Below are positions 1 to 64,000 of a stretch of DNA of 64,000 nt, one piece after another. The stretch lies in contig NC_087245.1 in assembly GCF_037042905.1 (NCBI RefSeq), positions 26,414,001 through 26,478,000 of the forward strand. Reading direction: 5' to 3'. How positions within the stretch are numbered: the stretch's first letter is position 1; the number at the start of each line of letters is the position of its first letter. A program made the translations under genes and the position numbers. The notes under the pieces are model-generated. The model was not told where the DNA came from and made no database searches. It saw nothing but the letters and a program-made list of their open reading frames with translations. Source of the stretch: Lytechinus pictus. Lineage: Eukaryota.

Positions 1-410
1 TTAAAGGTAACTTTTAAATGTGTCAATGGAAGTGCATTCATGGATTACCAGGGGAAGATCATTCCAGAGAACAGTGCCAGCTGTGAGCAAAAGCCTGAAC
101 CCCCCATGTCTAACAGATTTGGGAATAACTAGGGAACCAGAGTTGGATGAATGTAGGGACCTGACAGGAGTGTATTTGTTGATTAGATTAATATTGTACT
201 GTGGAGCAGAGCCGTTAATTGCATGGAATACAAGGAGAAGGATTTTGAAGATGATGCGATCGTTAACCTTTAACCAATGAAGAGATTTCAGAATGGGTGT
301 GATATGAACATGTTTTTTTGATAGGGTGACCAAACGTGCTGCAGCGTTCTGGAGCTTTTGGAGTTTAGACAACTGGGTGTTGGGTAAATTGTAAAGCTCA
401 ATTGTAAAGG
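1..410 (-). pseudogene. LINE (CR1/L2-group) reverse-transcriptase ORF2 C-terminal remnant
   Basis: Translation LQKLQNAAARLVTLSKKHVHITPILKSLHWLKVNDRIIFKILLLVF...LWNDLP...FKSYL is the typical C-terminus of L2/Crack/CR1-group ORF2. It is 5'-truncated and runs off the window edge. Confidence 0.8.
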
Positions 411-1816
411 TCAAAATATACCCAAGCCAACTCTTTATCACTGCCAAAATAACCACATCTTTGCCTCCCCCAAAGTTGAGGCCATCTAAAGTGTTTTTAC
501 AAAAGACCGAAACGGTCTATAATGAGATGGGGTACAGGTACATACTGAACATGTATATATGACGGAAATGTACTTTTCTATCCCCTCTCATGAAGCCCCA
601 GTGGAAGCTCAGTTTCTTGTAGGCCAGATTATAATGGACATTTCTTCTTTATAATGGAGCGAGATAAAAGATTGCTGAAGGAACCAAGTATTTTCTAACC
701 ATTTTAGGGGGAATAGGACTAATAAACTTCTTCAAACACTTTAGTGTGCTACTATCCAAGCAAATTAATCCTTGAACCAAGTGACCCAACCCATTGTCAT
801 TAAAAAGCAAAAAAAAAAGGCATTTTATTGAATAAGAGGTTTCTAGAAAGAGATTGAAATTATAGAATGGTGTGTTTGGGAGATCAAAGAAAGGAAGGAG
901 ATGCATCAGTGATTTATTATTATTTATACATCATTTTAGAAGAGAGTGTTGTGGAATTCTTAATTGATTTTGGTCGAATTTCATTCTAGATCTCCATGAT
1001 TTTTGCTTACAATTGGCCAATCAGATTCAATGATTTCAGTAACTTATCACATGAGTCAGTGAAAGCAAGGATTTTCAAACAGAATCGTTGTAATATGAGT
1101 AACATGTCACTTTGTGAAGTGCTCCCTAAATACCCTCTGCCCAGATATTATTGCTCACATATTTTCATTGAAAACAACTTCATTGGTCTCGATGTTTTGC
1201 TGAAATTGATTTTTAGTTAAACCTTGCATGTTTACCCCTATAATGACAAACACAAACGTATGGGCTTTCTCTCACTCTCCTGCATGCCCAGGTCCTGTGA
1301 AATGTACTTCTCATGACATCTGGGGTTGTAATTGTAGGAGATACTCCCCAATAATCCATATGAATTGACAAATGGATCCTTCAATACCTGTTTGCAAGGA
1401 AGTGTAAAATGTAAAAACTCACAAAACATCTGTTGAATTGTCAAGAGGAAGACCATAGATTTCAGTCAATATCATATCCCAGGTGTTAACATTTTTGTTT
1501 GTTTATACTGTATGCAGAGCTGTTATCGTGACATATACTGTACATGTATGTAGGCCTACATGTAGTTGTTCAGTCATGGACTATTAGATTAAGTTTCAAG
1601 TTCAACTCAAGCACTTGTTTTCATCTTGAAAAAAATGATACATGAAAATAGTGTTGAAATCCTGATGGTTTTATATGTAGGTCCCAAGACAGTTCGGGGA
1701 TCAATGCATACACACCTATACATTGTTACTGTATCCAGAACTGTAATGTCAAGCTATATGTAGATCTAGATAAGAATCTAGTGTAAATGCCGAAATCCCA
1801 CTGTCACGCTTAGCCC

Positions 1817-2805
1817 CAGGGATGCCACTTTTCCGTATTTATACGGAATTCCGGCTTTTTTCCTGCTATCTGTCTTATTTCCGTATTTCCGACTTTTCCT
1901 GTATTCTGTGTATTAAAATAAACGGAAAGTCCTCCTTTTTTTCCCCCTATCTCTCCCGATTGCGATGCATGTCGATCGACCGAGTGAGAGATATTTCTCC
2001 GAGATATTTGCTTTTATACAGTACATAATTTATAAACGCGCGCACTGCCTACTACGTTCATTGAGTTATGCTTTTATCAAGGCTTTCTGATTAGAATTAT
2101 CGATATCCTGGCCAATCAATGCGAGCGACAACTTCCGAACGCATGCACATATACAAGCGCAAAGCAGCGGCACGAATCGCGGTATAATAGCGACTGGTAA
2201 ATACGTCTGTAAAGATGATGACGTCATCCAAGATGGCAACTTACGATGACCAACGAAGGAATCGAGGATGACTAAGTTTTGATCATCATTTGAAAGGAAT
2301 TAGCGGTAACTGCGGTCTAAGGTACGATGTTTCTGAATTTTATATATTTTCTCGTAAGTTTGGATGTAATTATTTTTTTATAATGTGACATTTTATGTAC
2401 CAAAAACGATCCGAAAATTGGGTTTCCGCCGAATGTTAGATCTAACGTTACTGCTGCATGCTGATACGGAACCCAGGGAGCTCCGGCCCGGAAAGCGGGC
2501 CGGAGCTCCTTGGGTTACGTATCAGCTCCCTGGGTTAGCTGATGCGTTGTCTTTATGTACGGGCCAACAACTCTTCAGTCTATGTATTGGTGAGTGGAGC
2601 CAACGCGGTTCAGCTGAACAACCAAAATAGAGACTGAAGCTTTGGTCTAGCGTTCTATATGAGAAACACACAACTAATTACCGTCAGTTTTTCAAACCTA
2701 ATTGACTTCAAAGTCAACGATCACAACAAGGTAAGAAAAAAGAAGCCACTTGGTCCTCCCCCCTCCCCTAAATTTGAGGTGGGGGCGGACCCCCCCCCCC
2801 CTCCT

Positions 2806-2846
<41 letters not shown>

Positions 2847-2982
2847 GCTTGTCCAATTTTTTACCTGTGACATGTGTCCATCCCAAAATTTAAGGTGGAC
2901 CCCCCTAAATTTTTTTTCTTGGACACTGTCCCGGCCCGCGATAAGTTTCAGTATTTTTGGAGGACACCTAGTGGCATCCCTG
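1817..2982. mobile_element. Non-autonomous hAT-like element with 6-bp TSD
   Basis: TIR CAGGGATGCCACT (1817) / AGTGGCATCCCTG (ends 2982), flanked by direct repeat TAGCCC (1811-1816 and 2983-2988). No transposase ORF. Confidence 0.75.
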
Positions 2983-3195
2983 TAGCCCATACTTTGAAAA
3001 ATGGAGCATACAAATTTCTGTCATATACAGAAAATTGTGATTACGTTTCTATACAAATCCAAAATAAAAACATGTTCACAGTGGTCATACTAATAATTTT
3101 CATAATCATTCTTATTTTTTTAACTAACACATATTAATCCTTAATTCTGACTTATCTCTACTTTCCACTTCTTATTCTTTTCTCTTTTCTTATAG

Positions 3196-3289
3196 TCTGC
3201 AAATAAGAGGAACAAGAAAAAGAAACGAGGACCAGACACACAACATGAGAAAACGAACGGTGGTGATGCTGGTGCATCTAACAACCAAG
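3196..3289 (+). CDS. SPATS2: SPATS2-family protein, first coding exon visible in window (5' exons not found, probably upstream)
   Basis: Polypyrimidine tract plus TAG acceptor, GTATGT donor. Encodes SANKRNKKKKRGPDTQ..., the basic patch seen after the SPATS2 N-terminal domain. Phase matches the next exon. Confidence 0.65.
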
Positions 3290-4574
3290 GTATGTATATA
3301 TTCACACCCGTTTTTTTTTCATTAAAGATTCTATGATTATGATCTTCAATGAACATTATTGTGATAAACCATCATGTAAAGTTCTATTTTGGAATTTAGA
3401 TACTGTTCTGTAAGTTTGGGGATATTTGTGTCACCCTGTACTGCAAACGGCTAGATAAGGTTTCTAGTTTTCAAATTAGCACACTATTTCTGATCTGGCA
3501 AATTATCCCGATCTGAACAATCTCGAGACGCAATTATCGCGCTAGTTCGTAGGATTAATCTCGAGATTGCAATCCCAAGTCTACTTGGGATTATTTGCAA
3601 AATAGCGCGCTATTTAAAAATTATCCCGCTAATTCGCAGGTGCAGACGCACTCGGGATTATTTATGCACGGCGTCAGACCATAATGCTCTGATGCCTCGC
3701 AGGAATCGCTCTTCTTGCGATGGTGGAGACGGGGTTAGATAGATACTGTAGATAGATAGGAAGTTCTCAGAATTGCAAAATGGGCTATTATCGATGGGTT
3801 TTCAAGAGAGGTTGCCACTAAACAAGGCTTGATTTGTTTTCTTCCAAAATCTGAGAATTTCTGGATTAATTTTGGATAATGACATTTCCTAGAGTCATCT
3901 CCATCAATGAATATCATAGTGGGGTTTGATAGAGATTCATTAATTTGAATATTGTACTACGTGTACATGTGCGCTGTCTGATGTCCATATCCTATTTGAT
4001 CACAACAACAATGATGAAGAAGTGCAAGAATATTGATAAGCATTTCTTGATATTTATTTATTTCACTGATTCTGGGTATTAGCCAGTATCTTTTATTTAT
4101 TTTTAAATGTTAAAAGTATGTTTATTATACAATGAACAGAGTAAAGAGTACAGCACTTGGGTCAAAAGGTTTCATAAAATGAGGTGTTTTCTAGACTGTC
4201 TACATGTGTGACCCTTCTTTAATTATCCATGCAAAAAGGAAAATGCATTCCACATCCCTGTCAGAATATTGTTATGTGCTGTCATGAAAATGTAAATTAT
4301 ACAAAATTAATTATTTCCAAGACATTAGTGGATTTGATTCATTGATAATTCAATTTAGTGATCTTTTGATCAAATATTAAAATTGATTCAGTGCCTGTCA
4401 AAATTAATTATTTGAAATGCCAAAACAAACTTGCTATCAACAAAGTAATAAAACCAATTGAGAAAAGTCCTAAAAAAGTCACTGTCATTCAATGGGAATT
4501 CTGGTCCAATCAAATGGTTCATTGGCCCCTTCAGATGATTGCTTCACACATAAAAGCAAGATAAATAACATTAA

Positions 4575-5176
4575 AGGACAAGTCCACCCCAACAAAAAGT
4601 TGATTTAAGAAAAATGAGAAAAATCCAACGAGCATAACACTGAAAATTTCATCAAAATCGGATGTAAAATAAGAAAGTAATGACATTTTAAAGTTTCGCT
4701 TAATTTCACATAATAGTTATATGCACATCCTGGTCCTTATGCAAATGAGGGAACTGATGACATCACTCACTCACTTTTTCTTTTGTATTTTATTATTTGA
4801 AATATGAAATATTCAAATTTTCTCTTCATTGTCCTGTGAAACAAAGTTTTATTTCAAACTGAACATGTGGAGTTACCATTGCTTAACATTATATGGTTCA
4901 GTCAAGTTGGTCCTTATAGCCAAATCTGTAAAAATTGAAATATTATATAATTCAAACAATAAAAAACAAAAGAAATAGTGGGTGAGGGACATCATCGATT
5001 CTTTCATATGCATGTGGGTAAATTGTGCATATAACTATTTTGTGAAAATAAGCGAAATTGCAAAATGTCATAATTTTCTTATTTTACATCCGATTTTGAT
5101 GAAATTTTCAGCATTATGCTTGTCTGATTTTTCTCTATTGATTCAAAACAACTTTATTCTGAGATGGACTTGACCT
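4575..5176. mobile_element. TTAA-flanked MITE (Kolobok-like), family A
   Basis: TTAA|AGGACAAGTCCA...TGGACTTGACCT|TTAA with long imperfect internal inverted repeats. Related copies at 54964-55542, ~38590-39046 and ~58530-58823. Confidence 0.8.
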
Positions 5177-6761
5177 TTAAGTATGATATTACCGACATCC
5201 TGGCAGACAGGCAAATCTCGATACTCAGCTCATGTGTTTTGTCTTCAACTATATCACATATTTTGATATCATAAAATTGTCACCAAATAAAATAAGATAT
5301 ATATTATGAAAAGGAAGAAGTGGGGAATTCAGTTTTCACCTTTAAACAAAAGTCAGATGAGCTGATACTTCTAGAATGTAGATTTTGTATGTGATGGTAA
5401 ATTGTAAAGGTGCAGAATCATGATTGCGTTTTATAGTCAAAAGAGAATATAAACGTCTTTCAAATCACAAACATGAAACATGGAAAATGGGGCTTTTGGA
5501 AAGACGTTTCTGTAGAATCACGAACGAAAAAGGTCGTATAAACGCAATTGTGATTTGAATCATGATTCTATGACGTCACTGTGTCAGGCTACTTTCGATT
5601 TGACTATTGCCAAGCTCAAGGCACGCGCTATGCTCATTGTATGTACATAATGTGCTATGCATGCATTTCTTGTCACATGCATTTTATAACTTCAAGTTCT
5701 GTGTTGGTCATCGCCTCGTCCACTGCTTATCGTTAATTTTTGTCATGTCTTCAAATTCAAGCTGTAGTAATGAACTGAACAGACAATGATCACAGTATTT
5801 GTTGAGTAAACAGTGTCAATATTAAATTGAATCTACGTTGAAATTCACTTCAGAACACCATTTTCGCTTAACAAAATTAGGTATAATAAACTGAATTCTG
5901 GAAGCAAAAGATTGATCTTTCGAGAGCCGAAACGCGTGCAGAAAAGTTTACCTTCCTCTGTCAAACTGTGCACTGTGATGTGCACTGGATCGGCCCGAAT
6001 CCGAAGAGAAACAGCATTAGAAAGAAGGTCGTCTAAACGCTGATTCTGTGGTATTGTGATTCATGGTTGTGTTTTGAATCATGATTCTGGCTTGATGGCG
6101 CATAAACGCAGCCTAAATCAGATAATGAACCATGTTTCATAACTTGTTCCATGGTATTTGACTAGCTGAGAGCAACCTTGTACATGTAGAAACTTGCTGT
6201 AAATCAAGATTTATGGAAAAGGGTTCTGATTGTAATTTTAGACCCTTTTCACACTAATTTTCCTGTACTGATCCACGCTGGACAAGAACCAGTCCAGAGG
6301 CATTTTTATCGTTCACAGTCACTGTGTCAGTGATCTAGATTGCTCTTGTTCCTGTGGTACCACTTTATTGTGTTGAACATGGTGGTGGTACATGTAGATT
6401 CACTCGTAGTTTGAAACCATACATACATGTATTCCTCCCTTCAATGAATACTTACAAATGTCATCATTGTTAATATCACTTCCGGGAACTTGTTCCGGTT
6501 ACAGTCATCCCTGGATCAGTTTGAAACAAAGTAACCCTGAGACCACATCTGAGGCTGTCTTCTTGATTGGTCAAGAGGATCACTTATGATCTATTCCTGA
6601 GGTCTGTTGCAAAAACATTTGCAATCAAACCCAACGTCACTCTCAACGGATCAAATATTAGCATTTGGGACTTGCACTTGAAACTTAGGGTTGCGCTTTA
6701 TTGCCATTTTTTTATGTAACGGGCCACAGGACTGCTTTGAGTGTTCACAGAAGCACTAGAC

Positions 6762-6913
6762 CTGGGGAGTGTTTCATCAACATTTTTATCCGACTAGTTG
6801 TCAGATCTGACAACTTTCCTTGATTCTGATTGGCTGAGAGGTACTGTTACTATCGTGATTGTCGGATAAAACAGGACTTGTCGGATAAAATCCTTTCATG
6901 AAACGCTTCCCTG
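6762..6913. mobile_element. Short PIF/Harbinger-like MITE
   Basis: Termini GGGGAGTGTTTCAT...ATGAAACGCTTCCC. Similar short inverted-repeat elements occur at ~6600-6725, ~7268-7465, ~16780-16910 and ~19318-19450. Confidence 0.5.
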
Positions 6914-9900
6914 CCCCCACTGGATTGGTCATGTGTGAATCTGTCCATGGAATCGGACTGAGTGGGGTAATACTCTACGTTTGTGAGCAAGGTCTAGTTA
7001 GTATTTTCTGGTCAAGTTTGTGTTTCCTGTAATTTCTACTATGTCTATGTTTAGTCTCGACTGGCTGGGAATTTCCTCCTGACACAGAAATTTGACAAGC
7101 TGTCAAGCAGAATCAGAACTTTGAATCAAAGCAATAACTTGGGCCTATTTATTTATGCATAGTCTAGTGCAGTATACAGAGTTGACAGAAGTTTGAAATA
7201 GGTGTTATACATACTACAACTTGTACCAGTCACTCACATTAACATTTTGGCGGGGGGGGGGGGGGGGGGTGTTGCTTGCAAATATTCTGTTGTAATTTTA
7301 CAACTGATAGATCAATGTTAGCTGTAGCAAATCAGATTACACTCCTTGGTTCAAGGAGCAGATTAGCAATCAATCACGAATTTGCAATTAATTGCAAGAC
7401 ATAGGATTGATTTAATAAGGACCAAAAATAGACTTGCAATTAATCGCAAGTTTCTGGCAACACCCCATAGGTCTCGTAAAACTAAAACTATATGAACATA
7501 CACACGTATATGTTTTGCCTCATTGTTTTTTTTTTGTTATGATTAAAAAGAATGAAGAAAAAATAAACATATAACAGTGACACCTTGTATACAGACCTAT
7601 ATCAACTTTCTTGAGAAAACCTATTTTCAGTCATCATGACCCCATGAAAGAAAAATGAGGATTTATTTTGTGATGATTTTATATGTACATGTACATAATT
7701 TAATGTATATTTGAGATCCAAATTGGTACTATACATTGTATGGGATTATCCTTTTTTCAATTAAAATAATATTTTACATACTGCACACATTTTCAATAAA
7801 TTCCTGTAAGTCATTCTGCCCCCCTCCCCCAACATGAAGCCTATTCATTGATAATGCCCATCATTCATGGCTTAGGGTTGTCTTTTAATTAATTGCATGG
7901 ATCATATTCATTATGTGCAATCAACCATATGATTAATCACTAAGCTTTGAATAATATAGGCCCTACTGTGCACTATTCTTTGTGAAAAAAAAATACATGT
8001 ATCTCGGCGTACTTGATTTTAAGGCCATTTTGGCCTGGGACCTGTCGCGGAAAGAGCGCATATATGTAAGCAATTGTAATTTAATTTTATCTTATCAGAA
8101 GCATATATATGCAAGTAAAACAACTCTTTGGGCTGGTTCATTCATTGCCATCCATGGTGCTCGTAGTTACAGGTATATACATGTACATGTAGGTCCATGA
8201 ACTATTGGATGGTGAGGAGATTATGAGTTGGCCATTCATGAAACTAGTGGCACATGATTACTCTGGAATGGTAATTAGAATGACAGACAGCTCCCAGTGG
8301 AATGGAAGTGTCATCAATGGGAGTGCATGATTACATGTAGGAACCAACACCTAAAACGCCTTGAATTTGAATTTACCTTATCATGGACCGTCTCTAAAAA
8401 TAAGTTTCGACCATCGGGGGAAAAATGGCTGGGATCACAGCCAACTTTGCATTCCTGTTTATTTCACTGAAACAGGAAAACAATTATGTTATAAAAAAGA
8501 GAAACAGAACTTGTTAAAATATTTCAGTTTATGTGAGAAGAGAGGAGTAGAAAATGCCCGTATCTTTGAAAATTGATGTCAGTTTGATTTTAAAATTCAT
8601 AACATTTATTATCACTGTTCTTATTTTCAAATATGCCAATTTCTTCAAATTCAGAGTAGGCCTATAGTGAATTATGAATGCCACAACTGATTATTTTGAA
8701 CTAGAAGTTATTTGAAATAAACTCAAATTGAAAATTTCATTTTGCTGTCCTTGTCATTGATCATTATTTGCTATTGTATATCATATTATGTAGGCCTACA
8801 TATTATGCATTTGTGTGCCAGTGCATACTTGTTTATACTTGTATATCTTGGCCACTAACTACTTCCGACTCTATTAAAAAGGTGATACTGTACATATGTT
8901 GTGTATTCATGAAGCTTTGTGTAAAACCCCCTTTTTTATAAAATAGCTAAAAAGAGTGATGAGTAGACAGGAAAACATGTACTTTGAATATCCTTCCGGT
9001 TTGTCCGGTTGAGGACTTTTTGAATTAAAGGAAATAGTTTGAGTGCTGTGTAAATTGCTTTTTATTCCCCTTTTCTTTGTTTTCTAATGAGTTGTTAAAT
9101 GACCATGACAAAAAATATACTTCATGACTTTGTGGATGTTCCAATGGTTTTGGCCTTTCAAGTTCAAGCCACCCCCAATAATATTGGGCATAAAATTGAT
9201 AAGAAGAGAAAATCAAACAGTGCAACATTTTATTTAAAATAAAATATACATATTTGTAGATGTAAAAGTGCATACTGTACATGTAGGATATGGCATTTCA
9301 AACTTTTACTCAATTTCACAAAACGGTATAAGTACATGTATGATGTATACATCATAACGCATAGCAAGATTGATGTGACTGTGATGGAGATGACAATGTC
9401 ATACAGAATTGTAATTAACTCCAATTAATAGTGGTATTTAACTTGTTTACAAAGAAATCAAGCCATATTTTCCTTTGAAGAAGAAATCAAAATTTATCCT
9501 AACAAATACAAAAGCTATAGTGAGTATGTGACATCAGCTCCCTTATGTTTTGCATGTAATTTTTGGGGGAGTGAAATTCAGGAAAACTTGAAAATATAAC
9601 ATTTTTTTTTATTGAAATTTTCAGCAATGTGCTTGTTTTTAATATTGAAATCCACTTTTTTGTTGACGAAGACTAATAAGGAGTTGTTTTCGTGATGCAT
9701 GATATAATCCTTATAAACAAACTTGTTCTTGGCACAACTCCCGATTCACCCTTGAGATCATGCTTACCAAAGTATGTTAGCAAAAATGGTCAACAAAGTT
9801 TGGAAGTTGAATCGTGCTGAAAATCACATCAATGACACAGAATGAGAGATAGAATGCAAAGGATATCAAATTACAGCTCCTCAATGACGAATTTCAAACT

Positions 9901-10406
9901 CAAAATAGTTCATGATCCACGGGTGATGTTCATGGTCATTAGAAACTCATTCAAAACAATACATGTATTTCATAAAGTTGTGGTTTGTTTGAGGATGTTT
10001 TTTCTACCAAGTTCTGAAGAAATTGCAGATACTTTCATGAAGAGAGAGGAAAAATAGTAATAACTGCATCCATGTTTATCATGACTACATACATGTAAAG
10101 GTCTCAATTTATAGTTGATCTCAAATTGTGTTCTTAAGACATGATTTTATATCAATCTCAATTTGAGTTTGATTTGAATCTGTTGCTGTTGGCAACTAGT
10201 ACACGTACGATGAGGGGCCCCAGCTACAAGTGTATTATCAGAAGGAAAATACCCATTTGAGCCTTATGCCTACAGTAAAATGATAAAAATTGAAAGTAGA
10301 CCACTAAAAGCCTATTTGCTTTAAACTAAATCATTTAAGTCTGCATACTATCTAAACTATTTCAAAGTTTGTCTTGTCTAATTTCAAATTTCCAAATGTT
10401 TTGCAG

Positions 10407-10679
10407 GAAGTGCCAGCTCTTCAAATCAGCCATCCACCGCCCACTCTGCCCCACCCACCAGGCCGTATATCAAGCAGCGACCTCCCTCGTCCCAGCAGCC
10501 GCAGCAGCCTAGACAGTATCAACAATCCAACAGACGAGACAGAGACAGGGATGGAGACCACAATCGAGGTCGCCCCCACCCCAGGGGGCACCCCACAGAT
10601 TGGAGGGGCGGGGACGGTACCAGGCCGGGCAGACAGCAACCTACCAATGCAGCTTCTAACCATTCATCAGCAGAATCAG
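10407..10679 (+). CDS. SPATS2: SPATS2-family protein, internal exon
   Basis: TTGCAG acceptor and GTATT donor, 273 nt, phase 1-1. The phase-consistent frame reads GSASSSNQPSTAHSAPPTRPYIKQRPPSSQQPQQPRQYQQSNRRDRDRDG..., which differs from the frame in the ORF track. Confidence 0.75.
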
Positions 10680-11041
10680 GTATTGTAGAATATTTCAATT
10701 TTATTCTCTAGTTTTCGGATGTTTGTTTATATATTTATGGCTGGTGATTTGTTCACGATTATAGTATCCAATATCTGCTCAACTCAGTAACTAAGATTTT
10801 ACATTTTATTTCATTATAATAAAAATACCATAATTTTCACCATCACATCCTCCATCATCAAATCTTTGTAATTATAATTATTTACATCATTTAGAATTTT
10901 CCTGGATGTAACAATGCAAGTGATTTAAAAACTTTTTGTAGTTTCCACCAGTTGTATCTACCCAATGCTTTCTGTTTGATATCAACTAAAAGATATCAAC
11001 TTCTTGACACTAACCACAGCCACAATTCTATCTTTCACCAG

Positions 11042-11194
11042 GTAAACAACGCCCTGAAAAGGGTCACCACTCTCACCAACCCTCGCCATTAGAAGACATG
11101 GCTGAGAGGTTATTACCGGCTGAGAGCAGTGACAAGACCCATCATATAGACAGTGAACTACATTACCAAGATGCTGCCAAAGCAAAGAAATTAG
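11042..11194 (+). CDS. SPATS2: SPATS2-family protein, internal exon
   Basis: CCAG acceptor, GTAAGT donor, 153 nt, phase 1-1. Encodes GKQRPEKGHHSHQPSPLEDMAERLLP...AAKAKKL. Confidence 0.75.
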
Positions 11195-11728
11195 GTAAGT
11201 ACACAAAGGAATTGGATGGTATTCTATCGAGAGGTTTTAACTTCATTGTTGGGTTTCATCTTACTAAGTGTTTATTCATTTTTTTAAGAGCATAAGAAAT
11301 TATGAAGGAAACATCTACTGTATGACAATTATCACAGGGTGTCATCTTACTGAGTGTTTATTTATTCTTTAAGAGAGTATAATAAATTATGAATGAATCA
11401 TCTACATGTACTGTATCACACTTATCACTGTATTGATGACAAAAGTAGCTGATAAAATATGCAATTCCTCATTGTAACCTTCACATTGCTGGTGTATACA
11501 AAAGAATATCCCTGAAATAAGTATGTGAATATCCAGCTGACACCTGTTCTTTAGTTTTGCACGTAATAGCGATGAAGGGGTGTTAGGGGTATATTCAAAA
11601 GACAAGAACAAAAAGAAGTTGTTTATATGCCTACTTCCATAGTTATAGTCGTAATTGTCTTGAACAACAGTAATTCATGAATTCAAACCAAATGAAGTAA
11701 AACAGAGATCCACTGCACTCGACCCTGG

Positions 11729-12488
11729 TAGGGACAGTGATTTTCCGTTTCAAAAAAATTGCCTTTTCCGTTTCAGAAAATCTCAAATTCCGTTTCAGCA
11801 TGTCAGAAAACGGAAATTCTGTTTCCCCATAGACTTTGTACACACGGAAAAGTGACAATTCCGTTTACACATTGAATAGCAAAATTTATATCTGCTACTG
11901 TACCAACAACACAATAGAATCCGTTCGAATCGGATCTATGCGGGTGCATAAAATATTTTTACGAACCCATTTAGCATGCATACATCCTTACCTTTCACAT
12001 TATTTCACGGTGAAATGATATTTCCTCGATAATTTTGGGGGTTTTTAGACATCGTTATCATCAGTCAACGGCTTTTGCCAATCCGCCATCTTGGATTTTA
12101 AGACCACGATATCGTGCTGTTACATCTTCAAACGTAGAGGGCAGCAACACACGACCGTGTAGTTGAACGATATGTGTGCATGTACTATGTGAAGCCCAAC
12201 CCGGCCGGCCGGGTGCGGGGTACAATCGAGTGTGCTGATGTCGAGTGCAGTCACGATGTGTGAATTGTCATGATAGTAGCGAAGTGAGATCGTGTTTTCT
12301 GGGGTTTTGTGGCCATTTAATATTCTCATTTTGTTGTGATTTTGGAGTAATTTCTGTTGCTATTCTGTGTATTTTGAGGGAAAATACGTTTTCCATGATT
12401 TTCCGTTTGAAATGCCACTTTCCGTTTCAAAAGGCCCTTTCCGTGAATTCCGTCCGTTTTCCGCGATCGCGGAAAATCACTGTCCCTA
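11729..12488. mobile_element. Non-autonomous hAT-like element inserted in a SINE-like repeat
   Basis: Perfect 19-bp TIR TAGGGACAGTGATTTTCCG / CGGAAAATCACTGTCCCTA, flanked by CCCTGG (6-bp TSD; it can also be read as 8-bp ACCCTGGT with AGGG ends). Subterminal TTCCGT motifs. Confidence 0.8.
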
Positions 12489-12869
12489 CCCTGGTAAGGT
12501 AAACAGGTGCCTGGCAGGAATTAATTCCTTGAAATTCTTGTACACCGTGTTTAGGCTGAAGCCAGGGTAATAATCTTCTAAGTCCTTTAATAGAAGCGTA
12601 TAGAGATGTTAGATGGTAATGTAATATGCACTGTTCAAGTGACGAATACTACTATTATAACGATTGAGAAACATGTTCCCGCTTTTCATACCCCAGTTCT
12701 TAACTTTTTAAATTAGTATACTCCAAGGAAAGAATTATGGCTTATCATAGTCCATTTGTACTTAACTTTGTGAGTGGTGTACTCCAATTAAAGAATTCTG
12801 GCTTGTCATGCTCCTGTTGTTCCTATGATCAATGGCTTTCATTTTCTCTTTGTCTTTTTGAATATACAG

Positions 12870-13054
12870 TAGCAGTACTAGAACGTGCAACTAAGGACCT
12901 TCACAGAACGTCAATAGCACTAACGAGACACAAAACCATGCTGCAAGACAAACTGGACCAATCAGAGAAGAGTATACCAAAGTCATTTGACGAGATCCAG
13001 AGGTTTTTGAACGAGAGGAAACTAGCGCTAACCAATGAATTCTTAGAAGTCAAG
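12870..13054 (+). CDS. SPATS2: SPATS2-family protein, conserved coiled-coil (DUF1387) exon
   Basis: VAVLERATKDLHRTSIALTRHKTMLQDKLDQSEKSIPKSFDEIQRFLNERKLALTNEFLEVK aligns with the SPATS2 motif IEKSVKDLQRCTVSLARY...REVALLAEMDKVK as I recall it. AG/GT boundaries. Confidence 0.88.
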
Positions 13055-13540
13055 GTAATGTATTTTTATCCTTTATTTCCTAATTTAGAATTATTTCTTT
13101 GATACAAGCTTCTGGGATCAGTTATCAGATATTCTTTTGAGGTGTTTTTAAAAGAAAATCTTGAAACTCAATTAATTGATCTAATGTATCAAATTATTCT
13201 ACCATTCATCAACTTTTTGTATGGATGTAAATTTGTATTTCAATGAAGATTCTATTTCAGACTATGTGAATATGATTTTAATTCATTTTTTTAATATGAT
13301 AAGTAAATGTTTGGAACAAGCCTTGTTTTTAAAATTATATCTTTCAAAGAGATGATATATTACTTCCTAAAAAAAAAATCACTGTTTCAATGAAGATGGA
13401 AATTGTATATTATGGCAATAATTTGTATTTTCTAAAAACATGATTTGGCATTCTAGAAGAATTTACTTCCTGATTTTCAAAGAAATTTAGATCTGATTTT
13501 GTTACAATCCACCCGTTTCTAATATTTTTTATTAATGCAG

Positions 13541-13660
13541 CAAGAAGCGAGTGAGATGTTGGAGGCTCGCGAGGAACAGGCCAAAGAGCTAGAAAGGAAG
13601 ACCCACAGAGCAGCTACCATGACAGAGGACCAAGTCCATGAACTAAGAGCAGAGATCAAG
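13541..13660 (+). CDS. SPATS2: SPATS2-family protein, conserved exon
   Basis: QEASEMLEAREEQAKELERKTHRAATMTEDQVHELRAEIK resembles SPATS2 EAMEILLSRQKKA...QMSEQQLVELRADIK. GCAG acceptor, GTATGT donor. Confidence 0.88.
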
Positions 13661-13687
13661 GTATGTACTCCACGAAAGCTTGGTCAA

Positions 13688-14003
13688 ATAGAGTACCGAA
13701 GTGATGCCATCACAAAAATCTTTTTTTCCCATTTCAGCACTTGTGATTCCATTTTTTGGTAGAGCATGATGAAATACCTCCACTACCAAAATTTGCTGCG
13801 AATCGGTCCATGGGGGCCTGATATATAACCTCCTGAATACATTGACTTCAGTGGGGCTAATTATGTATTCATGAGGTCATATCTCTGGCCCACCACCAAA
13901 TTTTGGAAGTTGGGGTTTTTCATCATGGTCTACAAAAATACAGTATCAAAAGTGCCAATATGCAACTTTAGAAAATTGATGACTTTGCACTTCGGTACTC
14001 TAT
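13688..14003. mobile_element. MITE with 16-bp TIR
   Basis: ATAGAGTACCGAAGTG / CACTTCGGTACTCTAT. TSD not clear. It directly abuts a second degenerate TIR element (~14003-14437). Confidence 0.6.
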
Positions 14004-16208
14004 ATGTGATCAGCCATCCCTAAACCAATAATAAGTCACCAGGGAAGGTTCTTTGAAATTAGCCAAATTAGAAATTTGGTCTTCAAAAACAAAAAATTGA
14101 AGAAAAAAAAAGCTTATCTGAAAGAATAACTCTACTTCATAATACTTTCAAAATTTCAGGTTGTAAAGTTGATTAGAAAAGAAGATTCAAGAGGTCTTTG
14201 ACACCAGTTTTGAGGACTGCTAGGAAGTATTACTGTGATTGCACAATTTGCACATCTTGTGCTTGAGTGAACCTGAACTTCAAATCTTGCTTTCTCCTTA
14301 TTTTTGAAGCTCTCGCTCAAGTTTCTTCTGCATTCAACCAAGCAATTGTGTGGGATATGCTTTTACAAACCCAATAAAAATCTCAAACTTCACTTTGGGC
14401 AGCTTATTTTTGGTTTTGGTGGTGATTGGTCACATATGGTTGGACAGTAGAAAGCTAAGAAACATTTTTTTTGCGAAAAAAATTGATGAAAAGACAGTGC
14501 ATATTTACAATTATTTCTAGTTTATCTGGGGCCAGTGTCATATAGACTTGTTGGAACTACCATGGAAACCTTGATTGTGATTGGCTGCTGAGGACTGCTA
14601 CCATGTTAGTTGCCATTATGGCAGTTACCATTGTTGTAAATGAAATTCTCACCATTTTGTGGAAAAAAACATTGTAAATATGTAACTTTTCACAAAAATG
14701 GTTAAAACTCACTACAGTAATGTACCTAGCCTTGATCCTTTTGAATGTCAGAAAAACAATATGATATGATTCACATTATATGTTGGCAGGCTTCAACCAA
14801 TTGGCATGATTAATTGGTAGAGGTTGTATTGTTTGTCCTTACAGTCCAAAATATGAAAATCACTTTGAAATGTAGGTATTGTGAGGATGAAATATTGGTC
14901 ATGTATTATTCATAATCACATGACAAAGTCACAAGCAAAAACTCAGGGACTAATAGTTCTATCACAAACTTCATAGGTAAAACCTTGACCTGGTTCTTGA
15001 AAATCAATTTAATCAGTGTGGATGTTATCTTTACTTGAAACAAATTTGTTTAAGTTTTGTATTTTGGACAACTGATTTGTAGATGACTCAGAGAGTTTCT
15101 TGACATTCAGACATTTTACTATATTTCTTATTAAAAGGGTTATTTTAAAATGAAGGGTGAACTTATGAAATGCATTGATGCAGATTTTAATACGATCAAG
15201 TGTGAAATACATAGTTTCATGGGGTATAAATATATTGTGTTTGAATATGAACTCATTCATGAATTTTATTTAAAATAAAAATAGAGTTGATGTACATACT
15301 AAGTACATGAATATTTATGCTCTAACTTTGTTATAGAATTTTTCATTGCTTGCAAAAAAATGTTTGACATGGTCAATAAAGTCTAATGATTTTAGAATTG
15401 TTGTTTTTCACTTGTCTTCAATACTAGTTCATGACAGGAATCCTTTTTGTATAATTTCTGAGTAGTTTGAGAGAAATTGAAGAAGACATAAGAGGTCTTC
15501 CTGTCTGTGTTTTTACGAGTCAATTCTATAGGGGAAGTTTTGGGGGAAACCTATCAATGGGGAGCTTTGTATTGATCTTTCCTCTCAATGTTGAAGACAC
15601 ACTAAACCTGCATGCCTAAAATCTGATATTATGCAAACCCAGTAGTGTCTTATCAGTGATATCTTCCGACCAAATGATATTTATTTGACATTTATAAGAT
15701 TGTTTATCTTTATAGTCTTTTTTTTAAACAAGGTAAAAAGAGTAAGTTTGACTCCAATGGCCGTGGTTCACTCATGATCTATCATTTTGGTTATGTGTGA
15801 ATATGTTGTGTCGCGGCGCATTCTTCGTAATTGGTTCATGTGCATACACGTCGTTGCAGGTACACTCCAGGACATTCATCTAGGCGATATTTGAATGAAG
15901 GCTTGTTTTACTGTTGTTAGATTCTGTATATTTGGTCAAGCTTCAACCAGTTTTCCAATATGTAAAATGGGAACTCAGACTGGAGGGTAACATTACGTAG
16001 TGTAGGGTGACCTTGGCCCAGGTTCACCTATAAGCACTGTATGTATAAAGTAAATGTACTCTATGTAGAAAAAATTGTTGGATTGCCAAAGGGGCATAGG
16101 GGATCAGGTGATTTTGGAAGCTCGATTAATGGAACTGACAGGATGTGGACTTGTAGAAACATTGTAATAATGACATCTTTTCCTGTTTTTGTTTTTTGTT
16201 TGATTTAG

Positions 16209-16289
16209 CAATTTGTATCTGATCGAAAGGTTGATGAAGAGATAGGCAAGGCTCTGAGGTACACATGGAATCCAGACCAAATTGTTGAG
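16209..16289 (+). CDS. SPATS2: SPATS2-family protein, conserved exon (absent from ORF track)
   Basis: TTTAG acceptor, GTAAGA donor, 81 nt. QFVSDRKVDEEIGKALRYTWNPDQIVE resembles SPATS2 HFVSERKYDEDLGRVARF. Confidence 0.88.
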
Positions 16290-17331
16290 GTAAGAATCCA
16301 GGGAAAAACATTTCACTGGGGCTCGGTACAAATTTACCCCCCCCCCCCCCAAATGCCCTAAAGATCCCTCAAAAACTAAAAAAAGATTCCCTGAAATTTC
16401 CTAAAGGTCCATTGTACACTTAAATGTAGCAAATTTTTGGCTGGTATGCTCAAAAGTGGCCTTGGAAAAGAAAATACACTGTTTTTCGTGTAAGAATATC
16501 ATATTAGATTTTATATGTTGAATGATGTTTGACTGTTATAGGACAGGGGGACTGTAATCCAAGAAGGTCAATTGCACAAGGGGCATATAATAGACTCGCA
16601 TGCTGTTTGATAATCTTGATAATATAGTACCTTTTTACCTAAAATATTGAAATAAAACTATGAAATTAGGAAGTTAGGTATACAGGTGAAAGTTATAATA
16701 TTTTCTGACAACAGAAATCGATAGATTTAGGGGAAATTCTACTTAGAAAAGATATTGTAACGTATGTTTTGCATTATCTGGGCTCCGTAACACAAAAGAT
16801 AACTATTGATCATACGCTTGATTTTTACGAGTGATTGTACATTGTAGTCAATGCAATCAATCGTGAAAATTTGTTTTAAGATCATTGCTAAGCTTTGTGT
16901 TACGGGCTCCTGGTCTAAAAAAATTGCTTTGACTGGGTGAGGAATTGACCTATGGAATTTTGACTTGTATGTTAGTTTACCTGTATATGGCCATTTGGTC
17001 TTTTTTTTTTGGACAATTTGATTGTGTTTTTAGTTGTTTTCTGTAACTTCTTAGCTACTAATTGTAAAATTGTTTTGTACCGGAGATGTGTTTCTCTGAG
17101 ATAACAATGTGTATATGAACTGCACATTTCAATGGCCTTTGAAAGCATTTCAAAAAATGATATGTGATTGTAAGGTACAATGTCTGTTTGAATTGAAATG
17201 CTCATACTCACTAGGAAAGGCCATGCTCTTTTTTGAAATTTGCATTTCCAGCATGTAAGTGCATTTAGGAGATTTGTTATGTTAAGTTCTGCCAAGGCTG
17301 ATAATGACCTTCATGTCTCATTTATGAACAG

Positions 17332-17604
17332 CTGATCAAGAGCTTCGGTGAGGTCATCCCCGTCCAGCATCATTACACCACCCGTCGTCCATCCATCTCA
17401 TCTCTGTCCAGTATCAACACCATGTCTAGGACCACTTCGGTCAGTGAGGACCATGGTCCACTCTCTGCTCGTAGTATCAGCCTGACAGAGAGTCAGGACT
17501 CCACCACCATGGGCAAACCTCTGTCACCGAAGCCAGCCAACGATATGGACATGAAGGCAGAGGTGGCCGAGATGGCAGCCAAGCTACAGAGGTCCATGAC
17601 ACAG
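17332..17604 (+). CDS. SPATS2: SPATS2-family protein, Ser-rich exon
   Basis: ACAG acceptor, GTTAGA donor, 273 nt, phase 0-0. LIKSFGEVIPVQHHYTTRRPSISSLSS resembles SPATS2 SFGQVSHPKNSYSTRS. Confidence 0.85.
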
Positions 17605-17893
17605 GTTAGATACCAATCCATACTCTAATGAGGGCATTGCAAGAAACTCTAATTGGGTCTTAATCTTGCAGTTAATTGCAAATTCGCAGTTGATGGCTGC
17701 TCTGTTTCTAGCCACAGAAAGTGTTTTTTGGCAAGATTACAAATGAATATCAAAATATTTTTGGTCAATGCCAAACAGTTGATTTTATTTCATAGCATGT
17801 TTTCCTTGTAAGTACTAGGAATGCAAGGAAAGAGGTGAGTGACTCTTTTCATTTGCTTAGATATTCATACATGTATTTGTTTTGTTCGTTCAG

Positions 17894-18862
17894 GGTCGTA
17901 AAGGAGCCAGGAACCAAACAGGACCAAACGCAGACAATCAGAATAAAGGAGAAAGGTCCCAACAAACCAACAGAGGTCAAGGGAAAGCACAAGATCAACA
18001 GTCACAGCCAAACCAGGGTCAAGGGGGACCAAACCCCAACAAGCAAGGTCGAAACCAGAACCGGCAAGATAGACCTCAAAGTCAACATGGTTCAAGACAA
18101 GGTCAGCAGGGCCAGCACCCTCAAGATCAGAGGCCTCAAGGTCCCAGACCACAGGGTCAAAGGCCACAAGGTCAAGGTCAGAGGCAGGGTCAGCATCAGC
18201 AGCAGAGGAACGAGTATGAGGAGCACGATGGACAGAGGAGGGAGAATCGAAATGCCAAGAGGCGACAGAACCGAAAGCAAAAGGAGCGTAACCATCAGGA
18301 AGCAGAGGAAGTCTCAGATCCACCCGCCCCCAATGCCACCTCTAGCTCTGGCCTGGAGAGTAAGCCAGAAGAGAAGCATTTAATAGATGAAAGGACAGAT
18401 GCTAGTGATAATGTGCCTGTGTCAACTCATACAGATGATCCCCAACCTGCCAAAGCTCCCGAAGATGCCGATGCATCGAGGGAACTTGGACAAGAAAATG
18501 AAGAGAATAAGCAGGGTCCTATCGATGATGTTAATGTGGAGAGAGAAGTAGAGGAGCCTCACCATTCTAATGAGAAAGACAGTGTGAAAGTCAATGGAGA
18601 GATGAAGGAAGAACCAAAGATGACAAATGGACCATTGAAGAATGGTGATGTCAACATGAATGGCAACATCAAGATCAATGGGGATCTACCTCATGTAAAC
18701 GGGGACATCATCCCCGAAGGTGACGTCAATGGAGACGTAGATGATCCTCTTCCACAAAGAGAGATCAAGTCTCGCCGATCACAGAAAATTGAGGATGTAG
18801 TCAAAGAAACGAGTGCTCTGAATGGCGTCGCTGATTTTGAGCAAACAGAGCGAGAAAATTGA
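17894..18862 (+). CDS. SPATS2: SPATS2-family protein, last coding exon (Q/G/N-rich then acidic low-complexity tail)
   Basis: TTCAG acceptor, in frame with the previous exon, open to TGA at 18860-18862. Followed by a long AT-rich putative 3' UTR with AATAAA near 23638. Confidence 0.85.
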   Translation, partial: GRKGARNQTGPNADNQNKGERSQQTNRGQGKAQDQQSQPNQGQGGPNPNKQGRNQNRQDRPQSQHGSRQGQQGQHPQDQRPQGPRPQGQRPQGQGQRQGQHQQQRNEYEEHDGQRRENRNAKRRQNRKQKERNHQEAEEVSDPPAPNATSSSGLESKPEEKHLIDERTDASDNVPVSTHTDDPQPAKAPEDADASRELGQENEENKQGPIDDVNVEREVEEPHHSNEKDSVKVNGEMKEEPKMTNGPLKNGDVNMNGNIKINGDLPHVNGDIIPEGDVNGDVDDPLPQREIKSRRSQKIEDVVKETSALNGVADFEQTEREN

Positions 18863-20814
18863 GTAGCGTTGAAAGTGGATAGATTGGAGGTAACATAAGC
18901 AGTTGATCAAGTCTAGGGGAGTAAATTCCTAATCACTTTAGGATTACTCCAAAGTAGATGATAAATTAATTGTATTGCATGTTTATTAGCAATCCAGCTA
19001 TGTACTTTAAATGCTGATTCGATTATGAAAACAAAGGATTTGAAACATGCTAGTTGCATTGATATTCAGAGATTGTCCTCTTGACACACCTCTCAGTGCC
19101 AAAAGTTAATTAAAAGATTATTGGTGATAGCTTTTAATCTCGTGAAAATACACTGCTTTTTGGGATCAAAGAAAAGAATGAAAAAAATAGTACCGTATCA
19201 CTGCTTTGTTGGAAGGCACCTTTTTCACTGGTGTCATTGCTTAATCCGTTCCAGTAAATACAAACTTAATTTTACTTCATTTTTTTACTTTGAATGTATT
19301 CCAGCCAATGTTTACTAGGGCCCTCGTAACATAAAGTTTAGTGATTGGCCATAGGGCTGATTTCTATGATTGATTGCATTGATTATTGTGTATGATCAAT
19401 CGCAAAAATCAGCTCCACAATCAATCACTAAGCTTCATGATACAGGGCTCCAGACACTTCAACTTACAAGTCTTTCAAGTTTTTAAACGATTCCTTACTT
19501 GTACAGTCCAAGTGTGTTGACCTCAATATAATCAAGATATTTGGGACGTGGTTCCCTCGCTGCGCATCTGTAGAAACCCTTCCAACCATCAACTTACACA
19601 CATGCCTTTTCTCGTTTATAGACATTTTTTAGAAATCTGCTATCAATGTATTTTCTATTAAAAATCAACACCCTGCATGTATCTATGAGTGCATTATTAT
19701 GAAAATTGAAGTAAATGTAGCATGCTGCAATCACTATCATAGTACAATATTTTTTCCTCTTTTTTTTCTATGCATTTTCATCTCTTGTTCATGTTATGAA
19801 ATGCTTTGAAATTGTTAAAACTCTTTGTTTTTCTCAGAATTTCTGTTACTCTTATATGAGTAATATGTAATCTCAGATGGTTTATTTTTGCATCCCTCTT
19901 TTTCATGATGGTGTAAGAATTTATATTTTAGTTTAGTCGTTGTTTTTAATGATTAGTTAGATATTAGAGAGATTAATTATTTAATGGGACAATTGTGGCT
20001 GATTTCTTGTTAATGTTCATTGAAAGTCCATGTGTATTTTTTTTTATATGTGAAGATATAACTGAGCCAATTTCAGGGGAGTCAAAGCAAGATATATAAT
20101 ATACATAAATATGTTTGCTTTCTCAAATCTGATTGTGTTCGTGATGGCTTAGAAACTAATTAAGGTTTTCATCAATAAAGGCTTTTCAATCAAAGTAAGA
20201 GAGATGATGTAGTTGCCATTCATTGTTTCTTGTAAACTAGTAATATGCGCATACCACATCCTCCAAGTTTGTTGCCAAAAAGGTTTATTTTATTATGTGA
20301 ATACCATTAAACTAAAGTATGTGAAATGATTAGTTACAGGTTCATAATATATTTTTATTTTTCAAAAGGTATACATTTATTCACTCATTTACATCGAGTT
20401 TCATATTATTTTCTAAACAATGATATTGAAAAAGAAATCTGCTCAGGTATACACAATGTATTAGTGTAGAAAACAGTATACAATACCAACAATACTTGTT
20501 TCTATTTTGTAATATAAATATTGAGGATATCATCCAATGCTGTACAGAGAGAAAATGATATATATATATGATACATGTAGTTAGAATGATTGATAGGCGA
20601 ATAGGGATTTATGACAGGTGTAGTATGACTTGGCACGATAAAGTTTTAATGTTTCATTGTTTTGACACAACTGTGACTATTCTGGAAGGACCTATTTTTG
20701 TAAGGAAATTCATTAAAAAATATATAGCTTGGTGGAATTCACTGAATTTATCACTCCTTGATTATTGTTTTCTTTTCATGTAAACTGCTGACAGAGTTGG
20801 AAAGGTCACTCTTA

Positions 20815-21060
20815 TGGAGGCGTGATAGCCCAGTATGGAGAGTGGTGGATTTGGATTCCGGTGACCCGGGTTCAATTCCCACTTGGTACTCTAGTGCCCT
20901 TTGGTAAGGCATTTATCCTCATAACCAGGTCTCTCAGAAAGGACCTTAAGCCTTTGGTCCTCTGGTTTCTTGCTTACAAGCAATAATGCTTTCTGAGCAA
21001 TCAGGTAAAACAAGAAATCACCACCACCACTGAATGATAAGATAATAAGAATAATAAGAT
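20815..21060 (+). mobile_element. tRNA-derived SINE in putative SPATS2 3' UTR
   Basis: A-box-like TAGCCCAGTATGG and B-box GGTTCAATTCCC, followed by a non-tRNA body and a simple-repeat tail (CAC)n/(AATAAG)n. Confidence 0.7.
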
Positions 21061-24000
21061 GCTATATCCAATAGTAAAGATTGGATTGGAATTTATATCT
21101 GCCGCATGAATGATATAATTGTCTTTTTTGTTTCCTCTGAGTTTGCACTTTTAGTTTTAGTTTTGACATGTGTTAACCAACGACATGAATCTATTCACAC
21201 ACAGTGGTCAATGCACGTCAGCACACAAATATTCTGACCAGCACTCAATGTGATATGAGGCCCACTTGGCTTCTACTTGTTTTTTTTTTGTGTGACAATG
21301 AGAACATTGTGGTTTTGATACACACACTTGATATTGGTCCAGGCCAGCAAATTCATTGAGAATCAGTTTATCATCTTATTGGTTGTCAAATTACTAAATT
21401 TCAAAAACAAGAAATTAATGTGTCAACACTGTTTCTGTGTATTTGAAGTGTGACAAATGTCCACTTTTACTACAGCAGACTCGTTGCATTGTCAAATTAC
21501 AACATATTTCTATGCTGTATGATTTAATATAACTCCGACCTGACCAATGCCAGGGTTACCCCAGGGCCAGGTTTCATAAATCTTGTTAATAGTAGAAAAT
21601 GCTAGAAACCAATGGAAACTTTGTTTTTTATCAAAAGTTGATCCGTCAAATTACTGTAGATGATTTAAGTAGCCTGAAACAGTACCTTATAGCTTGCTAT
21701 GAATGGTAAGCTTGGTGAAAGAGGGCCCTGAACAATCAAGACAATGAACATGTTCCTCCAGCATCATATTTCTGTATAGCAAATGTTTTACATTCAAAAT
21801 TTGTAATTCCTTTCGTTGGAGTTTCTTAGAGCAAGTGATGTATATCATTGCAGTGTATTTTGCCCTTTTTGTTTTAAGATTGTTTAATTTTAGGATTGCA
21901 CAAGGTGTGTCCATTGAATTTTTATGCATATAAGCATTCCCAATCCATTGTTTTGTCTATGTAGAAATTGGAGGATTAGATTGGAAAGAAGCCGGGTATG
22001 AATCATGCCATAAGCTGCTACAAAAAGAGATTCAGACTTTTGTAGGGGTACCTTAACCATTGTGAAATTCAATGGGAGTGAAAGTATGGATTCCTATTGT
22101 TGGATAGTCATTGGAATATAACGTGAATAGAACTGCCACAATTAACTATGATGTGAAATGTATGACCGCATTCAATTTTTTTTTTAGATTACATATATGT
22201 CATACATTTTTTTCCCTCTCATTTGTTCTACATATTTTTTCTTGCTGACTTTGTTGTTCTAAAGAAATGGTAAGTCTCGATGATGCCTTAACATAAAGAC
22301 TTGCATGCAAGCAATTATAAGTTTGAAACAACATTCTGATTGGTTGTTAGTGAGAGTTTTGAACAATGTCTTATTGCAACAGTAGTTGTGATTGGCCATT
22401 TTATTGCCATTTTACAATTAACTACAAACATATGTTATAGTAGCCTGAATAGGGCAAGCAAAGTCTCTGTTGCAGTTTCACATAAAGGTACATGAGGAGT
22501 AGGGACAGTTGGTAGCTCACCGTATGGATTTATAAACTAAATATTAACTAGATTGTTTATTATCACTGTGTTGGATGACGGATATTTTCATTTTGGTATC
22601 ATTTCAAGTACAGGAGCAATATTCAGTCCATACATTCCATTTTATATCTTGTACCGATGCCTTTTTAAGTCTCAATATTATTCACGATGTTCCTTGTTTT
22701 GTAGATACATCCTAGTTATAGTTTATAACGTTACCAAAAAAAAAAAAATCATTTTTCCAAGTGAATTATTCATTCTCTTTCTATTTTGTACTTAACTCCC
22801 ATTCATATTTAGTCTTGTATTATATCAATATTATCTTGAAATTCATAGTTGTTTGCAAAGATTGTTCCTATCTTTCTCCATAGGAAGTCTTGCCAACATA
22901 TTTACCCTCATGAAAAAAAATATTGTTGATTTTCTGTCCATGTAAAAAGCATTGATGTACTTTCAATTTTTCAATATTGTCAGTTAAAATCATTGTTATG
23001 CCAGACCTTTCAACCATTCTGAATTTGAAAGAAAGAATATTATTTTTTACCATCCACAGCTCTGTTTTAGATAAGATTTCCTATTTTTTATAGTGTTCAT
23101 GTGCACTCCTGTGGGAAATTGCAATACCTTTCCTATTTCTGGAGCAAAATCATCTTTATTTCTCATTCAGAAAGGTTGGGAGGACTGGTTATACAGAGCC
23201 ACAGCAGGGACCGCTTATTTGAATTCCTCTTTATGACAACACAGTCAATATGTTCTTGATATAATCAAGGATTTTTAATGTTGCTTTCAGTGTGAGAAGT
23301 TTCAATGTATCGTAATGAGAAAACCTACTTCAACAAAGTGCCTTGAAAGACTTAAAACGTGAGATAATTCACATCTTGAATTTTTGTACAAGTTTTGAAC
23401 ACCTTTGGATGTGGCCTTTATTTTCATACAATCCATTTTCTAAAAGTATCCAATAACAAATAGACTTCTGAATTATGTACATTAGCTCCCAGAAGCTTTG
23501 TACTTGTTTCCAGACGATGATGGGTTAAGTGTCAGGCACAAATCGTATGAATTTCCCTTTCAAGGAATTTCCAGTTTTTAATTTATGTTAATTAATGTAC
23601 TTACTATATAATCTGTTATATATTTCTAAGTAATCGGAATAAAGAGTACTCAAGTGTTAAATATATAAATCTTTTTTGTTTATTTGAAGTATATAAATGT
23701 ATAGTACTTATGTTAAAGAAAGCCATACTATGTGTTATATCATTTATCTCAGATTGTAAGATAGATCTTTGTATTATATTTAAATTGTAAATTTCAATTA
23801 TATATTTACTTTATCATTTAAGTTGATGACAAATTGTGTTTGTCTGATGTGAGCACAGATGTTCAGCCACTGCCTATTTATATGAAAAAAAAATAACAGT
23901 CTCATATATGATTTCCAGATCACACAATTTCAAGAAACAACTTTATCACTGCAAGTTAAAAAAAAGTTGTGACTTCTCTTTTCCAAAATTTATTTTCAAC

Positions 24001-25599
24001 GGACCAAGGGATGACATGTATTGTATGGGTAATCAAGAAGCTCTACAGTTGGAACTCACATCATCTAAAGTCTGCATGTGACTTATATCCACCCAAAAAG
24101 AAGAGAAAGGTGATATATAACATTTTTTTGTGAGGGAAAGTCCATATTCTTGGGATAAAATCATAAGGCATCTATTACTGAAGATGAGAGCCCTGTCTTT
24201 TTGGAACAGTGGTGCTATAAGGCACTATGCATCTTTCATGCATTCCCCATTCATTTGTCTACAATGAATTTGAGGATTTGAAAAGACATATGCACCATTC
24301 CCTCGTGGAAGATGAGGCTCTTACTTTTGGTTTTCAGGGGCCTTGTGAATATCACTAGGATTATGCCCTATGGAAACCTGCACATGATCTAATCACATGA
24401 CAAAATAATTGTGAAAATTAATATTTTTTTAAGTGGTATAGATAACAAAATGGTAAAGAGTTAGAGGTTCCATCCTCCACAATTATCTATGAATGTTTCT
24501 TCTTTATTTTTGTAGAGCTGATTGATATTCTGATGAAAAGGTTCATGTTTGTTTTAGGTCTTTGTTTCCTTACATGCGTATAAAGGAAAGGAGAAATATA
24601 TATTACAATGTGCATGTAATGTTTCTAAGATATCTTTGGTTGAAAAAAAAAAACTTGGACAATGACTTTTTGTTGCTTTAAATGTCATTCATGTGTTTGA
24701 CAATATTAAAATTCTTCAAATGTAAGAATATTAAGTTGAAAAGAAGAAAATGATGTGTATTGTTTGTCTTGTTTGTCTGGTCATGATATTTCAGAAGTGA
24801 CATTGGCTAAAGAGATATGGAATATTGATTAATTGCCTGATTGATCCCCCCCCCCCACTTTGAAAATTTTGCAAATTTTATGCATCATAATTTTTGGGGA
24901 ACAATTTTTGTTAGGCTTTGGCCATGTAACTTATTTACAGGGATACAGTCAGTATCTGTATACAAGGTTTTCCTTGGACATATACAATCGATTTGGTCCC
25001 CAATTTCACAAGTGTGCAAGGGGGCAAAAATTGATGAAAATTATTTACAAAAAATTATCCCCCCTGATATATTAATCAGACTGTCAAAACATCTATCATC
25101 TCACAGACTGTCAAAACATCTATCATCTCACAAAACTTCAAAGTAAAGTCTTGGTCTATTCCCTAGATATTAAAATGTTATCAAAAATTTAATTCAATCA
25201 CACGTATGTAATCCTCTAAAGTAGCTTTCCCATGAGTTTATCTCAAAATATGTTTTTGCCTGCTTAAATTTTCTTATGATTGTTCAGGAAATTGTAAAAT
25301 TTTGATTGTGTAGTCAATTTCAAATCAACAAAATATTGCATGTTTGGATTACCATCAATACATAAATTATAATACAACAACGAATATGTATATACATAAA
25401 ACAAATATAACAAATAGTATTTATTAAACTAACAACATCATTCCAAATGGAACCTGCCTAACTCTATTCATGGGTTTCTCCTATTCTATCATTCATGTTA
25501 CTACTTGCCATACTTTTACTCATATTATATCCTAATCATTACTTTTCATTATTAACTTAATTTGGTCTGATGATGTCTTAATGTTTTTCTGGCAATGTG

Positions 25600-25952
25600 C
25601 ATGGGTGGAAATCCCAGGGGGAATTGTCCCCCTACTATTTTGAATGGGGGAGGGACACAATATATAATGTCTCCCCTACTATTTTTGGTCTTTTATGATG
25701 GAAAAAAAATACCTCATTCTAAATCGAAATAACACATGTAGGATCCTATCCTTGAAATTCGAAATATATCGATTTACATTTTGGGTGATAACCTTTTTTT
25801 TTTTTTATTTTGCGTGTCAAATTCATATTGGACGAAATCACCTTACATTTTGGGTGATAACCTTTTTTTTTTCCTTTTCAAATTACTTGGGGAAATTCAG
25901 ACCTGGATCCGCCCCTGTTCCCCCTACATTTGGGGAGATATTTCCGCCCATG
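25600..25952. mobile_element. hAT-type MITE
   Basis: TIR CATGGGTGGAAAT / ATTTCCGCCCATG. 8-bp flanks GCAATGTG and GCAATATG match at 7 of 8 positions. Confidence 0.65.
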
Positions 25953-26941
25953 GCAATATGGACAATCACAGAAGTGGTTTATGGTACATCATGTGGTGAG
26001 TCCTAGAGGTTGAAGTGTGATGTGCAGAGGAAAGAAAGTGAAAGATTGGCAGGTAGAGTATTCTTTTCTGTACATGGGTGTAGTCCTGAAAAAGAAAATT
26101 TGAGAGGCTTAAATTGTTGGAGAGATGAGAGAAGGCTGGCTGAGTTGTGTGGAGTTTCGGAGAAGGAGAGAAGACTTTACGTTTGGGGCAGGTTGACTGT
26201 CTTCTCTTCAATTAGTTATTTAATGTGTAAAATTGTTAAAGGTGTGTGCAATTGTAGGGTTTGCACAAAACCAAATTTTAAGGTGATTATTAAATGACGG
26301 GAATAGCATTATAAAGTGAAATTATTTTTTCTATGTATTTCCCGAGGGCATGCAGGTCAGACATATACCCTTAATTCTTTCTAATTGTTTTTGTCTCTGT
26401 GCAATCATTAAACTACTATTACTCATTCTTGATTTTAGATTATCAACATGTAACACAATGTCTAATAAATATTGTTAATGGTTTTATCCCACAAAATGCA
26501 TGAGATTAAATTTTTGAGGTGCTTCTATTTTCCCAAAAGTGAGAAAACCCATAGGTCTTTCTTTCATACTGAAATTAGCAGTCACTGAAGGCTGAATTGT
26601 ATTTAGTTTGATGTATACAAGAACATTCATCATACAATAACAGTGATAGGCGTAATTATTGATTAATTATTACAGAAAATAGTGATATAAATTTTTGAAA
26701 AGACATGAAAGATGAATTGAATGGATATGCCAAGCACAGGAAGGGGTGTGTTTACAGAATATAGATGGGTGATAAGAGAGAGAAGAAGAAAATGGGGAGA
26801 TACGTGTATATGTAAATATCATTTGCTTGATGAACAATATCAGTAAATTATTATTATTTTCATGTAGCATGAATATCCAATCATCACTTAATATAAGTAA
26901 TGCAGACGTGGGTCCAGAGGGTGGGGGCGGAAGGCCCTCCA

Positions 26942-27091
26942 CAGGGGACGCGGAAGCGGAGGGGGGGGGGGGGGTAAAGCCCCCACCCCCACATTTTTCC
27001 CAAACCATGTTCAAAAACGTAAAAATGACTATATGATTGTGATTTTTTGCATGGTCAGCCCCCCACTTTGAAAACTGTTCCGTGGCCCCTG
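26942..27091. mobile_element. Short MITE with 5-bp TSD (hAT5-like)
   Basis: CAGGGGACGCGGAA / TTCCGTGGCCCCTG termini flanked by CTCCA on both sides. Confidence 0.55.
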
Positions 27092-27514
27092 CTCCATACA
27101 ATTTTCAAAAAGAAAAGACACTCCCTGTGAAATGCCTTCATTAAAAACCTTTTTCTTTGCTTGCTTGTAATTTTTTTAAGGAGACAAAATGCCATTAATT
27201 TGTGAGTGATTAAAAAATTGCTATATTGTAATACGACAGATTCATTTTCATGTAGGCACCTCCAATTATCCCCCCCCCCCCCCCGCTTTATCAAAGATTT
27301 TTAAATTATTCACTTAATTGTAGATTCCAGTATTATATTAAAGGAATTTCGAGGACAATCTCGATTAAGACGTTAGATCATATGATAACATCCGGGGATA
27401 ACATATCCCGGGGGGGGGGGGCACTCGACCAAAAAAGTGGTAGGGGTGTGCCGCGGGCGAGACAAAAAACGGGGGCCTTGGAGCGGCCCAGGACGAAATT
27501 CCATTAGGGTCCAA

Positions 27515-29110
27515 TAGCCTAATGGACCATCAGAAACCATTAGAGCTATTGGAGTCTAATGGTTTATGAAATATGGGACCCACAGAACCATTAGAAAATA
27601 TCTATTGGACCAACAACCACCTTCAGAAAAATGCTGTTGGACGAAAAGAAAACATCTAATGGACCCATAGCATAAATCTAATGGACCAATAGGAAATTTC
27701 TATTGGACCTGCAAAAAAAATTGATTAGACCCACAGGAAACTTCTAATTGACCCATAGAAATCTTCTATTGGACCAACAGAAAACTTCTATTGGACCATC
27801 AAAAATATTCTATTAGACCCACAGGAAACTTTTATGGGACCCACAGAAATCTGCTATTGGACCAATAGGAAACCTGTATTGGACCATCAAAAAAATTATA
27901 TTAGACCCACAGGAAACTTCTATTTGACCAACAGAAAATTCTATTGGACCATTAAAAATATTCTATCAGACCCACAGGAAACTTCTATTGGACCAACACA
28001 ATAATTCTATAGGACCAACAGAAAACCTCTATTGGACCATCAGAAATATTCTATTAGACCCACAGGAAACTTCTATTGGACCGACAAAATAATTCTATTG
28101 GACCAACAGAAAACCTCTATTGGACCATCAAAAATATTCTATTAGACCCACAGGAAACTTCAATTGGACCAACAGAATAATTCTGTGGGACCAACAGAAA
28201 ATTCTATTGGACCATTAAAAATATTCTATTAGACCCACAGGAAACTTCTATTGGACCAACAGAATAACTCTATAGGACCAACAGAAAACCTCTACTGGAC
28301 CATCAAAAATATTCTGAGACCCACAGGAAACTTCTATTGGACCGACAGAATAATTACATAGGACCAACAGAAAACCTCTATTGGACCATCAGAAATATTC
28401 TATTGGACCCACAGGAAACTTCTATTAGACCCACAGGAAACTTCTATTGGACCAACAGAATAATTCTGTGGGACCAACAGAAAATTCTATTGGACCATTA
28501 AAAATATTCTATTAGACCCACAGGAAACTTCTATTGGACCAACAGAATAACTCTATAGGACCAACAGAAAACCTCTACTGGACCATCAAAAATATTCTAT
28601 GAGACCCACAGGAAACTTCTATTGGACCGACAGAATAATTACATAGGACCAACAGAAATATTCTATTAGACCCACAGGAAACTTCTATTGGACCGACAAA
28701 AAATTTCTATTGGACCAACAGAAAACCTCTATTGGACCATCAGAAATATTCTATTAGACCCACAGGAAACTTCTATTGGACCAACAGAATAATTCTGTGG
28801 GACCAACAGAAAATTCTATTGGACCATTAAAAATATTCTATTAGACCCACAGGAAACTTCTATTGGACCAACAGAATAATTCTGTAGGACCAACAGAAAA
28901 CCTCTATTGGACCATCAGAAATATTCTATTAGACCCACAGGAAACTTCTATTGGACCGACAGAATAATCATATAGGACCAACAGAAAACCTATATTGGAC
29001 CATCAGAAATATTCTATTAGACCCACAGGAAACTTCTATTGGACCAACAGAAAACCTCTATTGGACCATCAAAAATAATCTATTAGACCCACAGGAAATT
29101 TCTGTTGGAA
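27515..29110. repeat. Left subterminal array: ~22-bp units (CTATTGGACCAACAGAAAA...) in an ~88-bp higher-order repeat
   Basis: About 70 units. The variant CTATTAGACCCACAGGAAACTT recurs every four units (e.g. 28051 and 28139). Confidence 0.95.
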
Positions 29111-32100
29111 TAACAAAATAATAGAATACAGATTCTACAATCAACTCGTATCATAACAAGGTGCTTGAGACCAAGCTGATTATCTTCTTATTCTCATTAT
29201 AAACTTTAGACACATGTTTAAAATTGGTTCCAGAAGAATTTGCTTGTTATATTGAAATCTCGTTATACATCCCTGCCTATTATATCAGGAGTAGATTTGA
29301 TTCAGTCAGAACCAACAACTTGGCAGTGTTACTACAGAATAAAGGTTTGAAATATCAAATGTAATCAACTTGTTGTGTTTTATTCATTATGAACAATAAT
29401 ACTGTAGAATTACATCAAGGTGAGCTCTGTTAAAACATATAAGAGCATTTTATGTTGGTTTGAATTTATTCAGACATATTTCGTTGACACTATTTTTCTA
29501 TGTACATGAACATGGTCTTATTGCCTTTATTCCTTTTTTTTTCCTACACTGCTTAATGTTCTGCAAATGTTTGTGGTGTGAGCACATGATTTTTGCTGTA
29601 GATCAAATACATGTACATAGAAAAATAGACTGTCAACAAATACCGACATAATGATGAGAAGTTATTAATCTAAGGCATTTGCCGCAATAAACCTGATCAG
29701 TCTTCTCCAAATTCTGTGCAACTGAACTAAACAAAACTAGTAGATGTCTAATACATCAACAAGCAAATAGATTATCACATCCCCCAATGAACATGACAAT
29801 AAGGTTCAATGAAAATCAAACAGAATACATCTGTATTCATACATGTACATATCACTGGCAGTACATCACAAAAATATGTTATCTCTTGTATTATATACAT
29901 CTATTCTAATAATGTTACATGTACATTATAAACCTGTGAAACTCAACTACTGGTACTGGTAAACATGCAAATAGACCATCAATTCCACAACCAAAATCAT
30001 ATCCACTAAATATAACAAGGTTTTTCCATAAAATCAAGGTGAATACATCTGCACTCCTAACTTCAACATTACACATAGATGGCAAGCTCATGTATTGTAC
30101 TATCATTAATATCACAAAAATGTTTCGTTTGTAAAATATCTGTTCTATAACTTATACATGTATCTTCCATCTGTACAACTCAACTAAACAAAACTAGTAG
30201 ATGTAGGCCTATAATTATAACCAACGTGTAAATAGACTAGCAAATCCTAAGCTGATGTAATATCCAACAAATAAAACAAGTGTTTGATGGAAATCAAGGT
30301 GAATACATCTGCACCAAATAACTACGTTGTTGGATAAATACATACATGAAATGGCAAGGTCATATATTTTACTGGCAAACATTTGTTTTCTCTTGTAATA
30401 TGTATATCTGTTCTAATACGTTTCCATATAAAGCTATAAATCTAAGCAACTCAAGTAAACAAAACTATACAAAATCATCAATACAGGTATATAAAAAGAA
30501 TACATAATCATCTACTTGTACCCATTTTAAACTCTAATGCATATCCATACATGGAAAAAAAATGTGAAAAGAAAATGCTATAAAAAAATATGGTGACCAT
30601 GCATTAATTAATGCAGGAGATTCAAGGATCGAAATGAAAAGAATGCACTTGTTCTTTACTAATCCCCTACTGATTAACATTGCATATGTGGATGGCAAGT
30701 ATTTTTAAGCTACTAAACAGATAATTGTCCCTTTTACTTGTGGTAACAAGTGGTCTTAATTGTACATTATAAATCTGCACTGTAACCAAAGTAAACACCA
30801 ATATTCTAAAACGCCAATGCAGACTAGACCGCATTAACGGCTTTCTCAGCCCAAATTAGGTTTCGATAAAATTATATGACTGAATTACCCGTGAATATTA
30901 TATGTCATAGCATATAAAGTGAATGAAATTGAAGTGAACTTTGGCAAGTCATACAATATTTAAGTTGTTTAATTGGCAAACATTCACAAGATTTTTTCTG
31001 TTTGGAACATAAATGATACACTTTGATAGAGATGTTTTGCTACTGATTTAAGAGAGGAAGTTCATCATGGAAATTAGTGTTTCAAAAGGCAGAAAAACAG
31101 AAGGTGAATATGAATGACAACGGAAAGAAAATCCACCCCAAAAAAATGTAGTTATGAGAGTTAAACCATGGAGCTAAAAGGGAGATGATATCTAAATTAC
31201 GCTGATATATATGCATCTGTGAGACAAAGCAATTCTTTCAAGAAAAAAACCCAAATTATGGCATTTACATGCATAGGATATGGGAGAGCAGCTCATAAAT
31301 GATGTATCAAAATCCACATGTTGAATATTCATAACCTTGTTTTTCAGTAGATTTTCAAGCCTCATTCATATTTTTCTTAAACCAATCAAACTTCCCCTTT
31401 AAATAACTGTGGTGTAAACTATTGAGGTAAAACAGGCTAAAACAGCATTCCGTATATCTGATTCACATTTTATACAATCACGAAAGATGAGGTAGCCGTA
31501 TGCTTGTTTTTGTTGTAGTTAAGTAAAATAAGTACCGTAATGTAAAATACTTTGAATGGCAGACTTCGCGAGTTTTTAATAGATTGCACTGATTGTAAAT
31601 GTTATTTGGCAGCAACTGAAATATAAAACTAAAGTATACATACATATATAGTTTCAAAATAAATAACAGGTTTTAACACATGTATGTCTTCACATCATAC
31701 AAGTACTGAAAGGGCAAATACAGCTGCATACACGTACACCAATATCAATAACACATGTAGTCATGTGTTATAAATTGCATTTTTTTTTTTTTTTTTTAGC
31801 TTTTAAAGTTTAAACCATGTTTTATTATCTATTTTTAAATTACAGATATCACATTTTTTTTCATTAGAGGTTGGCTACCGGTATAAAATTATAATACACC
31901 AAATAGATTGAGGTGACATCCCATTCAATTTTGACACGTTCTATATCCAAATGAACAATATGACAGCCAGGGTTCTGAAAAAAAATTGATCTACACATGT
32001 AATCATGGTAAATGAATTCAATGAGAGTGATATCATATAAAATATTAATGTAATGAAATTTAGTATAGCTTTAACACAAGAGGCAAGGACCCCCTGTACA

Positions 32101-33210
32101 TTTGTATCCATATATTCTAGATACCTCTATTTGTGCAGCAAGCTTTCATGGCAGAGTAAAACTAAGGCACTTTTTTATATGAATTTAAAAATGTTTAGAG
32201 CATCATGTAGAGTGCAGCTCCAAAAACCTCCATGCTGCATGCAACAATAATTTCTCAAAGACTTGTGTAATGTATTGCAACATACATACAGCCTATACAG
32301 GTACCCTATACTATGCTCAAAACTTTATAAATTTGATATCACAAGGTGCTTAATAGTAATCTGCCTACATGTAGGTTCCTTTGAAATTGCATAGACCTGT
32401 GACATAATCTCAAAAATTGGAGACTAATACAATTTATATGAAAAATGCATACATGGAATATTAATGCCTTTCCAAATTTTTATACATGTACATAATGATA
32501 AGCTCCAGGGAGTAGTTTTTCTTACAGAATTTGATAAGTATTTGTGGCCATACGAGAAAAGCTCTCAACTAAGTTCCCTACAGTCCCTATGTAAAAATTT
32601 GCTACCCCAAAGACGTTATGTGTAGCAGTCATCTAAAAAATGTGGAGCAAAATGTGATGCAATACCAGGAAAACTTCCCTGAGCTATGTAATATATTTTT
32701 GTGTAAGATTCAATGTTAATTATATTAAAATTTAATGAAATATTATAACTATCAAACCGTATAACAAGCTGGGTGACGGTTACACTGATTGTTAATCACT
32801 GATTCTGTTTTATTTTCAAAATGAAATATAGAGCTATTTGCTGGGACCCTCTGTCATTTAATATTGATTATTATTGATATTTACTTATTCTATTACTATT
32901 TTTTTATTATTATCATGCACAATTATATTGATTTATAGCACTAATTATAAAGTTGTATATTTTATCTTGATCTTTCAATATTAATCTTTGAAATATTATA
33001 TTTTTAGACTTACCAAAACTAAAGCCCAGCTTTCACTATAAAATATCACTGAAATATTTATTGAGAAAATGATATGATTTATAGGTGGGTTCAAGATAGA
33101 AATAAGTTGGACTATCCAATTCAATAAGTTCTAATATTTAAAAAAAATATCCTCCCTCAGTGAAAGTGGTCCCCTCTCAATGTTAGATCCATCTGCCAAA
33201 ACATACAGTC

Positions 33211-33326
33211 TTAATACTTTCGAATGTCAGATATCTTCTCTCTGATGTAGCCATTGAACTTCCCAAGCTCTTTCTTGTATTGTTCGGGACTTAGCAGCTG
33301 CTTCTCTAAATGGTAGGCGAAAAAGT
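33211..33326 (-). CDS. BEND5-like protein exon 6 (end of BEN domain, stop)
   Basis: TTAG acceptor. DFFAYHLEKQLLSPEQYKKELGKFNGYIREKISDIRKY* resembles the last BEN helix (BEND5 VNKYICEKIMDINK as recalled). Confidence 0.82.
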
Positions 33327-33409
33327 CTAATACAGATATTGCAGTAAAGAAAAGACAAAAGAAAAGGGGGTTAGCAAAAACAAAGTTGTTATAGGAAAGA
33401 ATCTGCTGC

Positions 33410-34786
33410 ACAAAATTTTTTGACCATGCCACTCACAGAGTTTATACTTTATAAGTCTCGCGCATCTTTCTAGACCAAATTTACGACGCCTGGGTACGCG
33501 GTTCCAAAATCACGCAACATTTTGTAAGTGCATGTCAGAACAAAAATTGTTCCAAAACATGGTTTTGTGTACAAAGTCAATGCAAATTGAGTTTTCTCAT
33601 CTTATTCATAAAGATATGATTATTTTTACTTTAAGCAGCTGAAATAAATTGATTTTAGCATAATTATGCTTCAAAAAGGTTGTGCAATAAATCTGGTGAA
33701 AAGACAAAGAAAAACAAAAGGTTGAAAAACATAGAAATACATAAAACAATAAAATACATAAGAAATGATTTCCAAACTGAAGTTTTTTCTGTGGCTGGGG
33801 GGGGGGGTTGATTCAACCCCCCCTGAGATCTCGGCCGCCGATCGCGCGAGCGCCGCAAAAATTTGCTCGCTGGTAGTGTGCGATGTAATCTACAAGGCTG
33901 TATGGTAAAATTTTCCCAAATAATGAGATTTTATTTTATATGAATTAATTATGCTAATTTATGCATAAATCATACTTTTTGCTCTAATTCACTAAATAAA
34001 GCTCCTAGAATGCTAATTTTTGGTAAATATATTCTTTGTAGCATTCCTAACAATGGCAATTGAAAAAAACTTCGGTTTGGAAATCAATTTCTTATGTATT
34101 CTATTGTTTTATGAATTTCTTATGTATTTCTTTGTTTTTCAACCTTTTGTTTTTCTTTGTTTTTTTCACCAGATTTATTGCACAACCTTTTTGAAGCATA
34201 ATTATGCTAAAATCAATTGCTTTCAGCTGTTTAAAGTAAAAATAATCATGTCTTCATGAATAAGAGGAGAAAACTCAATTTGCATTGACTTTGTACACAA
34301 AATCACGTTTTGGAACAATTTTGGGTTTGACATGCACTTACAAAATGTCGCGTAATTTCGGAACCACGTACCCGGGCGTCGTAAATTTGGTCACAAAAGA
34401 TGCGCGAGACTTAAAAGTATCAACTCTGCGAGTGGCGCGGTCAAAAAATTTCGCGCGGCGGAATGATCGCAGAAAATGTGGAGGGGGGGGGGGGTTGATT
34501 CAACCCATCCGGCCATTTTAGGGTTAAGAATGCTACAATTAATATTTTACCAAAAATTAGCATTCTAGGAGCTTTATTTAGTGAATTAGAGCAAAAAGTA
34601 TGATTTATGCATAAAATAGCATAATTAATTCATATAAAATAAAATCTCATTATTTTGAAAAATTTTACCACACAGCCTTGTAGATTACATCGCACACGAG
34701 ATCTCAGGGGGAGGGGTGTGTCAACCCCCCCCCCCCACTCCCCCGGCCACAGAACAGCCAAAAAAGTCCGGCCTTGTTAGGGTTAA
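33410..34786. mobile_element. Two nested, oppositely oriented copies of a piggyBac-like MITE
   Basis: AGGG|TTAA ends at ~34527 and ~34786. 33415-33790 is the inverse of 34065-34450, and 33880-34050 is the inverse of 34524-34695. Confidence 0.65.
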
Positions 34787-34908
34787 TGAATTTGAAAAAT
34801 GCACATAAATTAGCATATTGAATGAGTTTCAAAATTCTGTTAAAGTTTTGAATTCCCTTGTGCAAAGAAAACAGAACTTTAAGTGCGAAGTGCGAAGAAG
34901 AACTTTAA

Positions 34909-35492
34909 AGGAGAATGAAACTCTTGGAGCAAGTTGGCTTTTGTGAAAGCAGAAAAATCAAAGAATAAGATCAACAAAAGTTTGAGTAAAATAGGACTAG
35001 CAATAGAAGAGTTATGAGCATTTGAATGTCGAGATCACTAATGCTATGGAGATCCTCCCATTGGCAATGCGACCAAGATCTATGATGTCACAGATGAACA
35101 ACTCTCCCCTTTTGGACACTGAAAATATACCCCAAAACATCTCTTTTTGCTCATTCTAATCATATGGCAAACGATTCATCAATGATATAATGTTGTGAAA
35201 CCTCTGTACTTGTCCTCTCATAATGAGAACACCTCACCTTGTGATAGACACTATAAAAGTGAGAATATAAGTGAAATAAGTACTAAAGTAATGAGGGAGT
35301 TGTACGTGTGTGACATCACAGATCTTGGTCGCATTGCCAATGGGAGGATCTACATGGCATTAGTGATCTCAATATTCAAATGCTCATAACTTTCTTTTTA
35401 TTCATTCAATCTTCCTCAAAATTTCAACAATATGTTTCTTTGATTTTTCTCTTTGATATGGATTCAGCTGGTTTCAAGGGTTTCATTCTCCT
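34909..35492. mobile_element. TTAA-flanked MITE (Kolobok-like), family B
   Basis: TTAA|AGGAGAATGAAAC...GTTTCATTCTCCT|TTAA with ~185-bp imperfect inverted arms. Confidence 0.8.
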
Positions 35493-35602
35493 TTAAGTGC
35501 GAAGAGGAAGCATTTTAAAATTGTGGACGAACGACAGATGCCATGGACTACGCTTATCTGAAAAATTAAACAAAAGGAAAGAGAAAATTTAAATTTTGTT
35601 AC

Positions 35603-35816
35603 CTTTAACTGCCTGCAGCTTTCCTGAATCAAGTGCAGGCCGTACTGCATGGTCCTTGTATCTGTTACACGTCTGTCCAGTTACAGAACTTTCTCTTAAA
35701 AGAGCAGTTCCAAAGACTGCAACTGCAAGGTTTTTAACCATTAGGCTATTTTTAACCTGCCCAGTTATAGCCTCCATTTTGTCTGCAGGTATGATTATTC
35801 CTGCTCCTAAGGACAC
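35603..35816 (-). CDS. BEND5-like protein exon 5 (BEN domain core)
   Basis: VSLGAGIIIPADKMEAITGQVKNSLMVKNLAVAVFGTALLRESSVTGQTCNRYKDHAVRPALDSGKLQAVK shows the BEN signature (L..vFG...L...S.TG.....rp.Ld..kl). CTAG acceptor, GTAACA donor. Confidence 0.9.
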
Positions 35817-37170
35817 CTAGAAATGAGAATGAACATACAGCAGGAGTTACCTTGATTGCAAACAAATAATAAATTTAATACCTATCATTGTTACTTGATT
35901 TTAAATTCATTATAAGCCTATCCCACTTTTAATTATTTTTTACATGAAAGATTGCTCCAACCCTCATATCTGAATATGCCATGTGTAGTTAGGTCATTAT
36001 TATCAAAGACATGATAACTTTTGTAATAAAAGCTTGCATGTTACACTTTACACATGAGCTTGACGCCAACATAGGCAGTCAGTAGACAGGTCCCCAAAAA
36101 GTAGCTTCTTTCATCCACGTGATATTCATGACTAACAAGATTTTTAGTATAACTTGCCCATTGCTGCTCTGAATATTTATCAAATTTCATGTTTCTGGTA
36201 TCTTTGTAAAGAGGAAGAATTATTCTTTCAGATGATTTGTTTGAATTTATTCAAAAAAATGTAATGTAAGTGAAATTTCAATCTAAAACATACCGGTAGT
36301 CAAAAATAATTATTTTCATCAAGTTGTTGTTTTAACACTTCATTTCTGTTCAAGCCCAAATGATATTTAAACGATGACAAAGCTGATGATCTAAGCTTTA
36401 ATATGATATATGATTCAAAAGAAGATTTGGTTTAATTGGGTCAAAATCACACTTTTCATAGGCCAAACATGTACAGAAGCTTGAAAACAAGAATACTTCA
36501 CTCTTATGGCCAAAGATACCATGTACCCGCTCAAATTCCAAAGGTTTCAATGCTGGGGCCTATCCAAGGTCACACTCTCAATGTGGTAAATGTAATCTCC
36601 TTAAATTACATGCACCAATTGTTTTGAAACCTTATTCAGCCAATCAGAACTCTGGATTTCCTGCTACTCTCAAATGTCAGAAATCTTGTCTTGTATCTTG
36701 ATGGAAAATTGTGATCTTGACCCAATTAAAAGGTCCCACATATCGAGAGTGATATTGTGAGAAAGTACAGAATCTCGGCTTTGTGATGATATAAATATCA
36801 TTGAGGCTCAAAATAAAAAGTTTTGCACCATTTGCAAAAGAAAACAGGGAGAGAAAATTCAATTTTGAGACATCTTTTCAGACCTAAAATTCACTTATCA
36901 AAATAGTTTAGACAAAATAAATTACCGATATAAAAGAGTAACATCTACACTTTCTAATGGTACAATACTATCTAATTTTTCTTGGTGATAAAGTGGTTAA
37001 ATTCTTAGAAAGAAAATCTCGCAATTCATGAGATTTTGTAGGGAGGACTCAGCCACGAGAGGATCTGGCCTATTTGCTCATCACAGGAAACCGCAGCCTG
37101 ACTGTAGGTAAAAGCCACATTTCACCAAGACATTAAGTCGCTCATTACTACAGTGTACATTAAAACTTAC

Positions 37171-37355
37171 TTGACCATCATCAGGCACATATTTATCTTC
37201 GAGAACTGTTGGTGTTGGTAGTTGTTCGGCTGGTGGGGGGGTCTGGATTGGTGTGGGTCTAGGTTGCGGAGCCTTGAAAAGGGGCGTAGTGTGTTGTACA
37301 GAAGTGCTGGAGGGGGGCTGTGTGCGTGCCTTCACAGTTGGTATCAAGGGTCCCA
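37171..37355 (-). CDS. BEND5-like protein exon 4 (Pro/Thr linker)
   Basis: Ends PTPTVLEDKYVPDDGQ (BEND5 PAPVMDKYILDNGK as recalled) followed by a GTAAGT donor. Phase 1-0. Confidence 0.8.
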
Positions 37356-38130
37356 CTTAAAATAAATGACAAAGAATATTCACAGAAATTAAAGTTATAA
37401 TACTAGCAAAATTAGGAAACAATATTTTTACACACTTCAAATTTATTGACCCGATATTTTCTATCTTTCCGTGTATCAGTACAAATGTGCTACAAAAACT
37501 AAAACATAAAGATGAAAAGAGCAGAGAAGAAAAAAATTGAATTAAAAGAGCTTTAATACTTTTGTACACAGGAGAGCTAAAATACAGAGTATTAAGCTGA
37601 CCCCCCCCCCCCAGAAAATCAAAACCCCCAAAAGCTGAACTCTCACATAGTCAATTTGGATCATTCCTTAAACTAAATCATAACATGAAAAAATATGTTT
37701 AGACATTCAGGATGTGACTTCGACATCTGAAAATTAAGGGGATGAGGAAAAGGGAATTTTGTTTAATTTTCTGTTCATTTCGGATTTACTTTCAAAATTT
37801 TACTAAAAATTGAGCAATGAAACATCTACATTGTATATGTGGTTTGACTCACTTTGACACAATAAAAAAATTAAAACGTTGAGATTATCATAGTTGCTCT
37901 AATCTGAATACAAAAATGGTAATAAATTCAATAAAAACATGAAGGGGTAACAATATATTGACCTTTCCTCAGTTTAAACTGCTGGGTTGCAATAATTGGC
38001 TGCGCTTAAAACACATTTGACTTATGAAGTACTAGTAATAAAAACTTGCAAACAATTGCGGAAATATGATTGACCTAAATTAGAGTTAGAGACATTTCAA
38101 CATTCATACTTTTTTTTAAAACCTGAATAC

Positions 38131-38413
38131 CTTTGTTTAGAATTTCTTCTTGAAGCCTCCGATTCAGGGTCCTCAGTTCCTCCAATTCTTGGGCGATAGT
38201 TCTCTTTTCTTTTTCTAGTTCTGCAACTTTTTTTTTCAAGGACATGCAGTTACCACAGTTGGAAGCACTGGCAGACACACCAGTGTTTGGGGTTGTTTCT
38301 TTCTTGGGTGCATCGGTACAAGGGAAAAATGTCTTGCGTTTCACCATCTTTTCTTGCAGGATACTGTCCAGGGCTGTTTTTTTGGCTGTAGAAATGTGGG
38401 CGTTGGTGGCTTT
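38131..38413 (-). CDS. BEND5-like protein exon 3 (CxxC and coiled coil)
   Basis: KATNAHISTAKKTALDSILQEKM...CGNCMSLKKKVAELEKEKRTIAQELEELRTLNRRLQEEILNK (BEND5 MKELRDLNRRLQDVLL as recalled). AG/GT boundaries, phase 0-1. Confidence 0.82.
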
Positions 38414-39212
38414 CTACATGTACAGGTGTAGATGAATTAAAAAAAAAAGAAAAATGTCAAATCAGGTACTATTGAATAATTTCTGCATTCAACCTTCAAC
38501 TATTCTATATGACATCGCAACCATTATAAACCAAAAACATTTGTTAAATGAAAATTTTGCAAATTAGTGTCGGCCTTTGTGGAGGCATTGAACTCACAAA
38601 ACAGTGATAATATGCACATTCTAGTCGGTATGCAAATGAGGGGACTGCTGACATCACTCACTCACTATTTCTTTTGTATTTCATTATACATGTATGAAAT
38701 ATTTATAATTTTCTTGTCATTGGCATGTGAAACAAAGCTTTATTCCTTCCTGAAAATTGGGAATCACCATTGTTTTAACAATGTGTGGTTCAATCATGAG
38801 GGTTTTTATTGTCAAATCTGTAAAAATTGAAATATTGTATAATTATTTCAAACAATAATAAACAAAGTAGAAAGTGAGGTACATCATTGACTCTCTCATT
38901 TGCGTATATCTTAGAATTGTGCAAATGGCCGTTTTATGAAAAACAAGAGAAACTTTCTCATTTTACATCAGATTTTGATGAAATTTTCAGCATTATTCGA
39001 TTTTTCTTTGTTGATTCAAAGTATAAACTATTTTCTGGGGTGGACTGAACATTTCTCCAAAGCTTGCATCCAGTTGAGAATTGTAAGTTAACTTTGGTAA
39101 AAACTGAGATGGGTGTAGTGTGAATTCACATTATTAGAATTCAAATTGTTGTTGTGACAAACATACTTCATCAACATATCTGCAAGGATATTCTATTTTC
39201 TGCATTCCTTAC

Positions 39213-39364
39213 CTTGGCAACTTTTTCTTCAGCGAACTTTTGTTTCAGGGATAGTGGCACAGACTCCTCCTCATCACTTGCCTCCTCCACACTTGACTCA
39301 ACAAGCTTTCGGACCCTGATTCTTGGCCCATTCTGTATTCGTTCCTCCAGCTTTTCCTTTGTCT
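39213..39364 (-). CDS. BEND5-like protein exon 2 (absent from ORF track)
   Basis: CTCAG acceptor, GTAAGG donor. Encodes ETKEKLEERIQNGPRIRVRKLVESSVEEASDEEESVPLSLKQKFAEEKVAK. Phase 1-0. Confidence 0.8.
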
Positions 39365-40006
39365 CTGAGGATAGATTTATTAAAGGAAGAAAATAATATT
39401 CAGATTGCGATGAGATGCAGTTTGACAGGCCAGGGGCGGTATTCTGAAAGCGCTAAATTAACTGCAATATTTGGTGAGCTGAATTCTCAATTAGAGTAGG
39501 CTTAAATACATGTACATGTAGATCTCTAAGTCTTGTGCAACAGATTTAAATTATACTCCTGAGTCCTGACCCTTATCATCAGATCATACTAATAAAAAAA
39601 AAGTTTTGAACACAAACATGCTTCAGCTCTGACAATTAAATTAGCAGGGACAAATGTGGCCAAGACTGGAGTCTCACATTTTAAAACAAATCTAGTTTTG
39701 TCCGCAGCCAGCTTAACTTTCTACGGCATCTGGTGTTTTATTACAAAACTCATTCCAGGTTACATGAGCTGTGCCTGTACTGTGATATGGTGCATTTCAA
39801 GAGAGCCATATTGCCAGTGCCGCTACATCCAAAAGTCATGAAAGACACCACAATATGTTGGCCAATTGTGTTTATTCTTTGTTCTAGTCAGACAAGTGCG
39901 CACATCATGTCTCTCAAGCTGAAAAGTGGATCATATGATACAACTATTTTCGTGATCAATGCTGCATTTAATTTGGAGTGCGCAAATTTTTTTTGAGATT
40001 TTGCTG

Positions 40007-40938
40007 CTACACGGAGTCTAGACCAAAAGCTTCGGTCTGTTATGTTGGTTGTTCAGCTGAACTCCGTTGGCTTCACTCACCAAATACAGAGACCGAAGTT
40101 CTAGCGCGATCTGTACAGGGGACTCAATGGCCATATGTTTATGTGTATTTATTAAGTTCGGATAAAACAGGGCAGTGAAGTTGCGCGACAGCCGAGGTTA
40201 GTCACTGTTTTTTTATCCTTTTAACTTGATTTTCCCCTTTTTTGGCAATTAATGCCAAGAGGGAATATTAAATTAATTTGCATTTCGGTCGCGTTAATTT
40301 TCAAAAGTTTGATTCATTAAAGACAAAAATTGAAGAGCCCCGACAGGGGGATTTTGCATTGTAAGTCCCGTATTGGTGGCTGCACAATAGCGAGTCGTCT
40401 GTGTATGAGGAGAAATTTAAAAAATAAAAAAATGTTAGAAAACTCCTCGAAACATACGGCTGCCAGCTGTCTACACGGAGTCATAAAATGTTAGACCAAA
40501 AGCTTCGGTCTCTGTTATGTTGGTTGTTCAGCTGAACTCCGTTGGCTTCACTCACCAAATACAGAGACCGAAGTTCTAGCGCGATCTGTACAGGGGACTC
40601 AATGGCCATATGTTTATGTACTTAAGATCGGATAAAACGGGGAAGTGAATTTGCGCGACAGCCGAGGTAAGTCACTGTTTTTGTTTCTTTTAACTTGATT
40701 TTTCTCAGTTTTTTGGCAATTGATGCCAAGAGGGAATATTAATTTGCATTTTGGTCGCGTGAATTTTCAAAATTTTTACTCATTAAAGACAAAAATTGAA
40801 GAGCCCCGACGGGGGGATTTTGCATTGCAAGTCCCCTAATGGTGGCTGCACGCTAGCGAGCCGTCTGTGTATGAGGAGAAATTAAAAAAAAATAAAATGT
40901 TAAAAAACTCCTCGAAACAGACGGCTGCCAGCTGTCTA
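40007..40938. repeat. Tandem duplication of a ~470-bp unit in intron 1 of the BEND5-like gene
   Basis: AGACCAAAAGCTTCGGTC at 40020 and 40493. Both copies end GGCTGCCAGCTGTCTA (40473 and 40938). Confidence 0.9.
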
Positions 40939-41187
40939 TAAAATGTAGGCCCCTAACTGTTATACTGACTTTTTTTTTTACTGTACTACTACTATGTAGA
41001 TCAATGATCTAGAGTCTATTTCTACAATGATCTATATATCATAATCATATAGTATAGGCCCTATAATATATGGCAAGTTCCCCCAACGGCCCAAGCATGC
41101 CAAGTCCATGAAGAAGTCTGCGCAGTCTTAAAATTAAAAGAAAAAGTTAAAACAAAAAGTCTTAATTTTGTTGTGAGTTTGGCCTAC

Positions 41188-41392
41188 CTTCCAGCAGTAG
41201 AATCTGAGCCCTGTAGTAGTCAAATTCTTTGCCCTCCTCGTTGTCTAAATCCATGGGTTCGACCCCATCTTTGTTCTTGCTACTAACTCCTACATGTAGG
41301 GTCCTCTTCAGTTTCTTTGTCGATGTTTTCTGTGAGGTGTCGCCGCGCTCGACGACCTTCTTCGCCGGCTGCCTCCAAAGCACATAATACAC
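41188..41392 (-). pseudogene. BEND5-like exon 1, 3' part (separated from its start by a foldback insertion)
   Basis: VYYVLWRQPAKK...EFDYYRAQILLLE followed by a GTAGGC donor. It joins in frame to 47767-47877 when 41402-47766 and one TSD copy are removed. Confidence 0.82.
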
Positions 41393-43599
41393 CTTATCTT
41401 CGAATCAGGGACAACTCGGACCACGGGACATCTCGGACCGTGGGCCGAGTTGTCCCACCCGTTTCGTGATTTTTTTCCCACAAACTTGCGTCTATTTTTC
41501 CGTCAATTCGAAATTTCTTGTAATGATTTTCTAGAGATCTGGTCTGTTGGTAATGTTCTTCACTTTCTATTACTTTTTTTTCGCTGAAGTTAAAAAAAAA
41601 AGTGTAATTTTAGGCGTTTTTCGACAGCTTGCGATTCCCATAGGCGCGCGTGTATTAACTGTGTTGGTGCTCGGCTCGGCCCCGCTCAACAACTGACTTG
41701 ATTTTGTGATCATTTCTCCTCAAGTTACCACTTTTATCGCAGAAGATGGACTTTCTTGTATTCCATTCACTCTAATTATTCATCACAAGGATAAAATTCG
41801 GTGTATATGCACGATTCTGTTAAAGTTTTTCACCTTTTCTCTCTGGTCCGAGTGGTCGTAAGAAGCGAACAACCGATGAACGGTCCGCTGCTCTTCATCG
41901 CAATTCTACGTAGCTCGGCCGCCGAAACTGGCGGGGTGGGATTCAGCCCGAATCCCCAATGGAAGTGGGCGTGCACAGTCGAAGAGCTGAGCTTGACTGA
42001 GTGAGAGAGAGTGAGTGAACTGGAGCTAGGCTCTGCTTTTTTTTGGTAAATATATATATGTATTTTTTTATTTTGTCTATATTGATTTTCCCTGGTGTAG
42101 AGCTTTAATATTTTAATAATTTAATATGCTTCAATTTCTTTGACTGAGTGTGACTGTGGTGTGGATGTTTGAGTCGCACAAAAAATACTTTTACGTGGGT
42201 GGGGGCTCGGGGCGATTTCACTCCTGCCCCCAAAATGTGAAAAAATATCTGCGGTGTAGATGTGTGGGCCTGCTAGGCTGAGGGTATAGCCATCAATAAA
42301 AAATGTTTTATTTGGGGGCTTAATTTTGAATTAAACTATTTTTTACAGGATTTAAAAAATAAAATGATGTAATTCATTGTGCCCCTTTCCATTCCTTGTT
42401 TTTCCCTGATTTACTTTCTTTAATTTTATTTCTTGGTCTTAAGGGTGGATGTCAGGCTGCCGGGGTGGAATTCAGCCGGAATTGCCAATGGAAGTGGACA
42501 TACTTGCACAGTAATTAGCCTGGAGACTCGAGCCTTGCCCTGCAGTTGTGAATATTTTTTCAATCAAGTTTTAAATACTCAGTTGGCTGGTTCAATAAGG
42601 GCCACTCAGTCTTATTCCCATTTGAAATATAATCAGGGGCGGATCCAAAATTTCCCTACATGGCCGGGGGGGGGAATTTTGTATAGGAATTTTTTGACAA
42701 AAGGTCTTCACTACCAAACTTGAATCACAGTAATTTTTTCCCCAGGAAAAATTTGACAAGCAAAGAAAAAAGGGTTTTCAGTTGCCTTTTGAGTACCTCT
42801 AAACGGGGGGGGGGGGGGGGGGGGGGGGGCGGATGTGCCCCCCCCCCTGATTCGCTACTGGAACTAATGTCCATTTCATTCAGTTTTTCTTTTTTACAGG
42901 AGGAAAGAATAGAGTAAGAAGTTTGGTGTTTTGTATTTTTACCAATTATTGTTTATTCAATATGAAATGTATTTAATTTAGTATAATTTCCAAAAAGCAT
43001 CACTTAATTAACTTATTTAAATTTAAAATGTAAACATGAATAAAAATTGTGAACTTTGAATGAATATATTCTGTAAATTGTAATATTTTTAAATCATATT
43101 TTATCTCCATTCTTATCATTGTCTCCTTTTCTCTTTATGTTCATCACTCTCATTTCAATTAAATATATATTCTGTTACTGGTATAAAAAAAAAGACAACA
43201 ATACTAAACACTGATACATTGATCAATAGAAAAAAACAAAGAAAAAGAGGGGAAATACAAAGAAATGACAGGTACATGGAGGGGGGGGGGGTAACAACAA
43301 ATCATGCTTGTCTGGGTTTTAAAAACAGGAGAAGGGTGGTCAATACAATATTGCAATTAGCAGATTATGAAGAGGGTTTTGTTTTTATCAAATAATTTTT
43401 GCAGTTCCTTATGAAACTTTGGAGTGATGTTGTTTTGTTTTTCTTTAATAGAATATCACCCATTCTAGAAAACTGAACTCTGTATCTAACACTAAGTTGC
43501 CCTAGTGTTGTTTTCCAATCTACATTTTCTAGTTCCTGGTATCATAATTATGGATGTAATCATTTAAGGTGTACCAGTTAGAAAAGTACTATTCATACA

Positions 43600-43992
43600 A
43601 TGATACAATACTATGTTCATTGACCCTAAATGATATTTGACCTTGATCATGTGACATTTCAATGATACTTGATTACCCCTATGTCCAAGTTTTATGAACC
43701 AGATCCATACACTTTCAAAGTTATGATGGTTATTCAACAAATACCCCCACATGGCCAAAGTTCATTGACCTTGAATGACCTTTGACCTTGGTCATGCGAC
43801 CTGAAACTCGCTGCAGGATATTCAGTGATACTTGATTAATCTTATGTCCAAGTTTTATGAACTATGTCCAAATACTTTCTAAGTTATGCTGTCATTTCAG
43901 AAACTTAACCTTCGGTTAAGATTTGATGTTGACGCTGCCGTCGGAAAAGCGGCGCCTATAGTCTCACTCTGCTATCCAGGTGAGACAAAAAT
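43600..43992. mobile_element. Helentron-associated (HINE/DINE-like) repeat fragment
   Basis: Internal TGACCTTTGACC repeats and a terminal hairpin GTCTCAC...GTGAGAC next to an A-run. Confidence 0.5.
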
Positions 43993-44483
43993 CATGATAC
44001 AGTGATGGAAAAAAAAGTAATAGAATAAATTTAATCAAAAAGAAAACCACATGCTATGTAAAAGAAATGAAATTCAAAATCATAAATTAGTCATTTTTAT
44101 TGAATGAAGAATTTAATTTATTGATAATTGGAAAAAAGATGAACCCTATTTTCTTTCAATGGAACCCAAATAGTTGTAGGGCCTAGTATGATTTTTCATC
44201 ACATAACATGATTCAGAACAAAAATCAAGCCATATGTGACGTTTTGGGTTTAATATCGTGTGGGACGGAATCTACATGACGGCATTCGTTGGACGGATTT
44301 TTCTTCTTAAATCTATCTATCTCTGCTCATCCTCATATCTTTCATTACCTTCATCCCTCTCATCAGAGGGATGGAGGTAATTAGGCGGATGGGAGGAGAT
44401 TGACATGAGAGGAGGGATGAAGATGATGGGAGGATCGAGGGGTGGAGATAATGAGATGGTGGGAGGAATGGAGATGATGGGAG

Positions 44484-45947
44484 CAACCGCGTAGCCAGGA
44501 TTTCATTTTGGAGGGGGCGGTAATCGCACGCGAAGCGTGCCAACACTTACAGAGCGCGCGAAGCGCGCTCCCTAGGGGGTGGGTGCAGGGAGGGGGAGTT
44601 TCCCCCTCCCGCGCGAAGCGCGAAGCTTTTGGTGTTTCATAAATTAAAATGAAAAGGAGCCGTCTCTCTTGTCTCTAGTACCTATATCACCTCCAGTTCA
44701 GTTGACAATATTGTGATTTTGAACCTTTTTTTCATGAACCTTGTTTTCAAAAGTGATTGTGAGCGAACGCATAAAAGGGGAATACAATGGAGGAAATTAA
44801 AATAATAACCCCGCGCGAAGCGCGGAAGCTAAAGCGTTTTTTTCAATTTTTTTCTGCCATGAAAAAGGTCCCGATAAAAGGGTATTTTCAAAGATATATT
44901 GAATACTTCCCTTGGAAAGATCATATTTGATTACAAACGATTTAGCGACAGTGCATAACTCGCAAAATAGAGGAGAAGAAGTGTATATGCAGGGAGGAAG
45001 ATATTCCTCCCCGCGCAGAGCAATGAAACTCTGAAGTTTCAAAGGGCGGACGTTTCATCAAATTCAGATATCTCTAATACCCCATCGGGTCTAATTCGAT
45101 TGATTTTCTAAGATTATTGAACTTCATTACAAGGAAAATAGTGCGCAAAAAGTTGAAACTTCTGTGATTCATTGAAATTATATAAAAAAGGATGCCTAAT
45201 TTATTTGACTTATACTGAAGCGCTTCATTTTGAATTATAAAGAACCCTAAGTGTCATTCAAAATTTCAAACTGAGTGCGCAAAACAGGACAAGAGATGAA
45301 TGTGCAGGGAAACGACATGAAGTTTAATAGAATTTGATAATAAATATTGTACTTTTTTATCTAATACGACACGAATTTTATACCTTCCTTTTTTTAAATT
45401 AGGAACCTGTTTGCCCCAAAATTATGGTTGATTAGTAATGAGCTGAAAAGCAGGAGAAGTTGACTTTATGGAGGTGACGGCAGAAATTGATATAAAGATT
45501 TTACCCGCCCATGGCCGACCCGTCCAGAAGTGGCGCAATCAATTAAAAAAAAAAGATAACTTCATATACTTCGGCCTAACCTTACTCTAATTATATGCCC
45601 TAATGCATAAATTTGAACTTTAACTGGCAAGAAACGGGCAAGAAACACATATAGCTGAGGTGGAAAAACAGGGTTCGAGAAAGGATGGGGGAAACAATGG
45701 AGAACTTCAATATTATCATTTAACCGCGCGCCGCGCGGAAGCAAAATTCATATATAAATTTAGAGCAAGAGAGAAGGAGTTTCTCTTTTGAGAAAAAAAT
45801 AAAGAATAAAAAGAAAAAAAAACACAAAGCTACCTTTCTTCCCTTTCCTCCCTTCCCTTTTCCTTTTCTCCCCTCTTTTTTCCCTTCTTTTTTTTTCTTT
45901 TTGGGGACGTTTTGGGGGGCGACCGCCCCCCCCTGGCTACGCGCCTG
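44484..45947. mobile_element. Non-autonomous hAT element nested in the foldback element
   Basis: TIR CAACCGCGTAGCCAGG / CCTGGCTACGCGCCTG. Perfect 8-bp TSD GATGGGAG (44476-44483 and 45948-45955). Internal CGCGCGAAGCGCG motifs. Confidence 0.85.
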
Positions 45948-47766
45948 GATGGGAGAGAATGAGGCGAATGGGAAGAGCATCCCTTTCAAGAAAATAAATC
46001 AGGGAGGAACAAGGAATGGAAATGAATTGAATTATTTTTAATCCTTTAAAATAAAAATAATAATTAAAAATTAGGCCCAGAAACAGAAAATTGATTGAAA
46101 AAACCCCCCATATTATTCACAACTACAGGGCCAGGCTAGTCTCCCAGCTCAGGCTGTGCACATATGTCCACTTCCACCATTGGTGTTTCCGGCTGAATTC
46201 CACCCCCAAAACAGTCGTGTGGCTTACTCAAGTATAAGCCACACCACTTGAGTAAGCCACACCACAAAAAGGCACAGAACTAAACTTAAGTTCTACACCA
46301 GGGAAAATGAATTCCAAAAAAAAGAGGGAGCAATTGAAGCGGGCAAGCTTGTAATGGGGGCGCCTTGTTTCCCTTACTCAAGTAACAGAAAATTGATTGA
46401 AAATAAAAACATAATATTCATAACAGCAGGACCAGGCTATATAGTCGAAGGCTGTGCACGTATGTCAACTTCCATTGGGGTTTCCGGCTGAATTCCACCC
46501 CGGCAGCCTGACGTCCACCCTTAAGACCAAAAAATGAAAATAAAGAAAGTATATCAGGAAAAAACAAGGAATGGAAAGGGGCACAATGAATTAAATCATT
46601 CTATTTTAAATCCTGTAAAACTTAAAAATAATTAATATGAATTGGGGGTGGGGGGTTGAGTATCAAAATTTTTTTAGGGGGTTTGAACGCCTGTAACCAC
46701 CCCCTGCGTACGCCACTAAATTGAAGCATATTATTGCAACTTAAAACTCAGCTCTCTACACCAGGGAAACTCAATATGAAAAATAAAAAGGAAATTTATA
46801 TACAAAATAAATAGGCCTAAAAATAATTAGTTTAATTAAAAATTAAGCCCCCAAATGAAATATTTTTTATTGATGGCTATACCCTCAGCCTGGCATGCCC
46901 ACACATCTACACCGCAAATATTTTTTCACATTTTGGGGGCAGGAGTGAAATTGCCCCGAGCCCCCACCCACGTAAAAGTATTTTTTTGTGCGACTCAAAC
47001 ATCCACACCACAGTCGCACTCAGTCAAAGAAATTGAAGCATATTAAAATATTACAATCTTAAAGCTCTACACCAGGGAAAATCAATATAGACAAAATAAA
47101 CAAATACAAATATATATTAACAAAAAAAAAGCAGAGCCTATAGGTACGTCCCGACCCCTTTCTTCAAGCTGTAGTTCACTCTCTCTCACTCAGTCAAGCT
47201 CAGCTCTTTGACTGTGCACGCCCACTTCCATTGGGGATTCGGGCTGAATCCTACCGGTACCCCGCCAGTTTCGGCGGCAGAGCTACGTAGAATTGCGATG
47301 AAGAGCAGCGGACCGTTCACCAGAGAGAAAAGGTGAAAAACTTTAACAGAATCGTGCATATACACCGAATTTTATCCTTGTGATGAATAAATAGAGTGAA
47401 TGGAATACAAGAAAGTCCATCTTCTGCGATAAAAGTGGTAACTTGAGGAGAAATGATCACAAAATCAAGTCAGTTGTTGAGCGGGGCCGAGCCGAGCACC
47501 AACACAGTTAATACACGCGCGCCTATGGGAATCGCAAGCTGTCGAAAAACGCCTAAAATTACACCTTTTTTTTTTTACATCAGCGAAAAAAAGTAATAGA
47601 AAGTGAAGAACATTACCAACAACAGACCAGATCTCTAGAAAATCATTACAAGAAATTTCGAATTGACGGAAAAATAGACGCAAGTTTGTGGAAAAAAAAT
47701 CACGAAACGGGTGGGACAACTCGGCCCACGGTCCGAGATGTCCCGTGGTCCGAGTTGTCCCGACCC

Positions 47767-47877
47767 CTTATCTTCGTGGTGGGTCGATTGATCAAAGTTT
47801 TTTATCTCATTTACTCTGACGATCGCCGTCGACCCACACTCCCGAAATTTCACATATGCGAAATTGTGAACCACCAT
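47767..47877 (-). pseudogene. BEND5-like exon 1, 5' part with start codon
   Basis: ATG at 47877. MVVHNFAYVKFRECGSTAIVRVNEIKNFDQSTHHEDK resembles the BEND5 N-terminus MYAFVRFLEDNVCYALPVSCVRDF...NQKVY as recalled. Confidence 0.8.
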
Positions 47878-48550
47878 ATTGATCTCCGGTCGAGTACCGT
47901 ATATTCCTAATAAACGTCTTCTCATATAATTCACGAAGAAATAGAGATGAAATATCAGCTATTGAGATTGTCCGTCCATGCACTGCAGATGAGAAAATCG
48001 CACTGAACGTGGAAAACGTATTTGGTCGAATCGGCGCTAAAACAATGGCTTCCGATTGGCTATTGGTCGGTCTACCAATTTAGCGACCGAAGAATATGAT
48101 GCTTAATTGAGATCTTTATTTTCATAATATTTAATAAAAAATATATAAATATATAATCCTTGGATTAAAAAATAATAATAATAAGAAACAGATCTATTTC
48201 TTTAAAAAAACAATGAAAATATATTTCGTGATTTTGAACTAACCGAGTCGAGTCAAGTTGCGCGCGCACGTAGGATACGACGGTTGAAATTCCGGATTTC
48301 CCCTATCTTCCTTCTTGTTTGTATTTTGGCGGGCGGCTATCGAATTCTGCTGAATTCGCACAAATTTGCGCGGGTACGGTACCGCCGACCAGCCGGGAAT
48401 ACTTGACTGGTACGGTGCTAACGTGACGTTCGTACGATGAGGACATCTTGAATCGGCGTCGATCTACTAGATTTTATGACATTTTTGTATTTTTGCAACC
48501 ATAAATTTGTGTTCTAAATAGTGATAGAATAAGTACGATATAGTAGAGTC
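47878..48550. promoter_or_regulatory. Putative bidirectional promoter between the BEND5-like and transposase genes
   Basis: 673 bp between divergent ATGs. CpG-rich flanks around an AT-rich core. Cluster of three CCAAT/ATTGG motifs at 48055-48079. Confidence 0.55.
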
Positions 48551-49016
48551 ATGGATCGGCAGCGTCGAAAAAGAAAGAATTACCTCGAACCACAGAGCGA
48601 TGCACAACTACCCGCCGCGACGCGATGGAGGATGAACAGGAGACGAGCGCGATTAGCCCCCGCTGCCCTGGCAGCGGCTGACGAAGTGAACGCTCCCCCC
48701 GATGATGATAGCACTGATGATATGGAGTTTGAAGGAAATCATCCACATGCCTTTGTACCTCGTCCATTGCAATATGATGTTAGATTTGATAGTGATCAAA
48801 ATGCAGCCGATGATGAGTCAGAAATGGCAACCGGAGAAGATGATGAGGTCGAGGCCCGGCCCAACAATTGTGATATTTCAACTGCAGGTGGTGTCATGTT
48901 AACTAGTTCAGCTGCTGCAATAGATCGAAGGGCAAGGCAAGCCAGACTAACTACATGTAGACTGACACCTAACTCGGTCTCAGACTCAGAGTTGATTGGA
49001 AGTGAAACTTTTGAAG
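48551..49016 (+). CDS. CACTA/CMC transposase exon 1 (basic N-terminus then acidic region)
   Basis: MDRQRRKRKNYLEPQSDAQLPAATRWR...; GTTAGT donor in phase 1, compatible with the downstream exons. An earlier donor near 48887 is also possible. Confidence 0.65.
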
Positions 49017-49044
49017 GTTAGTCATGGACAGTAGATAATGACTA

Positions 49045-49594
49045 GGGGTGGTATTCTGAGATCCATTTCATTTTTATCTCAGATAAAATAAAATATTTTA
49101 TCTCCGTTAAAATCAGTGAGATAAAATACCCTTAAAATCTCTCAATTGGTATTCTGAGAACAATTTTATCTTCATTTTATCTCTGTAAGACACACCTATT
49201 TTTAATAAATATCCAATTAGAAACGCGCTTTTAAAGTTTTATAGCTCTCATATGATCTCTCAACCAATTGGAAATCCATTCCGCTTGGGGTGTGGCAAAG
49301 GAGTGAGATTGCGTCATTCAGTACGCTTGCACTATCACTTGCCCGTCTTTACAGAGATTAGTCAAGAAAAGTCTTATGAAATGCTTCCTGATTGTACAGG
49401 AATAACTTCAAGGTGTTGTTCTCAAGGAATATATAATTATTCTTAGTTTTCATGCCAACATTTGGAGTTAATTCACCTAGGAATAATATTTTCAATTTTA
49501 TCTGAGAGATGAAATGTCATCTCAGAATACCAATTTCATTTTAAGAGATAAAATAAAATATTTTAAAGATAAAATGACCTCAGAATACCGCCCC
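49045..49594. mobile_element. PIF/Harbinger-like MITE in transposase intron 1
   Basis: TIR GGGGTGGTATTCTGAG / CTCAGAATACCGCCCC with internal AGATAAAA repeats. Confidence 0.65.
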
Positions 49595-50941
49595 TGGTCT
49601 ATTGATGGAATTATGGTGGTGACTGATTGAGTGACTGGTAATCTAGATAATTGATCTAGCCCTGAAAACAAACATTACTGAGAATGAAAAGCATGAAAAG
49701 CTGTGATCTAGTACAAGGCAAACTCTGATTTTGTAATTTTGCATCTTGAAGATGCTTAAATTGAACAAATGTAGACTATGTGATGAAATTAAGATGATGT
49801 TTCCGGTCACTTTATATTCACTTTTTGAATCAATTGATTCTTGGATGCAATTTTTTCTGGGCTTCATTTTCCATTCTTCATTGCATTAGCAAATGCCTGT
49901 AACTTAATTTTGGCTCATTTTCATAACAAAGATGTGGAGAAAACATAGGAGTGGATGCCATTCTTTATATTCATATTATGATCAAGTTCATAGAACTCTA
50001 GCCTGACTAAGGCAAACAATTTAATGAAATAGTTTACAATTTAAACAATTTGAAAACAGACTTGTCTTTTTTATGCAAAACTGGAAAGTGCCCTTGCATG
50101 TCTGTGCTTTAAGTCATTTTGCGTGCAGCTTTAGATGCGATGTTCCAAATGAGCTTTTCTTCATCATTTTCAAAGTATTTTGCATACAGTGAAAAATTAA
50201 TTGCTAAGGACTATTTTGTTACAAGTGTGCATTAACTTGGGTGTACAGACAATGCGAAGACTTGGGCACTCCTACCATACCTTACTTAGTTCATGCGACA
50301 CAATATGCGCGCTCAAATATCTTGATCAGACTAGAAAACAACAATCCATCACCAAGTGTAACAAAAACTTGGGGAAAATCTTTTTTATGATTTCATAAAA
50401 TTGATTCATCAAGAATTCACTTCCTTGAGACAGAAAATAAAAATGTACATTTTATAGGTGCTCGGACTATAGTATTGTAGGCCCACTGTTCAAATTTTAT
50501 GATCACGTAATCGACCCAAGCTTGTGTATTCACCAAATATGTTTTGTTCATTTTGTTGCACTTTTGTCTATAAATGTCCCTCAGAATATTTTACATGTAA
50601 TAGCGGGAATAAGTATATTTAATTATTTCACTTTATAGCTCCATCATATAAGAACAATGCTTTTTAGTTTTTACATTACAATTTTTGGACTATTTTTAGA
50701 GAATCACCTTGTCATATCATAATTTTTGTTTTTAAATGACCAGCTAGTCACCCTGATTTCTACCACGATGATGGCCAAACTCCTATCAAAACTGACAATG
50801 AACTGAGACTTTGTTTTTATCTGAGTGAATCTATGTTTGAAGTTTTGAACCTTAAGTCTTGGTATCTTTTTATTCAAATGAGGCCTGTCATTCAGTGTGC
50901 ATAGTATGTTTACGTGCAGTGTCTCTCTTTTGTTATTCCAG

Positions 50942-51010
50942 AAAGTGATGCAAGTGATGATGTACCAGTATCTGCAAATGACAACAGCAGCTTAGTTTCA
51001 ATTGCATCAG
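50942..51010 (+). CDS. Transposase putative mini-exon 2
   Basis: TTCCAG acceptor, GTGTGA donor, 69 nt, phase 1-1. Encodes ESDASDDVPVSANDNSSLVSIAS. Confidence 0.55.
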
Positions 51011-51776
51011 GTGTGACATATTTAATATTTTCATATTTGAATGAAGAGTGCACAGAGGGCATTGAAAGTTTTTTTTTAATGAGACAATAACAGAACTGTC
51101 ATGAATCAATATTGGTGAGTCAGGAAAGAAAACCCTGATTTAATAAATCGATGCGGGGGGGGGGGAGTATATAAAACTTACTGACTGCAAAAGACAACGG
51201 CAGCCTTGTTTCGATAGCATCAGGTTTGACATATTTATATACTATTTTCATATTTGAATGATTGATAGTACACAGAGACTGAGGGCAGTGAATGGACAAG
51301 TCACAGAGTTTTTTGGATGAGACAATAACAGAACTGTCGTGAATTGATAATGTAGTTGGCGAGTAACAAAAGAAAACCCTGATGTGAAAAAAAATGATGC
51401 GGGGGAAATATTTGTGTACAACTGATAAATATGTAGAAAACTTAATGGACAATACAGATTTTCATATTTTGCCCTTTATTTCTCATATTTCTAATTGTCT
51501 CTTGCTGACCTTGACTTCTTTGGTGTAAAAATTATCTTCTCCCTTGACATTTTTTTGTATGGTTCAGATTCTCTTAAAAGAAGATGAGTAAGACAGATTT
51601 TCGATGCTAAAGGATAGGAACCCCCTTTTCATTCATGAACTTCCATACACATTTTAATCCAAAATTTTGATCCAGATTTGAAATAGATCCAAGATATAGA
51701 TTTTGGAAAATGTCCACTTTTCCTTGGAATTGCCCACATGCTTATTCAGTTCATGTTTTTCTTCTTCCATGAATAG

Positions 51777-51833
51777 GTGCATCATGCGATGACATATCTG
51801 CAAATAGCTCCAGCCTTGGTTCAATAGCATCAG
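51777..51833 (+). CDS. Transposase putative mini-exon 3 (duplicate of exon 2)
   Basis: ATAG acceptor, GTTTGA donor, 57 nt, phase 1-1. Encodes GASCDDISANSSSLGSIAS. Confidence 0.4.
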
Positions 51834-52453
51834 GTTTGACATATTTTTATTTTGTTATCTATATAATTGAATGAGAAGAGTGTAGGGCATTGAATTTCCA
51901 AGGTTACAATCCAAGATGAGACAATGCAAGAACTTACAATTTTGGCTTGTTAGGGTTTTAAAAAATTGAATACAAGTATATATTTCATTGATAAGTGCAG
52001 ACAAAATATTTGTTTGCCACAGAGCATGTTAAAATTTAGCTGTTTAATCTGGGGGAAAAAAGTTAAAAGGTGCCTGTCTACCTCAATATGTCGCATATTA
52101 TACACAATGTTGCTAGAATAGATAGGATTTGGGTTCTGATTTTAAGGTCTTTGGGACAAGAACATAAACACAACACCACATAACCAAAATTCGAACTTGG
52201 ATGTCAGAGGAGTTTATTGACAGCAAACACATATCATCTTAGTCTTTTTTCTAACATTTAGGCTTCATGATCCAAGTTCAGTATGTTGACAAGTTTTTTA
52301 ATGCATTGGTGCTCGATAAAAAAAGGAGTGTACTGGCTACTTAAGGCAAATAAATTAAATTCAAATTAAAGTCCCATTCAATTATTAATGATTAGGTTTC
52401 ACATCCTTTGAAACTTTCAAACATCGAAAATATGCATTTTTATTTTTGTTTAG

Positions 52454-54945
52454 ATATCAATGATGATCCACATGGCGATGAACCAGATGATCCACAGGGT
52501 GATGATCCAGATGACCCAGAAGGCGATGATCCAGATGATCCACATGGCGATGAACCAGATGATCCACATGGCGATGAACGAGATGACCCACAGGGCGATG
52601 ACCCAGAAGGCGATGATCCACATGGCGATGAACCAGATGATCCACAGGGCGATGAACCAGATGATCCACAGGGCAATGATCAAGATGATCCACAGCGCCA
52701 AGATCCAGATGAAGAAGATGACCAAGATATATTTGATGAAGGTTTGAACTCTCCACTGTTTCATGGTTCAGGTACTTCAAAGGCCGAAGCCCTGCTGATA
52801 ATTTTGTCATTTGCGATGAAGAATTGTTTGTCAGCTACTGCTTTACGTAATTTACTTGAGCTCTTGAATACAATAATTGGATCATGTATTTTCAAACCAA
52901 CAAAGTCTATCCTTCAACAACTCTTTTGTAATAATGCTATTCAGCTTAGCTTTCATTTTTATTGTTTAATTTGTTCCAGTTATGTTCGCTCTTTTGCCAG
53001 TGTCTCTGATGAAAACGTTGCATGTCCCAATTGTGATCAACAATGCATAGTATCTGACCTCAGTCAAGGTAATTTTTTTGTTACAGCAAACTTGTCTTCA
53101 CAAATCAAGCAACTTTTTGAAAGGAAAGACATATCACCACATTTATTTTATCGTGACCGCCGCACAAAGCAAACAGAGGGTAATATTGAGGACATATTTG
53201 ATGGTACAATGTATAAGAAGATGATGGAAGAAGGTGAACCACTAAGTAATAGAAACAACTTTTCATATACGTTTAATAGTGATGGCTTACCAGCATTTAA
53301 ATCATCAAAGTATTCAATTTGGCCAATCTACATAATGGTAAATGAGCTGCCCCCTAAACTTAGATTTAATAATTTGATTCTCGCTGGGGTGTGGGTTGGA
53401 AAGGTAGACCCAAAGATGGAAGTTTTTCTGAAGCAGTTCACATTAGAGGCAAACAAACTAGCTGACGAAGGAGTTTTCTGGAAACTTGGAGACAATGTTA
53501 TACATAGCAAACTTTTTGGGTTATGTTGTTGTGCAGATGCACCAGCTAGAGCCGCTATGCAGAATAGAATCAAGTTTAATGGATACAGTGGATGTGGTTT
53601 GTGCTACCATCCTGGGAAAACAGTTGATAGGGTTGTAAAGTATCCATTCGATGTTTGCGATTATAGTGACCGCACTGATAATGAAATGCTAGAAGACATG
53701 GTTCAGGCAGGAACAGAGGGTAGGACTGTTAGAGGCGTTAAAGGGCCTAGTGCCCTTATAAATCTGTCCCATTTTCCCATATGCTGGGGCTTTGCACCCG
53801 ACTTCATGCATTGTTTGCTGCTTGGTGTTGCGAGACAATTGGTAGAACTGTGGTTGTCTTCGCCAGCAGTTAGTGAATGGTATATTGGAACTCCTCGGGT
53901 TATTGCATTGCTTGACAAAAGACTGAAATCATTGAGGCCACCTAGCATCATTGTGAGAGCCCCTAGGCGTATTTCAGAGAGGAAGTTTTGGAAGGCATCA
54001 GAATGGTATGCTTGGTTATTGTTTTATTCTGTTCCTTGTCTGAAAGGCGTACTTCCTCTCCAATATTGGCAACACCTTGTAGTTCTTGTTGAGGCCTCTT
54101 TCATTTTGTTGCAGAAGTCCATATCGATTGATGACATCAATAAATGTGACATTCTTCTATTTTCATTTGTATGTAGATTCCAATTATTGTATGGTGCAGC
54201 TGCCATGACTTTTAATGTTCATTCTTTGACACATTTGGCTAAAGGTGTCTATCAATGGGGGCCATTATGGACACACTCTTGCTTCCCATTTGAAGCAGCC
54301 AATTGGCGCGTCAAACGTCAACTGCATGGAACTCGAGGTGTGCTCATGCAAGTCATTACTAAATTTCTCACAATCCATACTTTGCCATTTTTTATTGATA
54401 GTCACAATATTTCTCACCGTGTTAAAACATTTGCAGGAAATATGCTGAATATTCAAATTCGAGGAACTGGGGAGGAACCCAATGTTCAAGCGTTAGGCTG
54501 TGGCAGATCTAAGTTTTGTACTGAAGAAGAGAGAATGGCTCTATCAGCTGCAGGCTACATAATTGAGGAAAATGAGCCAATTATATCCTTCAAAAGAATA
54601 AAGAAAGATGGTGTCCTTTTCTACACAGCTTCATACAGGGCGCAGACAATGACTCGAGACAATAGATTTATTTTAGTTTCAAATGATAGAGTTTGTGAGC
54701 TCCAAGATATTTTATATTTGAATGACCAGTATGTGTTCCTTGTAAATTTATTAGTTCTGGAAGAAGACGCATCTTTAAAAGATGATACCACAGACACTAA
54801 GTTGTCACATGTCTTGCTTTGCACAGGTCAGTCCGAGTTACCAATGGCTATTTCTGCTGCAGAGGCATTCGGGAATTGTCTCTCAATGAAGTTTGATGAT
54901 GTGCACTATATTGCTGTTTTTCCTAATCATGTATCGATCAATTGA
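52454..54945 (+). CDS. CACTA/EnSpm (CMC, Transposase_21-like) DDE transposase, main exon
   Basis: Uninterrupted ~830 codons after a TTTAG acceptor. Motifs: CxxC...CxxC zinc finger (CLIC, CPNC), FNSDGLPAFKSS...WP...NELPP, ADAPARA...NGYSGCGLC, DFMHCLLLGV, KASEW, HSLTHL...GPLWTHSCFPFE. Confidence 0.92.
52460..52715 (+). repeat. Coding 24-bp minisatellite (DDP[H/Q/E]GDEP)n in the transposase
   Basis: About 10 copies of GATGATCCACATGGCGATGAACCA variants, frame preserved. Confidence 0.9.
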
Positions 54946-54963
54946 CCTGACTTATGTCTTTAA

Positions 54964-55542
54964 AGGTCAAGTCCACCCCAGAAAAAAGTTGATTTGAATA
55001 AATAGAGAAAAATCAAACAAGAATAATGCTGAACACTTCATCAAATTCGGATGGAAAATAAGAAAGTTATGACATTTTAAAGAATCGCTTATTTTTCACA
55101 AAACAGTTCTATGCTCAACTCAGTGATATGCAAATGAGAGAGTCGATGATGACACTCATTATTTATTTTGTTTTTTATTGTTTGAATTATACATTATTTC
55201 ATTTTTTACGGATTTGACAATTATGACCATCTTGTTTGAACCACAAACTTTTGAAACAATCGAATTCCACATGATCAGGGAGGAATAAAACCTTTTCTGC
55301 ATGACAATTAGGAGAAAATTCAAATAAAATACAAAAGAAATAGTGAGTGAGTGATGTCATCAGTCTCCTCATTTGCATACCGACCAGGATGTGCATATAA
55401 CTGTTTTGCGAAAAATAAGCGAAAATTTAAAATGCCATAACTTTCTTATTTTACATTAGATTTTATGAAATTTTCGATGTTATGCTCGTTGGATTTTTCT
55501 CTTTTTATTCAAATCAACTTTCAGTTGAAGTGGGCTCTTCCT
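54964..55542. mobile_element. TTAA-flanked MITE, family A, just after the transposase stop codon
   Basis: TTAA|AGGTCAAGTCCACCCC...GGGCTCTTCCT|TTAA. Homologous to 4575-5176. Confidence 0.8.
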
Positions 55543-55549
55543 TTAAGGC

Positions 55550-56005
55550 AGTTTGGAACTGAATATTGGTGATGGAAAAAAGCAGAAGTTACAGGTTTTA
55601 CCAAATTTTCCCTAAAAATATGGTTACCATGGCAATCGATGTCTCTACCCACTCCAAAATCATTAGGCGGCTTTGCTTTACCATATTGGTCCTTCATGCC
55701 ACATTTGAAGATGATCGGAGAAGAAATGTAGCTGGAAGAGCGCTCACAAGGATATCTCTGCTATTTCCACAAAATATCTTGCTACCATGGCAACGATGTC
55801 TCCGCCCACACCAAAATCGATAGGCTTCTTTACTAACCATAATGGACTTTCATGCCACATTTGAAGATGATCGGAGAAGAAATGCATCTGGTAGAGCGCT
55901 CACACGAAAATCTCTGCGGCGGATGCGGCAACGGCGGCGGCGCGTCGAGGCCAAATCCATAGTAATCCATTGTATCCCCGAACAGAGTTCAGAAGATACA
56001 ATTAA
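55550..56005. mobile_element. Helentron-associated (HINE-like) repeat fragment
   Basis: Two ~158-bp internal repeats (CCATGGCAA...CATGCCACATTTGAAGATGATCGGAGAAGAAATG), a (GGC)n tract and a terminal hairpin TGTATC...GATACA. Confidence 0.5.
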
Positions 56006-59000
56006 TCTTCTTTCTCACTTTATGAGATGAAATTAGACTATAGACAGCCTTAAGTTGAACCCGAACCTATGCCTGAACCATAATAGCTTGATTTTTCAAT
56101 GGAAATGTAATATTAAGTTTATTTACATCATAGTAGAAACTTGCTTCTTTGGTGAATATTTTCTGTCTCCTGTTATAATAAACATTGATGACAAAAACAT
56201 TCAGTCCCAAAATGTTACATTATACATGGGATTTTGGTGTAAAACCGCATACAACCAGCATGGATATAATGAGACTTCTCTCCCGTATTTTCAGTGACCC
56301 CACAACAACAAAATTTAATTTGTCATGAGCATGAATTAGGTGATCTGCCCTGATTTTAATGATCATTGTCATTATCACCATGTCCATGTGGATCAATATG
56401 GATAAAAAATGGAGGTGACCTACATCACCTACCGAAATCTCAGCTACAACATATTCACAGCTCCGCATAAAAATGGACAAGAAATAGTGGAGATATTGCT
56501 CGCGAAATAGAGGAGTGTAGAATCCAATTTTGGGAAAAAGTAATCTCCCAGAGATTACACGCATTATGAGCAAAAATGCATGCCTCTATAAATTGTTACT
56601 TTCCACTGTATCCAGCTTTGTGCTATATTTGATATTTATTATAATTTGGTAGATCAGTGTCCATTTCTCTTTACTCTGCCTGTAGTGGATAAATGGGACC
56701 ATTCCACTTTGATATTATCATGCATTTGAGGACTCCTTTGGCTCTCTTTCCCCTATTGTGTTTTGTAACTCTGGGGTCTGTTAGGCATTATGGCCTTGTG
56801 ATTGGTATTGTTTGCACTTATTCCACAGATAAGATAATTTACTTGTGAACTATGTAATGTTATAATTGTTGCAGGGACCATTCCTATTATTCTCAAACTG
56901 CAAAAAAAAAAGTTTAATTGCAACAGCTTATCTCCATGGATAGGAATGCCACTCTGATTAAAAAATTATTGTATTCTTGGCAGAATAACATCATACATGT
57001 ACATAAAATCACATAAGTTTATAAATCATGCAATATTATTTTCACGAAATCTCTGAACGATTGGTAATGTGAGTTATACATGTACACTGTGGCTTATCTA
57101 AGCTTTGTTTGTAATTTGTAATATCTTAATGAGTAAAATTATTTTGTGGATTTTCAATGTTTTTACCAGCACATATTTATGTTATATTTTTTTATATGGT
57201 TCACCTTCTACCATCATCTTCTTTTGAGGTTTTGATTTAAATATCTCGCAAAATATTTGTAATTACTAGTTTGACATTTATTAGTAATTTACCAGCAATC
57301 TTCCTTAATTCAGCTCTGTAATCAATTTATTCATCTCTCTTATGATAATCTCTTCAATGTGAGGGTGTATTTTGTTTAACAAATCTATGTAGAAAACAAG
57401 AAGATTATGAATATTTAATTTTGTGTGTGCCGTCACATCCTCTCGTTCATGTTTGCCATCCTTTATACCTTTGGATAATTATTTTATAGATCACTGGTCC
57501 TTAATTAATGTGCATTAGCAGGGTATGAGATATGTAAAAATACGACAGTCAATGGGATAATTACTTTCTACTGACTTTTATTATCTGGAAATTGTACTAT
57601 ACATGTAAACTCAATATCTGTATGTAATGTTTCTTTATTACCATACTCTGTTAATTTGTGTATTAACAGAGACATGCCCTTTTTTATGCTTATTAACAAA
57701 TGTCGCAGTAGAACTGCCATGGTTATCCTTTTTTTGTCACAGAAATGAAAGAAGCAATTTTTTGACAGTTAAAAAGAAATACATTAACATGGGAAATATC
57801 TATCTGGCGGAGGCCAGACTCTTGCCTCATGGAATATGGAACCAGAACATACATGTAAATTGTATGATTTATTTTATATATTTGTTTGTTTAAAAACAGG
57901 GAAGCCGATTCAACGATGTGTTGGTCTCCCATGGTGCCTTATGACAATGTACATAGCATAACATTGCAATTATAACATTCATTTACATAGCAACTTCACA
58001 AGAGAGGCATAAATATTTGTAAGTACATGTGAAAGAATCATAAAGCTAAAGTGGCAAGGAAAGAACATACAATTAGCAGAAAAGTACAATGATTTAAAAA
58101 GCAGATGACGTGAAATTATTAAGGCATGTATTGTTCGAATTTACATTTAGCTAAAATCTTTAAATTTAGAAAGTAAGCTGGAGTTGGAGTTTCTGTTGGT
58201 CATAAAGGTTGGATATTTCAATTTACTTGTGCTTGAATTTCTTGAATCTATTTGTCCCACTTTCTTCTTTTGGGACCCTGCCTATATATTGGATGTCCCC
58301 CTTACTATTCCAGGGGATTTAAAAAAAGGTTTGTCAACCTCACAATGCCTAATTGTCCTCAGGACCCAATTCTGTTTACCTGGCCAACCAAAAGCAAAGA
58401 CATAAAACGAGAAGAAATTGATATCATTTGGACTGAGAAAATAGCTTGTTTTTTTTATTTTTTATATCGAGTTTCCATTGTACTCAACTTAGACCTTGGC
58501 ATGTGAAAGAAAGCTGCATTCCTCTCTGAAAATGTGGAATTGTGGGTTTTCATTGTCAATTCTAAGAATTGAAATATTGCATGATTCAAACAGTAAAAAA
58601 AAAAAAAAAAAAATAGGAAGTGAGGGACATCAACCACTCTCTCATTTGCATATCACTGAGTTGTGCATATGTTTTGTGAAAAAAAAAAAATTAAAGGAAA
58701 ACTCTAAAATGTCATAACTTTCTTATTTTACATCCAATTTGATGGAATATTTCAGAATTATGCTTGTTTGATTTTCTCTATTGATTCAAATCAACCTTTT
58801 TCTGGGGTGGACTTGACCTTTAAACTTCCGTAAACCCAGGGGGTGATTAACTATAACAAAGATCAATATCGTCCATAAAAAGTGAATTCAGAGATTGATA
58901 ATTTAAATATCCATTCAAGCATTTTTTTTGTAGTGGGATAGACAGGTAGTATTCCTTTCAATTATCTGATAGATTAATGTATGCAGAGATGTGAGAGTTC

Positions 59001-59439
59001 AGCCTTTAGGGGGTTTGATTTTCAGCAGCTTTCCTCTGAACAAACATTCAAGCTCTTTCAATTTCATTTTTTTATCAGGATATTTTTGCCAGTCACACTC
59101 CTGCGTATGACCTTGTACCTCGTAACAAAATTTTTTATGTGAAATTTACCAAATATATATACATATATGTATTTTATTACAACTTGTGTAATGTCAAACT
59201 ATTGAATATATATTTATTTTGAGACTTGCGTCATTTACACACACTTTGAGAGACGGAAAAAGGTGAAATGTTGTATTTGTAATTCGAATAGTATGAAATG
59301 AATAAAATTTATTCAAACTACACATTACAATTATTGATATTGGTAATATTTTCTGCTCCACCAACAATCTATTCTGATTTGTTTTATTTGAACGAGATAT
59401 AAATCTTAAGAGACGTCTAACTTGCATTTTTCCCTTCAG

Positions 59440-60075
59440 AGTATCTGATGGTTTTACAAGACCAATAGAGTCTCTGATGGTTTTACAACACCAATAGAGT
59501 CTCTGATGGTTTTACAAGACCAATAGAGTAACTGATGGTTTTACAAGACCAATAGAGTCTCTGATGGTTTTACAAGACCAATAGAGTCTCTGATGGTTTT
59601 ACAAGACCAATAGAGTCTCTGATGGTTTTACAAGACCAATAGAGTCTCTGATGGTTTTATAAGACCAATAGAGTCTCTGATGGTTTTACAAGACCAATAG
59701 AGTCTAGCTCTGATGGTTTTACAAGACCAATAGAGTCTCTGATGGTTTTACAAGACCAATAGAGTCTCTGATGGTTTTATAAGACCAATAGAGTCTCTGA
59801 TGGTTTTACAAGACCAATAGAGTCTCTGATGGTTTTACAACACCAATAGAGTCTCTGATGGTTTTACAACACCAATAGAGTCTCTGATGATTTTACAAGA
59901 CCAATAGAGTCTCTGATGGTTTTATAAGACTAACAGTCTCTAATGGTTTTATAAGACCAACAGAGTCTCTAATGGTTTTATAAGACCAACAGAGTCTCTA
60001 ATGGTTTTATAAGACCACTAGAATCTTTAATGGTTGCATAAGACCAATAGAGTCTCTAATGGTTTTATAAGACCA
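59440..60075. repeat. Right subterminal array: 29-bp units AGAGTCTCTGATGGTTTTACAAGACCAAT
   Basis: About 22 head-to-tail, highly similar copies, degrading into scattered CCAATAG/CTAATGG/CCAACAG motifs up to the right TIR. Confidence 0.95.
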
Positions 60076-61998
60076 TCATAATCTGATGGATCGGGAGAAA
60101 CATACTCTGATGGTTTCTGGTGGTTTTAATGGACCAACAGACTGACATTTTCTAATGGTTTTATCGGACCAATAGAGTCTGATGGTGGTTTTAATGGACC
60201 ATTAGCCCTTGTCCACCAGAAACCAATAGAGTCTGGCTGTATGAGTTGGAGTCTATGGGTCCTGTTGGTTAAACCTGTTGGTCCAGCAAGAGGCTGACCC
60301 ATTCATTCTATTGGTCTCTATTGGAGTACAATGGGAAATCTAATGGTCCATTAGAAACCATTAGAAACCAACAGAAATTTTCTGTTGGTCTCCTGTTGGA
60401 CCCTAATGGAATTTCGACCTGGGGGGCTTATTGTAAAAAGGAGGGTCCTCGGAACGGGGCTTCGGAACTACAACTGTTTGTGAAAACGGGGGTCCTTGGA
60501 ACGGATCGCCAGCGTGTGAGTGCGTATGCATCGATCCCTATGGAACGGGCATGCGTGCATGATGCACTGAGCTAGCGAGGCGGCCTCCGCCGGGTGCGCT
60601 CGCGCAGAGGCGATGGTCGGACAGCGCTCTGCGGCCGCTTTTCACCAAAATTGCAGCTCATTGTAGCAGATCAATGCGACCGGAACGGCGTAACGAAAAA
60701 TGTGCGAAGCTTTGGAGCGGATTTCTTTCTTCTTTTTTCTCGATAAGAAGAAAATGCTATATGCTTTGGAGCGGCTTTCTTTGTTCTTTTTCTCAATAAG
60801 ACAAAAATGCTATGCCTTGGAACGGAAATTTGAGTGTAAAAATGGGGGTCCCCTCCGCGGCACATACCCACTATGCATTATATACTGAGTGCCCCCCCCC
60901 CCCCCGGTAACATATCCACATCTACTCCCGATACGTTTGATAAAACTAAAAAACTGAACACAACTCTATTCCAACAATTAATGAAATCCCTTTTTAGGGT
61001 GTGCAAATCTGGGACATCTGCATATAATCTGTGTTTCGGGGTCCTAACAGCTTGTTCTAAAATGTCTGATTTAGGATTTTTTTTAGTGACATCCCCGCCC
61101 CCCCCCCCCCCCGGGCCCGGCCCCCGATAAGTAGTTCAAAATGACAAAGCGCACTTTAATGCTAATTTCAGGCAATTCAAGATGGCAGCGCCCATAGGTG
61201 AACTTATCACGTTGAGATTTGTTAAACAAATAACAATTGAATTCTGTCCATGGGAGAAAAACGTACGATCTGTTAGGTATGATGAGCGATTAAAACCTAT
61301 ATTTTACTTGATTAGTGAATAGATCTGATCTAACGTCAATGATATTACTTGTATTTAATAAAGGTGTTGTCGCTGTCGCGGTATCGCGATTTATGCAGGG
61401 ACTAGCGCATGTCCCACCCGTAGTGATCGATGCAGGGTATTCTACCCACTCATCCTACCACTCCTGCATTAATTTGTGCGAAAGAACTTGGAGATTTGTG
61501 ACATTTTTGTTATTACATTCAAATTGCATCATGAGTCAATCACAATCATAAAATATGCTGCTGCACATGAACTTTCTGAGTTCATGGCTCATGCTGTAGG
61601 CCTAGATCCAAATGTTAATAATAATGCCATGGTAATGGTTTCATTTTCATGACAATTTTTTCTTGATCTTATTCTTAATTTCTTATTCTTCATGTTCTTG
61701 GAACATGTGGAAAGTGGAATTGAACAAATTTATTGCTCACGACATGACCAATAAATTTGTACAATTCCACTTTCCAAGAATGAAGAATAAGATGAAGAAA
61801 AGGCTATGTCATGAAATTGAAAATGAAATCGTGTCCACTCACACATATTGCGAGGGTAGAATGCTAACCTTGCACTACGAAAGTGATTACACAATGCAAT
61901 GGATTTTTAGTAGTAGGTTATTAACATCGCTTCGTTGTTGACCAAAACTTGTTCCGCTACTCACCGGGGCTCTTTCCAGTGAGTGGCTATCCGTTTTT

Positions 61999-62337
61999 AA
62001 TTTTTATGCCCCCGCAGACAGTCTGGAGGGGGCATTAAGCGTTGCCCCTGTCCGTCCGTCCCTTCACTTGATTTCCGCGCAATAACTCGAAAAATATTTT
62101 TATAGATTTTAAAGATTTTTGGTGTGTAGGTAGATGACACCAAAATACAGGCTAAGTTTGAATTCGGAGTCCGCAGGTCAAAGGTCACAGCTCATTAAAT
62201 ATGCGAGTTGGTTTCCGCATGATAACTTATGAAATATTCAACAGATATTGAAAATGTTTGGGTGTGTAGGTAGATGACACCAAACTACAGGCTAAGTTCG
62301 AATTCGGCGTCCGCAGGTCAAAGCGCACAGCTCATTA
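61999..62337. mobile_element. Helentron-associated (HINE/DINE-like) element interrupted by Tc1
   Basis: T-run, ATGCCCCC...GGGGGCAT hairpin, (CCGT)n tract, then two 141-bp internal repeats, cut at a TA by the Tc1 TIR. Confidence 0.6.
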
Positions 62338-62597
62338 TACACTACTCAAAAAAAGTTAAGGACCACTTTTTAAAACGTACATAAAGATTTTATACAAGGT
62401 GTTTTATTTCTGGAAATACCTCAGTACAACTGTCCTAAATGTCCTTAAACACGCTGTAATCAATTTCACGCATGGGTGGTTTCAGTTGTTGCACAATGTC
62501 TCTCGCATCACTGCACATCCTGAAAAGTGGGCCCCGAGGGGTATCAGCTACCGACATGAAGTGGTAAAAACGAATGTCTGAGTGTCTTTCAGGCAGT

Positions 62598-63635
62598 TCA
62601 GTAACGAGTGTAACGAGTGTGACCACCTCCTGCAGCAATAACGGCTTCACAGCGCTGTCTCATGGAGCTGATGAGGCGATTGATGTCTCTGACGTCCAGT
62701 GCATCCCATGCAGCCTCCAGAGCCACACCCAGCTGCTGCAGTCCAAGTGGATGGGCTTCGAGCTGCTCGAGACTCCTCCCCATCATGTCCCAGACGTGCT
62801 CTATCGGGTTTAAGTCCGGGGACCTCGCTGGCCACTCCATACGCTCAATCCCCTGGCCCTCAAGGAACTCGGTCACCACCCTAGCTCGGTGGGCACGGGC
62901 ATTGTCATCCATGAAAATGATGTTTTGTCCCACATTTTCTGCAAATGGCACCACTATAGGTTCAAGGACCTCATCCCTGTACCTCACTCCTGTCATTGCT
63001 CCCCCTGGGACCACGTAGAGACGAGTACGGTTGGCGTAGGTGATGCCTCCCCACACCATGACGCTGCCTCCCCCATAACGGTCATGTTCTGCAATACAGG
63101 GGTCTGCAAATCTCTCTCCTGGTCGCCTCCAGACTCTCGAACGTCCATCATTGTGGTCAAGGGAAAATCTGCTCTCATCTGTGAACAGAACTCTACGCCA
63201 TTGCTGTCTGGTCCATCTGACATGCTCCCGGGCCCAGTTGAGACGAATTCTTCTGTGAGCAGGGGTGAGTGGGACACACTGAGCTGGCCGTCTGGCATGC
63301 ATATTGGCTCTGTGAAGTTGGTTACAGATTGTTTGAGTGGAAACAATCACTCCAGTTGCTGCAGCGAAGTCATTGTTGAGGCGGCGTGCACTGTGAAAGC
63401 GGTTGCGGAGGCTGAGATTCGTCAAGTAGCGATCATCTCTAGGGGTTGTCGAAACTGGTCGGCCACTGCGGGGTCTCTCGGAGTATAGCCCTGTCTCTCG
63501 GTGTCTTTGATTTGCTCTGCTAATGACACTGTGTGACACGCCCATCATTCTGGCTACTCTTCGCTGACTGAGGCCAGCTTCCAGCATCCCTAGGGCTCTG
63601 GCTACATCTGTTTCACTTAGGTGGTGTCTTGGCAT
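62598..63635 (-). CDS. Tc1-family DD34E transposase, intact, 345 aa
   Basis: ATG at 63635 (MPRHHLS). Paired-like HTH, RSGRP linker, VLFTDESRF, FMDDNARAH, SPDLNPIEHVW with 34 residues between D and E, C-terminal GGHTRY. Confidence 0.95.
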   Translation of the reverse strand: MPRHHLSETDVARALGMLEAGLSQRRVARMMGVSHSVISRANQRHRETGLYSERPRSGRPVSTTPRDDRYLTNLSLRNRFHSARRLNNDFAAATGVIVSTQTICNQLHRANMHARRPAQCVPLTPAHRRIRLNWAREHVRWTRQQWRRVLFTDESRFSLDHNDGRSRVWRRPGERFADPCIAEHDRYGGGSVMVWGGITYANRTRLYVVPGGAMTGVRYRDEVLEPIVVPFAENVGQNIIFMDDNARAHRARVVTEFLEGQGIERMEWPARSPDLNPIEHVWDMMGRSLEQLEAHPLGLQQLGVALEAAWDALDVRDINRLISSMRQRCEAVIAAGGGHTRYTRY

Positions 63636-64000
63636 TGCTGTTGTAGGCAAGTTGTTGATTGTACAGACTAAAGACGGAAAATGCTTTGGAAGACACTTGT
63701 CTTATGGCCCACTGCAATGATGCCAGAGACATCATGAAAGAACTGCATGTGTGAAATTGATGTCATTGTGTTTGATGGCATTCTGGACAGCTGTATCTTG
63801 GCATTGCTATTGTCAGCAAGTTGTTGATTGTAGAGACTAAAGACAGAAAATGCTTTGGAAGCCACTTTTGTACGGGCACATTGCAATGATGCAAGAGACA
63901 TGAAAGAACTGCATGTGTGAAATTGATTTCATTGTGTTTGATGGCATCCTGGACAGCTGTATCTTGGCATTGCTGTTGTCAGCAATTTGTTGATTGTAGA
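63628..64000. repeat. ~168-bp tandem repeat upstream of and overlapping the Tc1 start codon
   Basis: CTTGGCATTGCT[G/A]TTGT...GTTGATTGTA at 63628, 63797 and 63964. Confidence 0.85.

Follow-up and report, generated by a model that had tools for sequence, protein, structure and literature searches.

Transposons of the PIF/Harbinger superfamily encode a transposase and a separate DNA-binding partner, with Myb/SANT partners that have since been recruited as transcription factors. PMC11601247 names Myb/SANT and MADF among the domesticated domains of transposon origin, a listing in which BEN does not appear. In the plant Spm elements, TnpA carries a tandem HTH domain of transposase origin, and TnpA is reported to be restricted to flowering plants; a structural survey from 2026 that covered the Spm proteins of Repbase describes TnpA-like regulators as apparently confined to flowering plants and the DNA-binding domain of animal elements as usually fused to the transposase (10.64898/2026.08.24.746577). 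The animal CACTA-like TRC/EnSpm elements, SmTRC1 and its relatives, are described as 4.5–9.2 kb long with one alternatively spliced transposase gene, and the same account mentions sea-urchin homologues (PMC1636069). A search confined to published papers found none that connects BEN or BEND5 with CACTA/EnSpm elements, though a second ORF of this kind may already stand in Repbase entries.

The window analysed here, a 64,000-nucleotide stretch of the Lytechinus pictus genome, contains an element spanning positions 27487 to 60423. A preliminary description of this DNA had claimed 28-bp terminal inverted repeats, a GG target duplication, a host MITE that rejoins cleanly across the insertion, repeat arrays inside both ends and two divergent spliced genes, and all of these are present. 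The ends read CCCAG; by end alignment the left terminal repeat (27487–27514, plus strand, opening with CCC) and the right one (60396–60423, minus strand) are identical at 27 of 28 positions. The 2-bp target duplication, GG, lies outside both ends (27485–27486 and 60424–60425), the interrupted MITE picks up again at the right copy, and in the empty site the GG is single. The rejoined empty site, tested for the window copy alone, has 1,668 genome matches at ≤3 mismatches (100 listed, all exact), as compared with 0 for a reversed-pattern control.

Repeat analysis and motif counts define a subterminal array inside each end. The left array (27638–29109, plus strand) has periods of 22, 44 and 88 bp, and the right array (59438–60075, plus strand) consists of a 29-bp unit repeated 21.9 times. 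The motif CCAAYAG occurs 57 times in the left arm, in both orientations, and 29 times in the right arm, against maxima of 3 and 2, respectively, in 200 shuffles of each. Only 4 occurrences fall in the 30-kb interior, so the arms hold 86 of the element's 90 motifs.

The transposase gene runs on the plus strand and is open for 985–1027 aa, the length being set by two optional mini-exons. It comprises a predicted acidic first exon (48551–49016), the mini-exons (50942–51010 and 51777–51833), both in frame and predicted only, and a main exon (52454–54945) with a Transposase_21 match. The Transposase_21 (Tnp2) score of the window protein (E 3.6e-6, 26.8 bits) lies slightly below the cut-off of 28.6, which is passed by four of the five relatives scanned. 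D192, D277, E529, a CxxC and an HxxxH (numbered from window position 52708) are invariant in all six aligned transposases. The three acidic residues are presumably the DDE triad, with the C(2)C and H(3–4)H signature of CACTA/EnSpm transposases. No HTH Pfam family was matched in the main exon; the structure model of the transposase, built on a six-sequence alignment, has a pLDDT of 45.5. The two start codons are separated by a CpG-rich spacer of 673 bp (47878–48550), a probable bidirectional promoter, with a CpG observed/expected ratio of 1.89 versus 0.60 in the interior and one of the four interior CCAAYAG motifs (at 48066).

The partner gene lies on the minus strand and fits a six-exon GT-AG model encoding 421 aa, open once an insertion in exon 1 is skipped. 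The first half of exon 1 (47766–47877) contains the start codon chosen for the model, and the second half (41188–41391) encodes a Tudor-like barrel according to the gene model and a fold search. Exon 2 (39213–39364) is followed by exon 3 (38131–38413), encoding a coiled coil, and exon 4 (37171–37355), encoding a proline-rich linker, both assigned from the gene and structure models. Exon 5 (35603–35816) holds the BEN core, preceded by a phase 0 and followed by a phase 1 intron as in a fish BEND5 gene, and exon 6 (33211–33326) encodes the end of the BEN domain and the stop codon, in agreement with P0003; the public gene models P0003–P0005 are themselves predictions. A Pfam search of the partner identified the BEN domain (PF10523, E 4.5e-6, 27.2 bits, cut-off 23.2) and no TnpA-family match, and sequence searches of the PDB returned nothing significant. 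The partner structure model (pLDDT 77.7) has DNA-binding BEN domains as its top fold matches (Insv, E 1.2e-4). Its BEN fold, shared with the fly BEN-solo factors Insv and Bsg25A/Elba, superimposes on Bsg25A with Z 13.1 and rmsd 1.8 over 100 aligned residues; the N-terminal domain matches the JMJD2C Tudor with a middling score (Z 6.0, rmsd 2.4, 55 aligned). The partner thereby joins a Tudor-like barrel to a coiled coil and a BEN domain.

The insertion in exon 1 is a non-coding element of 6,363 bp (41403–47765) with inverted arms of ~1.1 kb, foreign to the transposon family and flanked by an 11-bp duplication (41392–41402 and 47766–47776). Because it sits in exon 1, the BEN gene of the window copy is interrupted. 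Another contig carries a second complete copy (G000:C21:13925302-13951278; 25,977 bp) that is ~99% identical, keeps both genes and has no such insertion, which chiefly accounts for the ~7-kb size excess of the window copy. The second copy has a TA duplication and flanks unlike those of the window copy, is colinear with it in the parts compared, and differs from it by a transposase dS of 0.004. With both frames open, it is a candidate active element. The transposon is real and of the cut-and-paste type, has moved recently, and is mobile as a unit that leaves 2-bp duplications.

Within the L. pictus genome, from which all linkage counts derive, a head-to-head partner with Tudor-like, coiled-coil and BEN parts was found at eight of nine near-full-length transposase loci, in five of six families. 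The nine loci were drawn from the 40 rows of a transposase search, the other 31 being fragments, distant matches or pieces of the nine. The family transposases are 34–63% identical to that of the window, and a rough figure for the chance occurrence of a divergent partner is 2e-4 per locus. Both genes are enclosed by located ends at four loci, none of them in families 3–5. The most distant partner is weakly identified: in family 5, Pfam gives no BEN match and the profile scores are weak, at E 0.04 and 0.027. The Tudor-like exon of family 4 reaches E 0.34. In one family (G000:C10:30079458) no partner was seen within 10 kb upstream of the transposase, and its arm repeat is also different. At G000:C10:30180749, a BEN exon resembling that of family 5 shares its strand with the nearest broken transposase and so is not in the head-to-head arrangement.

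All six two-ended elements carry 2-bp duplications (GG, TA, AA, TC, AT and AT). Family 2 occurs at two loci, one flanked by AA and the other by TC, in elements 19–27 kb long, and related ends persist in two short elements (1.7 and 1.9 kb) that have both termini. The BEN exons of families 1 and 2 are 51% alike, yet CCAATAG is common to the arms of both. The preliminary description had proposed a check for further loci with the same ends and different 2-bp duplications, for the same head-to-head pair elsewhere and for empty copies of the host MITE; the two-ended elements, the eight paired loci and the many empty MITE copies in the genome all answer to it, and the BEN gene is multi-copy in this genome rather than a single-copy host gene. 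Its interpretation of the element as an animal CACTA transposon with a BEN protein as second gene is supported by the linked loci, the ends and the empty sites. Viral contigs yielded no confirmed locus for either the transposase or the partner, and metagenomes yielded two loci, at 1.6 and 2.4 kb too short for a linkage test.

The BEN exon of the partner is under purifying selection. Two diverged pairs, each with one member that does not adjoin a detected transposase, gave dN 0.045 with dS 0.63 and dN 0.019 with dS 0.50. Near-identical copies are uninformative in this respect (the Tudor exon of C19 versus C2 shows three non-synonymous and no synonymous changes), and dS between families is saturated. 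The partner gene accompanies the transposase through several families and is kept by selection.

The partner resembles vertebrate BEND5 over its full length, from the Tudor-like start through the coiled coil to the BEN domain. This whole-length likeness suggests that the partner is the transposon's helper. The BEN exon has 71 codons, and both introns that could be tested on one fish genomic fragment agree in position and phase. Within the genome, fish BEND5 is matched best by four loci that are linked to a transposase and belong to families 2 and 3 (E 3e-11 to 1.4e-9); among the matches listed, none is a BEN match at the AGBL4-like exons (G000:C11:12.33 Mb). Trees were built without an independent outgroup from 45 rows (quick only) and 20 rows (careful), hand-picked from 115 proteins with both domains, most near-identical BEND5 orthologues being omitted. 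BEND5 forms one slowly evolving clade that tracks the species tree, and the partner falls outside it (99/96 in the careful tree, whose bootstrap had not settled). The multi-copy lineages nearest BEND5 are those of bream and knifefish. The backbone is poorly supported, families 4 and 5 sit on very long branches, and the three groupings put to AU tests all survived (p 0.18, 0.24 and 0.20). The partner is homologous to BEND5 and, by its place outside the BEND5 clade and the lack of a listed BEN match at the AGBL4-like locus, is not its orthologue.

The locus is probably an animal CACTA/EnSpm (CMC) transposon in which two core genes run outward from one short CpG-rich promoter and the BEN partner does TnpA's job on the arms. 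In this mechanism the partner would dimerise through its modelled coiled coil, and its BEN domain may bind the CCAAYAG-type motifs arrayed at both ends. It would thereby coat the ends and aid their pairing for the transposase, could also tune the element's own promoter, and would carry out the task of TnpA in plant Spm with an unrelated fold. The ELBA complex of the fly is reported to bind CCAATAAG and Insv to bind TCYAATHRGAA, a site bound weakly in vitro by human BEND5 (PMC4281564). The full Insv consensus occurs in neither arm. The binding site of the host factor NF-Y likewise has CCAAT at its core, which counts against arm binding by the partner. So do the ChIP motifs of mouse Bend5, which are reported to be unlike that of Insv (PMC9233729).

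A rather unlikely alternative, though one to be taken seriously, is that the partner is a core gene acting on chromatin and transcription alone, by self-repression or anti-silencing, with no part in cutting, and that the transposase or some host factor occupies the arms. Known BEN-solo proteins are described as repressors and boundary factors (PMC4281564, PMC9233729), the N-terminal domain is Tudor-like if only at a middling score, the spacer is rich in CpG, and animal elements are said usually to have the TnpA-type DNA-binding domain as a fused part of their transposase (10.64898/2026.08.24.746577). However, 86 of the 90 motifs lie in the arms and one in the promoter, and the main exon of the transposase, poorly modelled as it is (pLDDT 45.5), has no HTH Pfam match.

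It is decidedly improbable that the BEN gene rides as cargo, taken from a host BEND5-like gene in one or several captures and passively carried without use to the element. The head-to-head layout and exon phases are the same in five families whose transposases are 34–63% alike, the dN/dS of the BEN exon is low, and the best fish-BEND5 matches are linked to transposases rather than placed at the AGBL4-like locus; on the other side, about ten BEN-like loci in the genome have no nearby transposase match and leave room for a host copy, the window copy moved or persisted despite its interrupted exon 1, and neither host-gene placement was rejected by the trees (AU p 0.24 and 0.20). That an artefact of assembly or nesting made the 33-kb unit out of unrelated ends and genes has next to no probability. 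The element is unusually long and contains several nested repeats, but the colinear copy on another contig has different flanks and a different duplication, and the rejoined empty site is high-copy; the artefact is effectively refuted because a second copy exists.

A broader reading is marginally favoured, in which an old and widespread animal CACTA/EnSpm lineage would have, where plants have TnpA, a helper made of Tudor-like, coiled-coil and BEN parts. Most of the multi-copy 'BEND5-like' genes scattered through echinoderms, ticks, insects, crustaceans, sharks and fishes would be such helpers, and the BEND5 of jawed vertebrates would be a copy that landed at AGBL4, lost its transposase and was domesticated. 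Judged from sequence comparison, BEND5 may be a tamed copy of the transposon partner. Many genes annotated 'BEND5-like' may be transposon parts, and, if the reading is true, the ancestral binding site of BEND5 could be read in the transposon arms. The element offers a direct test of BEND5's origin and natural arrays of candidate binding sites. Human BEND5, also of 421 aa, is described as a chromatin and candidate tumour-suppressor factor (PMC5768337). The two proteins are alike in full-length architecture, intron positions and phases, and BEN fold, whereas the element protein is multi-copy, lies inside a transposon and is ~25–35% identical to BEND5, a gene of the AGBL4 locus.

PIF/Harbinger elements likewise have two genes but differ in transposase superfamily, partner fold and target duplication. 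The element shares Transposase_21, CCC terminal repeats, a 2-bp duplication, internal tandem repeats and spliced coding with SmTRC1-type elements, and neither the CCC ends nor the 2-bp duplication is a novelty, both having been published for animal CACTA elements (PMC1636069); it differs in its length of 26–33 kb (19–27 kb in family 2) and its separate divergent Tudor-like/BEN gene. With plant En/Spm (TnpD plus TnpA/ORF2) it has in common a related transposase, motif-dense subterminal arms and a second gene, whose product is DNA-binding in plants and predicted to be so here (PMC4158355, 10.64898/2026.08.24.746577). CACTA...TAGTG ends and a 3-bp duplication are plant features (PMC4158355), in contrast to CCCAG and 2 bp here, and the partner has a BEN fold in its own head-to-head gene instead of the tandem HTH of TnpA. 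Animals, as the element shows, also have a second gene apart from the transposase, and its unrelated fold would make this a case of convergence.

The 33-kb stretch at 27487-60423 is a genuine animal CACTA/EnSpm element that moved recently and has a two-gene design. As the preliminary description had proposed, its 28-bp ends at 27487 and 60423 match (27 of 28 bases identical), GG flanks both, and tandem repeat arrays lie inward of the left and right ends. A host MITE had also been said to rejoin across the insertion. In a search of the 812-Mb genome (where the window is G000:C1:26414001-26478000), the rejoined target had 1,668 matches with at most three mismatches and a reversed control had none; the element therefore inserted into a high-copy MITE, splitting it and duplicating two bases. 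The motif CCAAYAG occurs 57 and 29 times in the arm arrays (27638-29109 and 59438-60075; shuffle maxima 3 and 2) and four times in the element interior. Elsewhere in the window are an unrelated Tc1/mariner transposase (62598-63701, minus strand; open over 367 codons; DDE_3, E 3.7e-19, and HTH_Tnp_Tc3_2), plus-strand host gene exons at about 10356-18862 with a SPATS2-like match (12704-13102, E 9.6e-10) and a long Gln/Gly-rich exon (17861-18862), and a minus-strand fragment (1-516) recognised by eye as similar to the end of a protein from a non-LTR retrotransposon.

The element carries the two divergent genes, with predicted splicing, that had been described, their start codons separated by a CpG-rich spacer of 673 bp. 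The plus-strand gene has an open frame of 849 codons that matches Transposase_21; joined to one to three upstream exons by predicted splicing, it stays open for 985-1027 aa. D192, D277 and E529 (numbered from 52708), which we take to be the catalytic triad, show no variation across six aligned relatives, nor do CxxC and HxxxH. An in-frame 24-bp repeat at 52462-52712 forms an acidic Asp/Pro-rich tract ahead of the core, eight codons shorter in a second copy on contig C21. The minus-strand partner gene, 421 codons in six GT-AG exons, has boundaries consistent with the public model P0003; its closest named proteins are sea-urchin gene models labelled 'BEND5-like'. The predicted partner structure (pLDDT 77.7, pTM 0.40) opens with a small barrel at the N terminus, followed by long helices, a loose linker and a domain at the C terminus. 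The last matches the BEN domains of Insv, Bsg25A, NACC1, BEND6 and BANP, and Tudor domains are the top fold matches of the predicted barrel, at a middling Z of about 6.

The window copy is damaged: exon 1 of its partner gene is interrupted by a 6,363-bp non-coding element (41403-47765) with inverted arms of about 1.1 kb, an 11-bp duplication and no ORF above 105 aa. Its repeat family is common (622 candidates, of which 40 were scored): the genome has many 93-99% copies, and paired matches put their internal lengths at about 3-7 kb. Public models containing the window copy's residue (P0004, P0005) lack the barrel partly or wholly. The C21 copy (G000:C21:13925302-13951278) is free of this insertion, has a TA duplication and flanks unlike those of the window copy, and is about 99% identical to it over the parts compared. 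Only two synonymous and two non-synonymous differences separate the transposases over 745 codons, so the element moved very recently. MITE-like repeats are nested at 33413-35500, 38590-39050, 40020-40940, 54957-55550, 55600-55920 and 58550-58830; those covered by the compared C21 parts are common to both copies and therefore older than the last move. The copies differ in a duplicated unit near 40020-40940.

The head-to-head pair is a family trait. Counting near-full-length transposases only, the genome holds nine loci in six families (34-63% identity to the window transposase), and the partner was found at eight of the nine loci and in five families, bearing out the expectation of further paired loci. 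Related ends with differing 2-bp duplications were likewise recovered (window GG, C21 TA, family 2 AA and TC). Ends enclosing both genes were demonstrated at four loci, and all six two-ended elements have a 2-bp duplication, including two short ones, both AT. In family 2, two loci keep the gene pair between both ends, C13:28962252-28981727 (AA) and C14:1477898-1504733 (TC); the ends are near-identical to those of the window element and the arms are rich in CCWATAG. Family 3 (C19, C2) has the partner head-to-head with the transposase; in family 4 (C8:25.61 Mb) a divergently oriented BEN exon passes the Pfam cut-off, and the first exon is Tudor-like at E 0.34 only; in family 5 (C11:18.65 Mb) the divergently oriented gene matches in exon order and phases but has weak profile scores only. 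No partner was found within 10 kb upstream of the family 6 transposase (C10:30.08 Mb). Upstream of that transposase is an array of arm-like 25-bp repeats whose core, GTACCGCGGTAC, is palindromic (region L077:4200-5080; G000:C10, ~30072200-30073080).

Against so neat a picture of pairing stand about ten BEN-like loci with no transposase match nearby and one that shares its strand with a broken transposase. The former include exons at C8:1873598, C5:24802087, C13:17279893 and 17283678, C2:33977642, C5:52002962, C9:1300878-1302298, C19:4565809 and C31:431653, which are candidates for deleted elements or host genes. A tandem array of 20-bp units follows the G000:C8:1873598 exon. At G000:C11:24491858-24496169 (regions L033-L037) a family-1-derived partner gene, with no transposase match nearby, has its BEN exon in five tandem copies at ~395-bp spacing, all open; it could make a multi-BEN protein or use alternative last exons.

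The partner is homologous to BEND5. A profile search returned 89 proteins, the majority named vertebrate BEND5, and in a genomic fragment of fish BEND5 the BEN exon is 71 codons long and lies between phase-0 and phase-1 introns at the positions seen in families 1-3. Among 1.84 billion representatives the partner had 118 matches; 28 of the 52 of at least 280 aa covered both barrel and BEN. The 20 clusters examined included proteins from a crinoid, a sea cucumber (two lineages), ticks, a firefly, a barnacle, three sharks, an alligator, a frog and teleosts, the last with several copies on a single contig. In trees, BEND5 and one shark protein group firmly (99/96), and a multi-copy bream lineage is their weakly placed sister (88/88), with the backbone left open; AU tests rejected neither a host origin nor a single vertebrate clade. 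Chimeric gene models fuse BEND5 exons with carboxypeptidase (AGBL4-type) exons on both sides, suggesting nesting of BEND5, and the accessible text of PMC10516590 places stickleback Bend5 between Agbl4 and Elavl4. In this genome, BEN was not matched at the AGBL4-like exons, and all four of the loci most similar to fish BEND5 are transposase-linked. Our inference on the direction of transfer between transposon and BEND5 rests on a distribution that is patchy and multi-copy, not on the tree; on balance, BEND5 may be a domesticated transposon helper gene. Sharks (P0024, P0134, P0051) and teleosts (P0017, P0026, P0029; region L070) have one or two BEND5-like protein lineages besides true BEND5, possibly element-borne vertebrate copies; two of the shark proteins cluster with family 3 in a quick tree (SH-aLRT 93).

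Animal Transposase_21 elements with CCC ends and 2-bp duplications are already described in the accessible text of PMC1636069, as are plant CACTA definitions in that of PMC4158355. A 2026 preprint (10.64898/2026.08.24.746577) compares 962 predicted Spm proteins; its available portion mentions further, unnamed accessory proteins, and none of three 'ben' text matches there is a BEN domain. The available portions of PMC5704228, PMC11601247, PMC10789644, PMC11075544, PMC9233729, PMC6004678 and PMC5768337 contain no BEN-CACTA link. Our search of the accessible literature found neither such a link nor a printed account of the two-gene design.

The arm motif CCAAYAG resembles the fly ELBA site CCAATAAG, which the accessible text of PMC4281564 gives together with the Insv consensus; the full Insv consensus was absent from the arms. 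A purely transcriptional role seems less likely than the helper role set out below. In two diverged pairs the BEN exon has dN/dS of ~0.07 and ~0.04; we regard carriage of the partner as passive cargo as improbable. The reading we favour is that the partner is probably a helper comparable to TnpA, the second, DNA-binding protein of plant En/Spm, whose relatives are apparently confined to flowering plants according to the available part of 10.64898/2026.08.24.746577: the BEN domain would bind the arm motifs, the coiled coil would multimerise the protein, and the partner would aid end pairing and self-regulation of the element.

Follow-up and report, generated by a model that had tools for sequence, protein, structure and literature searches.

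A two-gene EnSpm/CACTA transposon of Lytechinus pictus whose terminal motif arrays are most likely docking sites for its own BEND5-like protein

Boundaries and genes of the element

The window, the whole 64-kb stretch of Lytechinus pictus DNA that was analysed, contains at 27487–60423 a large animal cut-and-paste transposon of the EnSpm/CACTA superfamily, CCC type (Table 1). The terminal inverted repeats are 31 bp long with two mismatches and start with CCC. A second copy (C21), about 99% identical to the window copy outside the left array, has different flanks and its own 2-bp target-site duplication (TA/TA), which fixes the element boundary and documents recent mobility of this animal CCC-type element. 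The 6.36-kb insertion that breaks BEN exon 1 of the window copy is not present in C21. Target duplications of the sister families are all 2 bp (TT, GA, AA, AT, CA and TA).

The window transposase matches PF02992 with an E-value of 2.5e-6 and 27.3 bits, slightly below the cut-off of 28.6, which relatives at 64% and 55% exceed. Residues D178, D263 and E515 are invariant across 35 transposase sequences, and the protein is assigned from its sequence to the Transposase_21-type DDE transposases.

The second gene, antiparallel to the first, encodes a spliced BEND5-like protein with an N-terminal domain, a coiled coil and a BEN domain. A contig from run X1 links its six exons with no differences and represents spliced mRNA; in two raw RNA runs these exons are nearly without reads, and a search of sequencing runs listed no RNA holder. 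A complete five-helix BEN fold, including helix 5 and the long loop, is obtained from the exons, the spliced contig and the model of a sister domain. This model (P0011, the C13-family BEN domain, 51% identical to that of the window; pLDDT 86) has DNA-bound Insensitive (PDB code 4IX7) as its top structural match (E 5.6e-4), a result that describes the sister's domain and not the window's. The BEN profile also matches Insensitive (E 1.4e-9). Drosophila Insensitive and Bsg25A/Elba (4IX7, 4X0G) are the best structural and profile matches; they share the helix-5 pattern K-x-x-D-x-x-K and have sites that start with CCA, but they are host repressors and insulators and their loop residues are unlike those of the element. 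In a two-step alignment, D351 and K354 of Insensitive helix 5 are apparently retained, while the minor-groove residues S304 and A306 correspond to C and R (numbering from PMC8887127 and PMC4281564). The single-sequence fold of P0002 (pLDDT 55) was set aside, and P0001, which does not include the last exon, had no BEN match among solved structures. An atlas search with the N-terminal domain returned clusters without a name at 0.89, which serve as a lead only.

Table 1. Positions of the transposon features in the window.
Feature	Position	Strand	Remark
Target-site duplication GG (2 bp), left copy	27485..27486	.	boundary from C21 comparison
Left terminal inverted repeat, 31 bp	27487..27517	+	begins CCC; final bases are a CCAATAG site
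Scattered CCAWYAG sites, terminal repeat to array	27518..27637	.	
Left subterminal array	27638..29109	.	66 units of 22 bp; 88-bp higher-order repeat
BEN last coding exon: end of helix 4 and recognition helix 5 (EKISDIRK)	33211..33326	-	spliced contig, 0 differences
BEN gene exon, bulk of BEN domain	35603..35814	-	PF10523 27.1 bits, cut-off 23.2
BEN gene exon, proline-rich linker	37169..37355	-	
BEN gene exon, predicted coiled coil	38131..38413	-	
BEN exon 2	39213..39364	-	
BEN exon 1, part beyond insertion	41188..41402	-	
Insertion, 6.36 kb, long inverted arms	41403..47762	.	11-bp flanking direct repeat; interrupts BEN exon 1
BEN exon 1, first part, with start codon	47763..47877	-	P0001 residues 1-37, 100%
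Lone CCAATAG amid the divergent start codons of the BEN and transposase genes	48060..48066	-	further CCAAT boxes adjoin
Transposase gene, first coding exon	48551..49021	+	end is open-frame end; start of P0152
EnSpm/CACTA transposase main open frame, 849 aa, unbroken	52396..54945	+	
Right subterminal array	59438..60075	.	about 22 units of 29 bp
Scattered CCAWYAG sites, irregular spacing, some 1-bp-spaced pairs	60076..60392	.	
Right terminal inverted repeat	60393..60423	-	29/31 bases identical to left repeat
Target-site duplication GG (2 bp), right copy	60424..60425	.	

The motif shared by the two ends

The original prediction that one half-site is kept at both ends was borne out. The seven-base motif CCAWYAG has 70 exact sites in 27487–29120 and 58 in 59430–60423, compared with 15 in the remaining 61,100 bases of the window; a Markov simulation (500 runs) gave means of 1.06 for the left and 0.67 for the right end, with maxima of 7 and 4. 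Since repeats in tandem do not count as independent observations, the terminal stretches outside the tandem parts were scored on their own, and hold 8 exact sites in 124 bp on the left (27517–27640, simulated maximum 2) and 17 in 314 bp on the right (60080–60393, simulated maximum 3). The 7-mers are inverted in both arrays, with spacers of 1 and 7 bp on the left and 10 and 5 bp on the right. The left unit as first read is exact in 13 of the 66 units, as CTATTGG-A-CCATCAG (4) or CTATTGG-A-CCAACAG (9), the others being variants (CCCACAG, CCATCAA, CCATTAA, CTATTAG); the reverse complement of the right unit, CTATTGG-TCTTGTAAAA-CCATCAG, was found exactly in 10 of 21 units.

It is very improbable that these arrays are neutral minisatellites derived from the terminal repeat, or sites for NF-Y or another CCAAT-binding factor of the host. 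Slippage expansion is evident from the tandem structure, and the terminal repeat contains the motif; however, the array units differ in length and have the 7-mer alone in common, the motif is dense outside the tandem parts too, and its class is retained across elements whose transposases are 36–41% identical. NF-Y binds the consensus RRCCAATSR, and this consensus was counted 0 times. A CCAAT core common to the sites had been proposed as well, but CCAATAG accounts for 55 of the 128 exact sites of both ends, the motifs of the sister families differ, and the Insensitive and Elba target sites CCAATTGG (the overlapping palindrome bound by Insensitive) and CCAATAAG do not occur at either end. Both the shared CCAAT core and an NF-Y reader were rejected on these site counts.

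The spacers had been read as a phase code, with 1 bp marking the left end and 10 bp the right. Within the window family the contrast is clean (the 1-bp spacer occurs in 44 pairs on the left, the 10-bp spacer in 23 on the right), and a 1-bp spacing is again the most frequent one at the left ends of the C13 and C19 families. The idea nonetheless deserves hardly any credence. The difference is 9 bp, 1.5 bp short of a helical turn of 10.5 bp, and reading the pairs in the opposite sense gives spacers of 7 and 5; the right end holds three 1-bp-spaced pairs as well; right-end spacers in sister families are 1, 2, 3, 6, 7 or 12; and C11 has an identical arrangement at both ends. Spacing is not conserved in the seven elements tabulated and is irregular in short, mobile, non-autonomous copies. 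These gene-less copies retain the motif at both ends, which fits a need for it in transposition.

A mainly regulatory use of the arrays by the BEN protein (repression, insulation or anti-silencing of the element, instead of end pairing) would agree with the roles of Insensitive and Elba, with the activity of Arabidopsis TnpA, which uses motif clusters to affect transcription and methylation, with the single motif between the two start codons, and with the spread of BEN-bearing copies that have no transposase, comparable to the TnpA-only families of Arabidopsis. We nevertheless judge it improbable: the arrays lie at least 11 kb from the internal divergent start codons, and the short gene-less copies keep their end motifs. 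The intergenic motif was found at one of four loci, that of the window, and was absent from the three sister loci, so that it was rejected as a conserved feature; self-repression, as originally suggested, fares poorly on the same grounds.

Sister families and covariation of motif and BEN domain

The layout of the window element (W) recurs in five sister families of the same genome (C13, C19, C8, the C10 family and C11) and in two two-ended elements of other samples, each having an end motif of its own at both termini and a BEN gene that runs antiparallel to the transposase, with one weak BEN call (C11: E 0.16, no Pfam match). The BEN exon is upstream of and antiparallel to the transposase in five of six families; the C10 family is known from BEN-bearing copies with both arrays. 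The best 7-mer common to both ends reaches 10–25 per kb in the six CCC-ended families. The sister-family motifs are CCAGT, CTGYRGTAC, GCAAGCT, TCATGA and CTGCAG. Of 80 loci from metagenomes, a BEN or N-terminal-domain match was obtained in 11, and in 10 of these it lies upstream and antiparallel; where at least 6.5 kb of upstream sequence is available, 6 of 10 loci have such a match. The two-ended metagenome element L173 has TCATGAA 22 times at each end and 0 times inside, and L189 has CTGCAGA 13 and 12 times at its ends and once inside. A search with terminal 12-mers, from which 14 single ends were taken, yielded one new array family (L116), the other 13 not being array ends.

Motif class varies with the residue in helix 5 of the BEN domain: Asp goes with CCA- motifs (W, C13, C19), Asn with CTRYAGTA/CYGYRGTA (C8, the C10 family, L154) and Thr with CTGCA (C11, L189), in classes defined post hoc on sequences already seen and comprising about four independent groups. 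The covariation that the original prediction had called for is present across families, but it is confounded: the BEN and transposase trees are congruent, and no family with discordant trees was found among nine BEN domains. Since motif class follows the transposase tree equally well, covariation does not name the reader of the motif.

It is unlikely, in our view, that the transposase recognises these subterminal motifs directly and that the BEN gene, inherited along with it, performs another task such as chromatin or anti-silencing functions elsewhere. In favour of this reading, besides the congruent trees, a preprint reports that Spm transposases of animals typically carry the TnpA-type DNA-binding domain within the same protein (10.64898/2026.08.24.746577). 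Arrays also occur where a BEN gene is not clear. In the C18 family, where an AACGTT array accompanies a CCC end, Pfam and profile alignment found no BEN domain, only weak DUF4806/BEN leads; the second gene of this family was negative against the BEN profile, with a score under that of shuffled sequence. The roughly 6.7 kb upstream in L164 and L165, loci with terminal repeats (a CCC end was called for L164), gave no BEN match, nor did L129 and L177. Against a transposase reader, the only BEN-less family with both ends defined, which is CAC-ended, has weak shared motifs (best 7-mer 5 per kb), the base-reading residues of the BEN domain are apparently kept, and the layout is constant across distant samples. 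A Pfam search of six transposases found no helix-turn-helix family, which argues weakly in the same direction.

A candidate TnpA-like helper and the origin of BEND5

The end motifs are most likely docking sites for the transposon-encoded BEND5-like DNA-binding helper. That part of the original prediction stands by inference, from the spliced BEN protein, the Insensitive-like fold modelled for the sister domain and the apparently retained Asp and Lys of helix 5. A TnpA-like binding of the ends by the BEN protein in a two-gene EnSpm/CACTA transposon appears probable to us. The arrays would be the subterminal repeats of such an element, one CCAWYAG 7-mer corresponding roughly to the footprint of one BEN domain. 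The BEND5-like protein would oligomerise, cover both ends and draw them together, and the transposase would then act on the CCC terminal repeats of the paired ends; density of sites, not their exact spacing, would count. Binding, oligomerisation, end pairing and a requirement for the BEN protein in transposition are steps that we infer, with end-binding by TnpA as precedent (PMC2613891, 10.64898/2026.08.24.746577).

Subterminal arrays by themselves are an expected CACTA feature. As far as the available passages go, maize En/Spm (TnpD and TnpA) and Arabidopsis Spm resemble the window element in several respects: they have terminal inverted repeats and a transposase of the Transposase_21 type, each end carries subterminal motifs that are specific to the family and stand in direct and inverted orientation, and there are a second gene product and helper-only derivatives (PMC2613891, PMC13547354, 10.64898/2026.08.24.746577); the window element too has a family-specific motif at both subtermini in both orientations. 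It differs in having CCC ends and a 2-bp duplication rather than CACTA and 3 bp, arrays far from the genes' start codons, and as helper a separate antiparallel BEN gene, whereas TnpA has a tandem helix-turn-helix domain. Pfam found BEN alone in the helper, and no tandem helix-turn-helix TnpA family. The helper may therefore act like TnpA, filling the plant protein's role with a different fold, yet judging from its sequence it is not a TnpA by homology. CCC ends, a 2-bp duplication and Transposase_21 are shared with the animal TRC/CACTA elements (SmTRC1 of Schistosoma; Aedes and Tribolium elements), for whose second product a TnpA-like role has been suggested; in the available passages these second products are splice variants for which homologues were not recognised, and neither a BEN domain nor subterminal arrays are described (PMC1636069). 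A literature search found no paper on BEN proteins at EnSpm ends; Repbase and supplements lay outside it, and an earlier mention is possible.

Vertebrate BEND5, a host gene, is named among the matches, shares the helix-5 pattern (EKIMDINK) and groups with W, C13 and C19 in a supported clade. Its binding to the Insensitive site is weak, and a preferred short motif has yet to be established for it (PMC11472053). In an unrooted tree, a 95/91 clade has the proteins named BEND5 nested among element-borne proteins and BEND5-like ones that are patchily distributed and in part multicopy, and a single clade of the five element-borne BEN domains is rejected (p-AU 0.001). A crinoid transposase and a BEND5-like gene have near-consecutive accessions on equally long contigs. 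It is conceivable, though we put it forward tentatively, that CCC-ended EnSpm elements forming a clade widespread in animals use BEN proteins as TnpA, one helix per motif, and that BEND5 (perhaps BEND6) was domesticated from their helper genes; the unrooted tree may also be compatible with the reverse direction, elements having captured host BEN genes.

Recognition rules of BEN domains are poorly known, and the matched BEN–motif pairs form a directly testable set. If the proposal is true, each family would pair a recognition helix with an end motif in a natural BEN–DNA code, the TnpA equivalent of one large animal CACTA group would be named, and many patchy 'BEND5-like' annotations would be explained as transposon cargo. 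A CCA-type site would be predicted for BEND5, which would be a vertebrate chromatin factor of transposon origin.

Element boundaries and terminal arrays

The window's element, W, is bounded by a 31-bp inverted repeat that begins with CCC and has a GG duplication outside. Its second copy carries a TA duplication and, apart from the left array, matches it at ~99% identity. Animal CACTA elements are known to combine CCC ends with a 2-bp duplication (PMC1636069). The 849-aa frame of W encodes the transposase: PF02992 is slightly below the cut-off (relatives are above it), D, D and E residues are invariant, and sea urchins supply the closest named proteins. W belongs to EnSpm/CACTA.

Features and loci (unprefixed positions are those of the window; G000:C denotes genome contigs)
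Feature	Location	Observation
W	27487-60423
Second W copy	G000:C21:13925302-13951278
W transposase	52396-54945
W BEN gene	47877 to 33211 (-)
W BEN exon with PF10523	35603-35814
Nested element	41403-47762	6.36 kb; long inverted arms; 11-bp flanking repeat
Tc1/mariner transposase frame	62598-63701 (-)	367 aa, uninterrupted
333-aa open frame	17861-18862 (+)	no match in Pfam search
L043	G000:C10:10581696	lone left end with array
L044	G000:C10:13163498	truncated right end, then another CCC end with CCATGG repeats; flanks do not match those of L043
L047	G000:C15:10829775-10830407	another BEN exon, three in tandem, beside a 93-95% identical transposase fragment
L103	G000:C5:52002962	BEN gene with helix-5 exon, possibly a host gene; transposase and arrays absent within 20 kb
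L106	G000:C11:24494372-24496169	W-family BEN exon, five tandem copies
L116	G000:C1, left of 12374977	gene-less ~1.6-kb element, related terminal repeat
L081, L082	G000:C18:4.86-4.88 Mb	CCC end, AACGTT array
C10-family copy	G000:C1:5513513-5529200	15.7 kb; last BEN exon altered
C10-family copy	G000:C3:74929650-74945319	15.7 kb

The array units quoted in the original prediction are present, with exact matches in 13 of 66 left and 10 of 21 right units and close variants in the remainder. The 7-mer common to both ends is CCAWYAG, with 70 exact sites on the left and 58 on the right, where simulation gave at most 7 and 4; the remaining 61,100 bases of the window contain 15. The non-tandem terminal stretches alone contain 8 and 17 sites (simulated maxima 2 and 3), and it is very improbable that the repeats are neutral or serve a host factor. 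CCAAT does not stand as the shared half-site core, since CCAATAG accounts for only 55 of the 128 exact sites, and neither W end contains a site of the Drosophila BEN proteins Insensitive and Elba. The arrays of L116 contain CCAATTGG, CCAACTGG and CCAGTTGG, among them the exact Insensitive palindrome; the parent of this element was not found.

Paired motifs in W are separated by 1 and 7 bp on the left and by 10 and 5 bp on the right, where three 1-bp pairs also occur, and the right-end spacers of sister families are 1, 2, 3, 6, 7 or 12 bp. The proposed helical-turn distinction between left and right is thus unsupported, and a spacing code of this kind is hardly credible.

The BEN gene of W

PF10523 is above the cut-off on one exon of the BEN gene. 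In run X1, a contig of 1,436 bases joins six exon pieces, including the last exon with the recognition helix (helix 5), with 0 differences. The run is RNA by guess only, but this contig is spliced; it carries the alleles of the window copy and not the three differences of the C21 copy. Almost no reads fell on the exons in two raw RNA runs with the same organism label, of which ~6% was read, and one run with another label gave traces. Exon 1 is interrupted by the nested element, which is absent from the C21 copy. Between the W and C13 BEN exons, the reading frame is kept, with a dN of 0.40 and saturated dS.

The model of P0011, a C13-family BEN domain 51% identical to that of W, has a pLDDT of 86, and its best structural match is Insensitive on DNA, followed by Bsg25A. 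Through two alignment steps, Insensitive D351 and K354 correspond to the D and K of KISDIRK in W (residue numbering from PMC8887127 and PMC4281564). At the positions of S304 and A306, W has C and R. This pattern, with D and K apparently kept and S and A changed, would fit a site beginning with CC and having an altered middle.

Sister families and the candidate role of the BEN protein

Flanks were fetched for 14 loci among 40 transposase matches in the genome. Among these are six CCC-ended families, each with a motif of its own that recurs at either end: W (CCAWYAG), C13 (CCWATAG), C19 (CCAGTW), C8 (CTGTRRTAC), the C10 family (CYGCRGTAC) and C11 (CAAGCTYGC). A BEN exon was found in all six, in four by Pfam, in C19 by similarity and in C11 weakly. 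Within a family, the density of the best 7-mer common to the two ends is 10-25 per kb; across families it is at most 9, except for the related pairs W-C13 (21, 10) and C8-C10 family (14). It is 5 per kb in a CAC-ended family without BEN. At the more distant loci C20 and C31, where element ends are undefined, no BEN and no such arrays were found within 30 kb. Four short, non-autonomous C19-family copies (L107-L110, 1.2-2.2 kb) all carry the motif at both ends, and its spacing is irregular in the two copies inspected for it; many end pairs of this type occur on C1 and C2. For the C10 family, 8 hits in the genome match its BEN exon; the two that were fetched away from the transposase locus are 15.7-kb copies that retain the BEN gene, both arrays and duplications, with no transposase.

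Distant EnSpm-like transposases (L072-L080, L084-L086; 22-28% identity) have a different downstream gene, which we take to be CIDE-N or SAMD3-like, and a C8/C16 pair of such transposases has CAC ends. The CCC-ended C18 family (L081, L082) has a different gene downstream on the same strand, similar in layout, that gave only weak DUF4806/BEN leads; DUF4806 is classed as a BEN subtype (PMC11075544).

Among the best 80 of 332 metagenome transposase matches, 11 loci have a BEN or N-terminal hit, upstream and antiparallel in 10; where the upstream sequence extends to 6.5 kb or more (10 loci), six have such a hit and four have none. L173 and L189, both metagenome loci, have their own motif at both ends. 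Array motif and BEN sequence covary: motif class tracks helix-5 class, Asp going with CCA-, Asn with CTRYAGTA/CYGYRGTA and Thr with CTGCA (patterns picked after the data were seen). The BEN and transposase trees agree, so the coupling is old, but sequence cannot name the protein that reads the motif.

The main rival reading, DNA binding by the transposase itself, draws on TnpA-type binding domains in animals being typically fused to the transposase (10.64898/2026.08.24.746577, available part), and is rather unlikely. A mainly regulatory role of the BEN protein is less likely still; the motif lies between two start codons once in W and in none of three sister loci. Probably, the BEN protein would self-associate through its coiled coil, occupy many 7-mers at the W ends and bring both ends together for the transposase. 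BANP oligomerizes through a coiled coil (PMC11472053). In maize, transposition requires TnpA, which binds the subterminal repeats (PMC2613891), and in Arabidopsis TnpA recognizes clusters of motifs specific to each family (10.64898/2026.08.24.746577). We infer that the BEN helper may work like the TnpA system, although it is no TnpA homologue.

Relationship to vertebrate BEND5

The BEN tree comprises seven genome domains and, from 118 homologues, 59 database rows with the full domain (a few being cluster members). It is unrooted, with many weak inner forks and a bootstrap short of convergence, and a transposon location is established for a minority of its database members at most. Named BEND5 proteins (alligator, gar, catshark) share a 95/91 clade with W, C13 and C19; the same clade includes BEND5-like proteins from echinoderms, fish, ticks and one barnacle. 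P0111, whose best solved match is human BEND6, clusters with the domains of C8 and the C10 family. A single clade of five element-borne BEN domains is rejected (p-AU 0.001, 30 rows; C11 excluded as a long branch, and the group chosen after the first tree was seen). The literature search, with Repbase, supplements and key papers outside its reach, found neither BEN proteins linked to EnSpm ends nor BEND5 traced to a transposon. In the unrooted tree, the vertebrate BEND5 sequences (P0052, P0084, P0047) lie within the element-borne BEN domains, and it is possible that vertebrate BEND5 is a domesticated element gene.

Follow-up and report, generated by a model that had tools for sequence, protein, structure and literature searches.

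The window, i.e. the whole stretch of 64,000 nucleotides of Lytechinus pictus DNA that was analysed, carries a 33-kb element in which a six-exon gene for a BEN-domain protein (the BEN gene) lies head-to-head with a CMC/EnSpm transposase. The features are given below by their positions in the window.

27487..60423, whole CMC/EnSpm (TRC-type) DNA transposon, 32,937 nt including nested insertions, with a GG duplication of 2 bp on either side
27487..27514, + strand, left terminal inverted repeat (TIR), starting with CCCAGG, 27 of its 28 nt matched by the right end
27638..29109, left subterminal tandem array, periods of 22, 44 and 88 nt
33211..33326, - strand, BEN gene exon 6 (116 nt), final BEN helices and stop
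35603..35816, - strand, BEN gene exon 5 (214 nt), first part of the BEN domain
37171..37355, - strand, BEN gene exon 4 (185 nt), Pro/Thr linker and pre-BEN segment
38131..38413, - strand, BEN gene exon 3 (283 nt), coiled coil
39213..39364, - strand, BEN gene exon 2 (152 nt), post-barrel helix and basic segment, acidic linker
41188..41392, - strand, BEN gene exon 1, 3' part, ending past the last Tudor-like strand with a phase 1 GT donor
41393..47766, non-autonomous foldback element nested in exon 1, 6,374 nt with the 10-nt duplication counted once, inverted arms of about 1.1 kb
47767..47877, - strand, BEN gene exon 1, 5' part, ATG at 47877, first Tudor-like strands
16 codons 5' of 47877, - strand, upstream in-frame ATG of the BEN gene, start of database model P0005
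47878..48550, spacer between the divergent start codons, short and CpG-richer
48551..49021, + strand, probable first coding exon of the transposase, with a basic start and acidic afterwards
52396..54945, + strand, CMC/EnSpm transposase, main open frame, 849 aa between stop codons
59438..60075, right subterminal tandem array, period of 29 nt
60396..60423, - strand, right TIR, pairing with the left end

This element combines the transposase, the short TIRs beginning with CCC, the 2-bp target duplication and the subterminal arrays of CMC/EnSpm elements of the animal TRC type. The main transposase frame matches Pfam Transposase_21 just below the cut-off (E = 3.6e-6, 26.8 bits for a cut-off of 28.6) and DUF4218 weakly, and its residues D296, D469 and E633, which we take to be the catalytic triad, are invariant in all six aligned copies; the Pfam search of the 48551..49021 frame gave no match. 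A 16-mer of the element end has 13 exact copies in the urchin genome (G000), compared to none for the reversed control, and 2-bp duplications (GG, TA, AA and GA) border the four copies for which both ends are visible. One of them (G000:C21:13925302-13951278, 25,977 nt, TA duplication) is 94.6-98.8% identical to the window element over the main blocks. The transposon families A, B and C are bordered by a short motif repeated in large subterminal arrays, and the 8-mer CCAATAGA is common to the right array, the left array and family B. The left array is a candidate set of binding sites for the BEN protein, and the spacer 47878..48550 probably acts as a bidirectional promoter.

The original prediction proposed a chain of 1,266 nt and 421 aa with consistent phases and GT-AG boundaries throughout. 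The seven segments do total 1,266 nt and translate into 421 aa followed by a stop, with cumulative phases 1, 0, 1, 0, 1; the GT-AG boundaries are found at the five true introns but not at 47767|41392, which is no intron and has GG as donor. At this point, and in the window copy only, exon 1 is split by the 6,374-nt foldback insertion (10-nt target duplication, long inverted arms), whose ends suggest a Mutator-like element. The C21 copy, devoid of this insertion, has a whole exon 1 (316 nt) and the same six exons, with two amino acid differences. Database model P0005, named BEND5-like, follows the same exon chain with 16 extra upstream residues, and in model P0007, which corresponds to the interrupted copy, splicing bypasses the insertion so that most of the N-terminal domain is lost. 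Judging from these sequence comparisons, the six-exon, 421-aa BEN gene is real; its window copy is damaged by the nested insertion and its C21 copy is whole.

The encoded protein consists of an N-terminal beta barrel (predicted to be Tudor-like), a coiled coil and a C-terminal BEN domain. The last assignment is based on both sequence and modelled fold: the Pfam BEN profile (PF10523) matches exon 35816-35604 above the cut-off (E = 5.6e-6; 27.2 bits for a cut-off of 23.2), and the C-terminal model retrieves only solved BEN domains at Foldseek ranks 1-11, the best being those of Insv and Bsg25A (4ix7, 4x0g; E = 1e-4, TM 0.75 by target). The N-terminal model (pLDDT 72) gives a middling match to ARID4B (Z 6.8, rmsd 2.5, 53 aligned), followed by ARID4A (Z 6.2), KDM4C (5.6) and a next match at 3.0; these values suggest a barrel akin to the hybrid Tudor domains found in ARID4A/B and KDM4. 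Its best Foldseek E value is 0.23, the sequence search against solved structures reached 0.3 at best, and no TnpA-related Pfam match was found in the BEN protein.

The homology and colinearity with vertebrate BEND5 that had been claimed for this protein hold (E = 2.6e-18), and the top Atlas clusters bear the names BEND5-like, BEND6 and BEND5. They had been extended to the N-terminal domain, and a profile built without the three vertebrate BEND5 rows scores 50.6-62.6 bits on the four vertebrate proteins holding that domain (best shuffle 6.9), the pairwise similarity being weak (E = 0.009). The similarity also claimed for the coiled coil is modest: 1.7-21.7 bits in six of seven proteins and -2.4 in the other one, compared to at most 3.4 for shuffles. 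The BEND5 proteins of frog (P0022), platyfish (P0075) and catshark (P0030) have the barrel, the coiled coil and the BEN domain in the same order. Their BEN exon has 71 codons, as does exon 5, whose length of 214 nt is identical in families A, B and C. Four of the five junctions appear to be located at matching sites (1, 4 and 5 match, 3 lies within three residues, and 2 could be assigned no site), the BEND5 sites being deduced from chimeric, read-through or spliced protein variants rather than from vertebrate DNA. Homology thus extends over the Tudor-like N-terminal domain and the BEN domain, and apparently to four intron sites as well. In PMC9233729, BEND5 itself is credited with no domains other than a coiled coil and a BEN domain.

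The window gene is nevertheless not a BEND5 orthologue. It falls outside the BEND5 clade (99/94) and is transposon-borne, whereas BEND5 is nested inside a cytosolic carboxypeptidase gene, presumably AGBL4; the urchin carboxypeptidase gene (G000:C11:12.33-12.42 Mb) contains no BEN match, and the window lies on C1. BEND5 is not known to have a neighbouring transposase. The window protein is only 29% identical to frog BEND5, compared to 35% for its tick and carp-family relatives, and BEND5 ranks only 15th among 150 relatives in what is a broad family. Likeness to BEND5 is thus not special to this element and the window gene is not especially close to BEND5; its greater proximity to tick and carp-family relatives weakens the original interpretation.

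The BEN gene is a resident of these elements and not chance cargo. Among the 12 transposase loci of G000 whose upstream flank was examined, a BEN exon lies head-to-head beside the transposase in seven and a BEN match is on the same strand in one; the other four have no BEN match within the 10-20 kb examined. Three families of this genome, whose transposases are 100, 60 and 54% identical to that of the window, retain the six exons and the phases 1, 0, 1, 0, 1. Across families, the identity of the BEN protein is 42% and 34%, and pN is lower than pS (0.32 vs 0.82 and 0.44 vs 0.76, pS being saturated). Outside echinoderms, a gene model of the wasp Trichogramma has the barrel, the BEN domain and this type of transposase within a single protein chain (E = 2e-48). 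A set of 82 outside contigs with a transposase, several of which are near duplicates, gave 19 barrel or BEN matches, 18 of them upstream on the opposite strand (best reversed control at E = 2.1 only). When considering the 35 contigs with 2 kb of upstream sequence, 15 carry a barrel or BEN piece head-to-head and 20 have no barrel or BEN match. Pfam BEN matches five of eight upstream frames, two of them at or above the cut-off. Since profile scores on these contigs are circular for the seeds, only position, strand, first-pass scores and Pfam were relied on; another profile comparison, circular because its target was part of the profile, was set aside. Viral and metagenome contigs scanned with single proteins gave no matches, nor did viral contigs scanned with the alignment, and word-indexed protein searches were insensitive (1, 2 and 6 matches). 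Since the pairing recurs in three G000 families, in the wasp model and in many unrelated contigs, a resident accessory gene is favoured over a capture by this element, and the BEN gene is very probably the second gene of a widespread animal CMC/EnSpm lineage, divergent from the transposase.

Animal CACTA-like TRC/EnSpm elements (SmTRC1 and its relatives, including some noted in sea urchins; PMC1636069) share with the window element the CCC termini, the 2-bp duplication and a Transposase_21-type transposase. PMC1636069 attributes to them splice variants of a single unit, whereas here the BEN gene is a separate and divergent six-exon gene. Maize En/Spm likewise has two proteins, TnpD and TnpA, the second one with a DNA-binding domain, and subterminal arrays (PMC2613891, PMC1636069). 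TnpA binds the subterminal repeats and is required for transposition (PMC2613891), but it is a splice product of the transposase unit (PMC2613891, PMC1636069), unlike the BEN protein; plant elements also differ by their CACTA ends and 3-bp duplications (PMC8978399). By analogy, the BEN protein may do the job of TnpA: its BEN domain would bind the subterminal repeat arrays, its coiled coil would oligomerise it so that both ends are bundled, and it would load the transposase onto the CCC ends and set the activity of the shared promoter, the barrel reading either DNA or chromatin. We consider such TnpA-like binding to the element ends somewhat better than an even prospect. The Myb-like gene of Harbinger elements offers a parallel from another superfamily and with another DNA-binding fold, for which binding has been tested (PMC9392472), whereas here it is predicted. 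The Drosophila BEN-solo proteins Insv and Bsg25A share the C-terminal fold; the Insv consensus, tried as a binding site and rejected, shows no enrichment in the window: it has 27 matches for 25.0 expected, of which four lie in the left array, and the right array contains none.

The resident gene could instead be an anti-silencing or self-regulating chromatin factor, whose barrel would read chromatin and whose BEN domain would bind the promoter, with no direct part in end synapsis. The predicted likeness of the barrel to the hybrid Tudor domains points in this direction, as do the reactivation of a methylated promoter by TnpA (PMC1636069) and the increased Tet1 recruitment by mouse Bend5 (PMC9233729). 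However, the large subterminal arrays of families A, B and C are what a TnpA-type end binding predicts, and the two roles are not mutually exclusive. A role restricted to chromatin appears doubtful.

Concerning BEND5, it had been suggested either that it is a domesticated accessory gene or that the element captured a BEND5 ancestor; the recurrence of the pairing favours the first possibility, but nesting of BEND5 among transposon genes does not emerge from the trees. BEND5 forms a single short-branched, compact clade in the trees (99/94 and 98/90), restricted to jawed vertebrates in the sample used; of the 44 rows in the main tree, only four have a known genomic context. Among the rows closest to BEND5 are carp-family genes with three models that share 99-100% identity, and its link with multi-copy fish genes as sister group is weak (97/77 then 86/48); these fish genes could be tandem copies. 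Deep branches lack support. A tree uniting BEND5 and the window's families is not rejected (p-AU 0.15), and the likelihood obtained by forcing BEND5 beside distant transposon BENs exceeds that of the free quick tree (p-AU 0.71); the quick BEN-only tree, in which BEND5 was nested, was therefore dropped. All trees omit seven near-duplicate proteins, and the constrained-tree comparison also omits two long rows. On these sequence data, the trees do not settle the direction.

Other observations bear on it. Three vertebrate queries find their best urchin matches in families B and C, which are transposon-borne, and the diversity of transposon-borne members far exceeds that of BEND5. In bird and fish models, exons of BEND5 are joined to those of the carboxypeptidase, and the matching 60-kb intron of the urchin carboxypeptidase gene (one outgroup) has no barrel or BEN match. 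Because BEND5 is a compact clade of jawed vertebrates and its best urchin matches are transposon-borne, domestication from such a resident accessory gene is favoured and likely. The gene of a related element, not of the window's family, would have landed in the carboxypeptidase intron in an early jawed vertebrate and, having lost its transposase, would have become BEND5. The full explanation (resident gene, TnpA-like job and domestication of BEND5) is, taken as a whole, fairly probable.

Alternatively, a host BEN-solo gene of early animals may have been taken once by an ancestral CMC element and have travelled since, BEND5 descending vertically from the host copy, which would have been often lost in invertebrates. 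The spliced six-exon structure suits a host gene, flies have host BEN-solo genes (PMC4281564), the C-terminal model is best matched by the Insv and Bsg25A structures, and BEND5 is not seen nested among transposon rows. Nonetheless, the search of G000 yielded no intact copy free of a transposase: at C5, C8 and C13, stray BEN exons have no barrel exon in the flanks examined by profile, and the barrel exon at C16 contains stops. The restriction of the BEND5 clade to jawed vertebrates in our sample, the empty urchin intron and the much greater diversity of transposon-borne members also argue against this ancient capture, which we regard as unlikely. The name BEND5-like in database models might also evoke a recent capture, of Pack-CACTA type, in which this one element took up the BEND5 gene of the urchin itself. 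Such a capture is highly improbable and already contradicted by the parallel divergence of the gene and the transposase in three families (protein identity of 42% and 34%), by the same layout outside echinoderms and by searches of G000 that found no host donor copy.

The literature considered, which did not extend to Repbase reports, supplements (e.g. PMC11202377), Abhiman 2008, Dai 2013 and Pan 2023, contains no report of BEN genes inside CMC/EnSpm elements, nor of an origin of BEND5 from such an element. The second protein of EnSpm/CMC elements is called "of unknown function" for the superfamily (PMC8978399); if our interpretation is true, that of the animal elements would be named. BEND5, studied as a chromatin-boundary factor (PMC9233729) and also as a tumour suppressor, would join the transposon-derived vertebrate genes, as did NAIF1 and MSANTD1-4, which arose from Harbinger Myb-like genes (PMC9392472); the part of the Codebook list of transposon-derived DNA-binding domains considered here omits BEN. 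A more tentative extension is that BEN-solo proteins play the part of TnpA in animal CMC/EnSpm elements and that BEND5, and perhaps BEND6 and the Insv/Elba insulator proteins of flies, are repeated domestications; the boundary marking and Tet1 recruitment by BEND5 would then prolong an old end-bundling and anti-silencing activity, partly via an unannotated Tudor-like domain. The near-identical young pair of elements, in which the transposase frames are open, a BEN gene is intact and arrays offer candidate binding sites, provides material to test these proposals. In fish, ticks and echinoderms, many of the genes annotated as "BEND5-like" probably belong to transposons.

The BEN gene lies on the minus strand of a CMC/EnSpm transposon (27487-60423) that carries at both ends a 28-nt inverted repeat starting with CCCAGG, with a 2-bp duplication. 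It is arranged head-to-head with an 849-aa frame that matches Transposase_21 just below the cut-off, and tandem arrays are found inside both transposon ends. CCC ends and 2-bp duplications are described as marks of animal CACTA-like TRC elements in one account of them (PMC1636069). The two halves of another small repeat (27420-27486 and 60424-60900) flank the CMC element, which appears to be inserted within it. The CMC element itself contains small inverted-repeat elements (33449-34697, 34951-35450, 38610-39054, 54960-55546 and 58563-58824); those located in BEN introns are common to this copy and to a second copy on contig C21 of the same genome. The neighboring features are:

1-516, minus strand: frame that looks, by eye, like the C-terminus of a protein from a non-LTR retrotransposon
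10356-18862, plus strand: probable host-gene exons, among them a 333-aa frame rich in Gln and Gly (17861-18862)
62598-63701, minus strand: open 367-aa Tc1/mariner transposase frame (DDE_3, E 3.7e-19; HTH_Tnp_Tc3_2), outside the CMC element

The seven segments of the original prediction add up to 1,266 nt and give an open 421-aa frame. Five of their junctions have GT-AG boundaries with phases 1, 0, 1, 0 and 1, as claimed, but the junction between 47767 and 41392 is not an intron: between these positions sits a 6,374-nt element whose inverted arms measure ~1.1 kb and which comes with a 10-nt duplication. The C21 copy is devoid of this insertion, has six clean exons and differs from the gene of the window by two of 421 residues. 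The same exon chain is found in a predicted Lytechinus pictus model named "BEN domain-containing protein 5-like" (P0005), and the predicted model of the interrupted copy (P0007) skips the insertion by splicing and lacks most of the N-terminal domain.

Comparison of the transposase loci of this genome indicates that the BEN gene is a resident of the transposon and not cargo. A BEN exon is head-to-head with the transposase at seven of the 12 loci whose upstream flank was fetched; among the five others, one has a BEN exon on the same strand and four have none in the fetched flanks. A distant BEN exon at C10:30067644 (+) lies 12 kb upstream of a CMC transposase, but on the same strand. Two other families, B (C13 and C14) and C (C19 and C2), whose transposases are 60% and 54% identical to that of the window (family A), have kept the six exons, their phases and the 214-nt BEN exon. 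The frame of the family B copy on C13 is open over 403 aa; in family C, the C19 copy has one stop in exon 4, which is absent from the C2 copy. Replacement changes are well below silent changes, the latter being saturated. Two side observations concern a degenerate relative of the gene in which the BEN exon occurs as five tandem copies spaced ~395 nt apart (L040, C11:24491858-24496169) and a BEN match of a different type in a 2,496-aa open frame (C12:27624519-27624743).

The association was also found in other genomes. In a Trichogramma model, barrel (the N-terminal domain), BEN domain and a CMC/EnSpm-type transposase are fused in one chain. The outside contigs analyzed were the best 80 of 143 confirmed metagenome transposase matches and two from genome contigs. 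First-pass profiles gave three barrel and seven BEN matches at E <= 0.1 (none in reversed controls); with iterated profiles, 18 of 19 matches were upstream of the transposase on the opposite strand. These matches are present in 15 of the 35 outside contigs having at least 2 kb upstream, some of which are near duplicates. Pfam BEN matches five of eight upstream frames, and, by motif only, candidate phase-1 donors occur at the matching site after the barrel (6/6 frames checked) and after the BEN exon (4/6). Animal-type CMC transposases within two prokaryote genome bins (L127 and L128) are probably contamination.

In the AlphaFold model of the protein, a long loop splits the four-strand barrel at the N-terminus; the model also shows two long helices and a BEN domain, the C-terminal part matching Insv, Bsg25A, NACC1, BEND6 and BANP. 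For the isolated barrel, the best matches are hybrid Tudor domains, those of ARID4B (Z 6.8), ARID4A (Z 6.2) and KDM4C (Z 5.6; next match 3.0); since this fold match is middling, the label "Tudor-like" is a lead. An Atlas search with the BEND5 N-terminus, skipping BEN clusters, returned nothing but unnamed clusters.

A search of 1.84 billion representatives with the protein gave 230 matches, frog BEND5 being 15th among the 150 listed (E 2.6e-18). The barrel was detected in 52 of 149 representatives tested, with BEN in 46; the 20 named relatives come from ticks, a barnacle, a firefly, echinoderms, sharks and bony fish. The protein of the window is 29% identical to BEND5 of the frog, compared with 35% for the members from ticks and the carp family. 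In pairwise alignment with BEND5, residues 224-420 alone align well (29% identity, E 9e-24), and coiled-coil similarity is modest. A barrel profile built without BEND5 rows scores 50.6-62.6 bits on these rows versus 6.9 for shuffles. Vertebrate chimeric or read-through models break at four sites: two follow the last strand of the barrel and the coiled coil, respectively, one precedes the BEN hairpin and one falls within BEN. In vertebrate protein models, the first residue past junctions 1, 3 and 5 always has a codon starting with G, as phase 1 predicts, and 71 codons separate the last two junctions in frog, fish and urchin. The predicted colinearity with BEND5 is therefore right, but it is a trait of the family.

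In maize, TnpA attaches to subterminal repeats and controls its element's promoter, and it is needed alongside TnpD (PMC2613891, PMC1636069); Harbinger's Myb-like protein is described as binding ends and transposase and as having undergone several domestications in jawed vertebrates (PMC9392472). A comparable role may be proposed for the BEN protein, with which its BEN domain, its coiled coil and the short-motif arrays at both ends would fit. In families A and B, the 8-mer CCAATAGA occurs frequently, whereas family C uses ACCAGTA instead; the window shows no enrichment of the consensus of fly Insv. Among the papers that literature searches brought up, none dealt with CMC/EnSpm elements carrying BEN genes or with BEND5 as derived from a transposon.

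Several observations were counted for domestication of BEND5. Jawed-vertebrate BEND5 forms a single short-branched clade, whose nearest rows include carp-family genes (three models 99-100% identical), and the best BEN matches of three vertebrate queries in the urchin genome are families B and C, no intact transposase-free copy of the BEN gene having been found there. In bird and fish models, BEND5 is nested within a cytosolic carboxypeptidase gene, and the corresponding 60-kb intron of the urchin carboxypeptidase gene gave no match. Counted against it or left open were deep branches devoid of support, the grouping of BEND5 with the families of the window, which was not rejected (p 0.15), and a tree placing BEND5 beside distant transposon BENs, which beat the free quick tree. 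A shark (Mustelus) model, P0015, clusters with the rows from echinoderms and with family C, through horizontal transfer or contamination. The catshark protein named BEND5 (P0030/P0162) shares only 40% identity with frog BEND5 and branches as the sister of the bony-vertebrate clade; it could represent an intermediate or have been domesticated separately. Overall, we consider it likely that BEND5 was domesticated from a transposon gene.
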